From Chloroflexota bacterium (GTDB lineage: Bacteria > Chloroflexota > UBA11872 > VXOZ01): a stretch of DNA of 64,000 nucleotides. The notes under the pieces are model-generated. The model was given only the letters and a program-made list of their open reading frames with translations, did no database searches and was not told where the DNA came from. The DNA lies in NCBI GenBank assembly GCA_963663275.1, contig OY760183.1, positions 1,216,001 through 1,280,000 of the forward strand, in the 5' to 3' direction. Shown here in pieces: positions 1-64,000 of this stretch. A program made the position numbers and the translations under genes. Position 1 is the first letter of the stretch. Each line of letters begins with the position of its first letter.

Positions 1-1
1 G

Positions 2-3000
2 CCGGCGACACACGGCGCACAGCAGGCGGCGGTGCGCGCCGGCGCGCGGCCGGTGCTGGCCGCCGTTGCCCAGCAACACGCCACCCGGCCGCTGCTCGTC
101 GTCTGCGCGGACCGGGACCGCGCCCACCGCTTCTACCAGGAACTCCGCTCGTGGTCGCCGCAACCGGCGAACGCGCTCTTCTACCCGGACCTCGACTATC
201 TGCCGTATGAAAATCTGCCCCATTTCTCCAGCACGCTCAGCGCGCGCATCGCCGTGCTCGGCGCGTTGCTGGCCGGGCAGAACGCCAACCTGCCGGCCGG
301 TGAATACCCGGTTGTGGTTACGTCGGTGCGGGCGTTGTGCGAGCGGCTGCCGTCGCCGGCGGAATTGGGCGAACACACGCTGGTGCTCGCGCCCGGGCAG
401 CGCACCGAGCCGGCGGCGCTCAAGAACCGGCTGCTCCGCTTCGGCTACGAGCCGATGCCGCAGGTGGAAGAGCCGGGCACGTTTACCAGCCGCGGCGGCA
501 TCGTGGACATCTTTCCGCCCTCGGAAGAGCAGCCAATCCGCATCGAGTTCTTTGGCGACGAGATCGATTCGGTGCGTCCCTTCAACGTTTCCACCCAACG
601 CAGCACGGCGCAGCACACGTCGCTCTCCATCCTGCCCGCCAACGAAGTGCCCACCTGGCGCAGCGCCGACTTTAGCGCCGCCGTGGGCGCGCTGGACCGG
701 AGCGGCCTGCGACCGGAAGTGCGCGAGCAATGGGAGCGGCACCTGCGCCTGCTGGAAGAGGGCGCGTACTTCGAGCACGCGTCGTTCTACACCATGCCGT
801 TTCTCGAACACAACCTGCTCCACTACCTGCCGGACGGCCTGCTGCTGACGGAGGACACCGCCCACCTGCAAGACGTGGCGCGCGACCTGGAGACCCAGAC
901 CGCCGAACGCAAGCGCCGCCTGATCGCGGGCGGCGAACTCTCCGCCGATTGGCCGGAGGCGTACCACACCGCCGCCAGCGTCCAAGAGCAGATGAGCGCC
1001 TACGCCCGGCTGGACGCGCGCGACCAGAGCGAGAAGGAAAACGATGGCCTGGACGTGCTGCCCGTCTACGCCGGCCGCCCGGGACGGCTGGCGAAAGGCG
1101 TGGGCAGTTTCAGCGCGCAGGGCATGCGCGTGGTGCTGGCAACCACCCAGGTGGAGCGCGTGACCGAGATTCTGCTGGAATACGACTTAGCGCCCACGGT
1201 TCTGGATTCGCTCGCAAGCCCCCCGCCGCCGGGCAGCGTCAGCGTCCTGCCGCTTTCATTGGCGGAAGGTCTCCGCTGCGAGCAAGCGGGACTGCTGCTG
1301 CTCTCGGACGCCGAAATCTTCGGCTGGAAGCGGCCGCCGGCGGCGGCGCGCCTGCGTCCCTCGGCGCGCGGCCAGCGGCTCCTGGACGAACTGCAAGTCG
1401 GCGATCACGTCGTCCACGTAGACCACGGCATCGGGCGCTTTGCCGGTATCCAACGTATGCCCGGCCCTTCCGGCGAGCGCGAGTACCTGGTGGTGGAGTT
1501 CGCCCGAGACGCGCGCATCTACGTGCCCACCGACCACATGGACCGGGTGGAGAAGTACGTCGGCATGGGCGAACGCGCGCCGAACCTTTCGCGCCTGGGC
1601 ACGCAGGAGTGGCAGCGGGCCAAGCAGCGCGCCCAGCAATCGGTGGTGGACATGGCGCAAGACCTGGTGGACGTGGCCGTTGCGCGGGAGTCCGAACCGG
1701 GCCACGCCTTCGCCAGCGACACCGATTGGCAGCGGCAACTCGAACAGGCTTTTCCTTACGCGGAGACGCCGGACCAGGAAAAGGCCATCACCGACGTCAA
1801 GGCCGACATGGAACAGCCCAAGCCGGCGGACCGCCTCATCTGCGGCGACGTGGGTTTTGGCAAGACCGAGGTGGCGATCCGCGCCGCGTTCAAGGCGGTG
1901 ATGGACGGCAAGCAGGTCGCCGTGCTGGTGCCCACCACCGTGCTCGCGTTGCAGCACTACGAGACGCTGAGCAGCCGCTTGCGCCCGTTTCCGGTGCGTG
2001 TGGGTCTGGTCAGCCGCTTTCGCACCCCGAAAGAGATACAGAAGTACCTGGCGGATCTCAGCGCCGGCACGCTGGACATCGTCGTCGGCACCCACCGCCT
2101 GCTCTCCAAGGACGTGCGCTTCAACGACCTGGGGCTGGTGATTGTGGACGAGGAGCAGCGGTTCGGCGTGGCGCAGAAAGAGCACTTCAAGCAACTGCGC
2201 AAGCAGGTGGACGTGCTGGCGCTCTCGGCCACGCCCATCCCGCGCACGCTGCATATGGCGCTGGCGGGCATCCGCGACCTGAGCGTGATCGAGACGCCGC
2301 CGCCCAACCGCCTGGCGGTGAAGACCTACGTCACCGCCTTTCACGACGACCTGGTCCGCGACGCTATCCAGCGGGAACTCAATCGCGGCGGCCAGGTCTT
2401 CATCGTGCACAACGACATCGAGACGATCTACTCGCTGGCGTACCACGTGCGCGAACTGGCGCCGGCGGCGCGGGTCACCGTGGGCCACGGTCAGATGGAA
2501 TCGGACCGGCTGGAGAAGGTGATGCACGCCTTCGTGCAAGGCGAGTACGACATCCTGGTGAGCACCACCATCATCGAGAACGGCCTCGATATTCCGCGCG
2601 TGAACACGCTCATCGTCAACGACGCCTGGCGCTTTGGGCTGGCGCAACTCTACCAACTGCGCGGCCGCGTGGGCCGCGCCGACGTGCAGGCCTACTCATA
2701 CTTTCTCTACAACCCGGTAAAGCAGCTTACGGAAGAGGCGGAGAAGCGATTGGACGCCATCATGGAGGCGACGGAGTTGGGCGCGGGCTTCAAGATCGCG
2801 TTGCGGGACCTGGAAATTCGCGGCGCGGGCAACCTGCTGGGCGCGGAGCAGCACGGCTTCGTGAACGCCGTGGGCTTGAACCTCTATACCAAGATGCTCA
2901 AGCAGACGGTAGCGGCCATGCTCGGCCAACAATCCAAAGAGGATTTGCCGCCGGAGCAGGCGCTGGAAACTGTGGTGGACCTGCCGCTGGCCGCCTATAT

Positions 3001-3412
3001 ACCGGACGAGTACGTGGGCGGTGTGGGCACCAAGATGAAGCTCTACCAACGAGCGGCCGCCCTGAAAGCGCGGGCAGAGACCGAATCGTTCGCCGAGGAA
3101 CTCCGCGATCGGTTCGGCCCGCCGCCGCCGGCGGTGAAGAACCTGCTCTTCCTCCTGCGGCTGCGGGCGCGGGCGGCCGACAACGGCATTCTCTCGCTGG
3201 CGTTCGAGGACGACGCGCTCGTCATCCGCTTCCGCGAGGAGCGCGTCTTCGACCGCATGGGAATCTTCAAGGAGTATGGCACCGACGTGCGCATGACCCG
3301 CACCGTCGTGCGCTGGCGAGTGGGCCGCGACGAAGAGAAATGGCGCGACGGCCTGGAAACGCTGCTGGAGATGCTGCTGGAAGCGAAGACACTGGTAGGG
3401 TCTCAAAGGTAG
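2..3412 (+). CDS. mfd: Transcription-repair coupling factor Mfd (probably 5'-truncated by the window edge)
   Basis: UvrB-homology region (RGGIVDIFP), RID (VVHVDHGIGRF), helicase motifs GDVGFGKT, DEEQRFG, SATPIPRT, QLRGRVGR, and C-terminal TRCF domain; frame is open back to position 2. Confidence 0.98.
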   Translation, partial: PATHGAQQAAVRAGARPVLAAVAQQHATRPLLVVCADRDRAHRFYQELRSWSPQPANALFYPDLDYLPYENLPHFSSTLSARIAVLGALLAGQNANLPAGEYPVVVTSVRALCERLPSPAELGEHTLVLAPGQRTEPAALKNRLLRFGYEPMPQVEEPGTFTSRGGIVDIFPPSEEQPIRIEFFGDEIDSVRPFNVSTQRSTAQHTSLSILPANEVPTWRSADFSAAVGALDRSGLRPEVREQWERHLRLLEEGAYFEHASFYTMPFLEHNLLHYLPDGLLLTEDTAHLQDVARDLETQTAERKRRLIAGGELSADWPEAYHTAASVQEQMSAYARLDARDQSEKENDGLDVLPVYAGRPGRLAKGVGSFSAQGMRVVLATTQVERVTEILLEYDLAPTVLDSLASPPPPGSVSVLPLSLAEGLRCEQAGLLLLSDAEIFGWKRPPAAARLRPSARGQRLLDELQVGDHVVHVDHGIGRFAGIQRMPGPSGEREYLVVEFARDARIYVPTDHMDRVEKYVGMGERAPNLSRLGTQEWQRAKQRAQQSVVDMAQDLVDVAVARESEPGHAFASDTDWQRQLEQAFPYAETPDQEKAITDVKADMEQPKPADRLICGDVGFGKTEVAIRAAFKAVMDGKQVAVLVPTTVLALQHYETLSSRLRPFPVRVGLVSRFRTPKEIQKYLADLSAGTLDIVVGTHRLLSKDVRFNDLGLVIVDEEQRFGVAQKEHFKQLRKQVDVLALSATPIPRTLHMALAGIRDLSVIETPPPNRLAVKTYVTAFHDDLVRDAIQRELNRGGQVFIVHNDIETIYSLAYHVRELAPAARVTVGHGQMESDRLEKVMHAFVQGEYDILVSTTIIENGLDIPRVNTLIVNDAWRFGLAQLYQLRGRVGRADVQAYSYFLYNPVKQLTEEAEKRLDAIMEATELGAGFKIALRDLEIRGAGNLLGAEQHGFVNAVGLNLYTKMLKQTVAAMLGQQSKEDLPPEQALETVVDLPLAAYIPDEYVGGVGTKMKLYQRAAALKARAETESFAEELRDRFGPPPPAVKNLLFLLRLRARAADNGILSLAFEDDALVIRFREERVFDRMGIFKEYGTDVRMTRTVVRWRVGRDEEKWRDGLETLLEMLLEAKTLVGSQR

Positions 3413-3418
3413 CCCGCC

Positions 3419-3763
3419 ATGTCGAAGCAGGAAACTATCTATCTTGAAGATATCCAAAGAGAGTCAGAGCAGATCCAAGAATTCGTAAAGAGTATGACCC
3501 TTGCAGAGTTTACCCGTGATGTGAAGACCCAGTATGCTGTTCGACTGGCACTCGCCCACATTGGTGAAGCAGTAAAACGGCTGCCAGTGTCACTCACCAC
3601 ACAACACCCACAGATACCCTGGAGGCAGATTGCCGGAATGCGTGACCGCTTGGTGCATGAGTATGCTACCGTGGAGGTGACCATCGTTTGGCGAACGGCT
3701 ACGACAAATGTACCGGAGCTAGCGAAAGCGGTTTCCACAATTCTGCATGAGAAGCTGCAATGA
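3419..3763 (+). CDS. HEPN (DUF86/HepT-like) ribonuclease toxin
   Basis: 114 aa; IPWRQIAGMRDRLVHEY contains the HEPN R-X4-H-X-Y motif; visibly more AT-rich than flanks. Confidence 0.9.
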   Translation: MSKQETIYLEDIQRESEQIQEFVKSMTLAEFTRDVKTQYAVRLALAHIGEAVKRLPVSLTTQHPQIPWRQIAGMRDRLVHEYATVEVTIVWRTATTNVPELAKAVSTILHEKLQ

Positions 3764-4110
3764 CTGCTATCAAGAGACTGAGTCGAGATGCCGCCTTGCG
3801 CTTGATCGAGGCAAATCGAGAGCAACTCAAGCGCCTTGGCGTCGAGCGAATCGCCCTGTATGGATCGGTGGCGCGGAACGAGGCCACGGCTGAGAGTGAC
3901 GTGGACGTGCTGGTCGAATTGGCCGACGCGTTCCTGACGCTGGAAGGCTATATGAACGTCTGCTTCTTTTTGGAGGAGCTATTCGGGCGGCGTGTAGACG
4001 TGACAACCCTCGGTAGCCTGGAGCCGCGCCTGAAGTCCGGCGTGTTGGCCGATGCGGTGTATGCCAATCTGGCGGGCAAGACCCCGGCCGCCGTTAACGC
4101 GGACTCCTAA
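3760..4110 (+). CDS. Minimal nucleotidyltransferase (MNT/MntA-like) antitoxin
   Basis: YGSVARNEATAESDVDVLV matches G-S-X10-D-X-D; ATGA overlap with the HEPN gene. Confidence 0.9.
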   Translation: MTAIKRLSRDAALRLIEANREQLKRLGVERIALYGSVARNEATAESDVDVLVELADAFLTLEGYMNVCFFLEELFGRRVDVTTLGSLEPRLKSGVLADAVYANLAGKTPAAVNADS

Positions 4111-4280
4111 GGCAGCGGCGGAAGTCTCCGGCGCAGTACGATTGGGTTTGGGCGCCGCAGCGATAAGCGACGGCCACGCGCACACCGGCCTGAAAAGTGT
4201 GCGCCCTCGTGTGCGTGCGCTCCTACTGTCCAGCGCTTATGCCAGGTTGCGCGGTCCACTCCGATTGGTCTTTGAACTTC

Positions 4281-4991
4281 ATGAGCGCCACACTTTCACC
4301 GGCTATCGGCACGTATCAAGAGAAGTCGCTCCACGCGGCGCTCAAGGCCTGGTACGCCGCGCCGGGCGATCGCGCCGAGCAGCCTGTGGACGGCTTCGTG
4401 ATCGACCTGGCGCGGGGCGATGAGCTTATCGAGATCCAGACGCGCAACTTTGGCGCGCTCAAGCGCAAGCTCACCGCGCTCCTGAGAAATCACACGGTGC
4501 GTCTCGTGCATCCGATTGCCGCGCGGAAGTGGATCGTGCGGCTGGGCGGAGACGGGACAACCGCGCTTAGCCGCCGTCGCTCGCCCAAGCGCGGCACGCT
4601 GCTGGACGTGTTCGACGAACTCGTCAGCATCCCGCATCTGGTCGGCCACCCGCGCTTCTCGCTGGACGTGCTGCTGGTCGAGGTGGAGGAGACGCGCCGC
4701 CAGGACGGCCGCGGCAGTTGGCGGCGGCGCGGCTGGAGCATCGAGGACCAGGCGCTCGTCGGCGTGCGGTCGCAACACCGCTTTCACGGCCCGGCGGACT
4801 TTGCCGCCCTCCTGCCCGCCGCGCTGCCGGAACCGTTCACCAGCGGCAAAATTGCCAACGCGCTCGGCGCGCGCCCCAGCCAAGGCCAAAAGATCGCCTA
4901 CTGCCTGCGCCACATGGGGGCAATTGAACTGGTCGGTAAGCAGGGGAACGCTTACCAATACCGGCGGTCAGCGTTGCCCGCTGCTCCTTAG
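4281..4991 (+). CDS. Conserved hypothetical protein with PD-(D/E)xK-like nuclease signature
   Basis: EKSLHAALK...E.PVDGFVID...LIEIQT (D...ExQ variant) and a C-terminal wHTH-like segment; start placed at ATG 4281. Confidence 0.6.
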   Translation: MSATLSPAIGTYQEKSLHAALKAWYAAPGDRAEQPVDGFVIDLARGDELIEIQTRNFGALKRKLTALLRNHTVRLVHPIAARKWIVRLGGDGTTALSRRRSPKRGTLLDVFDELVSIPHLVGHPRFSLDVLLVEVEETRRQDGRGSWRRRGWSIEDQALVGVRSQHRFHGPADFAALLPAALPEPFTSGKIANALGARPSQGQKIAYCLRHMGAIELVGKQGNAYQYRRSALPAAP

Positions 4992-5111
4992 GGCAAATAA
5001 CTACCTTCCCGGCAATGAAGAGAGCACCCGGCAGTGTTGACATCTCAGGTCACCGCTACGAGAAGACACTCCCGACTTTCCACAACACCATGGCAGGGAA
5101 GAACTGCCCTC

Positions 5112-5183
5112 CGTCATTCCGGCGCAAGCCGGAATCCAGAACGCGCCCGGCAAAGATGGATTCCGGCTTGCGCCGGAATGACG
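5112..5183. repeat. CGTC-type REP-like hairpin doublet (CGTCATTCCGGCGCAAGCCGGAATCCA...TGGATTCCGGCTTGCGCCGGAATGACG)
   Basis: Long inverted repeat between convergent genes; same family at 33195-33264 and 57714-57785. Confidence 0.9.
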
Positions 5184-5197
5184 AGAAGGGTTCCGGC

Positions 5198-6265
5198 CTA
5201 CTTCAGCGGGAAGCTCACCGGCGCGGGTGAAATCTTACCCGCTTTTTGGATGCCCACGGCGATTTCCAGAGCGTGGCGGGCTTCCTCGCCGGTGATGGCC
5301 GGCGGCCGGCCTTCGTGGATGGCCCGCACCATGTCTTCCACCTGCACCTGGTGGCCGTTCCAGCCTTTCACCGTCGGGTCGGCGGCGGCGGTCATGCGCG
5401 CCGAGTAGCCGGACTTCATCTCCTGTTCCTCCTCTTCTTCCCGGTCGCCCTGGATGCGCCAGGTAACGACGCCGGCGTTCGTCAGGCAGATGCTGCCCTT
5501 TTCGCCAAAGAAGTGGAAGTTGTGGTCCAGCCCCGGGTAGGCCGAGGTGGTGAATACCATGTTGCCGAACGAGCCGTTGGCAAAGCGCGCGTTCACCACG
5601 GCCAGGTCTTCGGTCTCGATGTCGTGGGTAAAGGTGCCGAGTTGGGCGGTGAGCGACTCCACCGGGCCCATGATCCACTGGAGCAGGTCGATGCTGTGGA
5701 TGCCCTGGTTCATGGACGCGCCGCCGCCGTCGAACTTATACGTGCCGCGCCAACTCACCGGGCCGCCGCCGGAAAAATACTCCGCCGTGCGCAGCCAGTA
5801 GAGTTGCACGTCGGCGTAGAAGACCCGGCCCAGGCGGCCCGCTTCGATCGTCTCCTTCACCTTGGCGTAGAGCGGATGCAGGCGCGATTGGAAGATTGCC
5901 GCCAGCTTGACGTTGTTTTCGCGGCAGGCCGCGATGAGGGCGTCGGCCTTCTCCAGCGTGACGTCCAGGGGTTTCTCGCAGATCACGTGCTTGCCGGCCT
6001 GCGCCGCCTGGATGCCCAACTCGGCGTGGGTGCCGGTGGGCGTGCAGACGTTCACCACCTGCACGGCGTCGTCGGCCAGCAACTCTTCCACGGAGCCGTA
6101 AGCCGTGACGTTGTGGTCACCCGCGAGGCCTACCGCGAACTGCGGCTCCATGTCGGCGATGCCGATCAATTCCGCCCCGGCCGCGTCCACTATTGCCTGC
6201 GTGTGGGAACGGGCAATGCCCCCGGCGCCGATGACGCCAAAACCGACCGTCTGTTGTGTTGCCAT
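5198..6265 (-). CDS. Gfo/Idh/MocA family oxidoreductase
   Basis: GVIGAGGIA Rossmann motif, CEKP motif, GGGASMNQGIHSID; GGAGG RBS upstream of ATG 6265. Confidence 0.93.
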   Translation of the reverse strand: MATQQTVGFGVIGAGGIARSHTQAIVDAAGAELIGIADMEPQFAVGLAGDHNVTAYGSVEELLADDAVQVVNVCTPTGTHAELGIQAAQAGKHVICEKPLDVTLEKADALIAACRENNVKLAAIFQSRLHPLYAKVKETIEAGRLGRVFYADVQLYWLRTAEYFSGGGPVSWRGTYKFDGGGASMNQGIHSIDLLQWIMGPVESLTAQLGTFTHDIETEDLAVVNARFANGSFGNMVFTTSAYPGLDHNFHFFGEKGSICLTNAGVVTWRIQGDREEEEEQEMKSGYSARMTAAADPTVKGWNGHQVQVEDMVRAIHEGRPPAITGEEARHALEIAVGIQKAGKISPAPVSFPLK

Positions 6266-6535
6266 ATCGTCATTTCCTCCCTCTGCTCGTCGTCTGCCGT
6301 CTGTGCCAATGTGTTGGGTGAGGCGCGCCCCGCGCCGTTGTCCCAGGCGGGCACGGGCCGCGCGGCGCGAACGCCGCACATTGAGCATAGCATATTCCCG
6401 GTTACGCATCCCGACGGTCTTTACGCGCGGAATGGCAGAGGCGCGACTTCAGGGTGAAGCGGGTATGACGTCAGAGCGTTAGGAACACGAAATCAGGGTG
6501 GTAGGGGCACAACGTCAGGGTGGTGCGGGCGTGAA

Positions 6536-6583
6536 GACAATGGTGGTAGGGGCACGACATGTCGTGCCCCTACCACCATTGTC
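6536..6583. repeat. GTAG-type REP palindrome GTAGGGGCACGACATGTCGTGCCCCTAC, extended to a 48-bp perfect palindrome
   Basis: Read directly; a degenerate half-copy (GTGGTAGGGGCACAAC) lies 45 bp upstream. Confidence 0.92.
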
Positions 6584-6618
6584 GTGCGTGACCGGGAGCG
6601 CCAACCGCGCCGCGGGGC

Positions 6619-7920
6619 TTACGCCACCTCGGAATGCTGCCGGTCCAGTAGCAGCGTATCGTCGCGGTGCGGGCCGACGCCCACCATGCAGATGCTCTGG
6701 CCGCCGGTCAGTTCGCTGATGCGCTCCAAATACGCCTGGGCGTTGGGCGGCAGATCGCGCCACGCGCGCGCCTCCGTCGTGCGCTCTTGCCAGCCGGGGA
6801 GTTCTTCGTAGACCGGCCGGGCGCGGGCCATCAGGCGCGTATCCGGCACGGTCTCGTAGCGCGTGCCGTCCACGTCGTAAGCCACGCAGACCTTGAGCGC
6901 CGGCAGTTGGTCGAGCACGTCGATCTTGGTGACGGCAATCGAGGAAAAGCCGCAGAGTTCGGCGGCGTAGCGCACGGCCACGGCGTCGAACCAACCGCAG
7001 CGGCGGGGACGGCCGGTCGTTGCGCCATACTCTTCGCCCACCTCGCGCAGGGTCTCCCCCATCGCGCCCTCGAGTTCGGTGGGCACCGGGCCTTCGCCCA
7101 CGGCGGTGGTGTAGGCCTTGACCACGCCGATGATGTTGCCGATGCGGTGCGGCGGCACACCGGCGCCGGTGGCGCTGCCGCCGGCAATCGGGGACGACGA
7201 CGTGACGTAGGGATAGATACCCCAATCGACGTCGCGCAGCGCGCCAAGCTGGCCTTCCAGCAGGACCGTCCGGTCTTCCCGCAGCGCCTGCTGCACCAGC
7301 GGATGCGTATTCGTGACGTACGGGGCAAGTTGCGCGCCCCAGTCCAGCGCCTGCTCCAGCAGAGCGTCATACGAAAGCGGATCGTGGTCGTAGACCCGCG
7401 TGAGCAGGCGGTTCTTCACGTCCAGGACCTGGCGCAAGTAGCCGCGCAGGTGCGCCGGGTCGGTCAGGTCGCCCATGCGCAGGCCGACCCGCGCCGCCTT
7501 GTCGGTGTAGCAGGGGCCGATGCCGCGCTTGGTGGTTCCTTGGGCGTTCTTGCCGCGCGCTTCCTCTTCCAGGCCGTCCAGCAGCACGTGATAGGGCATC
7601 ACCACCTGCGCGCGCTCCGAGACGCGCACGCGGCCCGGGGGCGTCTCCACGCCGGCGTCGTTCAGCAGTTTCATCTCGCTGAGGAGCGATTGCGGGTTGA
7701 TCGCCATGCCCGCGCCGAGCAGGTTGCGCACGTGGGGGTAGAAGATGCCGCAGGGGAGGAGATGCAGCGCGAATTTGCCATGGCTGTTCACGACCGTATG
7801 ACCCGCATTGTCTCCACCCTGATAGCGGATCACCATGTGGGCCTGCGACGCCATGACGTCTACCACGCGCCCCTTGCCCTCATCACCCCACTGGGCGCCA
7901 ACCACGGCTGTAACTGGCAT
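6619..7920 (-). CDS. purA: Adenylosuccinate synthetase
   Basis: GAQWGDEGKG, GGDNAGHT, GTTKRGIGP, GATTGRPRRCGWFD, TKIDVL motifs. Confidence 0.98.
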   Translation of the reverse strand: MPVTAVVGAQWGDEGKGRVVDVMASQAHMVIRYQGGDNAGHTVVNSHGKFALHLLPCGIFYPHVRNLLGAGMAINPQSLLSEMKLLNDAGVETPPGRVRVSERAQVVMPYHVLLDGLEEEARGKNAQGTTKRGIGPCYTDKAARVGLRMGDLTDPAHLRGYLRQVLDVKNRLLTRVYDHDPLSYDALLEQALDWGAQLAPYVTNTHPLVQQALREDRTVLLEGQLGALRDVDWGIYPYVTSSSPIAGGSATGAGVPPHRIGNIIGVVKAYTTAVGEGPVPTELEGAMGETLREVGEEYGATTGRPRRCGWFDAVAVRYAAELCGFSSIAVTKIDVLDQLPALKVCVAYDVDGTRYETVPDTRLMARARPVYEELPGWQERTTEARAWRDLPPNAQAYLERISELTGGQSICMVGVGPHRDDTLLLDRQHSEVA

Positions 7921-8104
7921 GGATGCCTCCCTCAACGCAAGCCAAACCAAGACCTCGGTTTGGCAAAAGGACCGGATGCGGGCGTCACCGGCGTGACGCG
8001 CCATTCCTCATACTACCCTATGCCCGCGCGGGAAACAAACGCGGATGATTGCGGGAAGATGCGGGGGTCTGATTGGCCCCCTTTTTGTTTGCCCGGCGGC
8101 CTTG

Positions 8105-8716
8105 CTACGCGGCTTCCGTCTCATCGCGCGCCGCGCCTGCCGGGGCAAGCATCGTCAACACCGCAATCAGCAGGAACGCGGCCAGCGCCATGACGGGGAT
8201 GGAGACGAAGCCGAACTCCCGCACCCACATCACGTTGCAGGGCGCGTCCACGCCGCAACTCGTCGCCCGGTCTAACCCGGGTACTCGTTGCACCAGCGTG
8301 TGGTAGCCGGCAACCAGCGCGCCGGCGCCCGCCAGCGGCAGCGCGTACCAGCGGACGGCGCCGTCGTTTCGCAGCGCGCCGGCGCCAAGCACGAGTACCA
8401 GCGGGTACATGGCAATCCGCTGCCACCAGCAGAGCACGCAGGGCGGATAGTGGAGTATTTCGGAGAGGTAGAGGCTGCCGCCGGCGGCGACCAGTGACGC
8501 AATCCACGCCAGCCGCAGCGCGGATTCCCGCCCGTAGGCCAGGGCGGACGCGCGCCAGCGCGCCGTTGCGCTCATGCCTGCGGCGTCGTGGGCAGGAAGC
8601 GCGCGCTCCCATGCGGCCAGGATTGCGATAAGCGCCGCGGCCGCGATCGCGATCAGGGTGAGGACGGCCAGGGCCTGGGGTATGGTCCACACGGGATAGG
8701 GCGCTCCTTCATCCAA
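8105..8716 (-). CDS. Disulfide bond formation protein DsbB/BdbC-like (start uncertain)
   Basis: SLYLSE...PCVLCWWQRIAMYPL (CxxC motif) plus a second Cys pair C-x5-C; multiple TM segments. Confidence 0.85.
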   Translation of the reverse strand: MDEGAPYPVWTIPQALAVLTLIAIAAAALIAILAAWERALPAHDAAGMSATARWRASALAYGRESALRLAWIASLVAAGGSLYLSEILHYPPCVLCWWQRIAMYPLVLVLGAGALRNDGAVRWYALPLAGAGALVAGYHTLVQRVPGLDRATSCGVDAPCNVMWVREFGFVSIPVMALAAFLLIAVLTMLAPAGAARDETEAA

Positions 8717-8804
8717 TTGACATCCGCCAACCCGACGCCAAGGCGGTTGCGCGCCGCGATGGGCCGCACACAGCCCGGCGGGATTCCGGTACGGACGGGC
8801 TCGC

Positions 8805-10034
8805 TCAAGACGCCGCCATCGTCCGTTTCTCGACTGCTCGCACGTCAAAGCGGCCCACGGGCGGCAGCGGCTCGCCGATGAGCGGCGCGGCGTAGGCGCG
8901 GAACTCGGCGGACGGCATGTTGCCTTCCTTGTTGATGTACGCGCGGGGCAGGTAGTTTTCGGCGTTCGCCACCGCCGCCAGCGGCGCGGTGCCGGTAGTG
9001 CACTCGTAGGGGTCGTTGCCGACGCGCTCCAGCGTAATCATCACGCCGCCGGCGCCGCCAACCGCCTCGCGCACCGCCGCCCGGCCCACCATGTAGGCCT
9101 CCTCCCGGTCCACATGCGAGGCGGCGAGCATCGACGACCGCTGCAGGGTGCCGGGCCGGTTGGCCCGCGCCTTGATGCCCAGCCGCTCGCGTATCTGCCG
9201 GGCCAGGTAGTTGGCGCTGCCGGCCACGATGATGTGGCCAAAGGAATCCGAGTTCACGGTCGCTTCCGATAGCCCGACGATGTCGCCTTCCGCCGTCTTG
9301 AGCATCTCCGCTACCGCCACCGTGGCAAAGCCGTTCTTCACGAAGCAGCGCGAAACGTCATCCAGGAACTTCTCTTCGCTAAAGGGAATTTCCGGCACGT
9401 ACACCAGGTGAGGCGGATCGGTCTCGTCCACTTTGCCCAGGCAACTGGCGGCGGTCAGCCAGCCGGCGTGGCGTCCCATGCTCTCGTAGAGCGCGACTCG
9501 ATCATAGCCGGCCATGGCTTCCACGTCCCGTCCCATGTCGCGCACCGACATGGCGCAGTAGCGGGCGGCGCTGCCGTAGCCGGGACAGTGGTCGGTGTAC
9601 ATGAGGTCGTTGTCAATCGTCTTGGGCACGCCGATCACGCGCAGTTCATAGCCCTCGTGCTCGGCCAGGTCGGCAATGCGCTGGCTGGTATCCATCGAGT
9701 CGTTGCCGCCGTTGTAGAGGAAGTAGCGGATATTGTGGGCGCGAAAGACTTCCAGGATGCGGGTGTAGTCGTCCGGCCGCAGTTTGCGGCGGCAGGAGCC
9801 CAGAGCCGCGGCCGGCGTCTGCCGGATGCGCTCCAGTTCGGCCGCGCTCACGCCGCCCAGATCCATCAGGTCTTCTTTCAGCAAGCCTTCTACGCCGTGC
9901 CGCAAGCCATAGATATTCTCGATGGCGTCCTGCGCGCCCGCCTCGTGCAAGATGCCCACGAGCGATGCGTTGATAACGGCGGTGGGCCCGCCCGATTGGC
10001 CTACTGCCAGATTGCCGCGTAGAGTGTCAGGCAT
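8805..10034 (-). CDS. Phosphofructokinase family A, probably pyrophosphate-dependent
   Basis: GQSGGPTAVIN, GGNDSMD (Asp at the ATP/PPi discriminating site), PKTIDND, MGRHAGW. Confidence 0.9.
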   Translation of the reverse strand: MPDTLRGNLAVGQSGGPTAVINASLVGILHEAGAQDAIENIYGLRHGVEGLLKEDLMDLGGVSAAELERIRQTPAAALGSCRRKLRPDDYTRILEVFRAHNIRYFLYNGGNDSMDTSQRIADLAEHEGYELRVIGVPKTIDNDLMYTDHCPGYGSAARYCAMSVRDMGRDVEAMAGYDRVALYESMGRHAGWLTAASCLGKVDETDPPHLVYVPEIPFSEEKFLDDVSRCFVKNGFATVAVAEMLKTAEGDIVGLSEATVNSDSFGHIIVAGSANYLARQIRERLGIKARANRPGTLQRSSMLAASHVDREEAYMVGRAAVREAVGGAGGVMITLERVGNDPYECTTGTAPLAAVANAENYLPRAYINKEGNMPSAEFRAYAAPLIGEPLPPVGRFDVRAVEKRTMAAS

Positions 10035-10056
10035 GGAAGGCATCCCTCCTCTTGGA

Positions 10057-11097
10057 TTAGGCACGCGCGTACTGTGTCAGGAAGTCGATGTTTTGATCGC
10101 GGTATTCAGGCAATTGTGCTAAGGCGTCTTCGGCGCTACGGCCGTGGTGGATGATCTCACTGATGACGTTGCCCACGGCCAGGGGATCGTCCTGGCCCGG
10201 ATAGAGCACGTTGCGTCCCACCATCGCGCCGCGCACGTTCGGCCCGCCTTGCAAGCCGCGGGCGAATTCGCGTATCGTCGGCTCGGGATCGTTGTGCGAC
10301 GCGCCGCCCAGCATCAGCAGCGGCATCGTCGTCGCCCGCACCACCCGCTCGTAGTCCTCGCACACGGGAATCTTCAGCCAGGTGCGCGCGGTGTTGCCGC
10401 CCACGCCCGCCAATACGCCGATCTGCTTCAGCAACGCTATCGGGTCTTTAACCGGCTGGTAGCCGTTCTCGGTGCGCTCGACCGGCAGCGGCTCCAGAAA
10501 GCTCGGCAAGCCCATGTCGCTCAGTTGGCTCACCGCCTCGGCGATGTACATGAGCGTTCTGCCGGAACCCGGCTCAGCGGGATCGAGACGCCACAGCACC
10601 TTGGCGCCGTCCAGGCGCGCCTTGGCGATGCCGTCGGCGGAATAGGCGCTCATGTCGTCGTCCATCTCGAAGGCCGTGCCGGCCAGGCCGGAGCGGTTCA
10701 TGGAACCCAGCAGTACCGTGTTGTCCAGAAAACCCGGCCCGCCGCCCTGCTTCACCAGGTGGTTGACGATGAAGACGTCGTCCAGCACGTCGGGCGTGGC
10801 CATGAGCCCGTCGATGAGGCCGCCCACCAGCGCCCGCAGCACGCGGCCCAGGTAAGCGTGCCGGTTCGTCATGCCCAGCGGATCGGTGGGCGTGGCGGTG
10901 GACATGCGGGCGGGATGGTCCGCCGCCAGGATGACGAGTTTGCCGTCCGGCGCCAGGCGCATGCGCCGCTTGCGCGCGCGCTGCTCCTGCTCCACAATCT
11001 CCGGCCGGTCCACCCGCGCGTCGGTGATGCGCCAGAAGACGTCTTCCGGGAAGAACCGGTCTAAATCGAAGGCGTATGCGCCGGACGCTTCTGCCAT
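10057..11097 (-). CDS. Cgl0159-like / DeoC-LacD class I aldolase (TIM barrel)
   Basis: LAADHPAR, GSMNRSGLAG, WLKIP (candidate Schiff-base Lys), LLMLGG, GAMVGRNVLYP. Confidence 0.75.
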   Translation of the reverse strand: MAEASGAYAFDLDRFFPEDVFWRITDARVDRPEIVEQEQRARKRRMRLAPDGKLVILAADHPARMSTATPTDPLGMTNRHAYLGRVLRALVGGLIDGLMATPDVLDDVFIVNHLVKQGGGPGFLDNTVLLGSMNRSGLAGTAFEMDDDMSAYSADGIAKARLDGAKVLWRLDPAEPGSGRTLMYIAEAVSQLSDMGLPSFLEPLPVERTENGYQPVKDPIALLKQIGVLAGVGGNTARTWLKIPVCEDYERVVRATTMPLLMLGGASHNDPEPTIREFARGLQGGPNVRGAMVGRNVLYPGQDDPLAVGNVISEIIHHGRSAEDALAQLPEYRDQNIDFLTQYARA

Positions 11098-11230
11098 GTC
11101 TTTCCTCCGGGCACGGACTCTAAAGGCCACAAACGGGTCTGCCAACACCCTATTATAGCCGACGCGGGCGCGCTCGACTTGCGGGCTAATCCCCCGCGCG
11201 CCTGGTAGTCCAACACGATTGTATTGTTGG

Positions 11231-11323
11231 GCAGCGTAGGTTTGTAACCTGCGCCAGCTTGCCGCAGCGTGGAGCGACGGCGCCAAACCGAGGGGCTGGG
11301 CACAGGTTACAAACCTGTGCTAC
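11231..11323. repeat. Inverted doublet of GTAGCGCAGGTTTGTAACCTGCGC-type REP
   Basis: Two inverted copies about 45 bp apart; family recurs at ~22548, 27840, 28009, 28178, 29403, 38223 and 62671. Confidence 0.85.
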
Positions 11324-11427
11324 CGGCGCTCCTACCCATCAATGCAAAAAATGTCGAACCACTAGGTTACAATAAGTGAAAACAGGCACGTAACGCAAGA
11401 AGTCGCGCAAACAGTGGAGGAAGCCGC

Positions 11428-11847
11428 GTGTCGGGTAACGCCGCACCTCAGCCCCACGTTCCCGCCGAGACGAAAGGGCGGCACAAGACCATCGCCGTGG
11501 CCGCCCCGGCCTGGCACCTCCGCGCGCTGGTCCGCGCCGCCGTGGAGAACAAGCGCACCCGCGTGGTGGAGGCGTCATCTCTGGAGTCACTGCGCGCGAT
11601 CGCTGGCGATGAACGGCTCGATCTTGTGATTCTCGATGCCGAACTTGCCCGCCACGGCGCGACTGCGCCCTCTGCCCAACGCACGCGCGGCCCGGCGCTG
11701 GCCGGCGCGCCGCTCCTCTTACTCACGGATCCCAGCGCCCCCGCCGCCGCGCCGCACGTGAGCGCACTACAGCCGGACCGCACGCTCCACAAGCACTTCA
11801 GCCCCTTCGAACTCCTGAACGCAGTCTACGCCCTTACCGGGTATTGA
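11428..11847 (+). CDS. Stand-alone, atypical response-regulator receiver domain protein
   Basis: LDLVILD (phospho-Asp position), LLLLT, KHFSPFELL (KP-F equivalent); lacks the N-terminal acidic pair; GGAGG RBS. Confidence 0.6.
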   Translation: MSGNAAPQPHVPAETKGRHKTIAVAAPAWHLRALVRAAVENKRTRVVEASSLESLRAIAGDERLDLVILDAELARHGATAPSAQRTRGPALAGAPLLLLTDPSAPAAAPHVSALQPDRTLHKHFSPFELLNAVYALTGY

Positions 11848-11916
11848 GCCGCGATACACGACCTTTCGCTCGGCATGGGTGGAAGCTGACGGTAGGGTTG
11901 GCGGCAGAGACATTTC

Positions 11917-11944
11917 TTGACAAGCCCAGCATTCCGGTTAAGCT
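11917..11944 (+). promoter_or_regulatory. Putative sigma-70 promoter for the RCC1-like repeat gene
   Basis: TTGACA-16 bp-TAAGCT. Confidence 0.45.
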
Positions 11945-12013
11945 AGATACCAGTAAAGCAGCGGTAGAGAGAGCATGCGGAGTTTCTGGCAGCGCAGAGG
12001 AAAGGCGGTTGCG

Positions 12014-13828
12014 ATGGCGCATCTTTGCCGCGCGTGGGCAGCCGCGCGCGGGCGCGCGCGCCAATGGGCGGGGACTGGCGCATTCTGCTTGATTGCGGCG
12101 GCGATGCTGTTGGCATGTGCGGCAGGGCAGCAGGGCACGCCTGCGACTGAACTGCCCGTAGATACCCCTGCGTCCAAGACTGGAACTACTGCCACAGATT
12201 CAACGCCTGCACCAACCCCGCCAGGCACACCCACGCCAACCGCCACTCCCGCGGTTCGCTTCACGGCGATCAGCAGCGGCATTGTCCATACGTGCGCGTT
12301 GCGCGAGGACGGCACGCCGATCTGCTGGGGGAGCAATGAAAGAGGCCAAGCTTCGCCGCCGGCGGACGAGCGTTTCACTGCCATTAGCAGTGGCAGCCGC
12401 TACTCCTGCGCATTGCGCGAGGATGGAACGCCCGTTTGCTGGGGTTGGAATGAATACGGCCAAGCGTCTCCTCCGCTTGGAGAACGTCTCAAAGCAGTCA
12501 GCAGCGGCCACACGTATACGTGCGGCTTGCGCCTGGACGGAACTGCGCTCTGTTGGGGCGAGACGGAGCTCAGCGGGGCGTCACCGCCTGCAGGCGAGCG
12601 CTTCGACGCCATTAGCAATAGCGGTCGGCATACGTGCGCGCTTCGTGTTGACGGCACGCCAGTCTGCTGGGGTGACGCAGGACATGGCGGAGGGGAGCCG
12701 CCGGCGGGAGCGCAACTCACGTCCATAAGCACCGGATTGAACTTTTCTTGCGGGCTGCGCGCAGACGGGACCCCCGTATGTTGGGGCAGCGACTTCGAAG
12801 GAGAAAGCTCACCGCCGGATGGCGAGCGGTTCACCGCTATCAGTAGCAGTACCAAGTACAGTTGCGCGTTGCGCGAGGACGGCGCTGCCGTTTGCTGGGG
12901 CGGAGGCAACCTCGGTCAAACCTCACCGCCTGCCGGCGAGCGCTTCACCGCCATTAGCACCGCGTTCGGCCACGCCTGCGGCATCCGCCAAGACGGCACG
13001 ATCGCTTGCTGGGGTTTGGACGTGTCGCCGCCGGCAGGCGAACGCTTTACGAGCATTAGCAGCGGCGATGAATACACCTGTGCGCTGCGCGAGGATGGCA
13101 CTCCTGTCTGTTGGGGTAAAGAGGGTCCCCGCCCTATAACCCCGCCGGCAGGTGAACGCCTCGTTGCCATCAGCAGTGGCTTCATCCAGACATGCGGGCT
13201 CCGCGCCGACGGGACACTCATCTGCTGGCCCGGCTTTGAGGAGCTTGGCATATTTCTCAAGGACCAGCGGTTCACTGCGGTAAGTGCCTCAGGTGCTACC
13301 ATCTGTGCGCTCCGCACGGACGGAACGCCACTGTGTTGGGGGGTCAATCCGGGACTGTCGCCGCAAGACGTGCGTTTTACCGAGATCAGCGCCGGCTATT
13401 TCTTCAGTTGTGGTTTCCGCGCTAACGGCAGTCTGCTCTGTTGGGGGTACAGCGGTGAAACGCATTCGCCCGTGGAAGATGAAAGCCTCGCTACGGTCAG
13501 CGTCGGTTTCGGCCACGGCTGCGCGCTGCGCCAAGACGGTTCGCCTGTGTGCTGGGGCGAAGACCAGTTCGGTGAAACACTGCCTGCGGCAACACCGCCG
13601 GAAGGTGAGTATTTCACCGCCATTAGCGCCGGCGCGTTTGCTACCTGCGCTCTGCGCGCCGACGGCAGCCCGGTCTGTTGGGGAGAACGAACACCATCAG
13701 TGCCGCAAGACGAACGCTTCACGTCTATAAGCGTGGGCGCTCATCATACCTGCGGCCTCCGCGCCGACGGCGTCGCCGTCTGCTGGAGCAGTCTCGATTA
13801 CGGCCAGGCGTCTCCTCCTGCCGAATAG
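12014..13828 (+). CDS. Exported lipoprotein with 14 RCC1/BLIP-II-like (crinkly-like) repeats
   Basis: Lipobox LLAC, Pro/Thr linker, then 14 units of ~38 aa, FTAISSGxxHTCALREDGTPVCWG; alternative start 11975. Confidence 0.85.
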   Translation: MAHLCRAWAAARGRARQWAGTGAFCLIAAAMLLACAAGQQGTPATELPVDTPASKTGTTATDSTPAPTPPGTPTPTATPAVRFTAISSGIVHTCALREDGTPICWGSNERGQASPPADERFTAISSGSRYSCALREDGTPVCWGWNEYGQASPPLGERLKAVSSGHTYTCGLRLDGTALCWGETELSGASPPAGERFDAISNSGRHTCALRVDGTPVCWGDAGHGGGEPPAGAQLTSISTGLNFSCGLRADGTPVCWGSDFEGESSPPDGERFTAISSSTKYSCALREDGAAVCWGGGNLGQTSPPAGERFTAISTAFGHACGIRQDGTIACWGLDVSPPAGERFTSISSGDEYTCALREDGTPVCWGKEGPRPITPPAGERLVAISSGFIQTCGLRADGTLICWPGFEELGIFLKDQRFTAVSASGATICALRTDGTPLCWGVNPGLSPQDVRFTEISAGYFFSCGFRANGSLLCWGYSGETHSPVEDESLATVSVGFGHGCALRQDGSPVCWGEDQFGETLPAATPPEGEYFTAISAGAFATCALRADGSPVCWGERTPSVPQDERFTSISVGAHHTCGLRADGVAVCWSSLDYGQASPPAE

Positions 13829-13903
13829 CCGTTGTCTTTTCACTGCGGCAAAACCGCGCGGAAGCGGGGAATTGGCAAGGGCTTCCCAATCCACCGCATG
13901 GCC

Positions 13904-14064
13904 CTGACTGGGGTATGTAAGTGTCATTCCGAGCGCAGCGAGGAATCTAAAGATGCTGACTTTGCAGGGCTGCGCTTTAGATTCCGCGAACAGGGTTCGA
14001 CACTCCGCTGCGCTCCGTTCAGAATGACACGTGAAGTCGACTATAGAATACATACCTCTGTCAG
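13904..14064 (+). mobile_element. MITE family A, copy 1 (degenerate)
   Basis: CTGACTGGGGTA...TACCTCTGTCAG termini; flanks ACCGCATGGCC / CCCGCAGGTCC match at 8/11; internal GTCATTCCGAG hairpin. Confidence 0.8.
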
Positions 14065-14227
14065 CCCGCAGGTCCCCAGCGTGGCTGCCACGCACTTGGG
14101 GTGTTCATTCCCGCATTGCGGGCGGCGTGCGGGTATGCCATGCTAGGCGCTAGAGAGTGCGTCCGCGGCTCCCGCGGGCAGGGATGACGTGAGCGCCGAC
14201 GCCCAAGAGATTGCGAGGTGCGAGCCT

Positions 14228-15112
14228 ATGCGGAGTTTTCGTGTCACGGCGGTTTCGTTGCGCAGCCGGCCGGCGTCGCCGGAGGCAAATCTCGGCCATC
14301 ACGCGGCGTGGGTCGCGCGGGCCGCGGCGGACGAGCCGGACCTGATCTGCTTTCCCGAACTCGGCCTGACCGGCTACAGCATCACGCCGGCCATTTGGGA
14401 GGCGTCCGAGCCGGTGCCGGGGCCTTCCACCCAGGCGCTGGCGGACCTGGCGCGGGAGCACAACGTCATGCTGGCGGCGGGCATTGCCGAAAACGACCGC
14501 GACATCGTGTATAACACCTATGTCATCGTTGGGCCCGAGGGGTATATTGGCAAGTCGCGCAAGATCCACATTCCGCCGGCGGAGGTGGGCTACTGGCGCG
14601 GCGGCGGCATTCCGCCGGTGATCGACATTGGCGCGGCCAAGGTCGGAGTGAACATCTGCTTCGACAACTGGCTGCCGGAGTCGGGCCGCATGGTGGCGCT
14701 GCAAGGGGCGGAGGTCATTCTGGCGCCGTACGTGTGGTCGGTGGGCGATTGGGGCGAGCCGCCGGACCACGCCAGCCGCAACCGGGCCTGGAAAGATTAC
14801 GCCGGCCGCACTTTTCCGGCCCGCGCCATCGACAACGGCGTCTTTCTGGTTGCCGTCAACGCCTGTGGGCCGCCCCCCACCGGCGCCAGCACGCATTTCA
14901 GCAATCCCATGGTCGTGGTCTATAATCCCCTGGGGCAACTGGTGGCGGCCTCGCCGGACGACGCCGGCGACGAGGTGATGGTGACCGCCGACCTGGATAA
15001 ACAGCTTCTGGCCGAGCGGCGCTCGCAGGGCGTCTTCCACCCGCGCTTCCGACGGCCGGAGCTCTACGGCCTGCTGGCGGAAGGCGATATTGGCCCGCAA
15101 GAGCCGCGCTAG
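14228..15112 (+). CDS. Carbon-nitrogen hydrolase (nitrilase superfamily)
   Basis: Catalytic triad motifs FPEL (E), SRKIH (K), ICFD (C); C-terminal RRPELY. Confidence 0.92.
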   Translation: MRSFRVTAVSLRSRPASPEANLGHHAAWVARAAADEPDLICFPELGLTGYSITPAIWEASEPVPGPSTQALADLAREHNVMLAAGIAENDRDIVYNTYVIVGPEGYIGKSRKIHIPPAEVGYWRGGGIPPVIDIGAAKVGVNICFDNWLPESGRMVALQGAEVILAPYVWSVGDWGEPPDHASRNRAWKDYAGRTFPARAIDNGVFLVAVNACGPPPTGASTHFSNPMVVVYNPLGQLVAASPDDAGDEVMVTADLDKQLLAERRSQGVFHPRFRRPELYGLLAEGDIGPQEPR

Positions 15113-15147
15113 CGGGGGTTAATTCCGCCCGAGGCGCAAGAGGTTCA

Positions 15148-15326
15148 GGGGCGCGACACAGATTTCGCGGCAACGATGGCGGCGCAGACGGCGTTGGGGC
15201 ACGACACGGGTTTCGGGGCAACGAACGCGGCGCAGACGTCGTTGGGGCACGGGTTTCGGGGTAATGAACGCGGCAACAAAGGTGTAGGGGCACGACATGT
15301 CGTGCCCCTACACCTTTGTTGCCGCG
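15148..15326. repeat. Three ~48-bp tandem half-REP units followed by a 58-bp perfect palindrome centred on the GTAG REP
   Basis: GGGGC(A/G)CG starts at 15148, 15196, 15244 and 15287; palindrome spans 15269-15326. Confidence 0.88.
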
Positions 15327-15352
15327 AAAACAACCGGAAACGACGTCCGGGG

Positions 15353-17821
15353 TCAGGCCTGCTCCACCAGCACGCGCACGTCCAGGCGCAGCACGTCGCC
15401 GTCCCGGTCTATCACCACCGTATCGCCGGCGTGGAACTTTTCGGCCAGCAGACCTTCGGCAAGCTCATTCTCGATCAGGTTCTGGATCACGCGCCGCAGC
15501 GGCCGCGCGCCGTTATCCGGGTCGAAGCCCTGTTCCACCAGCAGTTCTTTCGCGTCGTCGGTAACGTCCAACGTAATTTCCTGTTCGGTCAGCCGGGCCT
15601 GCACCTCGGCCAGTTGGATATCGACTATGTTGATGATGTCTTCTTTGGAGAGGTGCCGGAACGTCACGACGCTATCCACGCGATTCAGGAACTCAGGGCG
15701 GAACGTCTTCTTGATTTCCGCCATCACCCGTTCCCGCATCTCTTTGTACATCTGTTCCTCGGTGCGCAGGTCGGAGGCGTCCAGCCGGAAGCCGACGGCG
15801 GCGTCGCGTTTGATCAGGTGCGCGCCCACGTTCGAGGTCATGATGAGGATCGTGTTGCGGAAGTCCACCGTGCGGCCTTTGCCGTCGGTCAGGCGTCCGT
15901 CTTCCATGATCTGCAGCAAAACGTTGAAGACGTCCGGGTGGGCTTTCTCGATTTCGTCCAGCAGCACCACCGAATAGCTGCGCCGCCGCACCGCTTCGGT
16001 GAGTTGGCCGCCTTCTTCATAGCCCACGTAGCCCGGCGGCGCGCCCACCAGGCGGGAGATGGTGTGCTTCTCCATGTACTCTGACATGTCCAGCCGCACC
16101 ATGGCGTCGCTGCTGCCGAACATGAACTCGGCTAAGGCGCGGGCCAGATACGTCTTGCCGGAGCCGGTGGGCCCGACGAAGATGAACGAGCCGATGGGGC
16201 GCTTGGGGTCTTTGAGGCCGGCGCGGGCGCGGCGCACAGCCTTGGAGACGTTGCTGATGGCCTCGTCCTGGCTCACCACCTTCTTGTGCAGGTTCTCCTC
16301 CATGTGGAGCAGCCGCGCGGATTCCTCCTGGGCGATGCGGGTCACCGGAATGCCGGTCCACATGGAGACCACGGTGGCCACGTCCTCTTTGGTGACCTCG
16401 GGCCACTTCTCTTCCTGGTTGGGCCAATCCGATTCCAGGGTTTCGATCTTCTTGCGCAATTCCGCCTCTTTTTCGCCCAGGCCCACCGCCTCGTCGTACT
16501 GGCGGCCCTCGATGGCGTCTTCCTTTTCGCGCACGATGCCGTCCAGGTCTTTCACCGCGTTGCGCAGGGCGTTGGAGGTGTTGGCCTGCTGGATGCGCAC
16601 CCGCGAGGCCGCCTCGTCGATGAGGTCGATCGCCTTGTCCGGCAGGAAGCGGTCGGTGACGTAGCGGCCGGACATTTCCGCCGCCACTTTGACGGCTTCG
16701 TCGACGATGTGCACCTTATGGTGCTCCTCGTAGGCTTCCTTGACGCCCTGGAGCACGGCAATCGTCTCTTCGATGTCCAGTTCGCGCACGTGCACGGGCT
16801 GGAAGCGGCGTTCCAGGGCGGCGTCGCGCTCGATGTACTTGCGGTATTCGTCCAGGGTGGTGGCGCCGATGCATTGCAGTTCGCCGCGGGCCAGCGCCGG
16901 TTTCAGGATATTGGCCGCGTCCACCGCGCCTTCCGCCGCGCCCGCGCCGACAAGGGTATGCAACTCGTCGATGAAGAGCATGCAATCGCCGGAGCCGCGA
17001 ATTTCCTCGAGAATCTTCTTCAGCCGTTCTTCGAATTCACCCCGGTACTTGGTGCCGGCCACCAGCGCGCCGATGTCCAGGGTAAGCAGCCTTTTGCCCA
17101 GCAGGGTTTCCGGCACGTCGCCCTCGATGACGCGCTGCGCCAGGCCCTCCACAATCGCGGTCTTGCCGACGCCGGGTTCGCCGATGAGCGCCGGGTTGTT
17201 CTTGGTGCGGCGCGAGAGGATCTGCACCACCCGTTCGATCTCCTGCTGGCGGCCGATGACGGGATCGAGCTTTTCGGCGCGGGCCGCGGCGGTGAGGTCG
17301 ATGCCCATCTGGTCGATCAAAGGAGTGCGTGAAGTGGATGACTGGCGGCCGCCGCTCTCGTGAGTCAGGCGCGAGGGTTGCTGGCTCACCGCCTGGATCA
17401 CCTTTTGCCGCACTTTTTCCAGGCTTACGCCCAGGCTCTCCAGCACGCCGGCGGCGATGCCCTCGCCTTCGCGCACCAGTCCCAGCAGCAGGTGCTCGGT
17501 GCCGATGTAGTTGTGCCCCAGGCGGCGCGCTTCTTCCGTGGCAAGCTCGATGACCTTCTTGGCGCGGGGCGTCAGGCTGATGTCGCCGACGTTCACGCGC
17601 TCGCCGCGCCCGATGATGAACTCCACCGCGCCGCGCACCTTGGTGAGGTCTACGCCCATGTCGTAGAGCACCTTGGCGGCGATGCCGTCCCCTTCGCGCA
17701 CCAGTCCCAGCAGCAGGTGCTCGGTGCCGATGTAGTTGTGGTTGAAACGGCGCGCTTCTTCGGTGGCAAGCGCGAGAACCCGCTTGGCTCGGTCCGTATA
17801 CTTATCGTACAGGGGACTCAC
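15353..17821 (-). CDS. clpC: ATP-dependent Clp protease ATP-binding subunit ClpC
   Basis: Double Clp-[12 protein letters not shown] middle domain, GPTGSGKT, and VGF ClpP-docking loop. Confidence 0.97.
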
Positions 17822-18534
17822 GAAGTATCTCCTTGGCTCACCGCTTGCCTAACCTGTCGCCGCAGTCTTTCCAGGGTTACGCCCAGCGACCGCAAAATGC
17901 CCGCCGCAATGCCTTCACCCTCACGCGCCAGACCGAGAAGCAGGTGCCCTGTGCCAATCTGCTCATGACCTAACCGGCGCGCCTCTTCCGCCGCAAGACT
18001 AATCGCCTTCCTTGCGCCAGGCGTCAGCCTGATCTCGGTTCCCGCGTCTTGCTCTGCCCTTCCGGTAGTAACCTCTTGACCGGCGCGTTCTTCCGTTTCG
18101 CTCGCAGCCTCTACCGCCGCGCCCAGTTCCGTCAGGTTCACGCCCAGGCTTTCCAGGATGCCGGCCGCGATGCCTTCGCCTTCGCGGACTAGACCGAGCA
18201 GGAAGTGCTCGGCATCGATGTCCTCGTGTCCCAGGCGGCGCGCTTCTTCGGTCGCAAACTCAATCACCTGCTTGGCGCGGGGCGTCAGGCGCATTTCGCT
18301 TACCTGCCCGCCCTCACCGCGACCGATGATGTACTTCACCGCGTCCCGTACCGTGGTGAGGTCCACCCCCATCTCGGCCAGGGTTGCGGCGGCTTTGCCC
18401 TCACCCTCGCGCACGATCCCCAACAACATGTGCTCGGTGCCGATGTAGCTGTGGTCGAGGCGGCGCGCTTCTTCCGTTGCCAGCGCCAGCACCCGCTTGG
18501 CCCGGTCCGTGTACCGATCGAACAGAGGGCTCAC
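17818..18534 (-). CDS. Stand-alone protein made of three Clp N-terminal repeats
   Basis: N-terminus nearly identical to ClpC ([25 protein letters not shown]); three EEARRL.H..I..H.LLG..REGEG repeats; no AAA domain; GTGA overlap with clpC. Confidence 0.9.
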   Translation of the reverse strand: MSPLFDRYTDRAKRVLALATEEARRLDHSYIGTEHMLLGIVREGEGKAAATLAEMGVDLTTVRDAVKYIIGRGEGGQVSEMRLTPRAKQVIEFATEEARRLGHEDIDAEHFLLGLVREGEGIAAGILESLGVNLTELGAAVEAASETEERAGQEVTTGRAEQDAGTEIRLTPGARKAISLAAEEARRLGHEQIGTGHLLLGLAREGEGIAAGILRSLGVTLERLRRQVRQAVSQGDTS

Positions 18535-18610
18535 GGCACTGCTCCTGGGTTCCGTTGCCGCCCGCGGCGGCGCGTACGCAGAGCGGCCGCGCGGGCCGGC
18601 TGCCCGGCCG

Positions 18611-19795
18611 CTAGGCCTCTTCCGCCGCGTGTTCCTCCTCAGCCTCGTCCGCCGCCGCTTCCTCTTGCTCCGCGGCCATCAGGTTCGCCAACTGCTCTTC
18701 CAGATTTACCGGAGACAGTCTCATGCGGTGGCGCTGCGGATCGGCGCTGAGCACCCGAAAGATGAGTTCCTGGCCTTCTTGCAGCATGTCGCGTCCCTCG
18801 GGCGACATCTCGGAATTGTGCGCCAGGCCCTCGATGCCGTCCTCCACGCGCACGAACGCGCCAAAGGGCGCGATCTTGATGATGAGTCCCGGCACCTCTC
18901 TGCCCACCGGATAGCGCGCCTCGATGCCTTCCCACGGGTCTTTCTGGGTGCGCTTGATCGAGAGGCCGATCTTCTTGCTCTCGTGATCCAGGCTGAGCAC
19001 GCAGACTTCCACCTTCTGCGCCACCTGGAGCACCTCGCTGGGGTCTTCCACCCGGCTCCAAGAAATCTCGGATATGTGGACGAGGCCGTCCGCGCCGCCC
19101 AAGTCGACGAACGCGCCGAAACTGCACAGGTTGCTCACCACGCCTTCGCGGGTCTGGCCGACTTCCAGTTCCTTCAGCAACTGTTCGCGCTGTTGGGCGC
19201 GCATCTCGCGCTCCGCCAGGCGTTCGGAGAGGATGAGCCGGTTGCGGCGGCGGTCTACCTCGATGATCTTCAGCTTCAGGCTGCGGCCGATTAGTTCGGA
19301 GAGCCGCGCCAGCAGGTCTTCTTCACTGGCGTCGCGGTTGGGCGGCCGCTCCAGGGAGACAAGCTGGGAACTGGGCACGAAGCCGCGCAGGCCGATGTCC
19401 ACGATGACGCCGCCCTTGTTGGCGTCGATGACGGTGGTTTCCAGTATTTCGCCGTCCTGGTAGCGTTGGTCGATCTCCCGCCAGGCGCGTTCGGCCATTG
19501 CGCGCCGGATAGAAAGGAGCGCGTGCCCCTCGGCGGTTTCCGGGTTAACCACGTAGACCAGCACCTTCTCACCGACGCTCATTTCCACCACTTCGTCCAT
19601 GCGCGCCAGTTCCCTGCCGGAGACGACGCCTTCCGCCTTGAGGCCGATGTCCACCATGATTTCGTCATCGGCAGCCTGGACGACGACGCCTTCAACCACG
19701 TCACCGCGCCGCACTGTGCGAATGGAGCTTTCGATCTCTCCCAGGAGAGACTCCATCGTCATCGCTTCTTCGGTAGTCGTTGGTGATTCTTGCAC
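18611..19795 (-). CDS. rpsA: 30S ribosomal protein S1 (short, 4 S1 domains)
   Basis: VDIGLKAEG, GLRGFVPSSQ, FGAFVDLGGADGLVHISEISW, FGAFVRVEDGIEGL. Confidence 0.93.
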   Translation of the reverse strand: MQESPTTTEEAMTMESLLGEIESSIRTVRRGDVVEGVVVQAADDEIMVDIGLKAEGVVSGRELARMDEVVEMSVGEKVLVYVVNPETAEGHALLSIRRAMAERAWREIDQRYQDGEILETTVIDANKGGVIVDIGLRGFVPSSQLVSLERPPNRDASEEDLLARLSELIGRSLKLKIIEVDRRRNRLILSERLAEREMRAQQREQLLKELEVGQTREGVVSNLCSFGAFVDLGGADGLVHISEISWSRVEDPSEVLQVAQKVEVCVLSLDHESKKIGLSIKRTQKDPWEGIEARYPVGREVPGLIIKIAPFGAFVRVEDGIEGLAHNSEMSPEGRDMLQEGQELIFRVLSADPQRHRMRLSPVNLEEQLANLMAAEQEEAAADEAEEEHAAEEA

Positions 19796-20033
19796 TGGTT
19801 ATCCTTACCTTCTCTCACGTATTGCCGCCGCCGCGCAAAGCCAGACAAGCGTATCCGGCGCTTTCGCGCAGTCTGGCACCATTATAGTCAATGCCAGCGT
19901 CAAAAGTAAAGGCAGCAGAGGCCGCCGCCGACCCCGGCGCGGCCCCGGTCTTGGCGAAAAGCGCCGCCTATCCGCCGCGCCGTCCATCTGGTATGCTGGG
20001 GAATGCACAGCCGCAAGCGAGGGAGAGCCGCAC

Positions 20034-20360
20034 ATGTCGATGAAGATGCTGCGCCAGATGCAGCAAAAGATGACGAAGATTCAGGAAGAGTTGGGGCGCG
20101 AGACGGTGGAGAGCACGGCCGGCGGCGGCGCGGTGAAGGTCGTGATGACCGGCCATCAGCAGGTGCGGTCCGTTCAAATCCTGCCGGACGTGCTGGAGGC
20201 CGCGGTCACGCCGGAAGGCGAGGTCGACGAGGATGGGCTGGAAATGCTGCAAGACCTGCTCACGGCCGCCGTCAACGACGCGGTGGAGAAGTCGCAGGAA
20301 CTTGCCAGCCGCCGCCTTTCCGCGGTCACCGGCGGCATGAACATCCCCGGCATGTTCTAG
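20034..20360 (+). CDS. ybaB: YbaB/EbfC nucleoid-associated protein
   Basis: QMQQKM, AGGGAVKV, EMLQDLLTAAVNDA, TGGMNIPG; upstream of recR. Confidence 0.95.
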   Translation: MSMKMLRQMQQKMTKIQEELGRETVESTAGGGAVKVVMTGHQQVRSVQILPDVLEAAVTPEGEVDEDGLEMLQDLLTAAVNDAVEKSQELASRRLSAVTGGMNIPGMF

Positions 20361-20428
20361 CCGGCATGTTCTCGTAGGAGAGCTTGGCAAGTCTCAAGCC
20401 GGCGCGCAAAAGACTCCCTCTCCCTGGG

Positions 20429-20575
20429 CTGACAGGGGTAGGAAAGTGTCATTCCGAGCGGAGCGAGGAATCTAGAAGTGATGAGCTTACAGGGCAATGC
20501 CTTAGATTCCTCTCTCCGCTGCGCTCCGCTCGGAATGACACGTGAAGTCGGATGTAGAATGCCTATCCCTGTCAG
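20429..20575 (+). mobile_element. MITE family A, copy 2, with perfect 11-bp TSD CTCTCCCTGGG
   Basis: TIR CTGACAGGGGTAGG...CCTATCCCTGTCAG; TSD at 20418-20428 and 20576-20586, inside a CCCTCTCCC/GGGAGAGGG hairpin repeat. Confidence 0.92.
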
Positions 20576-20643
20576 CTCTCCCTGGGGGAGAGGGCCGGGG
20601 TGAGGGGGGAGAGTTCACGGTTCCAACTCCATCCCACCTGTTA

Positions 20644-20840
20644 GATCCTGTTTACGATACTGCTTAGGGGAGAGTTTTCAAAGCCGATAAAGACCGTTCG
20701 TGCTGAGCACTTCGGCAAGCTCAGTACAGGCCTGTCGAAGCATGAACGCCTATCCGCCACCTTGCGGCTGTTCCGTTCACCCTTCGACGCGGCTCAGGGC
20801 GAACGTTCCTCCTGCGGACAAGACGATCGTAAATCGGTTC
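20644..20840 (+). mobile_element. MITE family B (IS5-like ends), degenerate copy
   Basis: GATCCTGTTTACGAT...GATCGTAAATCGGTTC flanked by TTA on both sides; near-identical to 62758-62953. Confidence 0.85.
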
Positions 20841-20895
20841 TTAGGCAGAGCGACTCGAAGGCCAAAAGTAGGGAGAAAGCGAAGCGGTGGCACGG

Positions 20896-21495
20896 ATGAG
20901 CCTGCCGGCGCCCGTAGCGCGGCTCATCGAGGAGTTGACCCGGCTGCCCGGCATCGGTCCGCGCTCGGCGCAACGGCTGGCGTTCTATCTGCTGCGTTCG
21001 TCGCCGGACCTGGCCCGCAACCTGGCGGCGGCTCTGGAAAACCTGCGCGCCCAGACGGTCTGGTGCTCCCGCTGCTTCAACCTCAGCGAGCGCGATCCCT
21101 GCCCCATTTGCCAGGATCCGGAGCGGGACCAGACCCGCGTCTGCGTGGTGGAAGAGCCGCTGGATCTGCTGGCGATCGAGCGCACCGGCCTCTACGCGGG
21201 CCTCTACCACGTGCTCCACGGCTCGCTCTCGCCGCTGGAAGGCCGCAATGTGGAGGACGTGAAGATTGCCGAACTGGTGGCGCGGCTGCGGGCGCAGCCG
21301 GTGGAAGAACTGATTCTGGCCATGGACGCCGACCACGAGGGCGACACCACGGCTAGCTACGTGGCCCAGGTGGCGGCGTCTTTCGCGCGGCGCATCACGC
21401 GCCTGGCGCGGGGCCTGCCCACCGGCGCGGACCTGGAGTACGCCGACGAGAGCACCATCGCGAGCGCCTTGCAAGGGCGTCAGGACAGCGCCTAG
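20896..21495 (+). CDS. recR: Recombination mediator RecR
   Basis: LPGIGPRSAQR HhH, C4 zinc finger, CVVEEP Toprim, YHVLHG, LEYADE. Confidence 0.97.
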   Translation: MSLPAPVARLIEELTRLPGIGPRSAQRLAFYLLRSSPDLARNLAAALENLRAQTVWCSRCFNLSERDPCPICQDPERDQTRVCVVEEPLDLLAIERTGLYAGLYHVLHGSLSPLEGRNVEDVKIAELVARLRAQPVEELILAMDADHEGDTTASYVAQVAASFARRITRLARGLPTGADLEYADESTIASALQGRQDSA

Positions 21496-21498
21496 GCT

Positions 21499-22287
21499 AT
21501 GCCCCGCCGCGATCCGCGCCGCGTCTGGGAACTGGCGCGCCGCTACCGGACGCTCGCCGCCCGTTTCCCGCAATTCGCCGTGGCCGAGATCGGCGCGGTG
21601 GAACGCTTCGGCCTGCGGTTCCCGCTGCTGGCGGTAGAGGCGGGAGAGGGGCCGCGCGGCGCCATCATCCTGGCCGGCACCCACGGCGACGAGATCGCCG
21701 GGCCGCTGGCGCTGCTCGCGTTCTGGGAAGACGCGGCGAACCACGCCCTGCTGGAAGGCATCCGCTTCCTCTGCCTGCCGCTCATCAATCCGGTTGGCTT
21801 CGCGCGGGGCATACGCGGCAACGGCGCGGTGGACCTCAACCGCCACTTTGGGCGGCCTACGGCCCAACCGGAAAACGAAATCGCGCTGGACTTCCTGCGC
21901 GAACGCCGGGCGGACCTGCTGGTCTCGCTGCACGAGGACGTGACGTCCGGCTGCTTCTACATGTACGAGAGCGGCGTGCGGGAGCGCGGCGTGTTTGCGC
22001 GGATCGTGGCCGACGACGCGGCGCTGCTCGACGCGCTGGAGGCGCAAGGCCATCCGGTTTGCAAGGGCGATGAGGTGGACGGCAACTACAACCGCAGCGG
22101 CCTGGTGGTGTCCAATCCCGGCTCGGTGCGCGCCAGCCGCTCCGGCGCTCTGGAAGCGGTGCTCATGCGCCTTGGGGCGATCCGGCGCGTGGTGGGCTTC
22201 GAAACCCCCGGCACGCTGCCCCTCCGCGACCGCATCCACCAACAACAGACCGCGCTCCGCCACGTGCTCGGCTCGTTCCTGGTGTAG
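21499..22287 (+). CDS. M14-family metallocarboxypeptidase / succinylglutamate desuccinylase-like
   Basis: AGTHGDE, NPVG, DLNRHF, SLHED, FETP motifs. Confidence 0.85.
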   Translation: MPRRDPRRVWELARRYRTLAARFPQFAVAEIGAVERFGLRFPLLAVEAGEGPRGAIILAGTHGDEIAGPLALLAFWEDAANHALLEGIRFLCLPLINPVGFARGIRGNGAVDLNRHFGRPTAQPENEIALDFLRERRADLLVSLHEDVTSGCFYMYESGVRERGVFARIVADDAALLDALEAQGHPVCKGDEVDGNYNRSGLVVSNPGSVRASRSGALEAVLMRLGAIRRVVGFETPGTLPLRDRIHQQQTALRHVLGSFLV

Positions 22288-22320
22288 CGGCGCCGATTGT
22301 CCGTAATGCGGCCGCCATAC

Positions 22321-22571
22321 CGTAGCGCGGGGGCTTGTCCCCCGCTGGCACAAGCACAAACGTAGCGCGGGGGCTTGTCCCCCGCCGGAGACGTGGGGGT
22401 ATCAGAAGCGGGGCGATTCTGATAGGCGCGTAGGGCGGTTCGCGAACCGCCCCTACACCATGCAAGGCGTAGCGGTAGCGCGGGGGCTTGTCCCCCGCCG
22501 GGGCAGGAGAGACGATACCGCAAAGGACGGGCTCTACGGGGACGGCGGCGCAGGTTACAAACCTGCGCTAC
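22321..22571. repeat. Cluster of GTAG REPs: three GTAGCGCGGGGGCTTGTCCCCCGC, one GTAGGGCGGTTCGCGAACCGCCCCTAC, one inverted GTAGCGCAGGTTTGTAACCTGCGC
   Basis: Read directly; BIME-like mosaic. Confidence 0.88.
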
Positions 22572-22657
22572 CGGAGGTGTGGCTGCGTGGGGGGCATCCG
22601 CCGCGGATGGATGCCGGCGCGCGGCGGCACGTTGGGTTGATTGCGGGAAACGACTAC

Positions 22658-22732
22658 TGGAGGCGACGAGCGGAATCGAACCGCTGTATAAGGGTTTTGC
22701 AGACCCTCGCCTTACCACTTGGCTACGTCGCC
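22658..22732 (-). tRNA. tRNA-Cys (GCA)
   Basis: Reverse complement GGCGACGTAGCCAAGTGGTAAGGCGAGGGTCTGCAAAACCCTTATACAGCGGTTCGATTCCGCTCGTCGCCTCCA: cloverleaf, GCA anticodon, encoded CCA. Confidence 0.97.
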
Positions 22733-22777
22733 GATCCGGCTGCGAAAGGGGAGCGCGCGCTACTCTCTCGCCTATTG

Positions 22778-22806
22778 AGTATAGCCTTGCGGCTACAGCG
22801 TGTCAA
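22778..22806 (-). promoter_or_regulatory. Sigma-70 promoter of tRNA-Cys
   Basis: Minus strand TTGACA-17 bp-TATACT, about 45 bp upstream of the tRNA. Confidence 0.8.
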
Positions 22807-22851
22807 AAGCGAATCGTGCTATTCTGCTTCTTGGGGGAAGAATCGCGCATC

Positions 22852-23607
22852 GTGCAAGACTGGTACCAACGACTCCAATTCGACCGTCTCATCGTGCTGA
22901 GCGTGCTCGCCACCACCGGCGTGCTTCTCACGCTCCGCGCGGAAGCGGCGCTGCTGCTCGTGGCCGTGCCGGTGCTGCTTGGCGTGGTCGCGGTGGCCTT
23001 GCGCCAGGTGATCGTGTCGCGGGGCGATGACGCCACCTGGATGCTGACGCCGCTGCTGCTCACGTTGGCAAACGCCCTCTTCTGGCGGATCATTCCCGAC
23101 GAGCGCGCCTCCCTCATCGGCAGCGCGCTCTTTGGCGTGCTCTTCCTGGTTGCGCTCGTGGATTACCACCGCAGCCGCGCGCAGCGCAAGACGGGGGCGG
23201 CCGCGTGGCCCAACCAGGCGGTCGTCTACGTCACGTTCTTCATGTTCTGCGCCACGCTCAGCGCCTGGAATATCAATCTGGTCGTGTATGCCGCGCTTGT
23301 GGGCGTGTGCGCCTATGGGGCGAGTTTCGCCATGCTCCTGCGCCGCGATATGCCGCGCGCGGCGGCGTGGCGCTATAGCCTGCTGGTCGCGGTCGTGGTC
23401 GGCGAGGTCTCATGGGCGCTCAACTACTGGCCGCTGCCGACGCTGCACGAGGCGCTCACGCTGCTGCTGCACGCCCACGTCGCGCTGGGCGTCATGCAGG
23501 CGCACTATGCCAGGAAATTCGGCTTCTCATTGGCGCTGGAATACGGAGCGGTCTGCGCTATCGCGGTGGCGCTTATAGTCTGGACAACGCTGCGGCCGCT
23601 GGGGTGA
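22852..23607 (+). CDS. Multi-pass membrane protein (DUF5656-like)
   Basis: About 8 hydrophobic segments; GEVSWALNYWP and ALEYG resemble the Chloroflexi/CPR DUF5656 family; start uncertain. Confidence 0.6.
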   Translation: MQDWYQRLQFDRLIVLSVLATTGVLLTLRAEAALLLVAVPVLLGVVAVALRQVIVSRGDDATWMLTPLLLTLANALFWRIIPDERASLIGSALFGVLFLVALVDYHRSRAQRKTGAAAWPNQAVVYVTFFMFCATLSAWNINLVVYAALVGVCAYGASFAMLLRRDMPRAAAWRYSLLVAVVVGEVSWALNYWPLPTLHEALTLLLHAHVALGVMQAHYARKFGFSLALEYGAVCAIAVALIVWTTLRPLG

Positions 23608-24616
23608 GGCGCGGGACGATGGCGCCGACCGCTGCGCCGGCGGTGTTGCGCACGTCCGGCGGGTGCAGTTCTTGCAGCCGGTCGCGCTGCTCGGCGCTGA
23701 TAACGCCTATCGCCGCCAGCAGTTGCGGCGCCAGCGCCGGGTGGGCGCGGGCGTCGCCGTCCTCTATCTTGACCGCGATGCCCCAGCCCTGCGCCAGCGC
23801 GCCGGCGCAGAAGAGCGCCTCCGCGCCGCTCTTGGAGACCACGTTCTCACCCGCTACCCGCATCAGGTCCGTGGTAAAGCCGTTCGTGCCGGAGACCATC
23901 TCCGGATGCTCGCGCATCGCCCGCGAGATGCGCCGCAGCGCGGCCGCGCGCTCAGCCGAGACGCCTGCCGGCTGGCCGCCTGAGTCGGGCTGCGCCAGAA
24001 CGGCGAACGCCCGTGCGATCCGCCGCAGCGGCAGGGCGAACACCGGCGCGTTGCAGCCGTCCACGGCCACGTAGACGTCTGCCGGCGCCATGCCCGCCGT
24101 CTCCGCCACTACCTGTCGCAAACGAACCTGCACGGGATGATCCGGCGCGGTGTAGCCTTGCGCGTCCCAGCCGGCGTGTTGGCAGAGGGCCAACATGCTG
24201 GCGTGCTTGCCGGAACAATTATTGTGGATCTTGCGCGGCGGCTCGCCGGCGCGGACCAGCGCCGCCGCGCTGGGCGCGTGGTTAGGCGCGTGCGTGCCGC
24301 AGGCCAGCGCCCCTTCATCCAGGCCGATCTTCTTTAGAATGCTCTGTACCGCGGCCACGTGGAACGGCTCGCCGTAGTGCGAGGCGCAGGCCACCGCAAC
24401 CTCGCGGTCGGTCAGGCCAAAGCGTTCCGCCGCGCCGCTCTCCACCATGGCCAGCGCCTGCAGCGGCTTGGCCGACGAGCGCAGGAACGTCACGCGCTCC
24501 GCGTCCCCGGCGGCGTACAAAAGGTTGCCGGCGGCGTCCGCTACCGCCGCGTGCGCCCGGTGCACGCTCTCCACCAACGCGCCGCGCGTGACCTCGATCT
24601 GCAACGGTTCGGACAT
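23573..24616 (-). CDS. L-asparaginase II (Rhizobium etli type)
   Basis: RSSAKPLQA, CASH.GE, NNCSGKH, DGC, KSGAE, KIEDG motifs. Confidence 0.92.
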   Translation of the reverse strand: MSEPLQIEVTRGALVESVHRAHAAVADAAGNLLYAAGDAERVTFLRSSAKPLQALAMVESGAAERFGLTDREVAVACASHYGEPFHVAAVQSILKKIGLDEGALACGTHAPNHAPSAAALVRAGEPPRKIHNNCSGKHASMLALCQHAGWDAQGYTAPDHPVQVRLRQVVAETAGMAPADVYVAVDGCNAPVFALPLRRIARAFAVLAQPDSGGQPAGVSAERAAALRRISRAMREHPEMVSGTNGFTTDLMRVAGENVVSKSGAEALFCAGALAQGWGIAVKIEDGDARAHPALAPQLLAAIGVISAEQRDRLQELHPPDVRNTAGAAVGAIVPRLTPAAAALSRL

Positions 24617-24747
24617 AACTCTCTCCCTTCTCCTTTTCAGCACGTGCCAGCGTACCATAGAATAGCGGTAGCGCGGGCGTGTTGCCCGCCGGGTGTGTTG
24701 GGGCGCGGCGGCTGTGCGCGGCAGAAACGCGAAGGAGGCGGAAGAAC

Positions 24748-25938
24748 ATGGAACGGCTGAACATCGCCCTGGTGGGCGCGGGACGGCGGGGCGCCGGCGC
24801 GCACGCGCCGGTAATCAATGCGCTGGACGACGTGTTCAACTTCGTTGCCGTCTGCGACGCCACCCCGGAACGGGCGCAGGCGGTGGCGGCCCAGTACGGC
24901 TGCAGAGCGTACACGTCCGTGCGCGACCTGGTAGATCACGAATCGCTCGACATTGCCGACGTGGTGGTGCCCAGCGACTCCCACCACGCGCTGAGTTGCT
25001 TCTTCTCCGGCCACGGCGTGCACCAGATTGTGGAGACGCCGATCGCGGTAACGCTGCCGCTGGCCGATCTCATGATCGAGACCGCCCGGCGGAACGGCGT
25101 GAAACTGGAGGTGGCGGAGAACTACTACCGCCAGCCGCTGATGCGCTTGCGGCAGGCGGTCATCGACTCCGGCGTCATCGGCCAGGTCAGCCGCATCTAC
25201 CGCATCTTCGAGGAAGGCGGCTTCCACGGCATGAGCATCCTGCGCCTCTGGGCGGGGGCCGACCCCACCGGGATCATGGGCGTCTCCCACACCAGCCCGG
25301 TGGCGCCGATCGTCGATCGGATGCTGCGCCGCCACGAGAGCGAACGGCTTTCCATCGGCGTAATCGAGTTCGCCAACGGGGTGGCGGCGCTGTCGGCCTA
25401 CTCCAACGTCATCCACGCCCGCTCGCTGGGCCGCGGCGCGTTCCGCTGCTCGCAGATCGACGGCACCCACGGCGCGATTGTGGGCGACGACGTGCACGCC
25501 GTGCCCGCGGACCAACTGCTCACCGGCGCGCAAAGCACGCCGGCCTCGCCCCAGCGCGTGACCAGCGAACGAAACGGGGTTGAGGTCCTGGAACGCCTGG
25601 AGGTGGCGCTGCCCGACCGGCGCGTCACCTGGGAAAACCCACTCCGCCGCTATCCGCTGGCCGAGGGGCAGGTGCAGGTTGCCGACGAACTGCTGAGCAT
25701 CGCCGCGGCGGTGCGCGACGACGCCGAACCGGCCTACGGCGCGGCCGCCGCGCGCCTGGACCAGGAGATGAACATCGCTATGATGGAATCCGGCGACAGC
25801 GACCGGACGACGATTCCCTTGCCCTTGCAACAGCCCACGGCGTACGAGGAGCGGCACCACGAGAGCTTCCTGGAGAAGTACGACTGCGCGCCGACGGACG
25901 TGGAAAAGCTGGTGGATACGTTCTATCCGCGCAATTGA
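24748..25938 (+). CDS. Gfo/Idh/MocA family oxidoreductase
   Basis: ALVGAGRRG, VETP (EKP variant), AENY; GGAGG RBS. Confidence 0.85.
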   Translation: MERLNIALVGAGRRGAGAHAPVINALDDVFNFVAVCDATPERAQAVAAQYGCRAYTSVRDLVDHESLDIADVVVPSDSHHALSCFFSGHGVHQIVETPIAVTLPLADLMIETARRNGVKLEVAENYYRQPLMRLRQAVIDSGVIGQVSRIYRIFEEGGFHGMSILRLWAGADPTGIMGVSHTSPVAPIVDRMLRRHESERLSIGVIEFANGVAALSAYSNVIHARSLGRGAFRCSQIDGTHGAIVGDDVHAVPADQLLTGAQSTPASPQRVTSERNGVEVLERLEVALPDRRVTWENPLRRYPLAEGQVQVADELLSIAAAVRDDAEPAYGAAAARLDQEMNIAMMESGDSDRTTIPLPLQQPTAYEERHHESFLEKYDCAPTDVEKLVDTFYPRN

Positions 25939-25981
25939 GCGCCCGGATTCAATTGAGGGTCATGCGGACGTGCGCTACCAT

Positions 25982-26131
25982 CCGTTCATGCTTCGACAGG
26001 CTCAGCACGAACGGTTGCGCAGGCTCAGCACGAACGGTTGGACAGGCTTAGCACGAACGGAGAGTGATAGGGACAGAAGGGCGCACTCGCGCCGGAGCCG
26101 TTCGCCCTGAGCCAAGTCGAAGGGTGAACGG
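25982..26131. repeat. CTTCGACAGGCTCAG-type REP pair with two extra 23-bp tandem copies of the first hairpin's right end
   Basis: CCGTTCATGCTTCGACAGGCTCAGCACGAACGG, then (AGGCTCAGCACGAACGG)x2, then CCGTTCGCCCTGAGCCAAGTCGAAGGGTGAACGG. Confidence 0.85.
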
Positions 26132-26308
26132 CTCCGGCACAGTAATGATGCTACTGAATTGAGGCTTGTTCCTCACCTCCCGGCGCAAAGAACAAACACC
26201 GTTTTCGCAGAGGCGCATTGGTCGCGTCGCCGCGAACCGATTGAGAAGCCAAAGTCAAAGACAACCCCGACCGCAGTGGAGAACGGCAGAAACGGAAAGG
26301 AAACCGCA

Positions 26309-26644
26309 ATGAAACAGCCGGTAGTCATTTCATGGGACGAGGCGCGCAAGCGCGTTCACGAGCGCGGCTTCTCGCTGCCCTTCGTGGGGGAGGGCAGCGG
26401 AGCGGAAGTCCTGCAACTGCACCTCTCCTCGATCAACCCGGGCGAGGCGGCGCACCCGCCGCACGAGCACGGCGGCGAGGAGATCATGTTCCTCATTTCG
26501 GGACGCGGCATGGCGACGCTTGGGGATGAGGAGCAGCCGATGACGGCCATGGCCGCGCTCTTCGCGCCCGCGGGCACGCGCCACGGCCTGCGCAACAACG
26601 GCGACGAGCCGATTAAGTACCTGGTCATCCGCACCGCTGAGTAG
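26309..26644 (+). CDS. Cupin domain protein
   Basis: PPHEH..EE..F..SG.G and P.GTRHGLRN cupin motifs. Confidence 0.9.
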   Translation: MKQPVVISWDEARKRVHERGFSLPFVGEGSGAEVLQLHLSSINPGEAAHPPHEHGGEEIMFLISGRGMATLGDEEQPMTAMAALFAPAGTRHGLRNNGDEPIKYLVIRTAE

Positions 26645-26739
26645 CCCGGCGCGGAACCCGCTCCGCGGGACGTTCGCGCTTGCCTAAGCTGGGAGGTAGC
26701 CGCCGCTGTCGATTGCCGATTGCGCGGCGGACGTCGTCT

Positions 26740-27543
26740 CTACGGCCACGTGCCGGCCAGGGCGCGTTTCAGCGTATCGCCTCTCATGCCGCAACGCAGC
26801 GCCTCCAGGGCCAGGATGTCCTCCGGCGGGATGTTGCCCAGGTTGACGTTGGGGCCAAACTCGAGGATAAGCCACTGCTGCTGGTTCTTGATCGGCGCTT
26901 CCCAGATGAGGTCGTCCACGTTGTTCACGCCGCCCAGGATTTCCTGCACCATCTCGGTCTGCACGTCGCCGCCGCTATCGAAGATGCCGACGCCGTGGCC
27001 GGATTCACGCGCCTCCACGATGACCTTGTGCGCGCCCTGGGCGAGGTCGCTGGCAATCTGCTCGTGCATGGTGGTGGTGGCGATGGCGTCTTTGGGGTCT
27101 TTCTTCCCCACCTCGGTGAGCACCTTGAAGCCGGCGTCCAGGGCGCGGGCGATGATGTCATTGCGCGTGGCGGCGTCCATCTCGATGGTGCCGTCGGAGA
27201 CCTCGATGGTGTTGAAACCAAGCTCTTTAGCGCGGGCGACGTAGGCGGCCACCTTGCCCTGGGCCTCCGCCGCCTCCAGGAACGTGCCGCCGGGGTAGAT
27301 GTCCACGGCGGCCGCCTGCACCAGCGCGATCTTCTCCCGCAACACGTCCTCCTCGTAGAACGCCGAGGTGCCGAACGTGAGCTTGAGCGAATCGATGACG
27401 TGCGCCGCCATTCGCATCAGATCGGCGGTGGCGTTGAGGCCAAGCCCCTTGTCCAACACCATGGTGTAGCCGGTAGCGCGCGGTTTAGCAGTAACGCGCG
27501 TGCTAACCGGCGGGTCGACAATTCCTTCCCAGGCCTGCGGCAT
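26740..27543 (-). CDS. comA: Phosphosulfolactate synthase (ComA family)
   Basis: MVLDKGLG, KLTFGT, YPGGTFLE, EVGKK, EARESG, WEAP, GPNVNLGNI, LEALRCG.RGDT. Confidence 0.92.
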   Translation of the reverse strand: MPQAWEGIVDPPVSTRVTAKPRATGYTMVLDKGLGLNATADLMRMAAHVIDSLKLTFGTSAFYEEDVLREKIALVQAAAVDIYPGGTFLEAAEAQGKVAAYVARAKELGFNTIEVSDGTIEMDAATRNDIIARALDAGFKVLTEVGKKDPKDAIATTTMHEQIASDLAQGAHKVIVEARESGHGVGIFDSGGDVQTEMVQEILGGVNNVDDLIWEAPIKNQQQWLILEFGPNVNLGNIPPEDILALEALRCGMRGDTLKRALAGTWP

Positions 27544-27654
27544 GTGCTGAATCCTCCTCGCAATGCAAAGCTACACACGTATCAGCTCTTGTCGTTCACT
27601 TTCCCCGGAGAGGGCGGTACATTCACTCGACGGCGTCCGGTTCCCTCTCCTGGG

Positions 27655-27800
27655 CTGACAGGGGTAGAGAACCGTCATTCCGAGCGGAGCGAGGAATCCA
27701 GAACCGACGCTTTTACAGCGAACGCCTTAGATTCCTCTCTCCGCCGCGCTCCGCTCGGAATGACACGAGAAGCCGGATGTTGAACGCCTACCCCTGTCAG
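27655..27800 (+). mobile_element. MITE family A, copy 3
   Basis: TIRs intact; flanks CCTCTCCTGGG / CTTCTCCTGAG match at 9/11, inside a CCCTCTCC/GGGAGAGGG repeat. Confidence 0.88.
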
Positions 27801-28263
27801 CTTCTCCTGAGGGAGAGGGTTAGGGTGGGGGGCGCTCCGGCAGCGCAGGTTTGTAACCTGCGCCCCTCTACGGTGAATCCTATGCGTACTCGTATCCCAT
27901 GCGTGATCTTGTCTCTTGGTCCGGCGGGGGACAAGCCCCCGCGCTACGTTGACTTCTCGATTTGGTTCCCTCTCCTGAGGGAGAGGGTTAGGGTGAGGGG
28001 GCGCTCCGGTAGCGCAGGTTTGAAACCTGCGTCCCTCTACGGTGAATTCTATGCGTACTTGTATCCCATGCGTGATCTTGTCTCTTGGTCCGGCGGGGGA
28101 CAAGCTCCCGCGCTACGTTGACTTCTCGATTTGGTTGCCTCTCCTGTGGGAGAGGGTTAGGGTGAGGGGGCATTCCGGTAGCGTAGGTTTGTAACCTGCG
28201 TCCGCTGCCGTCATACCGGCACACGTGGCGGACCGGCAGCGGGGGACAAGCCCCCGCGCTACG
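27801..28263. repeat. Tandem ~169-bp mosaic units, each built from three different REP families
   Basis: Units start at ~27639 (interrupted by MITE A), 27964 and 28133. Confidence 0.9.
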
Positions 28264-28287
28264 TTTGAAGAATGCCTGAGAAATCGC

Positions 28288-29337
28288 TCAGAGTCCTTCC
28301 ATGCAGTTGTGCGTACCGGCCAGAATGTCTTTGGCCCGCACGATCAGGCCGGTATGGTCGTGGGCCAGGCGATTCATAGCGTCCAGCCGCTTGGCCGCGA
28401 TGTCCGGCGCGTCGACGCCCGGCAGCGGGATGCGGTCGTACAGCAGCGCCGTGCCGCCGATTTTCTCGGAAGCGTTATCGAACAAGAGTTTGACCATCTT
28501 GGGGCCGGGCTTTACGTCTGAGACAACCGCCGTCTCGCGTCCCGATTCGATCTTGGGGAAGAGCAGCGAGAGTTGCGGATTGACCAGCTCGCCGGCTGCC
28601 GGCGCGACCGGCGCCAGGTCCACCGCCAGTTTGTGCGCCCACACGTTTGCCACGTCCGGCAAATCCAGGCCGAGCCGCGCCGCCGCGTCCGGAAAGTCGT
28701 AGACGAAACTGCCCTGGCGAATGTTGTCCACCAGCGAGCCCTTGTGGAACACCACGTCGCCGCCGCGAAACTCCAGGTGAGTCATCTCCGTGCTGAATAC
28801 CTGATAGCCGCGTCGCAGCCCCTCCAGCAGGAAGACCGTCTTGCCCGCGCCCGCGCCGCCAACCACCAGCATGAGTTCGTTGCGGTCGGGCAGGTACATG
28901 GCGGAGGCGTGGAAACTAAAGATGTCGTGGCGTCGTTCCAGCACCGCCAGCGCAAAGCGAAAGAACACCCCCAGATTGCCAAAGAGCGTGCAGCGCCGGT
29001 CCGAGCACGCCGCCTCCAACGCGCTGAAGTCCGCTACGGCAAAGACTTCGTCAGCGCCGATGCGCACGGCGGGCGGTTCCTTGGGCGCGTCCAGGATTAC
29101 CATGCGCCCGTCAAACGGCTCGGCATACGGTATCTCCGGCACTGCATGGACGTTCGTGACGAGCGACTGGATGACTGAGCGACTCTGGAAGAACTCCGGG
29201 TTGCTGATGAGGCCGCGGTTATTGGAAATCAACCCAAACCGCGCCCGCAGGACCCGCACCGCGCGCCGGGCAAGGCCGCCATGCTCCGGCTCAATTGCCA
29301 AAGAGGAACCCGTAGAAACAGCGTGCTCGTCGTTCAT
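28288..29337 (-). CDS. HPr-kinase-related P-loop protein
   Basis: FHASA...LVVGGAGAGKT..L...RRGY.VFSTE matches the HprK C-terminal-like signature. Confidence 0.65.
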   Translation of the reverse strand: MNDEHAVSTGSSLAIEPEHGGLARRAVRVLRARFGLISNNRGLISNPEFFQSRSVIQSLVTNVHAVPEIPYAEPFDGRMVILDAPKEPPAVRIGADEVFAVADFSALEAACSDRRCTLFGNLGVFFRFALAVLERRHDIFSFHASAMYLPDRNELMLVVGGAGAGKTVFLLEGLRRGYQVFSTEMTHLEFRGGDVVFHKGSLVDNIRQGSFVYDFPDAAARLGLDLPDVANVWAHKLAVDLAPVAPAAGELVNPQLSLLFPKIESGRETAVVSDVKPGPKMVKLLFDNASEKIGGTALLYDRIPLPGVDAPDIAAKRLDAMNRLAHDHTGLIVRAKDILAGTHNCMEGL

Positions 29338-29592
29338 GAAAGCGGAATTCCGTCTATGCGCTCAGGCCCGGCAAATGGGGCCGGCAACGCACTGCTTCTC
29401 CAGTAGCGCAGGTTTGCAACCTGCGCCCAGCCGCCGCGGCTACCGCCCGCAGTGCTGCCACTCTAGCACGGCGCTACGGCGCGTTCAAGGATGCGCGCGG
29501 AACGAAGAGCGCCCCAAACGGTCCTTGCGGCGCGGTGTACACTAAGGGAGCGGCCGTCACGCGCCTCTCGAAACTCATACCGGATTAGCCAC

Positions 29593-30372
29593 ATGCGCCT
29601 TGCTGTCCTGGCCGACATTCACGGCAACATCTATGCGTTGGAAGCGGTGCTGGCGGATTTGGAGCGGCAAGCGCCGGATATGGTGGTGGTGTTGGGGGAT
29701 AGCGTGGTGAAATTTCCGCACAACCGGGCGGTGTTGGACGCGCTGGACGGGTTGCCGCACGTGGGGATTGCCGGCAACATGGAGCGGTGTCTGCAATTAT
29801 TCCTGGGCTACGAGTGCGCGGAACTCTCGCGTTACGATTCCGGCGAAGGGAAGTTGTTCGTGATGCGGCGGGCGTTCGCTGAAGTTGGCGCGGCGCGGGC
29901 GGCGCGGTTTCGCGACCTGCCCAACGAGCGTTCTCTGTCACTGGTTGGGCGCCATGACGTGCTGTTGTGTCATGGCGCGCCCGGGCATTTGACGGACTCG
30001 ATCTATCCCGCGCCCGACGCCGCGCCGCCGGGTCCCAACCAACCGAGCACCACCGATAGCGAACTCCACGCCAAGCTGCGGGGCGTAACGGCAAGCCTCG
30101 TCCTCTGCGCCCACACCCACCGGCGGATCGAACGCCGCTATAATGGAATACTGGTGGTGAACCCCGGCGCGGTGGGGCACACCTACGAGCGCAAGCACGA
30201 CCCGCGCGCCGGTTACGCCATCTTGACCCATGATAGCGGCGCGTGGCAAGTGGATTTTCGCGCGGTACCTTTCGACGGCGAGCGTGCCGTACGAGAGATG
30301 CTGGCAACCGCGCCGCCGGAGGCCGCCGCCGCGCGCCGGTATCTGGAACGCATCGCGGCGTACGTTGTCTGA
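29593..30372 (+). CDS. Metallophosphoesterase (YfcE/calcineurin-like)
   Basis: ADIHGN, LGDSV, GNME, CHG, AHTH, NPGAVG. Confidence 0.92.
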   Translation: MRLAVLADIHGNIYALEAVLADLERQAPDMVVVLGDSVVKFPHNRAVLDALDGLPHVGIAGNMERCLQLFLGYECAELSRYDSGEGKLFVMRRAFAEVGAARAARFRDLPNERSLSLVGRHDVLLCHGAPGHLTDSIYPAPDAAPPGPNQPSTTDSELHAKLRGVTASLVLCAHTHRRIERRYNGILVVNPGAVGHTYERKHDPRAGYAILTHDSGAWQVDFRAVPFDGERAVREMLATAPPEAAAARRYLERIAAYVV

Positions 30373-30429
30373 GCGCCTGAGCCGGTTAGGTACTGCCTTG
30401 CCAGGCGTGCGGCGATGCTCGGCGTGTTT

Positions 30430-30487
30430 GGGCGGTTCGCGAACCGCCCCGACGGCTAGAGGCGTAGCGCGGGGGCTTGTCCCCCGC
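30430..30487. repeat. Two adjacent GTAG-class REPs
   Basis: GGGCGGTTCGCGAACCGCCC followed by GTAGCGCGGGGGCTTGTCCCCCGC. Confidence 0.8.
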
Positions 30488-30531
30488 TTCTTGGTGCAAA
30501 AAGCAAATCCATCTGAGGCAAGGCGCAAATC

Positions 30532-31863
30532 ATGCCCGTTACCCGCATCATTACCGACCTTGCAGAAGCGCGCAATACCGTGCTCAAGCGCACGCCGCTG
30601 GGTGACGAAGAACTGCCCGCGCCGGTGGCGGCGCGCATCCGGGAGGTCTTTGGCGCGGATCTTTCCGCCGGCGAGGTGGCGGACCGCATTCTGGCGGACG
30701 TGCGGGCCGAGGGCGACGCCGCTCTCCTGCGGTACATGCGGCACTTCGACGGCGCAGCGCCGGAACCGCTGGAGGTCACGCCCGCGGAGATTGCCGCGGC
30801 CCAGGACGAGGTCGATGACTCGCTGCTGCAGGTCTTGCAGCAAGCGGCGGCGCGCATCGGCGCGTATCACGAACGCCAGCGGCGCAACTCGTGGCTGGAT
30901 TTCGAGACCGGCCTCGGCGAGATGGTGCGGCCCTTGGAGCGCGTGGGCATCTATTCGCCGGGCACGGAGCGGGTCTATCCGTCGTCGGTGCTGATGTCGG
31001 TCGTGCCGGCGCTGGTGGCGGGCGTGGAGGAGATCATCCTGGCCACGCCGTGCCGCGCCGACGGCAGCGTGCATCCGCTCAAACTGGCGGCGGCGGCAAT
31101 CGCCGGGGTGCATCGGGTCTTCAGGATCAGCGGCGCGCAGGCCATTGCCGCGCTCGCGTGCGGCACCGCGCAGGTACCCAAGGTGGATAAGATCCTCGGC
31201 CCGGGCAATATCTTTGTAATCCTGGCAAAGCAGAGGGTCTACGGACAGGTGGGCATCGACCAGTTGCCCGGGCCGACGGAGACGCTCATCGTGGCGGACG
31301 CCGCGGCCGAGCCGGCGGAGGTGGCGGCTGATCTGCTCGCCCAGGCCGAGCACGATATGCTGGCAACGCCGCTTTTGATTACGGATTCCGCCGACCTGGC
31401 CGCCCGTGTCGAGCAGGAACTGGCGGCGCAACTGGCGGACTTGCCGCGCCAGGAAGAGGCCGCCTATTCGCTGCTGCACAACGGCGGCATCGTGGTAGCG
31501 CCCGATTTGGAAACGGCCATCGATGAAGCGAGCGAGTACGCGCCGGAGCATCTCTGCCTGCTGACCCGGGAGCCGTGGCAATGGGTGGGCAAGGTGCGCA
31601 ACGCCGGCGGCGTCTTCGTGGGCAGCGCCTCGCCGGAGGTGCTGGGCGACTACATCGCCGGCCCGAGCCACATCATGCCCGTGGGCGGCACGGCGCGATT
31701 TTCTTCCCCGCTTACCGTGCAGGAGTTCTATAAGAGCACGTCGATCGTGGCGCTTGATGCCAAGACGGCCGCGGCTATCGCCGAACCCGCCGCGCGCCTG
31801 GCCGAGGCGGAAGGTTTCGTGGCGCACGCCCGGGCGGCGCGCCGGCGGGCGCGCCCAACCTAG
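30532..31863 (+). CDS. hisD: Histidinol dehydrogenase
   Basis: GAQAIAALA, KILGPGN, LAQAEHD, APEHL, GDYIAGPSHIMP. Confidence 0.97.
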   Translation: MPVTRIITDLAEARNTVLKRTPLGDEELPAPVAARIREVFGADLSAGEVADRILADVRAEGDAALLRYMRHFDGAAPEPLEVTPAEIAAAQDEVDDSLLQVLQQAAARIGAYHERQRRNSWLDFETGLGEMVRPLERVGIYSPGTERVYPSSVLMSVVPALVAGVEEIILATPCRADGSVHPLKLAAAAIAGVHRVFRISGAQAIAALACGTAQVPKVDKILGPGNIFVILAKQRVYGQVGIDQLPGPTETLIVADAAAEPAEVAADLLAQAEHDMLATPLLITDSADLAARVEQELAAQLADLPRQEEAAYSLLHNGGIVVAPDLETAIDEASEYAPEHLCLLTREPWQWVGKVRNAGGVFVGSASPEVLGDYIAGPSHIMPVGGTARFSSPLTVQEFYKSTSIVALDAKTAAAIAEPAARLAEAEGFVAHARAARRRARPT

Positions 31864-31953
31864 AGGGGGCCTTGCGCAACGAAACCTGACAGGCGAGAAG
31901 TTTCCCTCTCCCTTCGAAGACCGTTGTGGTACCGGAGTCGGCGTGCAATGAAA

Positions 31954-32079
31954 CTCCCTCTCCTGGGGGAGAGGGCCGGGGTGAGGGGAAAACCTCGTTG
32001 GTTCCGAACCGTTTCGCAAGACTTGGGTATGAGTCGCCACATAATCTCCCCTCACCCTAACCCTCTCCCCAGGGAGAGG
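31954..32079. repeat. Inverted pair of CCCTCACCC..CCCTCTCCC-N-GGGAGAGGG repeats
   Basis: Copies at 31954-31988 and 32048-32079; the second is the target of MITE A. Confidence 0.85.
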
Positions 32080-32225
32080 CTGACAGGGGTAGGCACGTGT
32101 CATTCCGAGCGGAGCGCAGCGGAGAGAGGAATCTAAGGCTTTCGCTGCAAAAACGTCGGTTCTAGATTCCTCGCTCCGCTCGGAATGACACGTGAAGTCG
32201 GATGTACAATGCCTACCCCTGTCAG
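32080..32225 (+). mobile_element. MITE family A, copy 4, with perfect 11-bp TSD CCAGGGAGAGG and inverted core
   Basis: TSD at 32069-32079 and 32226-32236; TIR CTGACAGGGGTAGGCA...TGCCTACCCCTGTCAG. Confidence 0.93.
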
Positions 32226-32520
32226 CCAGGGAGAGGGGATAAGACGCGCGCTGGGCTTCGTCTGCTCCCCCTACAATTGCGCAAAGGACTTCCCAGTGGG
32301 AGGGAACTTTACGCCTCTCAGCGGGGTTGCGCAAAGGTCTCCTGAGCGCCACCGCCCCCAGGGATACGGCCAAACCGAGAGAGCGCTCGCTCGCGGCGTG
32401 CGGCGCTGCCGTCTTGCGTAAGGGGCGCAACCCGTCATCGCCACGGTTCATGTTTGCGCCGGCCGCCCGGCAGTAGCGCGGCACTTTTTCAATCCAGAAT
32501 TACGCGGCCTTGTCTGGGCT

Positions 32521-32560
32521 ACTCACGTAGGGGCACGACATGTCGTGCCCCTACGTGAGT
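32521..32560. repeat. GTAG REP palindrome extended to 40 bp
   Basis: ACTCAC-GTAGGGGCACGACATGTCGTGCCCCTAC-GTGAGT. Confidence 0.92.
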
Positions 32561-32674
32561 GCGGGCGTGCGCGCAAGGACGCCGCGCCGCCTCCCTACTT
32601 GTGGCTGCGCCTACAGAGTACGTATCATAGGTACATGCGTTGAAAACCGCCAGAAAACGGAATTGAGGTCTGCC

Positions 32675-33142
32675 ATGCGCGTGATAACCCTGAAGCCCCA
32701 GCCGCTTACGCCGGAGAGTTTTGCGCCTTTTGGAAGAATCCTGGATGCGGAGCGCACTGAGATCGTCTGCACGGACGGCGTGCTCACGGCGCGCATTACC
32801 CACGCGCCGCTGCGCGACTTCGACGAACTGCGCCCGGACTTCCTCAACCGCCACATGGAAGAGACGCAAATCTTCGTGCCGCTGGGCGGGAAGGACGGCC
32901 TCTTCTTCGTCGCGCCGCCCAGCGAGACGCCGGAGTCGTTCGATCCGGAAACGGCGGCGCTCTTCCACTTTCCGGGCGACCGCGCGATCCAGATGCACGT
33001 GGGCACCTGGCACGTGGCGCCGTTCGCCGTGACCGAGCCGATCGACTACATCAATATCCAGGGCGACCAGGTGCGCAATTACACCGATGGCTACGACTTC
33101 AAGGAGCGCGACAACCTGGTCTTTCAGTTCGATCTGGGCTAG
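32675..33142 (+). CDS. Ureidoglycolate lyase (AllA)-like cupin
   Basis: PLTPESFAPFG, RH...TQ.F.PL, GTWH..P motifs. Confidence 0.75.
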   Translation: MRVITLKPQPLTPESFAPFGRILDAERTEIVCTDGVLTARITHAPLRDFDELRPDFLNRHMEETQIFVPLGGKDGLFFVAPPSETPESFDPETAALFHFPGDRAIQMHVGTWHVAPFAVTEPIDYINIQGDQVRNYTDGYDFKERDNLVFQFDLG

Positions 33143-33160
33143 GCCGGCGCGGAAACTGAG

Positions 33161-33285
33161 CCGTCATTACCGCGAAAGTGCGCAGCGCGCAATCCGTCAT
33201 TCCGGCGGAAGCCGGAATCCATCTCTGCGCATGCGCCCTGGATTCCGGCGAAAGCTGGAATGACAGAAACGAACGGGAACGACAC
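33161..33285. repeat. CGTC-type REP doublet (33195-33264) with degenerate copies of each terminus outside it
   Basis: CCGTCATTACCGCGAAAG 33 bp upstream; GGAACGACA 19 bp downstream of GGAATGACA. Confidence 0.8.
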
Positions 33286-33358
33286 CTCATGCCACCGTGC
33301 CCGCTCCTGACGCGCGGCGTGGAATGCATCCAGAGAATCGCATAGAAGAAAATCGCTC

Positions 33359-33952
33359 ATGACACGCACGGGACAGCACACGCGCCGCACCCACGAGACC
33401 GACGTGGCCGTGAAGATTACGCTGGACGGCAGCGGCAAGGCCGAGATCGCCACCGGCATCGGCATGTTGGACCACATGCTGCGCCAACTCAGCACGCACG
33501 GCCTCTTCGATCTGGACGTGCAAGCCAGCGGCGACCTGGAGGTGGACTCGCATCACACCGTGGAAGACGTGGCCATCTGCCTGGGGCGCGCGCTGGACGC
33601 GGCGCTGGGCGACAAGGCCGGCATCACCCGCATGGGCTGGGCGATCGTGCCGCTGGATGAAGCCTTGGCGTTGGTTTCCGTAGACCTGAGCGGGCGCGGG
33701 GCCGCTGCGGTGGACGTGCCGCTCACCGGCTATAAGCTGGGCGCGCTGCAAAGCGAGATGATTAGCCACTTTCTGGATACGTTCGCCGTGCAGGGGCATT
33801 TCACGCTCCACGCGCGCCTGCTGGCCGGCGCAAACGACCACCACAAGGCCGAGGCGGTCTTCAAAGCCCTCGCCCGCGCGCTGTCACAGGCCGTCCAGCC
33901 CGACCCCCGCCGCGGGCAGTCCGCGCCCAGCAGCAAGGGATCGCTGGAATAA
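33359..33952 (+). CDS. hisB: Imidazoleglycerol-phosphate dehydratase
   Basis: R.THETD, TGIGMLDHML, DSHHTVED, NDHHKAEAVFKA, PSSKG. Confidence 0.97.
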   Translation: MTRTGQHTRRTHETDVAVKITLDGSGKAEIATGIGMLDHMLRQLSTHGLFDLDVQASGDLEVDSHHTVEDVAICLGRALDAALGDKAGITRMGWAIVPLDEALALVSVDLSGRGAAAVDVPLTGYKLGALQSEMISHFLDTFAVQGHFTLHARLLAGANDHHKAEAVFKALARALSQAVQPDPRRGQSAPSSKGSLE

Positions 33953-33986
33953 CCGGTTTGTGCGCGTCCTCATTGGAGGGGACGAG

Positions 33987-35054
33987 ATGATACGCAAGTT
34001 TTCCGCACGAAACTTCCGCTGTTTCCGAGATTTCGAGATTGAGCCGCTCGCGCGCGTCAACCTCATTGTGGGTGAAAGCAACGTTGGCAAGACGGCTTTG
34101 CTGGAAGGAGTCTTCATTCTTTGCGGGCCGAATAGTCCGGACTTTTCGTTCACAGTAAACTTCGTACGACGTGCTATTGACAGCGATGAGAGCTCATGGA
34201 AAGCGCTAGAGTGGCTCTTCCATGAGACGCAAACCGCTGCCCCTGCTGAACTCACGAGTGTCGATGTCCAGCAGGAAAAGCGCAGGTTACGCATTTGTCT
34301 GGATGAGCCCGCCGAACGTGCATTGGCTCCTGCTGGATCAGGCGGCAACTATCAAAGTCAGGCGAAGGGTAGCGCAGTATTGAAGAGGTTCAAGGAATTG
34401 GCTCTGACGTATACGGACCATGAGGGTAGGGAATTTCTTTCCCGCGCGGTCAAGACACCTGAAGGCATAAAAGCATCCTCGGCCAAAGTCGATGCTCGGC
34501 CCCCCGTTTGGTACGTACATACGCAAGGGCCACTCTCGGATGATCATGCCCGGTTCTTCAGTGACTTGGCAGAAGCAGGCAGGGAAAACGAACTCCTGTC
34601 GCCGCTCAAGGTGATTGATCCGCGCTTCAAGCGAATTGCACTTCTATATCCGACGGATGGGCCGATGCTATACGCCGACATCGGACTTGAAATCCTCGTG
34701 CCTTTGCCATACATGGGTAGCGGTGTCACAAATCTGCTCTCCTGGCTATTGGCAATTAAGGCGGCTGAGAACGGCACGGTGCTCATCGATGAATTTGAAA
34801 ACGGCTTGCACTACTCGGCCCTGGTTGACGTCTGGAAAGCAGTTTACGCGGCGGCACGGGATTCCAATGTGCAAGTTTTTGCCACGACGCATAGCTGGGA
34901 GTGCGTGATAGCGGCGCAGAACGCTTTTGCGGAGTGTGGTGATGATGAGTTCCGCCTGCACCGCCTGGAGCGCAGGGATGGTGAGGTGGTTGCGATTACG
35001 TATGACAGAGAGCAATTGGACGCTGCGATGAAATTCAATTTCGAGGTGCGTTAG
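33987..35054 (+). CDS. ABC-type AAA ATPase (AAA_15/AAA_21-like)
   Basis: NFRCF, Walker A GESNVGKT, signature MGSG, Walker B LIDEFENGLH, TTHS. Confidence 0.9.
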   Translation: MIRKFSARNFRCFRDFEIEPLARVNLIVGESNVGKTALLEGVFILCGPNSPDFSFTVNFVRRAIDSDESSWKALEWLFHETQTAAPAELTSVDVQQEKRRLRICLDEPAERALAPAGSGGNYQSQAKGSAVLKRFKELALTYTDHEGREFLSRAVKTPEGIKASSAKVDARPPVWYVHTQGPLSDDHARFFSDLAEAGRENELLSPLKVIDPRFKRIALLYPTDGPMLYADIGLEILVPLPYMGSGVTNLLSWLLAIKAAENGTVLIDEFENGLHYSALVDVWKAVYAAARDSNVQVFATTHSWECVIAAQNAFAECGDDEFRLHRLERRDGEVVAITYDREQLDAAMKFNFEVR

Positions 35055-35686
35055 TGGCCATATCGCGACAGGACAGCGAAAACCACGTGCAGATTGAAGC
35101 GCCCAAGATGCTCTTGGTAGAAGGGGACAGCGACCGCCGATTCTTCGAAGCTCTGCTTGGGAAACTCTCTACTACCGAAATCGTTCAAGTCGAACCTTAC
35201 GGAGGAAAGAGCGGACTCAGGCAATTCCTGCGCTTGCTGCAAGTCAGCCCAGACTACTCAAAGCTAGACTCAATCGGCGTCACACGCGACGCGGATTGTT
35301 CGTCGGCTTCCGCGTTTCAGTCGGTCCACGACTTGCTCACGAGCGCCGGGCTGGACGCGCCGGCTGAGCCGATTACGCCAACCCAGAGCAAGCCGCGTGT
35401 TTCGGTCTTTATCCTTCCCGATTGTGAGAGCCCCGGAATGCTTGAAACGCTCTGCCTTCGTGCCGTGCAGGGAGATCCGGCAATGGAGTGCGTGAAGCAG
35501 TATCTACGATGCCTTAAAGAGACAGCCGGTATGCCCCCAAAGAACCGTGATAAAGCGCGCGCTCACGCGTTCCTGGCATCCCGCGAACGGCCTGAGTTAC
35601 GTGTGGGCGAAGCGGCGGAGGCCGGTTACTGGCAATTGGATGCGCCGGTTTTCGCGCCGCTGCATAGCTTTCTGCTGGCGCTGTGA
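35054..35686 (+). CDS. DUF3226-like TOPRIM-fold protein
   Basis: LVEGDSD, TRDAD (DxD), FILPD...GMLETLC; TAGTG overlap with the ATPase. Confidence 0.8.
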   Translation: MAISRQDSENHVQIEAPKMLLVEGDSDRRFFEALLGKLSTTEIVQVEPYGGKSGLRQFLRLLQVSPDYSKLDSIGVTRDADCSSASAFQSVHDLLTSAGLDAPAEPITPTQSKPRVSVFILPDCESPGMLETLCLRAVQGDPAMECVKQYLRCLKETAGMPPKNRDKARAHAFLASRERPELRVGEAAEAGYWQLDAPVFAPLHSFLLAL

Positions 35687-35699
35687 CAGAGGCGTAGTC

Positions 35700-37016
35700 A
35701 TGAGTAGGGAGGAACATCCGGAGGCGGCACGTGACGTTCCTCGAGCCGCTGCAGCCGATGGCAGCGTTCAGCACGGGCGCGGGGAGTTTCCGGCGGGAAA
35801 GCCCGCCGTTCCTGACCCCTTGCCCAGCACGCTCTTGCCCCGCGAGTCGATGGCAAAACGCTGGTTGCGGCGCGGGGTGTTGCGGTTGCTGGGCTTCTTT
35901 CGCCCGTACCGTTTTCCCGCTTCTCGCATAGAGCGCATCTTGGTCATTCGCCCCGATCACATTGGCGACGTGCTGCTTGTCACGCCGGCGTTGCGTTTGT
36001 TGCGGCAGGCGTTTCCGGAGAGCGAGATTACGGCGCTGGTGGGTCCGTGGGCGGAAGCTGTATTGGAGAACAACCGGGACATAGACCGGCTCGAGACCTG
36101 CCGCTTTCCGGGCTTCGAGCGCGGCCGGCCGCGGGCCGGCCTGCGGGCGTATGCGCAATTGTGGGAAGAAGCCGGGCGCTTGCGCGGCGAAGAATACCAG
36201 CTTGCCCTCAATCTGCGCGATGACTTCTGGTGGGGCGCGGCGCTGGCGGCGTTCGGCGGCATTCCCTACGTGTGGGGTTTCGACACGCCGGAGTGCGCGC
36301 CGTTCCTGACCCACGCGCTGCCGCTGCGCCATGATGAACATCAGGCGGCGGCCAATCTGCGCGTGGCGCGGGCCGCGGCGGGCGTGGGCGAAGACGTTGG
36401 GGATGTCGGCACGCGCCTGCAATTCGAGTATACACGGGACGACGAGCAGCAAGCCGATGAACTTCTGCGGCGCGCCGGGGTACCTGCCACTGCCACGCTT
36501 GTCGCCATTCATCCCGGTTCCGGCGCGGCGGTCAAGAATTGGCCGGCCGCCGGCTGGCACGCCGTAGGGAACGCCCTGGCGGAAGACCCTAGCGTGTGTT
36601 TTGTCGTCACGTCCGGTCCTACGGAGCGGGAACTCGCCCAGGAAGTCGCCGCCGGTCTGCCGCAAGAGCGCACTCGCCTGGCCGGTGAAACCACGCTTGG
36701 CGTGTTGGCGGCGCTCTACGCCCGCTGCGCGCTGGTGCTGGGGCCGGACTCCGGCCCGCTGCACCTGGCGGTGGCGGTCGGCGCGCCGTCGGTAACGCTC
36801 TACGGCGCCAGCGATCCCGCGCGGTTTGGGCCGTGGGGGCCTGCCGAGAAACATCGAACCGTAGTCTCTTCGATTCCTTGCCGTCACTGCGGGTATCTGG
36901 CGTTGCCCGCTGCGGACCTGCCGCGCCACCCGTGCATGGCGTTCATCGAACCGGCTGCGGTAACGGCGGCGGCGCAAGAGTTGCTAGCGCGGCCGGTTGA
37001 AAGCGTGCCGCTGTGA
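35700..37016 (+). CDS. Glycosyltransferase family 9 (heptosyltransferase-like)
   Basis: ILVIRPDHIGDVLL.TP, IHPGSG...KNWP, DSGPLHLA.A.G; alternative start ~35850. Confidence 0.92.
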   Translation: MSREEHPEAARDVPRAAAADGSVQHGRGEFPAGKPAVPDPLPSTLLPRESMAKRWLRRGVLRLLGFFRPYRFPASRIERILVIRPDHIGDVLLVTPALRLLRQAFPESEITALVGPWAEAVLENNRDIDRLETCRFPGFERGRPRAGLRAYAQLWEEAGRLRGEEYQLALNLRDDFWWGAALAAFGGIPYVWGFDTPECAPFLTHALPLRHDEHQAAANLRVARAAAGVGEDVGDVGTRLQFEYTRDDEQQADELLRRAGVPATATLVAIHPGSGAAVKNWPAAGWHAVGNALAEDPSVCFVVTSGPTERELAQEVAAGLPQERTRLAGETTLGVLAALYARCALVLGPDSGPLHLAVAVGAPSVTLYGASDPARFGPWGPAEKHRTVVSSIPCRHCGYLALPAADLPRHPCMAFIEPAAVTAAAQELLARPVESVPL

Positions 37017-38194
37017 GCGCGTCGCTGAAGCACGTTGCGCGCCGCACCGCCGGGGTGGCGCTGTGGCTGGCCTGCGCCGCCTTGGCCTTGGTTGCCCGAT
37101 TCCGGCACGGGAGCAAGCCCTATCAGCCGGAGAACGTCGAAAGAATCCTCATCATCCGGCTCGATCTCATCGGCGACCTCCTCTTCTCCATTCCGGCCAT
37201 CCGCAACACCCGGCGGCGGTTCCCAGATGCGCTGCTGGACGTGCTCGTTACGCCCAACACGGCGCCGCTGCTTGCGGAGTGCCCGTACGTTGACCGCGTT
37301 CATACCCTCGACGCGCATACGCTCACCCACTTCCCCGGCATTTTCTCTCCAAACCGGTGGCGGCAAGCCTGGCGGCTCATCCGCGCCTTGCGCGCGCGGC
37401 GTTACGACCTTTGCCTCAGCCTCTACGGCGCGCCCGCGGCAACTATCAGCCTGCTCAGCGGCGCGCCGCACCGGGCGGGATTTGCCGACGAAGCGCCGCC
37501 GGGTTCTTTCTCACTGAAGGTGGCGGGCAGCCGTTTGCCCCAAGACCGCCATGAGGCGCATTGCGCCCTGGCGGTGGCGCAGGCGGCGGGCGCTGCCACT
37601 ACGCCCGACCGCATGGAAGCCTGGGTGAGCGCGGCGGATCGCACCTGGGCGGAAGCGACGTTGCCTACGGCAAGCGGCGCGCTCTGGGTAGCCTGCGGAC
37701 ACGGCGCGCGCAACGGCTATGCCAAACGCTGGCCGCGGCGCCATTGGGTTGCGCTCATCGACCAACTCCATCAGGCTGGTTATCGCGCGGTGCTGGTCGG
37801 CGGGCCGGATGAAGCGGATGAGGCGGCGCGGATTGTCCAGGCTTGTAAGAAACCGCCGCTGGCGCTCACCGGCAAGACCACGCTGGGGCAACTGGCCGCC
37901 GTGCTCGCCCACTGCGCGCTCATGATCGGCAGCGACAGCGGGCCGCTGCACCTGGCCGCGGCCTTGGGCACGCGCGTCGTCGGCCTCTACGGGCCTACAA
38001 GCTGGGTGCGCTACGGGCCGTTCGGCCAACCCGACGGCGTGCGCCGGCATCCGATATTTTGCAGTCCGTGTTACCGCCCGGAAACCGGACAGCCGGCCAC
38101 GTGCCGTTACGGCACGGTGGAATGCATGGAGAAGCTTGAGCCGCGTCAGGTGTTGGCGGGCGTGCCGGCTGCAAAGGGGGATGCGGCACAGTAG
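37013..38194 (+). CDS. Glycosyltransferase family 9 (heptosyltransferase-like)
   Basis: ILIIRLDLIGD, KRWP, GKTTL, DSGPLHLAAALG, C.PC motif. Confidence 0.92.
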   Translation: MSASLKHVARRTAGVALWLACAALALVARFRHGSKPYQPENVERILIIRLDLIGDLLFSIPAIRNTRRRFPDALLDVLVTPNTAPLLAECPYVDRVHTLDAHTLTHFPGIFSPNRWRQAWRLIRALRARRYDLCLSLYGAPAATISLLSGAPHRAGFADEAPPGSFSLKVAGSRLPQDRHEAHCALAVAQAAGAATTPDRMEAWVSAADRTWAEATLPTASGALWVACGHGARNGYAKRWPRRHWVALIDQLHQAGYRAVLVGGPDEADEAARIVQACKKPPLALTGKTTLGQLAAVLAHCALMIGSDSGPLHLAAALGTRVVGLYGPTSWVRYGPFGQPDGVRRHPIFCSPCYRPETGQPATCRYGTVECMEKLEPRQVLAGVPAAKGDAAQ

Positions 38195-38222
38195 AATAGG
38201 TACGGGGCGTGCGCCCGGCGCG

Positions 38223-38328
38223 GAGCGCAGGTTTGAAACCTGTGCTACCGGAACGTAACGCCTGACGCTTTGGCATCTTGGCACGCAAGAGGGGCGCAAT
38301 TCCTGTAGCGCGGGGGCTCGTCCCCCGC
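38223..38328. repeat. Two GTAG-class REPs
   Basis: GAGCGCAGGTTTGAAACCTGTGCTAC and GTAGCGCGGGGGCTCGTCCCCCGC. Confidence 0.75.
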
Positions 38329-38420
38329 CTCTTGGGGGTCGGAAACAGGCGGACATTCGCCCCAGCAAGACAGACAGTTGTGCAGTGAAAAGCAGCGAAC
38401 CATAAGGAGAGAACAGGATC

Positions 38421-39443
38421 ATGCGCGCAGCGGTTATGGGCATGAGGCACGGACACATCAGCGAGTTCGTGGGCGCCGTAGAGGACAACCCATCGATCAC
38501 GTTCGTCGGCATCGCGGAAGACGAGCCCACGGTTCGCGCCAGGATCGAAGCCGAGCACAGCGTGCCGGTCTACGCGGACTTCGACGAACTGCTTAACAAA
38601 GAGCGGCCGGACGTCGTTGGCGTGGCGCGCACGAACGCCACCAAGTACCTGGCGCTCACCGCCTGCCTGGAGCGCGGCGTGCACGTCATTGCCGACAAGC
38701 CGCTGCTCACGGAGATGGAGCAGCTAACGCAGGTGCGGGCGGCGCATAACCTGGGCAAGGCGCGCCTGGGCATGATGCTCAGCCAACGCTACTCCGCGCC
38801 GCACCGGGCCTTGAAAGCGCGGGTAGATGCGGGAGATTTCGGCGACATCGTGCACATGTACGGCTTCGGCCCCCACAAGTTGCGTCCGCACACCCGCAAT
38901 CCCTGGGAGCTTGACGCGGCGCAGAACGGCGGCGTGCTGGTGGACCTGGGCGTGCACTACTTCGATTCGCTGCGCTGGTTTTCCGGCCAGGAGCCGGTGC
39001 GCGTGGCCGCCGCGCAAGGCAACACGCGCTTCCCCGAACTGCCGCAACTCTACGACCACGCCCATGCGCTGCTGGATTTCGACGGCGGTATGAAAGGCAT
39101 CGTGGTCGCCGACTGGCTCACGCCCGACGCCGCGCCCTACCACGGCGATTACCGGCTTTACATCACCGGCACGCGCGGCACGGCGGAGATCGCCACCGCC
39201 GGCACCCTGGAGCCCTCCGGCCCCAATAAGCAGGGCGGCGTGCGTGCGGTGCTGAACGACAAGGAACCGTTCGACCTGGACATCCCGCCCCTGCAACACT
39301 CCCCCAGCAGCGACTTCCTCGACGCCTTGGTCAACGACCGCGACCCCTACGCCGGCGCGGAAGAGGTGCTCCGCTCCATGGCGGTGACGCTGCACGCCAA
39401 AGCCGCGGCGGAGTCGGGCGAGTGGGTGAGTATTCCGTCTTGA
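38421..39443 (+). CDS. Gfo/Idh/MocA family oxidoreductase
   Basis: ADKP motif, GGVLVDLGVHYFD. Confidence 0.9.
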   Translation: MRAAVMGMRHGHISEFVGAVEDNPSITFVGIAEDEPTVRARIEAEHSVPVYADFDELLNKERPDVVGVARTNATKYLALTACLERGVHVIADKPLLTEMEQLTQVRAAHNLGKARLGMMLSQRYSAPHRALKARVDAGDFGDIVHMYGFGPHKLRPHTRNPWELDAAQNGGVLVDLGVHYFDSLRWFSGQEPVRVAAAQGNTRFPELPQLYDHAHALLDFDGGMKGIVVADWLTPDAAPYHGDYRLYITGTRGTAEIATAGTLEPSGPNKQGGVRAVLNDKEPFDLDIPPLQHSPSSDFLDALVNDRDPYAGAEEVLRSMAVTLHAKAAAESGEWVSIPS

Positions 39444-39524
39444 CAAGTTCCTTTGGGCTTGCGCACAGGCCGCGCCAGGGAATGAGGTGGCGACAGGATT
39501 CTTGACTAGGACTTAGAACGCGGC

Positions 39525-39835
39525 GCAGCCGGAGTCTCATACCGCAGTCAGCGCAGCCGCCGTGTTATACGGATGACAGCGCAGCCGGTATGTCATTGCG
39601 AAACGAAACGCAGCCGCTGTGTCATTCCGAACGCAGCGCAGCGAAGTGAGGAATCTAGGAGCCTCAGCGTCGGAGACTTTTCCCGCGCGGGACACGAGAT
39701 TCCTCGCTCCGCTCGGAATGACAGTTAGGACAAATATACAAGTGACAGTCAGGCCCAACTTGCAGGTGACAGTATGGACCAGAGTGCAAAGGACAGTAAG
39801 GTCCAATCTACAGGTGACGTGTAGAAGCCGACCCT
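39525..39835. repeat. GTCATTCCGA-type REP hairpin (39621-39722) flanked by 28-29-bp tandem units on the left and 24-bp tandem units on the right
   Basis: GCAGCCG at 39525, 39553, 39581 and 39610; TGACAGT-like at 39718, 39742, 39766, 39790 and 39814. Confidence 0.85.
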
Positions 39836-39879
39836 GGGGTGAGAATTCAACAGAAAGCAGTCAATAGGGAGTCAAAGCC

Positions 39880-41025
39880 ATGCGCATTACCGCGGTAGAC
39901 ACGTTCATCATGTGGGGCGACCCGCGTAATTGGGTGTTTGTCAAGATTTCCACCGACGAGCCGGAGGTCTGTGGCTGGGGCGAGGCCACGTTGGAGGGCA
40001 AGGACGACACGGTGCGGGCGGCTATCGGGCAGCTTGGCGAGACCTTGATTGGTAAAGACCCGTTGGAGACCGAGCGCCTCTGGCAATCGCTCTACAAGGA
40101 CGGTTTCTGGAAAGGCGGGGTGGTCATCAACACGGCCATCGCCGGCATCGACCAGGCCCTGTGGGACATCAAGGGCAAGCATTACGGCGCGCCGGTCTAC
40201 CAGTTGCTCGGCGGGCCGGCCCGCGACCGCATCCGGCTCTATACCCACGTCGGCATCTACGAGGCCGACCGCATCGCGCGGGAGGCGGGGCAATTGCTGG
40301 CGGCCGGCTTCACCGCCCTGAAGACCGGCGCGTGGGCCACGGACGAGCCGATGGGCGACCATCGGGCCGCGGCGCTCCTGGGCGAACGCATCGCCATCCT
40401 GCGCCAGGCCGTGGGGCGGGACGTGGACCTGATGATCGATAACCACGGCAAGAGCCGTCCGGCCCAGGCCGTGCGCCAGTTGCACGCCGTCAAGGATAGC
40501 CGCATCACCTTCTTCGAGGAGCCGGTGCCGCCGGACAATATCGAGGCCTTTCGCCCCGTGCGCGAGACCGCCCGCGAACTGGGCATCGACCTGGCCACCG
40601 GCGAACGCTACTTCACCAAGTGGCAGTTCGCGCCCCTGCTGGCGGGCCAGTTCGTGGACGTGATCCAGCCGGACCTCTGCCACGCCGGCGGCATTACCGA
40701 GGTGAAGAAGATCGCCGCGCTGGCCGAGGTGCACCACGTGCTCGTGGCGCCGCATAATCCCATGGGACCGGTCTCCACCGCCGCCGCGGCCCATATCGGC
40801 ATGAGCGTTCCCAACTTCCACCTGCTGGAATACGTGCCCAGCCAACCCTACCGCGACCGGGTGGTCAAAGAGCCGTGGCAAATAAAGGACGGCTACCTCC
40901 ACGTGCCCGACACCCCAGGCCTGGGCGCAGACCTGGACGAAGCCGTCATCGCCAATAACCCACCCCGCAAATTCGCGTATTTCAAGAACCTCCGCGACGA
41001 CACCGGGGCGGTAATGGACATTTGA
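39880..41025 (+). CDS. Mandelate racemase-family acid-sugar dehydratase (DgoD-like)
   Basis: RNWVFVK, GWGEAT, AGIDQALWDIKGK, D.H, FEEP, TGER, QPDLCHAGG, APHNP. Confidence 0.9.
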   Translation: MRITAVDTFIMWGDPRNWVFVKISTDEPEVCGWGEATLEGKDDTVRAAIGQLGETLIGKDPLETERLWQSLYKDGFWKGGVVINTAIAGIDQALWDIKGKHYGAPVYQLLGGPARDRIRLYTHVGIYEADRIAREAGQLLAAGFTALKTGAWATDEPMGDHRAAALLGERIAILRQAVGRDVDLMIDNHGKSRPAQAVRQLHAVKDSRITFFEEPVPPDNIEAFRPVRETARELGIDLATGERYFTKWQFAPLLAGQFVDVIQPDLCHAGGITEVKKIAALAEVHHVLVAPHNPMGPVSTAAAAHIGMSVPNFHLLEYVPSQPYRDRVVKEPWQIKDGYLHVPDTPGLGADLDEAVIANNPPRKFAYFKNLRDDTGAVMDI

Positions 41026-41410
41026 TAGCGGTAAGCCACTAACAACACTGCTAGAGGGGCACTCTTGCCTGCGCGCAGCAGTGCAGGCAGTTCAGGGCTC
41101 TCCCAGCAAACCCTACTTCTGCTGCAATTGAGCAACTATTGCGGGTCCGGGATCTGAATGAATCCCTTTAGCCCAAATTGGCCGTGCGAGCAATCGTCTT
41201 TGTGCGTCTGCGCTCCAAACCTCCTGAATGGTCAGAACCCCTTGTGAAGGAGTTAGCACAGTCTCATCTCTTGACTATTCCCTCTTGGCGCGCGGTCATC
41301 CAAACTATCCTTGCCCTTAAGGCCCAGATCAGAGGAACACACTTCGTCCCACTTTAAAGGTGTATACTACGGGACAAGTGAATAGTGCCGGAGTGAGGAC
41401 TGCAATTGTC

Positions 41411-44400
41411 ATGGGCAGACTTGTAACCATAGCTATACTTGGCTTAGTGGTGTCGCTAAGTGCAGCTGGACTGGTGTCTTGCGGTCCGCCGCCACGATCC
41501 ATAGATCATGTGCACGGTCCCAATACGCCGGTCAGGCCGACGCCTTCTCCCATCCCTGATCTGTCTGCAAACCTCCTATGGCACTACAAACTTAGTATTC
41601 AGATATTTGCACGGTTATATACAGCGCCGGCCGTAGCTGATGGCGTGGCCTATGTTGGATCGAATGACGGTCAAGTCTTTGCGCTTGATGCCGATACTGG
41701 TGAAATGCGTTGGCGGTCCCTCGTTAGCGATGGGCCGCTCAGTTCCCCGGTGGTGGCAAACGGCTTGGTCTTCATTTTGTCGTCTGGCAATCGTCTGCAA
41801 GCGCTCGACGCCAAGACCGGCAAATTGCTTTGGCGCCAGTGGTTCCATAAGGGAGTACATTCCACGCCGGCGGTGGCTGACGGGGTAGTCTATATTGGCT
41901 CTCGTGAACACTGGGTGTACTCGCTTGATGCTGCTACCGGTGAACTGCGCTGGGCGCATGAAACGGGCGGAACTGTGAATTCCACCCCGGCACTGCATGA
42001 CGGCGTTGTATATATCGGCTCAGATGACCACCGCATCTATGCGCTCGACACTGTTACCGGCGAAGAGCGGTGGCACTTCCTGACTCGGGGTGTTGTGGAT
42101 TCCTCTCCAGCGGTGGCAGACGGCAGGGTGTTCGCCAGTTCAAGAGACGGCTATGTGTATGCACTTGCCGCCGCGACCGGAGAAGTCCTTTGGCAATTTG
42201 AGACCAAGGACGAAGCATATTCGTCCCCAGTCGTAGGGACTGGAGCGGTTTTCGTTGGTTCTGGTGATGGGTTTCTGTATGCCTTGAGTATAGATTCCGG
42301 CGAACCTCTCTGGCGCTTCAAGACAGAAGGTATTAACTACACTGTAGCGGTAGCTGAAGGAGTGGTTTATGCTGGCTCACCTGGAAGATTCTACGCACTG
42401 GATGCCATCAGTGGCGACGTACGCTGGAACATAGAGGTCGATGCATCGCCTTTCGTCGCCCCGGTAGTAGAGGACGGCAAAGTCTATTTCGAAACTTCCG
42501 ACGGTCATGTTAACGCCCTGGATGCCGCCACTGGCGAACCGCTCTGGCGCTTTCTCTTGGGGGGTGTCATGCCGTGTTTGCCGAAAGAGGACGACAGCGT
42601 GCTCTTCATCAAGTCGGGTGGCAATCACATTTACGCGCTGGCTGCCGAGACCGGAGGATTGTATTGGCTCTTTCGTACCGGCGGTGAAGTGTGGACCAAC
42701 TCACAAGCGGTTAACGGCGCGTATTATGCCACTTCCCAATTCGGTTATGTGTACGCATTTGATGCAAGAACCGGCGAGTTGCGCTGGCGCTTTCGAACTG
42801 GTGGTGAAATAAGGGCATCGCCGGCAGTAGCGGGCGACACAGTCTATGCCACGTCTCTGGATGGCTTCGTCTACGCGCTCGCTGTCGCTAACGGCGAACT
42901 CCTGTGGAAGTCGCAGACTGGAGGGGAAGTTTGGTCTACTCCGGTAGTCGGGGATGGCGTAGTCTCCGTTGTCTCTCACGATGGCTACGCGTACGGTCTT
43001 GATGCCGAAAGCGGAGAACAGCGCTGGCGTATAGAGAGCGGGTACTTCGTCGAGGCTTCTCCAACGATGGTTGGCGGTGTGGTCTACGTGGGTTCGGATG
43101 ATGGACATCTTTATGCACTGGACGCCGCCAGCGGCGAACTGTTGTGGCGCTATCAGACCGCTGGGGAAGCGCAGGGATCTCCTCTCATGACTTGGGGCGT
43201 CGTGTATGTAGGCGCCGACGACGGCTACTTGTATGCCTTGGATGCCGAAGACGGTAGGCTGCTTTGGCGCTCCCAGATCGGCGACTTTGTCTTCCATGCT
43301 CCGGTCAGGATTGGCGATGCGATTTTTGCGGCATCGGAAGCCGGCTATGTCTACGTCCTGGTTGCCGAGAGTGGTGAGCTGGTGGGGAGATTTAGCATCG
43401 ATGGTGCGCCGCAGGGCTCGCCAATCAAAGGAGACGGGAAGATCTACGTAAGTTCGCAGAACGGCGCCGTCTACGCGCTTGCCAGCTCAGGCGCAGCATC
43501 TCGGTCAGTGAGAGATGAGCCCGTACAGACAGTACTAAACAAACCTTGCAGCGGAGTATTGCGCTGGCGTGCCCAATTTGACGGTTCTGTCAACTCCCCT
43601 CCGGCAGTGACTGACGATGTCGTCTACATTTTGTCTACAAATGGCGTTCATGCCTTTGATGTTGGTTCTGGCGACCCGCGGTGGAACTACGAGTTTGATG
43701 ATTCCGTGCGGTCTTCTCTAGCATTTGCCGACGGAGTAACCTATGTCGGCTCGCAATCTGGCCAGGTCTACGCTCTTTCCGTCGAGACTGGTAAGCTTCT
43801 TTGGGAGGCGTCGATTTTAGGGAGCACGTATTACTTTTCGCCGGCCGTTGCCGATGGAGTGGTCTACATCAGCACAGATGGCGGTTACTTCTACGCACTT
43901 GACGCCAGAACTGGCGGGCAACTCTGGCGCAGTAAGGTTTCGCAAGACGTGCGCTATTCCCCGGTCGTGGCTGGCGACACAGTTTATTATGTCTCCTATA
44001 GTCATGTTCTCGCGCTGTCTACCAGCACCGGTGGCGTGCGTTGGCTAAAGCAAACTAACACGGCATTGGGGTCGTCGCCTGTGGTATCCCATGGTGTTGT
44101 CTACGTTGGCGCGCGGGACGGCCGTGTCTTGGCGCTGGACGCCAGCACTGGAGAACTGCGCTCGAGTGTAGAGACAGACGATTCTCCGCAGCCACGTCAG
44201 GGCCTGTCAGATGGAACAGCCTTAGACTACGCACATTATGGCGGATTCTTCTCTCTGGATAACGTCGCCGAGGGGGTCTTGTATACCAGCTCATCGGATG
44301 GTTATGTTCGCGCGTTGGATGCCGCCACCGGCGAACTGCTTTGGCGCCGTTTCATGTTCGCCAGGGTTTCCGCTACCCCAACCGTTGCTGGCGGCGCCAT

Positions 44401-44593
44401 CTACGTCAATACTCTGAATGGTCACATCTACGCGCTGGATACTGCAACCGGTGATCTACTTTGGCGTTACAGGACACAACGCGGGGCAGTTTATTCCCCA
44501 ACGCTAGCCGGTGGAGTGGTCTACGCTTCCACATGGGGTGATTACAGATATGGTGACTACATCTACTCGCTGAAGGCCCGCCCTAGTGAGTGA
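41411..44593 (+). CDS. Lipoprotein with about 24 PQQ-like (BamB-like) beta-propeller repeats
   Basis: Lipobox LVSC; repeated SPAV.DG.VY.GS.DG..YALDA.TGE..W; visibly lower GC. Confidence 0.9.
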   Translation: MGRLVTIAILGLVVSLSAAGLVSCGPPPRSIDHVHGPNTPVRPTPSPIPDLSANLLWHYKLSIQIFARLYTAPAVADGVAYVGSNDGQVFALDADTGEMRWRSLVSDGPLSSPVVANGLVFILSSGNRLQALDAKTGKLLWRQWFHKGVHSTPAVADGVVYIGSREHWVYSLDAATGELRWAHETGGTVNSTPALHDGVVYIGSDDHRIYALDTVTGEERWHFLTRGVVDSSPAVADGRVFASSRDGYVYALAAATGEVLWQFETKDEAYSSPVVGTGAVFVGSGDGFLYALSIDSGEPLWRFKTEGINYTVAVAEGVVYAGSPGRFYALDAISGDVRWNIEVDASPFVAPVVEDGKVYFETSDGHVNALDAATGEPLWRFLLGGVMPCLPKEDDSVLFIKSGGNHIYALAAETGGLYWLFRTGGEVWTNSQAVNGAYYATSQFGYVYAFDARTGELRWRFRTGGEIRASPAVAGDTVYATSLDGFVYALAVANGELLWKSQTGGEVWSTPVVGDGVVSVVSHDGYAYGLDAESGEQRWRIESGYFVEASPTMVGGVVYVGSDDGHLYALDAASGELLWRYQTAGEAQGSPLMTWGVVYVGADDGYLYALDAEDGRLLWRSQIGDFVFHAPVRIGDAIFAASEAGYVYVLVAESGELVGRFSIDGAPQGSPIKGDGKIYVSSQNGAVYALASSGAASRSVRDEPVQTVLNKPCSGVLRWRAQFDGSVNSPPAVTDDVVYILSTNGVHAFDVGSGDPRWNYEFDDSVRSSLAFADGVTYVGSQSGQVYALSVETGKLLWEASILGSTYYFSPAVADGVVYISTDGGYFYALDARTGGQLWRSKVSQDVRYSPVVAGDTVYYVSYSHVLALSTSTGGVRWLKQTNTALGSSPVVSHGVVYVGARDGRVLALDASTGELRSSVETDDSPQPRQGLSDGTALDYAHYGGFFSLDNVAEGVLYTSSSDGYVRALDAATGELLWRRFMFARVSATPTVAGGAIYVNTLNGHIYALDTATGDLLWRYRTQRGAVYSPTLAGGVVYASTWGDYRYGDYIYSLKARPSE

Positions 44594-44782
44594 TGCGCCG
44601 AACGCAGCAAAGACCGTGAACTGGCCGTCCTTGATCTAGGGGAAGATCATGGGTCTGAGTGCTTTTCGTTGCGATCATTGCACATGAGGCTTACTGTGAT
44701 CCAGTCTACTGAGCGGTGCAAGTGATTCTTCGCTCTGTGGTGAAGTTTCAGGATGCTGTGATCCTAAAGCGATGAGGTGTGA

Positions 44783-44986
44783 TCTTCTCCGGCAGTGGCT
44801 GGAGGCGTGGTCTATGCGGGCTCAGATGATGGCAATCTCTACGCCTAGATGCCGCCCCATGGGGAACTGCTGTGGCGTTATTTGACACATGGCGAAGTTT
44901 GGGGCTCTCCGTCGGTGACTGGCGGCATCGTCTCCGCAGGCTCGGATGATGGGCACGTCTACGCGCTGCTAGCCTCTGAATGTTGA
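44783..44986 (+). pseudogene. Frameshifted remnant of two PQQ-like repeats
   Basis: Translates SSPAVAGGVVYAGSDDGNLYA / shift / DAA / shift / GELLWRYLTHGEVWGSPSVTGGIVSAGSDDGHVYAL; no start codon. Confidence 0.8.
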
Positions 44987-45075
44987 AGCTCACTGTACCT
45001 ATGGCTCAGTCCAAGAGTTGCGGACAGCGTCGTGCGGAACGCATTAGCAGAGCAGAATCGGAACAGACCTGCAAG

Positions 45076-46098
45076 CTACGCCTTGTAGCAGGCGACTTCT
45101 TGTTCCTGGCCTTTGTGTTCCAGGGGTGGGTGGTCGTTGGTTTGGCAGAAGTCGTCGGCTTGGGGGCAGCGGGGGTAGAAGCGGCATTGGGGTGGGGGAT
45201 TGACCAAGGTGGCCACGCCGCCTTTGATGCTGACCGGCGGGCGCGCGACCGTCGGGTCGGGGATGGGCACCGCTGAGAGCAGGGCCTGGGTATAGGGGTG
45301 TTGCGGGCGGCGCAAGATTTCCTCCGTATCGCCGATTTCGACGATCTTGCCCAGGTACATCACGGCGATGCGGCTGCACATGTAGCGCGCCACCGCCAGG
45401 TCGTGGGTAATGTAGAGGTAGCCGATGCCCAAGCCGGCGGCCAGGTCCGCCATCAGGCGCATCACGCCGGTGCGCACGGAGACGTCCAGCATGGAGGTCG
45501 GCTCGTCGGCGACGACGAACGACGGTTCGACGATAAGCGCCCGGGCGATAGCGACGCGCTGGCGCTGACCGCCGGAGAGTTCGTGGGGGAAGCGGAAGAG
45601 GAAGGCGCGGGGCGGCGTCAGGCCCACCAGCGCCAGCATCTCCGATACCCGGTCCAGGCGATCCGCCAGGGTGCCGATCTGCTGCACCCGCAACGGCTCG
45701 GCAATGGTGTCGAAGATCGTGCGCCGGGGGTTCATGGATTCGTAGGGGTCCTGGAAGATCATCTGGGCGTGGCGTCGGAAGTCTTTGAGGGGCTGGCCGC
45801 GCAGGGTGGCGATGTCCGTGGGTTCGCCCGCGCCGTCGTCGAAGATGACCTGTCCGTCCGTGGGGTCTATCAGGCGCACCAGCATCTTGCCGGTGGTGGT
45901 CTTGCCGCAGCCGGATTCGCCCACCAGCCCCAGGCTTTCGCCTCTGCCCAGGGTGAAGTTGACGTCGTCCACGGCGTGGATGAAGCGCCGGTTGCGCCGG
46001 AAGCGCGAGGTGGCGGCGGGGAAATGCTTGCGCAGGCCTTCCACCCGCAACAGCGGGCGCGCATCGGCGGAGGCTGCCGCATTAGCCGACTCGCTCAT
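45076..46098 (-). CDS. Oligopeptide/dipeptide ABC transporter ATP-binding protein (OppF/DppF-like)
   Basis: GESGCGKTT, LSGGQRQR, DEPTS, HPYT, CRF.PRC C-terminus. Confidence 0.95.
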   Translation of the reverse strand: MSESANAAASADARPLLRVEGLRKHFPAATSRFRRNRRFIHAVDDVNFTLGRGESLGLVGESGCGKTTTGKMLVRLIDPTDGQVIFDDGAGEPTDIATLRGQPLKDFRRHAQMIFQDPYESMNPRRTIFDTIAEPLRVQQIGTLADRLDRVSEMLALVGLTPPRAFLFRFPHELSGGQRQRVAIARALIVEPSFVVADEPTSMLDVSVRTGVMRLMADLAAGLGIGYLYITHDLAVARYMCSRIAVMYLGKIVEIGDTEEILRRPQHPYTQALLSAVPIPDPTVARPPVSIKGGVATLVNPPPQCRFYPRCPQADDFCQTNDHPPLEHKGQEQEVACYKA

Positions 46099-46139
46099 GG
46101 CCTTCTTTCCCTTTCGACTTCACTCGTTCTACGCTTACA

Positions 46140-46253
46140 CCCTCACCCCGGCCCTCTCCCTCAGGGAGAGGGGGCTTTTGCCGCCTGCCGGCGCGGGCCC
46201 CATCATCATACGACTTCACCCTCACCCCGGCCCTCTCCCTCAGGGAGAGGGGG
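46140..46253. repeat. Direct pair of CCCTCACCCCGGCCCTCTCCCTCAGGGAGAGGG repeats
   Basis: Identical copies at 46140 and 46219 (79-bp period). Confidence 0.9.
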
Positions 46254-46287
46254 TCTTGCCGTCTGACGCATTGATCTGGAAACGGCG

Positions 46288-47253
46288 CTAGTCCTCCGGT
46301 GGGTTCCAGCAGTCGGCCCAGTGGGCGCCTTGGCGCACGGTGGGCGGTTCCTGTTCGGCGCAGACGTCGGTCGCGTGGGGACAGCGGGGATGGAAGCGGC
46401 AGCCGGTCGGCAGTTCCAGCGGGTTTGGCGGCTCGCCGCCAAGGGTTGCCAGTTCGTGCTTCTCGCCGGTCACGCTGGGAAACGCCGACATCAAGGCGCG
46501 AGTGTACGGGTGAATCGGGCGCGTAAAGACCTCCTCCGCCGTGCCGTACTCCACGATCTTGCCCGCGTACATCACCGCCACCACGTCGCTCACCTCGGCA
46601 ATCACGGCCATATCGTGGGAGATGTAGAGCATGCTCATGTTCAGTTCCGCGCGGATGTTTTGCAGTTCGCGCAGGATGTGGTCTTGCACGATCACGTCCA
46701 GAGCCGTGGTCGGCTCGTCGGCGATGATCAGGTCCGGCTCGCAGGCCAGGGCCATGGCGATGATGGCGCGCTGCTTCATGCCGCCGCTGTATTCGTGCGG
46801 GTAGCGTGGAATGAAGCTGTGAGAGAGATTGACCAGGTCGTAGAGCGCGTGAACGCGCTCGACCATCTCCGGCCGCGAGGAATTGACGTGCTGTTCCAGC
46901 GCCTCGATGATCTGGTCGCCGACGCGGTACACCGGGTCCAGCGCGTTCATGGCGGATTGGAAGACCATGGCGATGCGGTCCCAGCGGTACTTGCGCATCT
47001 CTTCATCGGAGAGCGCAACCAGGTCCACGCCGTTCAGCAGGATCTTGCCGCCGAGAATGCGGGCGTTTTCCGGCTGGAGCCGCAGCAGGGCCAGCGCCAG
47101 GGACGACTTGCCGCAGCCGGATTCCCCCACCAGCCCCAGCGATTGCCCTCTTTCCAGGGCGAGCGAAACGCCGTCCACGGCGCAGACTTCACCGGCCCGC
47201 GTGTTGTAGTGCAGGGTGAGGTCTTCCACGGCCAGCAGGGAGGAGGTGCTCAT
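46288..47253 (-). CDS. Oligopeptide/dipeptide ABC transporter ATP-binding protein (OppD/DppD-like)
   Basis: GESGCGKS, YSGGMKQR, DEPTTALD, HPYT. Confidence 0.95.
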   Translation of the reverse strand: MSTSSLLAVEDLTLHYNTRAGEVCAVDGVSLALERGQSLGLVGESGCGKSSLALALLRLQPENARILGGKILLNGVDLVALSDEEMRKYRWDRIAMVFQSAMNALDPVYRVGDQIIEALEQHVNSSRPEMVERVHALYDLVNLSHSFIPRYPHEYSGGMKQRAIIAMALACEPDLIIADEPTTALDVIVQDHILRELQNIRAELNMSMLYISHDMAVIAEVSDVVAVMYAGKIVEYGTAEEVFTRPIHPYTRALMSAFPSVTGEKHELATLGGEPPNPLELPTGCRFHPRCPHATDVCAEQEPPTVRQGAHWADCWNPPED

Positions 47254-48200
47254 AAGCGCCGCAGCCTCGGGTTGACGATCTCATCCATCGCCCGCCCCAC
47301 CAGGTAGAACGAGGTGCAGAGCAGCGTGATGGAGAGGCTGGCCGGGAAGATGAGCCACCAGTACGCGCCCACTTGCAGCAGGTAGCCCGCCGCCTCAGTG
47401 GTGTGGATCATCAGACCCCAACTCATGCGCACGTCCAACAAGCCCAGGAAGCTCAAGACCGCTTCCGAGAAGATCGCGCCGGTGACGGTGAACATCATGT
47501 AGAGGAACGAGAGCGGCAGCAGGTTGGGGACGATGTGGATGAAGATGATGTGCGCCGGGCCGCCGCCCGCGGCGCGCGCCGCCTCGATATATGGCTTGAC
47601 AACCACGGAAAGCGCCTGTGACTTCAAAAGAATACTGGCGCCGCCGAAGCCGGAGAGAATGCCGATGATGAGCGCCAACTCCAGGTGTTCCACCCCGATC
47701 AGCGCGCTCAGGACGATGAGGATGCTAATGCCCGGCATCATGACCATGAGGTCGGCAAAGCGCATCAATATCGTGTCGATAACGCCGCCGTAGTACGCCG
47801 CGATCGCGCCGACGGTGGTGCCAATGGTGACAGTCACAATAGCGGCCAGCAGACCGAGCAAGAACTCCGTGCGGGTGCTGTACATGAGTTGGCTGAGGAT
47901 GTCCCGGCCCAGGGGGTCGGTGCCGAGCAGGTGGCTGCGGCTGGGCGGCGCGGGCTGGCGGGTCTCGTCGAACGCGTAACCGACAACGGGGTCGTAGATG
48001 CGTTCGTCCCAAACGGTGTTCATGAGTATGGGATGGGCAAGGGCAAGCACCAGATAGAAGATGATGATTACGAGGCCGATGATGCCGATGCGCGTGCCGA
48101 GGAAGAGCGACCAGTTCTCCCGCAGGCTCCGCATGGCCAGGCTGAGCCGCACTTTCCTGAGTGAGGGCGCGGCCTTTTGGGGGGCAACGTCTACAGCCAC
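47250..48200 (-). CDS. Peptide ABC transporter permease (OppC/DppC-like)
   Basis: HLLGTDPLGRD, YIEAARAAG (EAA loop), EAVLSFLG. Confidence 0.95.
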   Translation of the reverse strand: MAVDVAPQKAAPSLRKVRLSLAMRSLRENWSLFLGTRIGIIGLVIIIFYLVLALAHPILMNTVWDERIYDPVVGYAFDETRQPAPPSRSHLLGTDPLGRDILSQLMYSTRTEFLLGLLAAIVTVTIGTTVGAIAAYYGGVIDTILMRFADLMVMMPGISILIVLSALIGVEHLELALIIGILSGFGGASILLKSQALSVVVKPYIEAARAAGGGPAHIIFIHIVPNLLPLSFLYMMFTVTGAIFSEAVLSFLGLLDVRMSWGLMIHTTEAAGYLLQVGAYWWLIFPASLSITLLCTSFYLVGRAMDEIVNPRLRRL

Positions 48201-49348
48201 TAGTACCTGATCCTTGGATCCAGGAAGACATAAATCACGTCCACCGCCAAATGGGCGAGCAGGACGAAAATGCCGACGAAGACGAACGCGCCGACCGCCA
48301 GCGGTAGGTCTTCCGCTACGGCCGCCGAGACCAGCGTCTGCCCCATGCCGGGCCAGGAGAAGACCGACTCGATGATGACGCCGCCGTCCACGGCAAACGC
48401 CAGGCTGAAGACGAGGCTGGTGACCACCGGCAGCAAGGCGTTCCGCGCCACGTGCTTATCGCGCACGGCTTTTTCCGGCAGGCCCTTGGCCCGGGCCGCC
48501 AGCACAAAGTCCTCGCGCATGGTCTCCAACATGCTGTTGCGCGTGAGCAGCATGGTGCCGGCAAAGCTGATGAGAGTGAGCGTAAACACCGGCAGTATCA
48601 TGTGGCCGATGATGTCCCAGGCCAGATGGCCGTAGCCGGTTGCCCACCAAATGCCGACCATCGCGGCCACCGCGACGATAATGCTGCCAAGCTGGATGAA
48701 GCGCGCGCCGGCCATGCGCCGCCGGGTCGTGATGAGAAAGACGGCGAACACGACGATCGAGAGCGCCAGCGCGGTGAGCATCATGCGCCCAAACAATGTG
48801 TTCGCCTCGATTGGGGCGTCCCGCCATAGCACCGGGTCGAGGAACTTGCCGATGGGGAACCACCCGGCTTTGAAAGCAAAGAGCCAGATCATCATGAGGG
48901 CGAACCACGGCGTGAACACCGTGTAGAGCGTCACGCCGCCCAGGGTGGTGGCGTACTCGGTCCAGCCACCGCGCTTCCAGGCGATGATCTTGCCGAGCAG
49001 GAAACCCAGATAGAAGGAAAACACCGTGGCGGTAAAGAAGAGCGCCACGGTGCGCGGCAGGCGCTCGGCAATCACGTCGGCCACGGTGCGGGGATAGTGG
49101 GTGAACGAAACGCCAAGGCTGCCGGTGAAGATGTTCCGGACGTAGACGAGAAACTGCTTCCAGAGCGGCTCGTCCAAACCAAACTGGCTTTGCAGCCGCT
49201 CACGGGCGTCCGGCGGCAACTCGGGATTCATGGCGTAGACGTTGCTGATGTCGCCCGGCTGCGCGTTGACCAGGAAGAAGACGATGCAGATGAAGGCGAA
49301 GAGCGTGACCAGAATCTGAAGCGTTCTGCTGAGCAGATAGGTAGCCAT
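48200..49348 (-). CDS. Peptide ABC transporter permease (OppB/DppB-like)
   Basis: PGD, GLDEPL..Q, RLPRT, ARAKGL, ESVFSWPGMG. Confidence 0.95.
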   Translation of the reverse strand: MATYLLSRTLQILVTLFAFICIVFFLVNAQPGDISNVYAMNPELPPDARERLQSQFGLDEPLWKQFLVYVRNIFTGSLGVSFTHYPRTVADVIAERLPRTVALFFTATVFSFYLGFLLGKIIAWKRGGWTEYATTLGGVTLYTVFTPWFALMMIWLFAFKAGWFPIGKFLDPVLWRDAPIEANTLFGRMMLTALALSIVVFAVFLITTRRRMAGARFIQLGSIIVAVAAMVGIWWATGYGHLAWDIIGHMILPVFTLTLISFAGTMLLTRNSMLETMREDFVLAARAKGLPEKAVRDKHVARNALLPVVTSLVFSLAFAVDGGVIIESVFSWPGMGQTLVSAAVAEDLPLAVGAFVFVGIFVLLAHLAVDVIYVFLDPRIRY

Positions 49349-49450
49349 CCGCGGTCGCCACTCCAATGTGAATTTGCTATTGCGCCCCATTATTCACGTT
49401 ACGGGCAGTGGCGTCAAACCCGCGCCGGGCGCGGAGGGGTACGGGCGCCA

Positions 49451-49588
49451 GGCAAACGGGGGCAGAGAGGCGAGACGTGCGCGGATGCGGCACGACGCGC
49501 AAACGCGGCAGGGGCGCGAGACGCGCGTGCGCGCGTCCCGGATACGCAAACGTGGTAGGGGCACGACATGTCGTGCCCCTACCACGTT
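49451..49588. repeat. Two degenerate 47-bp units followed by a GTAG REP palindrome extended to 40 bp
   Basis: (C/G)GCAAACG at 49451, 49498 and 49545; palindrome 49549-49588. Confidence 0.8.
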
Positions 49589-49657
49589 GCGGTAATCGCA
49601 ATTGCTGCGCGTCTTACGCCACTGCGTGCGCCATTGCGCGCGCCGTTGCGGACGTCG

Positions 49658-51634
49658 TTACTTCACCTGCACCGCCGTCTGCATTCCGCCCACGCCTTCC
49701 AATCCGCCGAGGACCTCGGTGTACGGGAACTCGACGCTGGCCGGCCGGTAGGAATCCAGCTTCGGAATAGTGAAGAGCGTCACGTAGGGCAGATCTTCGG
49801 CAAGGAAGTTCTGCAATTGGAACACCTTGTCGCGCGCGCCCTCGATGGTCGTCTCGGAGAGCAGGCTGAACGAGATGTCGTCGAACTCCGGATTGGCGTA
49901 GCCGCCCCAGTTATAGCCGCCCTCGTTCTCCGGCGCGTGGCGACTGTTGAAGAAGACCTCCAGGTAGTCCGGGAAGAGGCTCAGGCTCCAACCCAGGATC
50001 CACATGTCCAGATCTTCTTGCACGGTATCGCTGAACAGCACGCCCACGATGACGTTGAAGCCGGTGAGGTTGGCCCGCACCGGAATGCCGACGTCGTTCA
50101 ACCAGCGCTCGATCCAGATGGCGAACGTGGCGCGCAGCGGGTCGTAGCCCGCGCTCGGCGCGATGATCGTCAGCGCCGGCACGTCCGAGCCGTCGGGCAG
50201 CTTGAGGCCCTTGCCGGCCTTGGCGACGAAGTTGCCGTCCTCGCTGATCTCCGGCTCTTCCTCATAGGTGAAGCCGGCGCTCTTGAGCAATTCCACGGCC
50301 TGCTGCAGCCGCTCGCCCCGGCTCAGGTTCGCGCCGAGGCTGGGCGTGTCGGCGTTGAACCACGCCGCGTTGCCGGACGGCACCATGGAGTACGCCGGAA
50401 TGGCTGCGCCTTGCAGCACGGTCTGGGTGACGAACTCCTTGTCGATCATGATCGCCACCGCTTGCCGGAACTCGCGGATATTCATAGGCTCCTTGCGCAC
50501 GTTGAAGCCCAGGTAGAACATGCCGTTGTCCAGGTTGGTGACGATTTCCAGGTCGCCCGCCGCCTGGATGCGCTCCCGAAAGCCTTTCTCCAGGCCCAAG
50601 GGGTTGAAGACGTAGTCGATGTCGCCCTTGGTCAGGGCCAGGATGGCGGCGTCCTGGTTGCCGTAGATGCTGAAGAGCGCGGAATCCACGTGGGGGCCGA
50701 CCGTATACTCCAGTTCCTTGTCACCGCCGGGCTCGCCGAAGTAGGTGGCGGTGTAGCCCAGCCGCTCGTTCTGTTCCTGCAACGTGCCGCTGGCGTACCG
50801 CGTGATGACGGAGCCGGTGGCGTAGTAGTTGTCGGCCCGCTCGTTCTCGAGGAACGCGCCCGCCTCCCACTTAGCGAACACGAAGCCGCCCAGGGTGGGA
50901 TCGTTCTCGGGCACGTGCGCCATCAGCGCCTCGATCTGCGCCTCGGCGTCACCGGCCTTCTTGGCCTCTTCAACCACGGGGGCCCAGTAGTGCTCCGGCA
51001 GGATCGGCATGAAGGCCAGGCCGAATTGCCAGACGCTCAGGCCGGGCGTCTGCGGGTTGCCCTCGTCGTCGTTGGCCTTGAAGAAGATCTTGATGCGATG
51101 GCTGTCGATGGCCTCGATGCGGTCGAGGAAGGCGGAGTCCACCGCGGCGCCAAAGTTGCCGCTGATGCCCATTTCGAGCACGGTGTGCGCGGTGAAGATC
51201 ACGTCATCCGCCGTGAGTTCCTCGCCGTCGCTCCACATGATGCCCGCTCTGATTGGCACCTCGGTCGTCCAGTACTCGGTACCGTCAACCGTTTCCTTCG
51301 TCAAGTCCGTGGGGAAGTCGGCCGCCAGACTGGGAATCCACTCGAACGTCTGGTCGGAGTAGCCGTAGAGCCCCCCGGTATAGCCGCTCAGGACGTACTG
51401 CGTCCACACGGAGCCGCCGGCGCCGCCGTAGTAATTCCAGAAGTTGCGCGTAATCGGCTCCTCGAAGATGCCCATGCGGTAGACGGACGGACCGGCCGGC
51501 TCCGCCGGGGCTTCTACCTCTTCCTCCACCGGGGCCTCGGGCGCGGCCGGCGGCTCCTGGGCGCACGACGCCAGCGCCGCCGCGGCCAAGATAGCGACCA
51601 GGAAGACGGCCGCTCTCATCCACAATGACTTCAT
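49658..51634 (-). CDS. Peptide ABC transporter substrate-binding lipoprotein (family 5)
   Basis: Lipobox LASC; WSDGEELTADDVIFT signature; FRQAVA..IDKE. Confidence 0.93.
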   Translation of the reverse strand: MKSLWMRAAVFLVAILAAAALASCAQEPPAAPEAPVEEEVEAPAEPAGPSVYRMGIFEEPITRNFWNYYGGAGGSVWTQYVLSGYTGGLYGYSDQTFEWIPSLAADFPTDLTKETVDGTEYWTTEVPIRAGIMWSDGEELTADDVIFTAHTVLEMGISGNFGAAVDSAFLDRIEAIDSHRIKIFFKANDDEGNPQTPGLSVWQFGLAFMPILPEHYWAPVVEEAKKAGDAEAQIEALMAHVPENDPTLGGFVFAKWEAGAFLENERADNYYATGSVITRYASGTLQEQNERLGYTATYFGEPGGDKELEYTVGPHVDSALFSIYGNQDAAILALTKGDIDYVFNPLGLEKGFRERIQAAGDLEIVTNLDNGMFYLGFNVRKEPMNIREFRQAVAIMIDKEFVTQTVLQGAAIPAYSMVPSGNAAWFNADTPSLGANLSRGERLQQAVELLKSAGFTYEEEPEISEDGNFVAKAGKGLKLPDGSDVPALTIIAPSAGYDPLRATFAIWIERWLNDVGIPVRANLTGFNVIVGVLFSDTVQEDLDMWILGWSLSLFPDYLEVFFNSRHAPENEGGYNWGGYANPEFDDISFSLLSETTIEGARDKVFQLQNFLAEDLPYVTLFTIPKLDSYRPASVEFPYTEVLGGLEGVGGMQTAVQVK

Positions 51635-51771
51635 CACCGTATCTCCTCCTTCTCTACCACTATTCTGCCGGCAGCGCCCGTGCCGCCCCGTGCCGGGCGG
51701 CAAACGCCTTGCTTGGGAACTACCGCCGCAACGCGTACCACGCTCTAAGTGTACACGCTCCGCCACACCCG

Positions 51772-53064
51772 TCAAGTCTGTGGTTGATGTCGCGCCCGCT
51801 CCCAGGCGCGGAGTTCGTCCTGATTGCTCCGGAGTTTGTCGAGGACGTCCAGGATGCGGTCCATGTCGCGCCGCGGCCCCAGGAAGGTGGCGTGCGGCAG
51901 GCAGAGGGCCTCTGCCTTGTAGATGCGCTCCGCTTCCGGGCAGTAGACCGCGCGGTAGTCGATCTCCTTGCCGTAGAAAGAACAGGTGAACGGATGCCCG
52001 GTGCGGCCAAAGTTCATCTCCTGGAAGAGCGGATTGCGGTAGACCGGGTGGGTATGGCCGGTGTGGACGCGCAACCCCTCGGCGTTCAGCGCCTGCATGA
52101 CGGTGTCCCTCCCGATGCCGCCAAACGCCGCGCTATGGTACTTGACGTGCCAGAAGTAGAAACCCCAGCGGGTCACGCGGGGATCGCGGTAGATGGGCGT
52201 GAAACCATCGATTTGTCCAAGTTGTTCGGATAGGTACGTCACGTTCCGTTCGCGGACGGCGGTCTGCGCCTCCAGGCGGCCGAGTTGCGCGTTGCCCACT
52301 GCGCCTTGCCACTCGGTCATGCGCAGGTTGGTGCTCGGAATGTGGTGCTCGTAGAACGGGCGGCCCGGGAAGCGCCCGATGTTGTGGAAGGAGGAGGCGC
52401 GCTGCGCGACTTCCTCACGATTGGTGAGCACCATGCCGCCCTCGCCGGTGGTCAGGGTCTTCCCCATCTGGAAGCTGAAACCGCCGCAGTCGCCCAGCGC
52501 GCCCGTACCGACGCCCTTCCACTGGGAGCCATGTGAGTGGGCGCAGTCTGAGACGATGGCGATACCGTGTTTGGCGGCGATGGTTTGGAGGGCGTCCACG
52601 TCGCACGGCATGCCGCCGTAGTCAACCGGCATCATGGCGCGGGTCTTGGGCGTAATCGCGGCGGCGACAGCCTGGGGGTCGATGGTGTAGTCGCGCGGGT
52701 CGCAATCCACGAAGATGGGAATGGCGTTGGCTTGCAGCACGGCGGAGGCGGTAGCCACGAAGGTCACGGCCGGGACGATCACCTCGTCTCCCGCTTCCAC
52801 GCCCACGGCCCGCAGCGCCGCCTCCAGCGCCACGGTGCCATTGGCAACGGCAATGCCGTACTGGGCGTCCTGGAAGTGCGCGAAATCGCGCTCGAAGCGT
52901 CCCACCTGGGATTCGTCCTGGTCGGCGTGCCCGCCCCGCCACCAGATGCCGCTCTCCAGCACGCCTTGGAGCAAGCGTTGTTCCTCCGCGCCAAAGACCG
53001 GCCAGGACGTGCCCAGCGGCTGTGCGAGCGCGGGCCCGCCGCCGGTAAGGGCCAGGTTTCCCAT
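51772..53064 (-). CDS. DegT/DnrJ/EryC1/StrS family PLP aminotransferase
   Basis: NGT.AL, GDEVIVP..TF.AT, DCAHSHG, FSFQMGKTLTTGEGG. Confidence 0.93.
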   Translation of the reverse strand: MGNLALTGGGPALAQPLGTSWPVFGAEEQRLLQGVLESGIWWRGGHADQDESQVGRFERDFAHFQDAQYGIAVANGTVALEAALRAVGVEAGDEVIVPAVTFVATASAVLQANAIPIFVDCDPRDYTIDPQAVAAAITPKTRAMMPVDYGGMPCDVDALQTIAAKHGIAIVSDCAHSHGSQWKGVGTGALGDCGGFSFQMGKTLTTGEGGMVLTNREEVAQRASSFHNIGRFPGRPFYEHHIPSTNLRMTEWQGAVGNAQLGRLEAQTAVRERNVTYLSEQLGQIDGFTPIYRDPRVTRWGFYFWHVKYHSAAFGGIGRDTVMQALNAEGLRVHTGHTHPVYRNPLFQEMNFGRTGHPFTCSFYGKEIDYRAVYCPEAERIYKAEALCLPHATFLGPRRDMDRILDVLDKLRSNQDELRAWERARHQPQT

Positions 53065-53163
53065 GCGATTGTGCTCCTTGCTGCCGTCGTCACCCGCCGC
53101 GCCCACGCTCTCCCGTGGAGAGCTCGGAAATTCCCCTCACCCCGCCCCTCTCCCCAGCGAGAG

Positions 53164-53309
53164 TTGACAGGGGTATGTAAATGTCATTCCGAGCGGAGCG
53201 AGGAATCTAGGGAAGACATTCTTGCAGGGCAAGCCTTAGATTCCTCTCTCCGCTGCGCTCCGTTCGGAATGACACGTGAAGTCGATTATAGCTTACAGAC
53301 CCCTGTCAG
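53164..53309 (+). mobile_element. MITE family A, copy 5
   Basis: TTGACAGGGGTA...ACCCCTGTCAG; flanks CCAGCGAGAG / CCAGGGAGAG, inside a CCCTCACCC..CCCTCTCCC repeat. Confidence 0.88.
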
Positions 53310-53337
53310 CCAGGGAGAGGGGAAAAGAGTCGCGGCC

Positions 53338-54615
53338 TCAGACCGCTACCGGCTCGCGGATGCCGACGAGCAGGTCGATGGCGGCTTGGCGGATCAGTGG
53401 CTCGCTGGAGGGCGCGATCGCCGCCAGGTTGGGTTCCATGCCGCCCTGGTCGAACGCTTCCGGCGTGGGCACGTAGGCCACCTCGCGCGTCGGACGGCTG
53501 ATCACGACCGTGTGGCGGAACGGCGACGCCGCCTTGATCGCCAGCGCCGTATCGTGGAACAACTCGCCCGGCATGTGAATGAGCGCCGTATCGCCCAGTG
53601 TGACGACCTTGAGCGGGTACCGGATGGTGGGATTCCGTTCGTACCACTCGTAGAGGAAGCGGTGGTAGCGGTTGTGCATCGCCTTGAAATTGAAGCGCAT
53701 CTCCTCCGGCTCTTCCGGCATCACGCGCGCCGGAATTTCCACCTCGCGCACGTGCGTCTCCATGGGGGGAGCGGTGTCCGGCTTGATTTGCTCGAAGACG
53801 TAGAGCGCCTGCGCGCCGACGGAACGCCCGACGCGGCGGGCCGCCCAGCCGTCGCGCTCGATTGGCACCACGTCGCCCAGCCCGCCCTGGGCAAAGACGA
53901 TGGGCAGTCCGGCCACCTCGCCAAAGACGTCCGCCACGTAGCGGGGATAGTCCGCCGAAATGCCGCCGTACTTGTCGGTGGAGCAGAGCGCGTGGCAGCC
54001 GAAGTTGATGAACGCGCCGATGGCCTCGCCGTCGAGCGAATCGAAGCGCAGCACGCTCACCTCGTCGTCCTTTCCCTGCTCGCGCCACTCCGGTTCCGGC
54101 GGCGCTTCCTGGCGGTTGAAGACCATGTGTACCGTGCCGTCGGGCTTGATGAAGCGGCGGTTGTAGCAGACGTCCGGCGCGCGGCCGCCGCTTGACGCCA
54201 TCCGCACCGGTGCCAGCTTGTCGAAAGCGTCCTGGATGCCGTCCGCGACGCGCGCGCTGATCTCATCTTCATAGCCCTCGATGATGAGGTCCTGGGCGAA
54301 GATCATGATGTACGCGCCATAGTTGGAGATGGGCGTGGAGCCGATGTGGGAGGGACAGAAGAGCGTGGGAAACGGCGCGATGCCGCGCGCCTGCAGGGCG
54401 GCGGCCACTTTTGCATCGAAGCCGATGCCAAGCTCGAATGCGTCCACCGCGACGACGGCGGCCGTTTCGTCCCCATCGCGCAGCAGCAGTATCCGCGCCT
54501 TGAGGGGGTCGTAGACCGGATAACTGCGTTCCTTCTTGTTGCCGTTGGCCGTGCGCCGGCCCTGGTCCGGCGTGATGTCAACTTCCATAAACGCGGCGTG
54601 CAAGCTGTCTCTCAC
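53338..54615 (-). CDS. Neutral/alkaline ceramidase N-terminal-like hydrolase
   Basis: DITP, DPL.AR, SH, NRR, NFGCHA, SADYP, PGE.F, Y.PT pattern. Confidence 0.7.
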   Translation of the reverse strand: MRDSLHAAFMEVDITPDQGRRTANGNKKERSYPVYDPLKARILLLRDGDETAAVVAVDAFELGIGFDAKVAAALQARGIAPFPTLFCPSHIGSTPISNYGAYIMIFAQDLIIEGYEDEISARVADGIQDAFDKLAPVRMASSGGRAPDVCYNRRFIKPDGTVHMVFNRQEAPPEPEWREQGKDDEVSVLRFDSLDGEAIGAFINFGCHALCSTDKYGGISADYPRYVADVFGEVAGLPIVFAQGGLGDVVPIERDGWAARRVGRSVGAQALYVFEQIKPDTAPPMETHVREVEIPARVMPEEPEEMRFNFKAMHNRYHRFLYEWYERNPTIRYPLKVVTLGDTALIHMPGELFHDTALAIKAASPFRHTVVISRPTREVAYVPTPEAFDQGGMEPNLAAIAPSSEPLIRQAAIDLLVGIREPVAV

Positions 54616-54726
54616 GGGCGCTCTCCTCTCCACTATGCGGGCGTACGCGTACTATTCTACTCCATCAGTCGCAGAACCATCTACACGGAGTGTGGCCGGC
54701 GCGGCGCCAAGAAGTGTATCCGGATA

Positions 54727-56421
54727 TCAGTGGTCGCGCGCCCGTCCGGTCGCGCTGAGCGCCGACGCGATACGATCGAGTTTCTCATGGACTTCCGGAT
54801 GGATCTCGTCTTCCCGCATGGTGGCGGCAAGCAGGTACATGTCTCTCTTGAGTGTTTCCCTATCCAGAGACTTCAGGAGAGGGGACAAGAATTCGCCGCT
54901 GGCTTTGACGCGCACAAGCGCGACGTGGTCGCCAAACAGATCCGTTCCCGGCGGCACTTGGCTCCAAAACGCCGTTTCAACCTGCTGTCCCAGCAGTGGA
55001 TGATCTGGGAACGCAAAGCGCCTGATGGCTTCGGGATGCAAGAGGTAGTTCTCGATCTCGTAGCGGCGCCAGCGCAGCACGACCAAGCCCGCGCGCGTCA
55101 TCTCCTCATCCGGCTCATCCCGGTTGTCGCCGTCGAGAAGGCAGAGAGCGCGCACGTCCGGCAAAGCCGCCTGCATGGCGAAGAAGTGCGCTTTCGCTTC
55201 GCGCAGGCTTCTGCCGCCAATCCGGTGCACGAAAGGCCGTTCCAGGAAACGCCGCGCCGGATGATCGAGAATGCGCGCCCACTCCCCCAGTATCTTCTCA
55301 TCCGTCTCTCCCTCCACGTAGAGCAAGCCCCCCACTTCCCGGGCGAGGAGCAGGTCGGTAGTGGTGACCCGCTTGAGGGCCTCGCGGAGTTGGTCGCGCT
55401 CGGTCTGGCTGGCCAGGGCGCGCGGCGCTTCCCCGAAGAATCCCAGCACCCGCGACGGTTCCGTTGCGTCGATGACCGCCTCGGAGTGCGTCGCCACAAT
55501 GACCTGTCCGCCGCGTTCCCGGGCAACCTTGCGGACCAGGCCGTATACCTGCTTCTGCAGGATGACGTGCTGGTGCGCATCCGGCTCGTCGAGCAGGATT
55601 ACGGTTGCGGGCCGCGCGTACAGGAAGGCGAAGAGAAGGAGTACCTGGAGGGTGCCGCTCCCCGCGTTAGAGAGGTCCAGGGGCCGCGAGCGGGCGCTTT
55701 CACGGTATTCGCACACGATGTAGGGCTGGGCCGGCGCATAAACCGGCCTGTCCAGTTCGATACCAAAGAGGTCTTGCACGTGCCCGGCGAGCGACTGCCA
55801 GTTTTCAGGATTGTCACTCTCGGCAATCTCCAGCAGGAGATTCCGCAGTATCTCGCCCGGCCGCCCTTGCCCGACGAGCAGGTCCTGCATGCCCCGGTCG
55901 CGCCGGGGCTCGTCGCGCTCGACTCCCGATAGTGGGGGAACGTGCACAACGTCGAGGCTCTTTGCCGCCTCGGCGGGAAACTCCCGGATGGAAGCGGGGG
56001 CGAGATTCTTGGCGTCAAGGGGCCGCGCGTATACCATCTCGGAATTCGCGTACTGGAACTCGAACCCGCACCGCCACGGGCTGTCCCCCGCTTGCCCTTC
56101 CAAGGTAATCTCTATCAGCCGGGGCGTGCCGGACATACCTTGGGGGCCGGTCACCCTCCGATCCTCCCACAGGAGGTTCATCTCGCGGAGCGGCACGGCG
56201 GTGAAGTCGGCGCGCGGTATGGCAACGCCGGAGCGCCGCACGGCCTTGCCGCCTCCGCGCTGGGAGACCCAGCGATCCAGGCCGACCTTCCAAGACGCGA
56301 TGGCCTGAAGTAGGGTAGACTTTCCGGTGTTGTTAGGCCCGGCCAGCACGACGGAGTCCGCGAGTTCGAACGTCTGCTCGCGAAAACGCTTGAAGTGCCT
56401 GATCGTTACTCGCTGGATCAT
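54727..56421 (-). CDS. Fused ABC-type ATPase + TOPRIM nuclease (OLD-like / fused PARIS-like)
   Basis: Walker A GPNNTGKS, signature AGSG, Walker B LLDEPDAH, ATHS; C-terminal YVEGETD, LDGD, RRYEIENYLL. Confidence 0.85.
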   Translation of the reverse strand: MIQRVTIRHFKRFREQTFELADSVVLAGPNNTGKSTLLQAIASWKVGLDRWVSQRGGGKAVRRSGVAIPRADFTAVPLREMNLLWEDRRVTGPQGMSGTPRLIEITLEGQAGDSPWRCGFEFQYANSEMVYARPLDAKNLAPASIREFPAEAAKSLDVVHVPPLSGVERDEPRRDRGMQDLLVGQGRPGEILRNLLLEIAESDNPENWQSLAGHVQDLFGIELDRPVYAPAQPYIVCEYRESARSRPLDLSNAGSGTLQVLLLFAFLYARPATVILLDEPDAHQHVILQKQVYGLVRKVARERGGQVIVATHSEAVIDATEPSRVLGFFGEAPRALASQTERDQLREALKRVTTTDLLLAREVGGLLYVEGETDEKILGEWARILDHPARRFLERPFVHRIGGRSLREAKAHFFAMQAALPDVRALCLLDGDNRDEPDEEMTRAGLVVLRWRRYEIENYLLHPEAIRRFAFPDHPLLGQQVETAFWSQVPPGTDLFGDHVALVRVKASGEFLSPLLKSLDRETLKRDMYLLAATMREDEIHPEVHEKLDRIASALSATGRARDH

Positions 56422-56574
56422 CCGCTTACTCCCAGGGTCTTTCACAGTATAGCAGTACGGCAGTCCAACACTCTCTTCGCCAGCGGACAAGAACGGCGGT
56501 GGACTTTCTTCTCTGCCGGTCCGCTCACTTATAATGAAGAAGTGCGGTTTCAACCGGATAGGGGAAAGCGGCTT

Positions 56575-57783
56575 GTGAAGAAGCGCGTGCTGGTGCTGGG
56601 TTCCACCGGCTCCATCGGTCGGCAGACGCTGGACGTGATTCGCGCCAATCCGGGCGCGTTCACCGTGGTGGGGTTGGCGGCGGGCCGTGACTTGGACGCG
56701 CTGGCGGCGCAGATCGCCGAGTTCAAACCGCAGGCGGCGTATTGCATAGACGGCGGCGCGGCCAAGCGCCTGGCGGCAGGTACGCGCATCTTCTCCGGCG
56801 ATGACGGCCTCACCCAGCTTGTGGGGGAGGTGGACGCCGATGTCACGGTGGTGGGCACGCCGGGCATGGCGGGGGCGCGTCCGACCATGGCGGCGCTGGC
56901 GCGCGGGCAGGACGTGGCGCTGGCGAACAAGGAAATCCTGGTCATGGCCGGAGACCTGGTGATGCAAGCCGCCGCCGCCCACGGCGCCGCCGTCCTGCCG
57001 ACCGACAGCGAGCACAGCGCCATTTGGCAGTGCCTGCGCGGTGAAGACGAGGCGGCCATCCGGCGGCTCATCCTGGCGGCGTCCGGCGGGCCGTTCCGCG
57101 CGGCGTCGGACCGGGAACTGGCAACCGTCACGCCGGAGCAGGCCCTGCGGCATCCCACCTGGTCCATGGGCGCAAAGATTACAATAGATTCTGCTACCAT
57201 GCTCAACAAGGGCTTGGAAGTCATCGAGGCGCACTGGCTGTTCAGCATTCCGTACGCCAAGATCGAGGTGGTGATTCATCCGCAGAGCATCGTGCACGCC
57301 TTGGTGGAATTCACGGACGGGGCGGTGATGGCGCAGTTGAGCCATCCCGACATGCGCCTGCCCATCCAGCACGCGCTGAGCTATCCGGCGCGCTTGCCGA
57401 CGCACTGGGGCGGCCTGGACTTTGCCCGTGCGCCAGTGCTGGAGTTTGCCCCGCCGGACGACACTCGCTTTCCCTGCCTGGCCCTGGCCCGGCAGGCGGC
57501 GGAAACCGGCGGCACCGCGCCCACGGTACTGTGCGCCGCCGACGAGGCGGCGGTTGCGCTCTTCCTGGCGGGCAAGATCGGCTTTCTGGACATTGCGCGC
57601 CTCATCGAGCGCGCGCTGGATTCCCACGTAAGCGCGCCGGTAGAGTCCGTGGACCACGTGCTGGCGGTTGCCGAGGAGACGAGGCGGCTGTTGCAGGACA
57701 CGCTCAGGTCCTCCGTCACTCCGGCGAAAGCCGGAGTCCAGGGTGCGACCGGCGAAGATGGATTCCGGCTTCCGCCGGAATGA
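56575..57783 (+). CDS. dxr: 1-deoxy-D-xylulose 5-phosphate reductoisomerase
   Basis: LGSTGSIG, LANKE, LPTDSEHSAI, ASGGPF, HPTWSMGAKITIDSATMLNKGLEVIEAH, DMRLPI. Confidence 0.98.
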   Translation: MKKRVLVLGSTGSIGRQTLDVIRANPGAFTVVGLAAGRDLDALAAQIAEFKPQAAYCIDGGAAKRLAAGTRIFSGDDGLTQLVGEVDADVTVVGTPGMAGARPTMAALARGQDVALANKEILVMAGDLVMQAAAAHGAAVLPTDSEHSAIWQCLRGEDEAAIRRLILAASGGPFRAASDRELATVTPEQALRHPTWSMGAKITIDSATMLNKGLEVIEAHWLFSIPYAKIEVVIHPQSIVHALVEFTDGAVMAQLSHPDMRLPIQHALSYPARLPTHWGGLDFARAPVLEFAPPDDTRFPCLALARQAAETGGTAPTVLCAADEAAVALFLAGKIGFLDIARLIERALDSHVSAPVESVDHVLAVAEETRRLLQDTLRSSVTPAKAGVQGATGEDGFRLPPE

Positions 57784-57851
57784 CAGAGTCTGGACTTGCA
57801 CAAATGACGGAGTTTGGACTTGTATGAATGACGGAGTCTGGACTTGCGCGT
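57714..57851. repeat. CGTC-type REP doublet overlapping the dxr 3' end, followed by three 24-bp tandem units
   Basis: Hairpin 57714-57785; ATGAC(A/G)GAGT(C/T)TGGACTTG units at 57780, 57804 and 57828. Confidence 0.88.
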
Positions 57852-57882
57852 TTGAAATTACATACCCGGAACGGTTCGCACA

Positions 57883-58911
57883 ATGGTAATCTCGATAGTA
57901 GCCTTCCTCTTCGTTCTCTCCTTTCTCGTGCTCGTGCATGAGATTGGGCATTTCGCGGCGGCGCGGTACATGGGCATTCGCGTCGTGGAGTTCGGCATCG
58001 GCTGGCCGCCCCGGCTCGTTTCGCGGCGCTACGGCGATACGCTCTACTCGCTCAACCTGCTGCCCCTGGGCGGTTTCGTGCGCATGTTTGGCGAATTCGG
58101 CGGCGTGGAGCCCGGCAGTTTCATGAGCAAGCGGCCGCGGGAGCGCGCGGTAGTAATCCTGGCCGGCGTTGCCATGAACTTCCTGATCGCGCCGGTGCTC
58201 TTCGCCTTCTCCTTCATGGCCGGTGAGCCGGTGAACACCGAGCGCATCTTCGTGCGCGAAGTGGTGGCGGAAAGTCCAGCGGCCGCGGTGGATCTCAAGG
58301 AGGGCGACCGCGTTCTCACAATCAACGGAACGGCCCTCACCACCCCGCAGCAATTCAGCGAGCAGATAGACCGCACCCCGGCGGGCACGCCCATTCGCCT
58401 CACGATTCTGCGGGAAGGCCAGGAACGGTCGCTGCGCGTCGTGCCCGCCTACAACCCGGACGTGGAGCGCCGCACGGTTGGCGTCGTCCTGCTGCCGGAG
58501 CGGACCGTCCAGCGTTACTTGCCGTGGGCGGCGGCCTGGCGCGGCGTGGAGCGCACCGGCGAGATCTTTGCGCTCCTCGGCATTGGGGTGGCCAGCATCA
58601 TTCGGGGTGAAGAAGAGGCGGACGTTATCGGGCCGGTGGGCATCGCCTCGTTGACCGGGCAAATCGCCCGCGCCGGTCTCTACCAACTCCTGACGTTCAC
58701 CGGATTCTTGAGTATGAACTTAGCCATCATCAATCTTCTGCCCTTTCCCGGCCTGGACGGCGCGCGGTTCGTCTTCACCGTGGTGGAGATGATACGGGGA
58801 CGTCCCATGAATCCCCGGCGGGAGGCGATCATCAACTTTACCGGCATTGTCATTCTGCTGGCGCTCATCGTGTTCATTACCTATCGTGACATTGCGCGGC
58901 TGTTGGGGTAG
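57883..58911 (+). CDS. rseP: RIP metalloprotease RseP (M50 family with PDZ domain)
   Basis: HEIGH, LPLGGFVRM, PDZ domain, NLLPFPGLDG; downstream of dxr. Confidence 0.95.
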   Translation: MVISIVAFLFVLSFLVLVHEIGHFAAARYMGIRVVEFGIGWPPRLVSRRYGDTLYSLNLLPLGGFVRMFGEFGGVEPGSFMSKRPRERAVVILAGVAMNFLIAPVLFAFSFMAGEPVNTERIFVREVVAESPAAAVDLKEGDRVLTINGTALTTPQQFSEQIDRTPAGTPIRLTILREGQERSLRVVPAYNPDVERRTVGVVLLPERTVQRYLPWAAAWRGVERTGEIFALLGIGVASIIRGEEEADVIGPVGIASLTGQIARAGLYQLLTFTGFLSMNLAIINLLPFPGLDGARFVFTVVEMIRGRPMNPRREAIINFTGIVILLALIVFITYRDIARLLG

Positions 58912-58976
58912 CGCAGTGTGCTACAATGTGGAGCGTCCTCCCACCGCCCTGAGGGTGCAGCGCAGGGAAATCGCGC

Positions 58977-60122
58977 GTGTCACAGGTTTTTTCCTTTCGG
59001 ATTCCACAGGTCTTCCACGTTGGCCCCGGTGTCTATCGCCGCCTGCCGGCGTTGGCGCGCGCCCACGCGCCGGAGCGCTTACTGCTGATTACCGATGCCG
59101 GTCTGGTGGACGCGGGCGTCGCGCCGCTGGTGGAAGACGCGCTGACCGGCGCCGGCATCGCGGTGGCGCGCTATCAGGACATTCCGGCGGAACCGCATCT
59201 CGAAGACGTGGAGCGGTGCCGCGCTTTTGCCGCCGCCCAGGGCGCGGCGGCGGTGGTGGGCGTGGGGGGCGGGAGCGTGCTCGACGCCGCCAAGATCGTC
59301 GGCGGCTTCGCGGCTTGCGCGCAGCCGCTGGAGAGTCTGCTCGACCGTGAAGACGAATCCATCGCGCCCGGGTTGCCGCTCTTCCTCCTGCCCACCACGG
59401 CCGGCTCGGGCGCGGAGGCCACGGCCGGCGCGACCGTGACCTATCGAGGTCGGAAACGCCGCCTGGTGGGACGCTGTCCGCAGCCGGTGGTTGCCCTCAT
59501 CGACCCCACCTTCACCCGCAGCCTGCCGCGCGGCGTCACGCTGGCCAGCGGCCTGGACGCGCTGACCCACGCGCTGGAGTCTCACGCCGCGCGCCGCGCC
59601 GGCCCCATGAGCCAACTGTATTCGCGGGAAGCCTATCAATTGATCATGGAGTGGCTGCCCCGCGCGCTGGCGGATGGGGACGACCTGGAGGCGCGCGGCA
59701 AGATGGCGCACGCGGCGCTGTACGCCGGCATCGCGGTGGCGAACGCCGGCGCCGGCGCGGTGCACGCCCTGGCGTATCCCCTGGGCGGCCGCGCGTCTGC
59801 GCTGCCCCACGGCATCGCGAACGCCATTCTGCTGCCCCACGTGCTGCGGCGAAACATCGCCGCCTGCCCCGATGCCTACGCGGCTCTCGGCAACGAGAAC
59901 GACGCGCGCGGCGCGGCGGCGGAGGCCGACGCCGTGCTGGACGCGGTGCGGGAACTACTCGACGCGCTGGAAACGCCCGCCCGGCTCGCCGACTTTGGCG
60001 TGCAGCGGGCCGCGTTGCCCGCGCTGGCGCAAGAGGCGCACACAATCCGGCGGCTTCTGGACAATAACGTCCGCCGCTTCGAGGTCGATGAAATCGAAGC
60101 GCTCTACGCGGCCGCGTGGTGA
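58977..60122 (+). CDS. Iron-containing alcohol dehydrogenase
   Basis: GGGSVLDAAK, PTTAGSGAE, DALTHALES, VHALAY, HG.AN. Confidence 0.92.
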   Translation: MSQVFSFRIPQVFHVGPGVYRRLPALARAHAPERLLLITDAGLVDAGVAPLVEDALTGAGIAVARYQDIPAEPHLEDVERCRAFAAAQGAAAVVGVGGGSVLDAAKIVGGFAACAQPLESLLDREDESIAPGLPLFLLPTTAGSGAEATAGATVTYRGRKRRLVGRCPQPVVALIDPTFTRSLPRGVTLASGLDALTHALESHAARRAGPMSQLYSREAYQLIMEWLPRALADGDDLEARGKMAHAALYAGIAVANAGAGAVHALAYPLGGRASALPHGIANAILLPHVLRRNIAACPDAYAALGNENDARGAAAEADAVLDAVRELLDALETPARLADFGVQRAALPALAQEAHTIRRLLDNNVRRFEVDEIEALYAAAW

Positions 60123-62449
60123 CACCTATGGAAGTTCAGCGACAACGACCGTTCATCTTCGACCTGGCCGCCTTGGCGAGTTTCCTGCTCATCGCGCTGG
60201 TGTTCTTTTGGAAATCGGTCCTGGGACAGGGCGTCATCGGCGGCGCCGACCTGGTCTTGCAGTTCTACCCCTACAAAGCCTACGCCCGCGACCTGATCAG
60301 CCAGGGGGAGTTGCCGCTCTGGAACCCCCTCGTCTACCTTGGCGCGCCCCTGCTCGCCAACGCGCAGGCGGGACTGCTCTATCCGCCTAACGTCCTCTTC
60401 CTGCTCTTCTCGTTCCCCTCGGCCCTCACGTGGAGCGCGGTGCTGCACGTCTGGTGGGCGTTGGCCGGGATGTACCTCTTCTTGCGGCACGGGCTGGGCA
60501 CAACGGTCTTCGGGGCGTGGATTGGCGCGTTGTGCTTTGGCGCGGGCGGCTTCCTGCTGCCGCACCTGGAGCAATTGCATCTGGCGCATACCGCCGCGTG
60601 GCTGCCGTGGCTGCTGCTTTGCGCGCGCCGCGCCAGCGTGCCGCCCGCCACCACGTGGCTGCTGTTGGGGGGCATCGCCACGGCCTTTAGCTTCACCGCC
60701 GGGCACACCCAGGCGTTCTACTACGCGTTTGGCGCGGTCGGCTTGTTCTGCGCGTTCCTGCTCTTCGCGCCGCCGCCCGAACAGTCCTCGCGCTGGTGGC
60801 CGTTGTTCGTGCCGGTAATCTTCCTGGTGATTGGGGGCATTCTGAGCGCGGCGCAACTCCTGCCCACGCTGGAAGCGATGGCGCACGCCTACGCCGGCGG
60901 CGCGGCCTTGCCGGAATCAGCGGCGGCGGTGAACCGGAGTGAAGTCTTGTACTCGCTGCTGCCGCGCTACTGGGCGGGGCCGGGAGTGGGGGCGGTCGGC
61001 TACATTGGCGCGGGCGGCGCGCTGCTGGCCTTCTTCGGCGCCGTGCAGGTGGCGCGGGAGAGGTGGGTGGGCTTCTTTCTCTTTCTCGTGGTGTTTGGCT
61101 TCATCCTGGCGCTGGGCGCGGCCACGCCTTTCTATGGGATGCTGCACGCGGTAATGCCCGGGTCGGGGGCGTTCCAGGCGGCCGGGCCGTGGTTGCTGCT
61201 CGTCAGCTTCGGCCTGGCGGCGCTGGCGGCGCTGGGCGCGGACCGGCTGCGCGACGACATCCGCCCGGAGGAACGGCGCCGTCTGGCGCAGGCGCTCCTT
61301 CTGGGCACCGTGGCGATCCTCATCGCGCTGCTCGCCCTCATGGCCCGCATGTATCTTGCCGGCGCGGAGCAGGCATTGCCGGAGCCCCGGGTCGTGCTGT
61401 TTTGGACCATAGCCGGCGCTCTCGTCTACGCCGCGATTCTACTGACGCTCAGCCACGGCACGGCCAACGTGTTGGCCTATTCGCTGGTGGGCGTGATTGT
61501 GGTCGTGGAACTCTTCTACGCCTCCCGGCCGCTGGCGTTCAACCGGGTTATGCCGCCGGAGATCTACGCGCCGACGGTCGCCACGCGCCAACTGGCGCAG
61601 CACTGGAGCGGCGCGCGCTACGTCAGCATTGCGGCGGAACGTTTTCCGTTGGAAGATGAAGAGGCGCGCACACGCGACCTCCTGGAGACGTTGCCCGCCG
61701 CGTGGGCGGAGCGCGCCCTGGCGTATGCCAAGTACAGCGAGGAACTGCGCCCCAATCTCAATCTCGCCGTGGGGTTGGCCAGCGCCGACGGCTACGACGC
61801 CGGCGTAGTGCCCAGCCGCCACTACGCCGATCTGCGCGCGGCTCTGGGCGATGCGGCCCAGCCGCCGGACGCGGCGCTGTGGGGCGTGCTGAACGTGCGC
61901 TATCTGATCGCGGACCTGGAGCAGACCGCGCCGGGGCCGGGGTGGGAACTGATCGGCCAGGCAAGGCCGGAAGGCCCGCTGCTCTTCGAGAACACCGCCG
62001 TCTTGCCCCGCGCCTTCATCGTCTACGAAACGGTGGTGGACGACGATCCCCAACGGCTGCGGACACTGGACGCGGCCCGGCAGGCGCTCGTGCCGCGGCC
62101 GATACCGGAACTGGTGGGCGCCACCGGCGCGCCCGCGCCCGCCGCGATCACGTCGGCATCCGCGCTGCGCGTGGTCGTCCAGGCGGCAACCCCGCGCCCG
62201 GGCCTGCTGGTGCTCTCCGACGCTTTCTATCCGGGGTGGACGGCCACGATCGACGGCAATCCGGCGGAGGTGCATCGGGTGAATACGGCCCTGCGCGGCG
62301 TGCTGCTCCCCTCGGGCGAACATACCGTGGTCTTCCAGTACGCGTCGCGCTGGTTTCAAGTCGGCGCCGCTACCAGCGTGATCAGTTGGCTGCTGGCGCT
62401 GCTCGTCTTCCTGCCGCGCATCCTCCGCCCCGGCGGCAGACGGCGGTGA
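60119..62449 (+). CDS. YfhO-family (GT-C fold) membrane protein
   Basis: D...QFYP, PLWNP...G.P, many TM segments, C-terminal LVLSDAFYPGW.A.IDG; GTGA overlap with the ADH stop. Confidence 0.85.
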   Translation: MTPMEVQRQRPFIFDLAALASFLLIALVFFWKSVLGQGVIGGADLVLQFYPYKAYARDLISQGELPLWNPLVYLGAPLLANAQAGLLYPPNVLFLLFSFPSALTWSAVLHVWWALAGMYLFLRHGLGTTVFGAWIGALCFGAGGFLLPHLEQLHLAHTAAWLPWLLLCARRASVPPATTWLLLGGIATAFSFTAGHTQAFYYAFGAVGLFCAFLLFAPPPEQSSRWWPLFVPVIFLVIGGILSAAQLLPTLEAMAHAYAGGAALPESAAAVNRSEVLYSLLPRYWAGPGVGAVGYIGAGGALLAFFGAVQVARERWVGFFLFLVVFGFILALGAATPFYGMLHAVMPGSGAFQAAGPWLLLVSFGLAALAALGADRLRDDIRPEERRRLAQALLLGTVAILIALLALMARMYLAGAEQALPEPRVVLFWTIAGALVYAAILLTLSHGTANVLAYSLVGVIVVVELFYASRPLAFNRVMPPEIYAPTVATRQLAQHWSGARYVSIAAERFPLEDEEARTRDLLETLPAAWAERALAYAKYSEELRPNLNLAVGLASADGYDAGVVPSRHYADLRAALGDAAQPPDAALWGVLNVRYLIADLEQTAPGPGWELIGQARPEGPLLFENTAVLPRAFIVYETVVDDDPQRLRTLDAARQALVPRPIPELVGATGAPAPAAITSASALRVVVQAATPRPGLLVLSDAFYPGWTATIDGNPAEVHRVNTALRGVLLPSGEHTVVFQYASRWFQVGAATSVISWLLALLVFLPRILRPGGRRR

Positions 62450-62670
62450 TGCCCAGGCGCGTCCCCGCCGCTTGCGCCTGCGCGGAAGCAAACCGGAGCG
62501 GGGGCCAAATTTTCGCTTGCTCAGAGCGCACGTAGATTCCTCGCTGCGCTCTGAATGACGGTTGCCGCGCCTCTCGGGCTGCAACGCTGCGCCTCTCGCG
62601 CCGCATCGCTAAGCCTCTCGAGCTCCATTGCAAAGCCTCTCCCGCGCACTCCGCACCCGGTCGATAGGGG

Positions 62671-62743
62671 TGCGCAGGTTACAAACCTACGCTACCGGAG
62701 TGCGCTGTTCAGGGGACGCAGGTTGTGCAAACCTACGCTACCG
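62671..62743. repeat. Direct tandem pair of GTAG REPs (inverted orientation)
   Basis: CGCAGGTT..CAAACCTACGCTACCG twice, about 45 bp apart. Confidence 0.75.
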
Positions 62744-62757
62744 CTTCTCTTGACTTA

Positions 62758-62953
62758 GAGCCTGTTTACGATCTGCTAAGTGGGGAGTTTTCAAAGCCGA
62801 TAAAGACCGTTGGTGCTGAGCACTTCGGCAAGCTCAGTACAGGCCTGTCGAAGCATGAACGGCTATTCGCCATCGTGCGGCGGTTCCGTTCACCCTTCGA
62901 CGCGGCTCAGGGCGAACCGTCCTCGTTCAGACAAGACGATCGTAAACAGGCTC
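62758..62953 (+). mobile_element. MITE family B with perfect IS5-like TIRs
   Basis: GAGCCTGTTTACGATC...GATCGTAAACAGGCTC (16-bp perfect TIR) flanked by TTA/TTA. Confidence 0.9.
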
Positions 62954-62991
62954 TTAGGCGCGCGGCGGATGGGGCTTGGAATTTAGACGGG

Positions 62992-64000
62992 CTAGTCTAC
63001 GCCGCTGACGGCGCCGGCGGCGTCGATGGTCATGCCGTCGGCGGCGGGCGTGGCGGGCAGGCCCGGTAGGGTCATGATGTCGCCGGTCATGGGGATGATG
63101 AAGCCCGCGCCGGCCGCCAGCTTGACCTCGCGCACGGTGATGGTGAAGCCAGTGGGACGGCCCAGCAGGCGCGGGTTATCGGAGAACGAGGACTGGGTCT
63201 TGGCCATGCAGATCGGCAACTTGCCGAAGCCGCGCCGTTCGAGTTGCCGCAGGGCGCGGCTGGCGGCCGGCGCGTAGTTCACCTTGGCCGCGCCGTAGAT
63301 CTCGGCGGCGACGGTCGCGATCTTCTCTTTCAGCGGCGCGTCGTCGGGATAGAGCAACTGGAACGCGCCCGGCCGCGCATTCTCCACCAGCGGCAGCACC
63401 GCTTCCGCCAAGGCCCGGCCGCCGTCTATGCCGCCGCCGAAAACGTCGGTATCGGCAACGGGCACGCCGGCCGCGGCGCAAAAGTCCGCAACGGCGCGCA
63501 TCTCGTTGGCGGTGTCGGAGGGAAAGCGGTTGAGCGCCACCACCAGGTCGAGCCCAAACCGCTTGATGTTCTCGATATGCTTCCCCAGGTTGGCGAGGCC
63601 CTTGGACACGGCGTCCGTATTCTCCGTCTCCAGGTCGGCGGGGCGCACGCCGCCGTGGAGCTTGAGGGCGCGCACGGTGGCTACCAGCGCCACGGCGTCC
63701 GGCGCCAGGCCGGCGCGGCGGCACTTGATGTTGAAGAACTTTTCCGCGCCCAGGTCGGTGCCAAAGCCGGCCTCGGTGACCACGTAGTCGGCCAGTTTCA
63801 GGCCCACCCGCGTGGCGATGATGGAGTTGCAGCCGTGGGCGATGTTGCCAAAGGGGCCGCCGTGCACCAGCGCCGGCCCGCCGGCCATGTTCTGCGCCAG
63901 GTTGGGGTGAATGGCCTCGCGCAGCAGGATGGTCATGGCGGTGTGGGCGTTCAGGTCGGCGGCGGTGACCGGCCGGCGGTCGTACGTCTCGCCCACGATG
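62992..64000 (-). CDS. fhs: Formate--tetrahydrofolate ligase (3' part; 5' end outside the window)
   Basis: VHGGPFGNIAHGCNS, TEAGFGTDLGAEKFFNIKCR, PICMAKTQ, IMTLPGL. Confidence 0.97.
   Translation of the reverse strand, partial: IVGETYDRRPVTAADLNAHTAMTILLREAIHPNLAQNMAGGPALVHGGPFGNIAHGCNSIIATRVGLKLADYVVTEAGFGTDLGAEKFFNIKCRRAGLAPDAVALVATVRALKLHGGVRPADLETENTDAVSKGLANLGKHIENIKRFGLDLVVALNRFPSDTANEMRAVADFCAAAGVPVADTDVFGGGIDGGRALAEAVLPLVENARPGAFQLLYPDDAPLKEKIATVAAEIYGAAKVNYAPAASRALRQLERRGFGKLPICMAKTQSSFSDNPRLLGRPTGFTITVREVKLAAGAGFIIPMTGDIMTLPGLPATPAADGMTIDAAGAVSGVD

Follow-up and report, generated by a model that had tools for sequence, protein, structure and literature searches.

A miniature transposable element of a Chloroflexota genome makes 11-bp target duplications and prefers palindromic C-run/G-run sites in hairpin repeats

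The 64,000-nucleotide stretch of Chloroflexota DNA analyzed here (the window) contains five copies of a miniature inverted-repeat transposable element, which we call MITE-1, and the genome as a whole contains 121 end-paired copies of 144 to 237 bp with inverted ends of 12 to 16 nt. MITE-1 very probably descends from IS4-family DDE/YREK transposons of a clade with the end core CAGGGGTAGG, whose enzymes would have moved it in trans. Its targeting is a motif preference (a C-run, 5 nt, and a G-run) rather than strict site-specificity. The copies and empty sites in the window are listed below, where T1 is the CCCTCTCCC-loop-GGGAGAGGG hairpin repeat.

13904 to 14064, plus strand: MITE-1 copy 1, 161 bp; 11-bp duplication decayed (3 mismatches); no recognizable hairpin target
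20418 to 20428, no strand: left target duplication of copy 2, perfect 11 bp CTCTCCCTGGG; right copy at 20576-20586
20429 to 20575, plus strand: MITE-1 copy 2, 147 bp; in a T1 CCCTCTCCC/GGGAGAGGG hairpin, with the GGGTGAGGG tail to the right
27655 to 27800, plus strand: MITE-1 copy 3, 146 bp; target is a T1 hairpin; duplication of 11 bp, 2 mismatches
32069 to 32079, no strand: left target duplication of copy 4, perfect 11 bp CCAGGGAGAGG; right copy at 32226-32236
32080 to 32225, plus strand (outer ends): MITE-1 copy 4, 146 bp; interior hairpin reads as the exact reverse complement of that in standard copies
46130 to 46253, no strand: empty target sites, namely two T1 hairpins (46130-46174 and 46209-46253), each with a CCCTCACCC tail
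53164 to 53309, plus strand: MITE-1 copy 5, 146 bp; target is a T1 hairpin; duplication of 10 bp, 1 mismatch

An earlier note on this DNA had described five copies of about 146 bp. Their coordinates and inverted ends are borne out, except that copy 1 is 161 bp long because of a 14-nt insert in one hairpin arm. The end motif, with up to 1 mismatch allowed, has 10 matches in the window compared with 0.10 expected, and none of 100 shuffled window sequences reached that number. As the note had also reported, the 11-bp duplications are perfect in two copies (20429 and 32080) and decayed in three, with lengths of 10 to 11 bp in the window, and four of the five copies lie within a CCCTCTCCC-N-GGGAGAGGG hairpin, the exception being copy 1. 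The T1 hairpin at copy 4, with its CCCTCACCC tail, begins near 32049. None of the IS copies that we mapped across the genome falls inside the window, and an Rfam search of positions 13000 to 54000 at the gathering threshold found nothing but one tRNA. All five copies are indeed in the plus orientation, but this does not extend to the genome, in which 57 oriented copies are plus and 59 are minus, so the agreement in the window is attributed to chance (2 x 1/32). A link between orientation and replication, which the note had proposed to check, was likewise not found among all oriented copies; GC skew is weak, and there is no bias (Fisher p 0.84).

Genome-wide, perfect duplications of 10, 11, and 12 bp flank 10, 31, and 7 copies, respectively (48 of 121), and with one mismatch allowed these counts become 14, 51, and 7 (72 of 121). 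As controls, a perfect repeat of at least 10 bp was found at 5 of 5,000 random positions, and swapping flanks between copies gave ~2.4 per 121. In a second genome, G011, an 11-bp duplication with no more than 1 mismatch is present in 13 of 20 sampled copies. The remaining 49 of the 121 copies are without a 10- to 12-bp duplication within one mismatch. Some of these have flanks that belong to two different hairpin families, which we read as later recombination. Two 41-bp elements at genome positions 44527 and 44701 were considered as an ancestral empty shell and are read instead as deletion derivatives at a short repeat.

Autonomous relatives that share the end core and 11-bp duplications support the earlier proposal that MITE-1 is the non-autonomous counterpart of an IS4-family transposon of the DDE type. 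These ISs are 1.27 to 1.37 kb long, occur in the sister genus, in other phyla, and on plasmids, and encode ~400-amino-acid (aa) DDE/YREK transposases in one frame of 387 to 420 aa per element. The IS of the sister-genus genome G038 is 1,313 bp with an 11-bp duplication and a 420-aa open reading frame (ORF), and its inverted ends have 2 differences from the MITE-1 end in the first 14 positions. The ORF matches PF01609 at 36.1 bits (cutoff, 23) and NF033591, "IS4 family transposase," with an E value of 1.4e-30 and 106.6 bits, which is below the curated cutoff of 152. Residues D134, D197, and E299 and the motif Y292-x2-R-x3-E-x6-K306 (Y292, R295, E299, and K306) are invariant in 11 homologs. PMC2266710 gives D(60-110)D(100-150)E spacing and Y-(2)-R-(3)-E-(6)-K as hallmarks of the IS4 family, and the partner IS has this DDE spacing, the YREK signature, a single ORF, and a duplication of about one helical turn.

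All 19 full-length relatives end in the CT..GGGTAGG type, and 11 of the 19 have a perfect 11-bp duplication. Two plasmid copies (Methylomagnum and Nostoc), which RefSeq names only "transposase," have the same ends and perfect 11-bp duplications, for a total of 13 of 21. A 639-bp internal-deletion derivative also exists, and G014, a genome of the same genus, contains a broken homolog bounded by a variant of the MITE-1 end. Past approximately position 14 to 16, the MITE-1 ends diverge from those of these ISs, which are T-rich in their subterminal part, and the transposases found may not recognize MITE-1. In the sister genus, long end-pairs of 3.1 to 3.5 kb proved to be the ends of two separate MITEs with no shared duplication. 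The clade is abundantly represented in metagenomes, by at least 6,878 protein clusters at an E value of 1e-20, and its profile matched nothing among solved structures at an E value of 0.01.

The proposed mechanism, taken from what holds for the family, is a cut-and-paste one, in which a transposase dimer would bind the two 14- to 19-nt inverted ends and excise the element. Joining to the target would proceed via cuts staggered by 11 bp, or sometimes by 10 or 12 bp, and repair of the staggered cuts would produce the flanking duplication. The target would be chosen by a palindromic motif of a C-run, ~5 nt, and a G-run, found here mainly in T1 and in a second hairpin, T2. The outcome is a repeat nested in a MITE that lies in another MITE, and the MITE-1 interior is itself a separate long hairpin repeat.

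T2 is the subterminal hairpin of an IS30-family IS (IS A) and of its 142-bp MITE. A third family, T3, is a G-first palindrome (GTAGCGC-GGGGG..CCCCC) and is the GTAG-type REP that flanks the RAYT gene. We reserved the term REP for short GC-rich palindromes that carry a GTAG-type tetranucleotide at the 5' side and occur in inverted orientation around a RAYT gene. The genome has one RAYT gene (NF047646 as its best NCBIfam match, with 60 bits on a 103-aa piece against a cutoff of 80, and Pfam Y1_Tnp above its cutoff), which is flanked by T3 repeats and not by T1, T2, MITE-1, or the GTCATTCC hairpin that forms the interior of MITE-1. Neither T1 nor this cargo hairpin has the features of a REP as defined here. 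The label "REP" that the note had given to the target therefore belongs to T3, which MITE-1 never enters centrally, and T1 and the cargo hairpin are REP-like repeats rather than RAYT-associated REPs.

The 121 copies are distributed with 40 in T1, 36 in T2, 10 beside T3, and 34 elsewhere or in degenerate palindromes. The description of the insertions as site-specific does not hold, since the T1 CCCTCTCCC hairpin takes only 40 of the 121. In the target logo, which was made from MITE-1 copies only, a C-run opens the duplicated segment and a G-run closes it with ~5 nt between them, and T-Y-C and G-R-A usually adjoin the motif on its two sides. Genome-wide, 25 of 27 tailed T1 cases have the arm distal to the CCCTCACCC tail duplicated, as the note had claimed for the window. 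With respect to the target, MITE-1 has no preferred orientation (12:14 and 14:15). The autonomous relatives are without the C-run/G-run target pattern.

We infer that sequence rather than DNA structure is the target signal, but a rival reading, to which we assign a low probability, is that the transposase reads the extruded hairpin or cruciform of REP-like repeats, which would serve as structural landing pads. At least 77 of the 121 insertions are in recognizable hairpins of two unrelated families, with many others in small palindromes, and in 29 of 29 cases T2 insertions are centered on the hairpin, within 1 bp of its tip. Plain CCC-N5-GGG sites are occupied 17 times in T2 and 3 times elsewhere, compared with 79 and 1,135 unoccupied sites, respectively. 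However, T3, the commonest hairpin of like geometry (409 strict or 725 loose copies), was entered centrally in none of the 10 nearby insertions, which instead have offsets of 7 to 11 bp with one arm as a half-site. T1 insertions are 1 to 3.5 bp off-center in 25 of 27 cases, which a sequence half-site fits better than does tip symmetry. For the half-extended motif, the difference in occupancy is modest (15 of 149 in T2 versus 4 of 115 elsewhere). The full extended motif is confined to T2 hairpins (59 empty and 13 filled), and sequence and hairpin are therefore confounded there.

No cognate transposase was detected in this genome, either by a genome search at an E value of 0.001 or by tblastn with 9 homologs (best E value, 0.06), and none turned up in 15 of 16 other genomes of the genus. 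The search for a full-length IS with the MITE-1 ends, which the note had suggested, yielded ISs with the same end core in relatives and found none here. None of 38 unpaired end-like 16-mers (with no more than 2 mismatches) bounds a transposase; nearly all are one-ended or degraded MITE-1 copies, with a few chance matches. The resident ISs (IS30-family IS A, IS481-family IS B, IS4-family IS C, and a single IS5-like gene) were rejected as the parent, since their ends are unrelated. Seven 146-mers are identical, and 19 of the 45 copies of exactly 146 bp have no more than 3 mismatches from the commonest sequence. Because the transposase is missing here and 7 copies are identical, we consider the family to be an orphan that moved recently, and the enzyme would either have been lost recently or have come from an element outside this assembly. 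Mobilization in trans is unproven, because the cognate transposase was not found in this genome.

Cross-mobilization by the resident IS C (4 copies with a 377-aa transposase, also found in a hairpin repeat and flanked by a long duplication) would explain the recent activity without an absent enzyme, and IS C is the only multicopy IS4-family element found in the genome (NF033592, 156.8 bits; cutoff, 115). It inserts at the center of the T3 hairpin, and its duplication can be read as 9 or 13 bp. We nevertheless regard this explanation as very improbable. IS C has AATG-type ends (IS4 subgroup) with no similarity to the MITE-1 ends, its protein has no significant similarity to the clade with MITE-1-like ends (BLASTP E value, 0.22), and its target, the center of a G-first palindrome, is precisely what MITE-1 avoids.

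A search for empty sites, as suggested in the note, found them. The IS30-family IS has 9 paralogs, in which the same end hairpin is filled in 3 and empty in 6. The 142-bp IS30-derived MITE has 53 copies without MITE-1, while 22 of 22 copies of 280 to 345 bp hold exactly one. The spacer orthologous to that of copy 20429 contains the hairpin without the MITE in G012 and neither of them in G011 and G006. Landing in another hairpin repeat is preferential, with empty alleles present, and the hairpin is not always coinherited with the element. In favor of a composite repeat (half hairpin, element, and half hairpin) that spreads as a block via RAYT or recombination, with palindrome arms posing as duplications, are the palindromic targets, which alone make flanks resemble each other, the RAYT gene, and the G011 and G006 spacers, but this reading is hardly credible given that the duplications are direct rather than inverted and include clearly non-palindromic 11-mers, that the element has exact boundaries in at least 3 unrelated flank families and in non-repeat DNA, that there are hundreds of empty hairpins as well as IS and MITE paralogs filled or empty at one precise point, that G012 has the hairpin alone, and that RAYT is flanked by T3.

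MITE-1 has terminal inverted repeats around a short non-coding core, direct duplications of fixed length, empty and filled sites that differ by precisely the element and one duplication, and autonomous ISs whose ends match and whose duplications are equally long. Bacterial MITEs such as Correia, RUP, and MITEAba12 are small, with terminal inverted repeats, a target duplication, no transposase, and stem-loop potential (PMC3184786). MITE-1 resembles them in its small size, inverted ends, duplication, lack of a transposase, and long stem-loop potential, and it differs in being an orphan in its genome, in having a cargo repeat that is also free-living, and in having an end pair that carries different repeat modules in the sister genus.

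The observed targets are consistent with a palindromic motif like the one listed for IS231A, which has an 11-bp duplication and the target GGGNNNNNCCC (PMC2577343, Table 1). The IS231 subgroup has 10- to 12-bp duplications and sizes of 1.45 to 5.4 kb (PMC2266710, Table 1). Common to both systems are an IS4-family DDE/YREK transposase, duplications of 11 bp, and a palindromic target motif of G/C-runs. However, the MITE-1 motif has the opposite polarity (C-run first), the ends of the clade begin with CT and those of IS231 with CAT, the clade ISs are 1.27 to 1.37 kb, and the hosts of the clade are Chloroflexota, cyanobacterial and methanotroph plasmids, and various metagenome-assembled genomes, compared with Bacillus for IS231. 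IS231 also has non-autonomous derivatives (MIC231).

The likeness to IS50-type ends that the note had pointed out is real insofar as CT termini and size are common to the clade and to the IS10 and IS50 subgroups, which have CT (or CW) termini, lengths of ~1.2 to 1.55 kb, and 8- to 9-bp duplications (PMC2266710, Table 1). In contrast, the duplication of the clade is 11 bp (perfect in 13 of 21), and its best NCBIfam model, NF033591, scores below the cutoff. The REP-targeting ISs IS1397, IS621, IS1594, and ISPpu9 land in extragenic palindromic repeats (PMC3184786; PMC12288879). These belong to the IS3 and IS110 families, with other chemistry and no 11-bp duplication, whereas the mover here is an IS4-clade MITE that avoids the center of the RAYT-linked REP and has approximately one-third of its insertions in another MITE or IS.

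The ingredients are known, since IS insertion into REPs is already in print (PMC3184786), and MITE-1 adds a well-documented case to a kind of element already known. A limited literature search on MITEs in relation to REPs and target sites and to IS4 in Chloroflexi found no account of MITE-1; the IS clade may already be listed in ISfinder or in the additional files of PMC2266710. MITE-1 provides a countable natural data set for IS4-type target choice (121 insertions and hundreds of empty sites), and the three hairpin families, with matched geometry and differing polarity, bear on whether sequence or DNA structure is read. It also defines an under-annotated IS4 clade (CT ends and an 11-bp duplication) that sources name "transposase" or "hypothetical," it flags an orphan MITE burst, and it illustrates the stepwise nesting by which intergenic repeat arrays of Chloroflexota arise, without overturning current understanding.

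The interior of MITE-1 is, as the note had stated, a GTCATTCC...GGAATGAC hairpin that also exists free, in the window at the following positions:

33163 to 33264, no strand: free GTCATTCC...GGAATGAC hairpin; others at 5113-5182, 6269-6436, 14104-14188, and 57715-57784
39621 to 39722, no strand: free GTCATTCC...GGAATGAC long hairpin repeat; MITE ends absent

There are at least 40 free hairpins of the same type genome-wide without a nearby MITE end, and the repeat also occurs in every other genome of the genus (16 of 16). The cargo hairpin of MITE-1 is an independent repeat. In the sister genus, the MITE ends enclose mosaics that combine a GTAG-type REP with a T1-like module and the GTCATTCC module, and the same end pair in this genus has the GTCATTCC hairpin as cargo. 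It is possible, and we propose this only tentatively, that MITEs of the IS4 clade collect and shuffle hairpin repeats and that the burst seen here was due to a transiently delivered enzyme. Repeats, IS ends, and MITEs would become stacked into one another because the transposase would aim at palindromes of a C-run and a G-run, and a recent burst without a resident transposase would point to an enzyme delivered, for example, by a plasmid like those that carry the relatives. If this is true, repeat landscapes would be remodeled by transposases that leave no gene behind. Among 116 oriented copies, the interior is flipped in 6 (copy 32080 and 5 others), and both arms are long in 2 more; flipped interiors were considered as a sign of independent cargo insertion, but they are most simply accounted for by inversion between the hairpin's own arms.

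When one mismatch is tolerated, the window contains 10 occurrences of the 12-nt end motif of MITE-1, a ~146-bp nonautonomous element with inverted ends, compared with 0.10 in the shuffled window; the 10 occurrences form five inward-facing pairs. These are the five copies, with the ends that the earlier note described:

13904-14064: MITE-1 copy, 161 bp, end-motif pair
20429-20575: MITE-1 copy, 147 bp, end-motif pair
27655-27800, 32080-32225, and 53164-53309: MITE-1 copies, 146 bp each, end-motif pairs

On reading the five sites, two have a perfect 11-bp direct duplication and the other three have imperfect ones (two of 11 bp, with 2 and 3 mismatches, and one of 10 bp, with 1 mismatch), in agreement with the two perfect and three decayed duplications claimed previously. 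Four of the five copies lie within the T1 hairpin (CCCTCTCCC-loop-GGGAGAGGG). The interior hairpin of the element (the cargo) had been said to occur free as well, and it is present without a MITE at 39621-39722.

A single 3.53-Mb contig (64% G+C) contains the window, at positions 1216001 to 1280000. Pairing of end motifs (≤2 mismatches each) within 300 bp yields 121 distinct MITE-1 copies, and BLAST with two copies as queries gives 128 to 134 full-length matches. Perfect flank repeats reach a maximum length of 10 bp in 10 of the 121 copies, 11 bp in 31, and 12 bp in 7; with one mismatch allowed, these numbers are 14, 51, and 7. As controls, a perfect repeat of ≥10 bp is found at 5 of 5,000 random positions, and exchanging flanks among MITE-1 copies gives ~2.4 per 121. 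The 10- to 12-bp duplication is missing, at ≤1 mismatch, from 49 of the 121 copies, some of which have left and right flanks from different hairpin families, a pattern that points to recombination between copies and thereby to rearrangements. Copies with T2, a second target hairpin, on one side and T1 on the other are seen at genome positions 938160-938331 and 441859-442004. Among the 45 copies exactly 146 bp long, 7 are identical, and 19 differ from that shared sequence by no more than 3 mismatches. Two 41-bp remnants with 10-bp duplications (genome positions 44527 and 44701) have lost the whole hairpin, apparently by deletion at a short TGAC repeat.

MITE-1 consists, in order, of a 14- to 19-nt end, the long hairpin (GTCATTCCGAGC ... 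GCTCGGAATGAC), a spacer, and the second end; in 103 of the 121 copies, the spacer leaves the hairpin at distances of 19 and 36 nt from the two ends. Variants of ~160 and ~172 bp result from 12- to 14-nt inserts in one or both hairpin arms. In 6 of 116 oriented copies, 32080 among them, the interior exactly matches the reverse complement of the standard one, and the outer parts are unflipped; two further copies have both hairpin arms of the long form. The simplest reading of the flipped interiors would be inversion between the hairpin's own arms. The cargo hairpin is an independent repeat. Beyond the paired MITEs there are 159 GTCATTCC...GGAATGAC pairs genome-wide, 73 of which have the same arm type as the MITE-1 cargo, and 40 of these 73 lack any vestige of a MITE end within 45 nt. 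One MITE-1 copy used as a DNA query has matches in each of the genus's 16 other genomes, most of which match only positions 20 to 111, which is the hairpin. Across the genus, only G000 (108 + 107 hits) and G011 (29 + 30) have many occurrences of the end motif, which is sparse in G009, G008, G010, G014, and G016 and at or near the control level in the rest.

Landing classes were assigned from reconstructed empty sites:

T1, CCCTCTCCC-loop-GGGAGAGGG hairpin: 40/121 MITE-1 copies
T2, CCTTCCCC-loop-GGGGAAGG hairpin: 36/121
T1 and T2, scored as both: 1/121
T3, beside the GGGGGCTTGTCCCCC hairpin: 10/121
Unclassified, many of them degenerate T1/T2 or other small palindromes: 34/121

T2 is no REP; it is the subterminal hairpin of an IS30-family IS (1.2 kb; 9 copies; NF033563, 237 bits) and of a derived 142-bp MITE (ends GGAGACCTTTGCATAAC; 3-bp duplication in 36 of 53 copies). 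All 53 of the ~142-bp copies of this MITE are without MITE-1, all 22 of the 280- to 345-bp copies hold exactly one, and MITE-1 occupies the same point in 3 of the 9 full ISs. The IS30-type elements and an IS481-family IS are themselves inside T1 hairpins, which gives three to four levels of nesting. The 142-bp MITE is a second such family in the genome, and its subterminal hairpin is among the chief targets of MITE-1. Outside the window, the 142-bp MITE is seen in T1 hairpins at genome positions 21769-21910, 170778-170919, and ~50 others, with nested examples at 74992-75290. Empty sites, which the earlier note proposed to look for, were found in the IS30-family paralogs, in the 142-bp MITE, and at the locus of copy 20429. 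The gene pair around this copy is found in 16 of 16 relatives; the orthologous spacer is a few to ~22 bp with neither hairpin nor MITE in G011 and G006, and in G012 it contains the T1 hairpin in the same orientation with the MITE absent.

A target logo built from 51 sites with 11-bp duplications has T, Y, C ahead of the duplication, C-C-C opening and G-G/A-G closing it, and then G, R, A. Insertions in T2 are within 1 bp of the hairpin center in 29 of 29 tailed cases. In T1 they are shifted off the CCCTCACCC tail side in 25 of 27, which bears out the statement that the duplicated arm is distal to the tail and fits a better half-site on the side away from it. MITE-1 shows no orientation preference with respect to the target (12:14 and 14:15). 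A plain CCC-N5-GGG is insufficient as a target: occupied sites number 17 in T2 versus 3 elsewhere, and unoccupied sites number 79 in T2 versus 1,135 elsewhere. The full extended motif is confined to T2, where 59 sites are empty and 13 are filled, so that sequence and hairpin are confounded there. T3 is a hairpin of similar size with a G-first palindrome (409 strict or 725 loose copies). None of the 10 insertions near T3 is central; all 10 are offset by 7 to 11 bp, and one T3 arm serves as a C-run/G-run half-site. Because this G-first hairpin is never entered centrally and its arm is used as a half-site, the target signal is probably sequence polarity rather than generic hairpin structure.

By the usual criteria, T3 is the only genuine REP here. 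It has a GTAG-type prefix and flanks, in inverted orientation, the single RAYT-like gene, so T3 (409 to 725 copies) is the genuine REP family of the genome. This tyrosine transposase gene is at genome positions 382948-383438 (flanks 382860-383870, L095), with GTAGCGC-GGGGG..CCCCC repeats upstream and four inverted copies downstream. A resident IS4-family element, IS C (377-aa transposase, AATG-type ends), lies centrally in T3 REPs at 381613-382874 and at three more loci; owing to overlap between its ends and the T3 palindrome, the length of its duplication can be read as either 9 or 13 bp. Insertion of ISs into REPs is well documented (IS1397, IS621, IS1594, and others; PMC3184786).

No element with MITE-1 ends and a transposase was found in this genome. 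The resident IS30, IS481, IS4 (IS C), and IS5-like elements were rejected as parents, since their ends differ from those of MITE-1. In the sister genus g5, the end motif is abundant in 9 of 9 genomes and bounds MITEs with other interiors. Screening of DDE_Tnp_1 loci in g5 identified a candidate partner IS, a full-length transposase-bearing element of the kind that the earlier note suggested searching for. This 1,313-bp element in G038 encodes a 420-aa ORF, is flanked by an 11-bp duplication, and has inverted ends that match those of MITE-1. The protein scores above the cutoff for PF01609 and below the curated cutoff for NF033591, "IS4 family transposase" (E = 1.4e-30). In an alignment of 11 homologs, D134, D197, E299, and Y-x2-R-x3-E-x6-K are invariant; these residues agree with the IS4-family hallmarks and spacings given in PMC2266710. 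The clade transposase, used as a query, has no match in this genome, and 15 of the other 16 genomes in the genus are likewise without one; tblastn of nine homologs against this genome has a best E value of 0.06, and the IS C protein is unrelated at the BLASTP level (E = 0.22). The remaining genome, G014 (69% complete), has a frameshifted copy broken by a contig end and another insertion, one terminus of which is a variant of the MITE-1 end. Thus, the young, identical MITE-1 copies lack a resident enzyme, which may have been lost recently or may be supplied by DNA outside this assembly.

A scan that took one genome from each species yielded 27 loci, 19 of them full-length elements of 1,272 to 1,373 bp; CT..GGGTAGG-type ends are present on all 19, and the 11-bp duplication is perfect in 11. 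Relatives at 42 to 51% identity are carried by plasmids of Methylomagnum, Nostoc, and Stanieria, and the two plasmid copies that were read have the same ends, perfect 11-bp duplications, and only the annotation "transposase." The protein collection contains at least 6,878 clusters at E = 1e-20, none bearing an IS name. A 639-bp internal-deletion derivative illustrates the usual route from IS to MITE. IS4-family duplications are about one helical turn (PMC2266710), and Table 1 of PMC2577343 lists IS231A with a duplication of 11 bp and with the target GGGNNNNNCCC, the mirror image of the MITE-1 target rule. The combination of CT ends and an 11-bp duplication is absent from Table 1 of PMC2266710, and the clade may already be named. 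The new features are this IS4 clade, the MITE-1 family with its orphan burst, how deeply the elements are nested, and a cargo that changes from one genus to the other. In g5, the clade apparently targets another repeated motif. At g5 loci L019 to L025, L062, and L064, same-end MITEs and ISs repeatedly adjoin CCCCCTATGGTCCC or its complement, and their interiors combine, as mosaics, a GTAG-type REP with a GTCATTCC module and a T1-like module.

The window also contains other repeats. An interspersed repeat of ~190 to 205 bp (89 to 92% identity between copies), with matches also in relatives of the genus, adjoins copy 20429:

Window 20660-20846 and 62773-62959: ~190- to 205-bp repeat
Genome 34808-35012 and 885255-885442: ~190- to 205-bp repeat

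Directly downstream of copy 27655, a 169-bp unit is tandemly duplicated at 95% identity (27828-28165). Rfam at the gathering threshold finds nothing in window positions 13000 to 54000 besides a tRNA gene on the minus strand (22661-22732). At 12239-13684, a 93-nt segment that ends TGCTGGGG occurs eleven times, mostly at 114-bp spacing and with 60 to 74% identity, and resembles a protein-coding repeat; another set of repeats is at 41663-44439.
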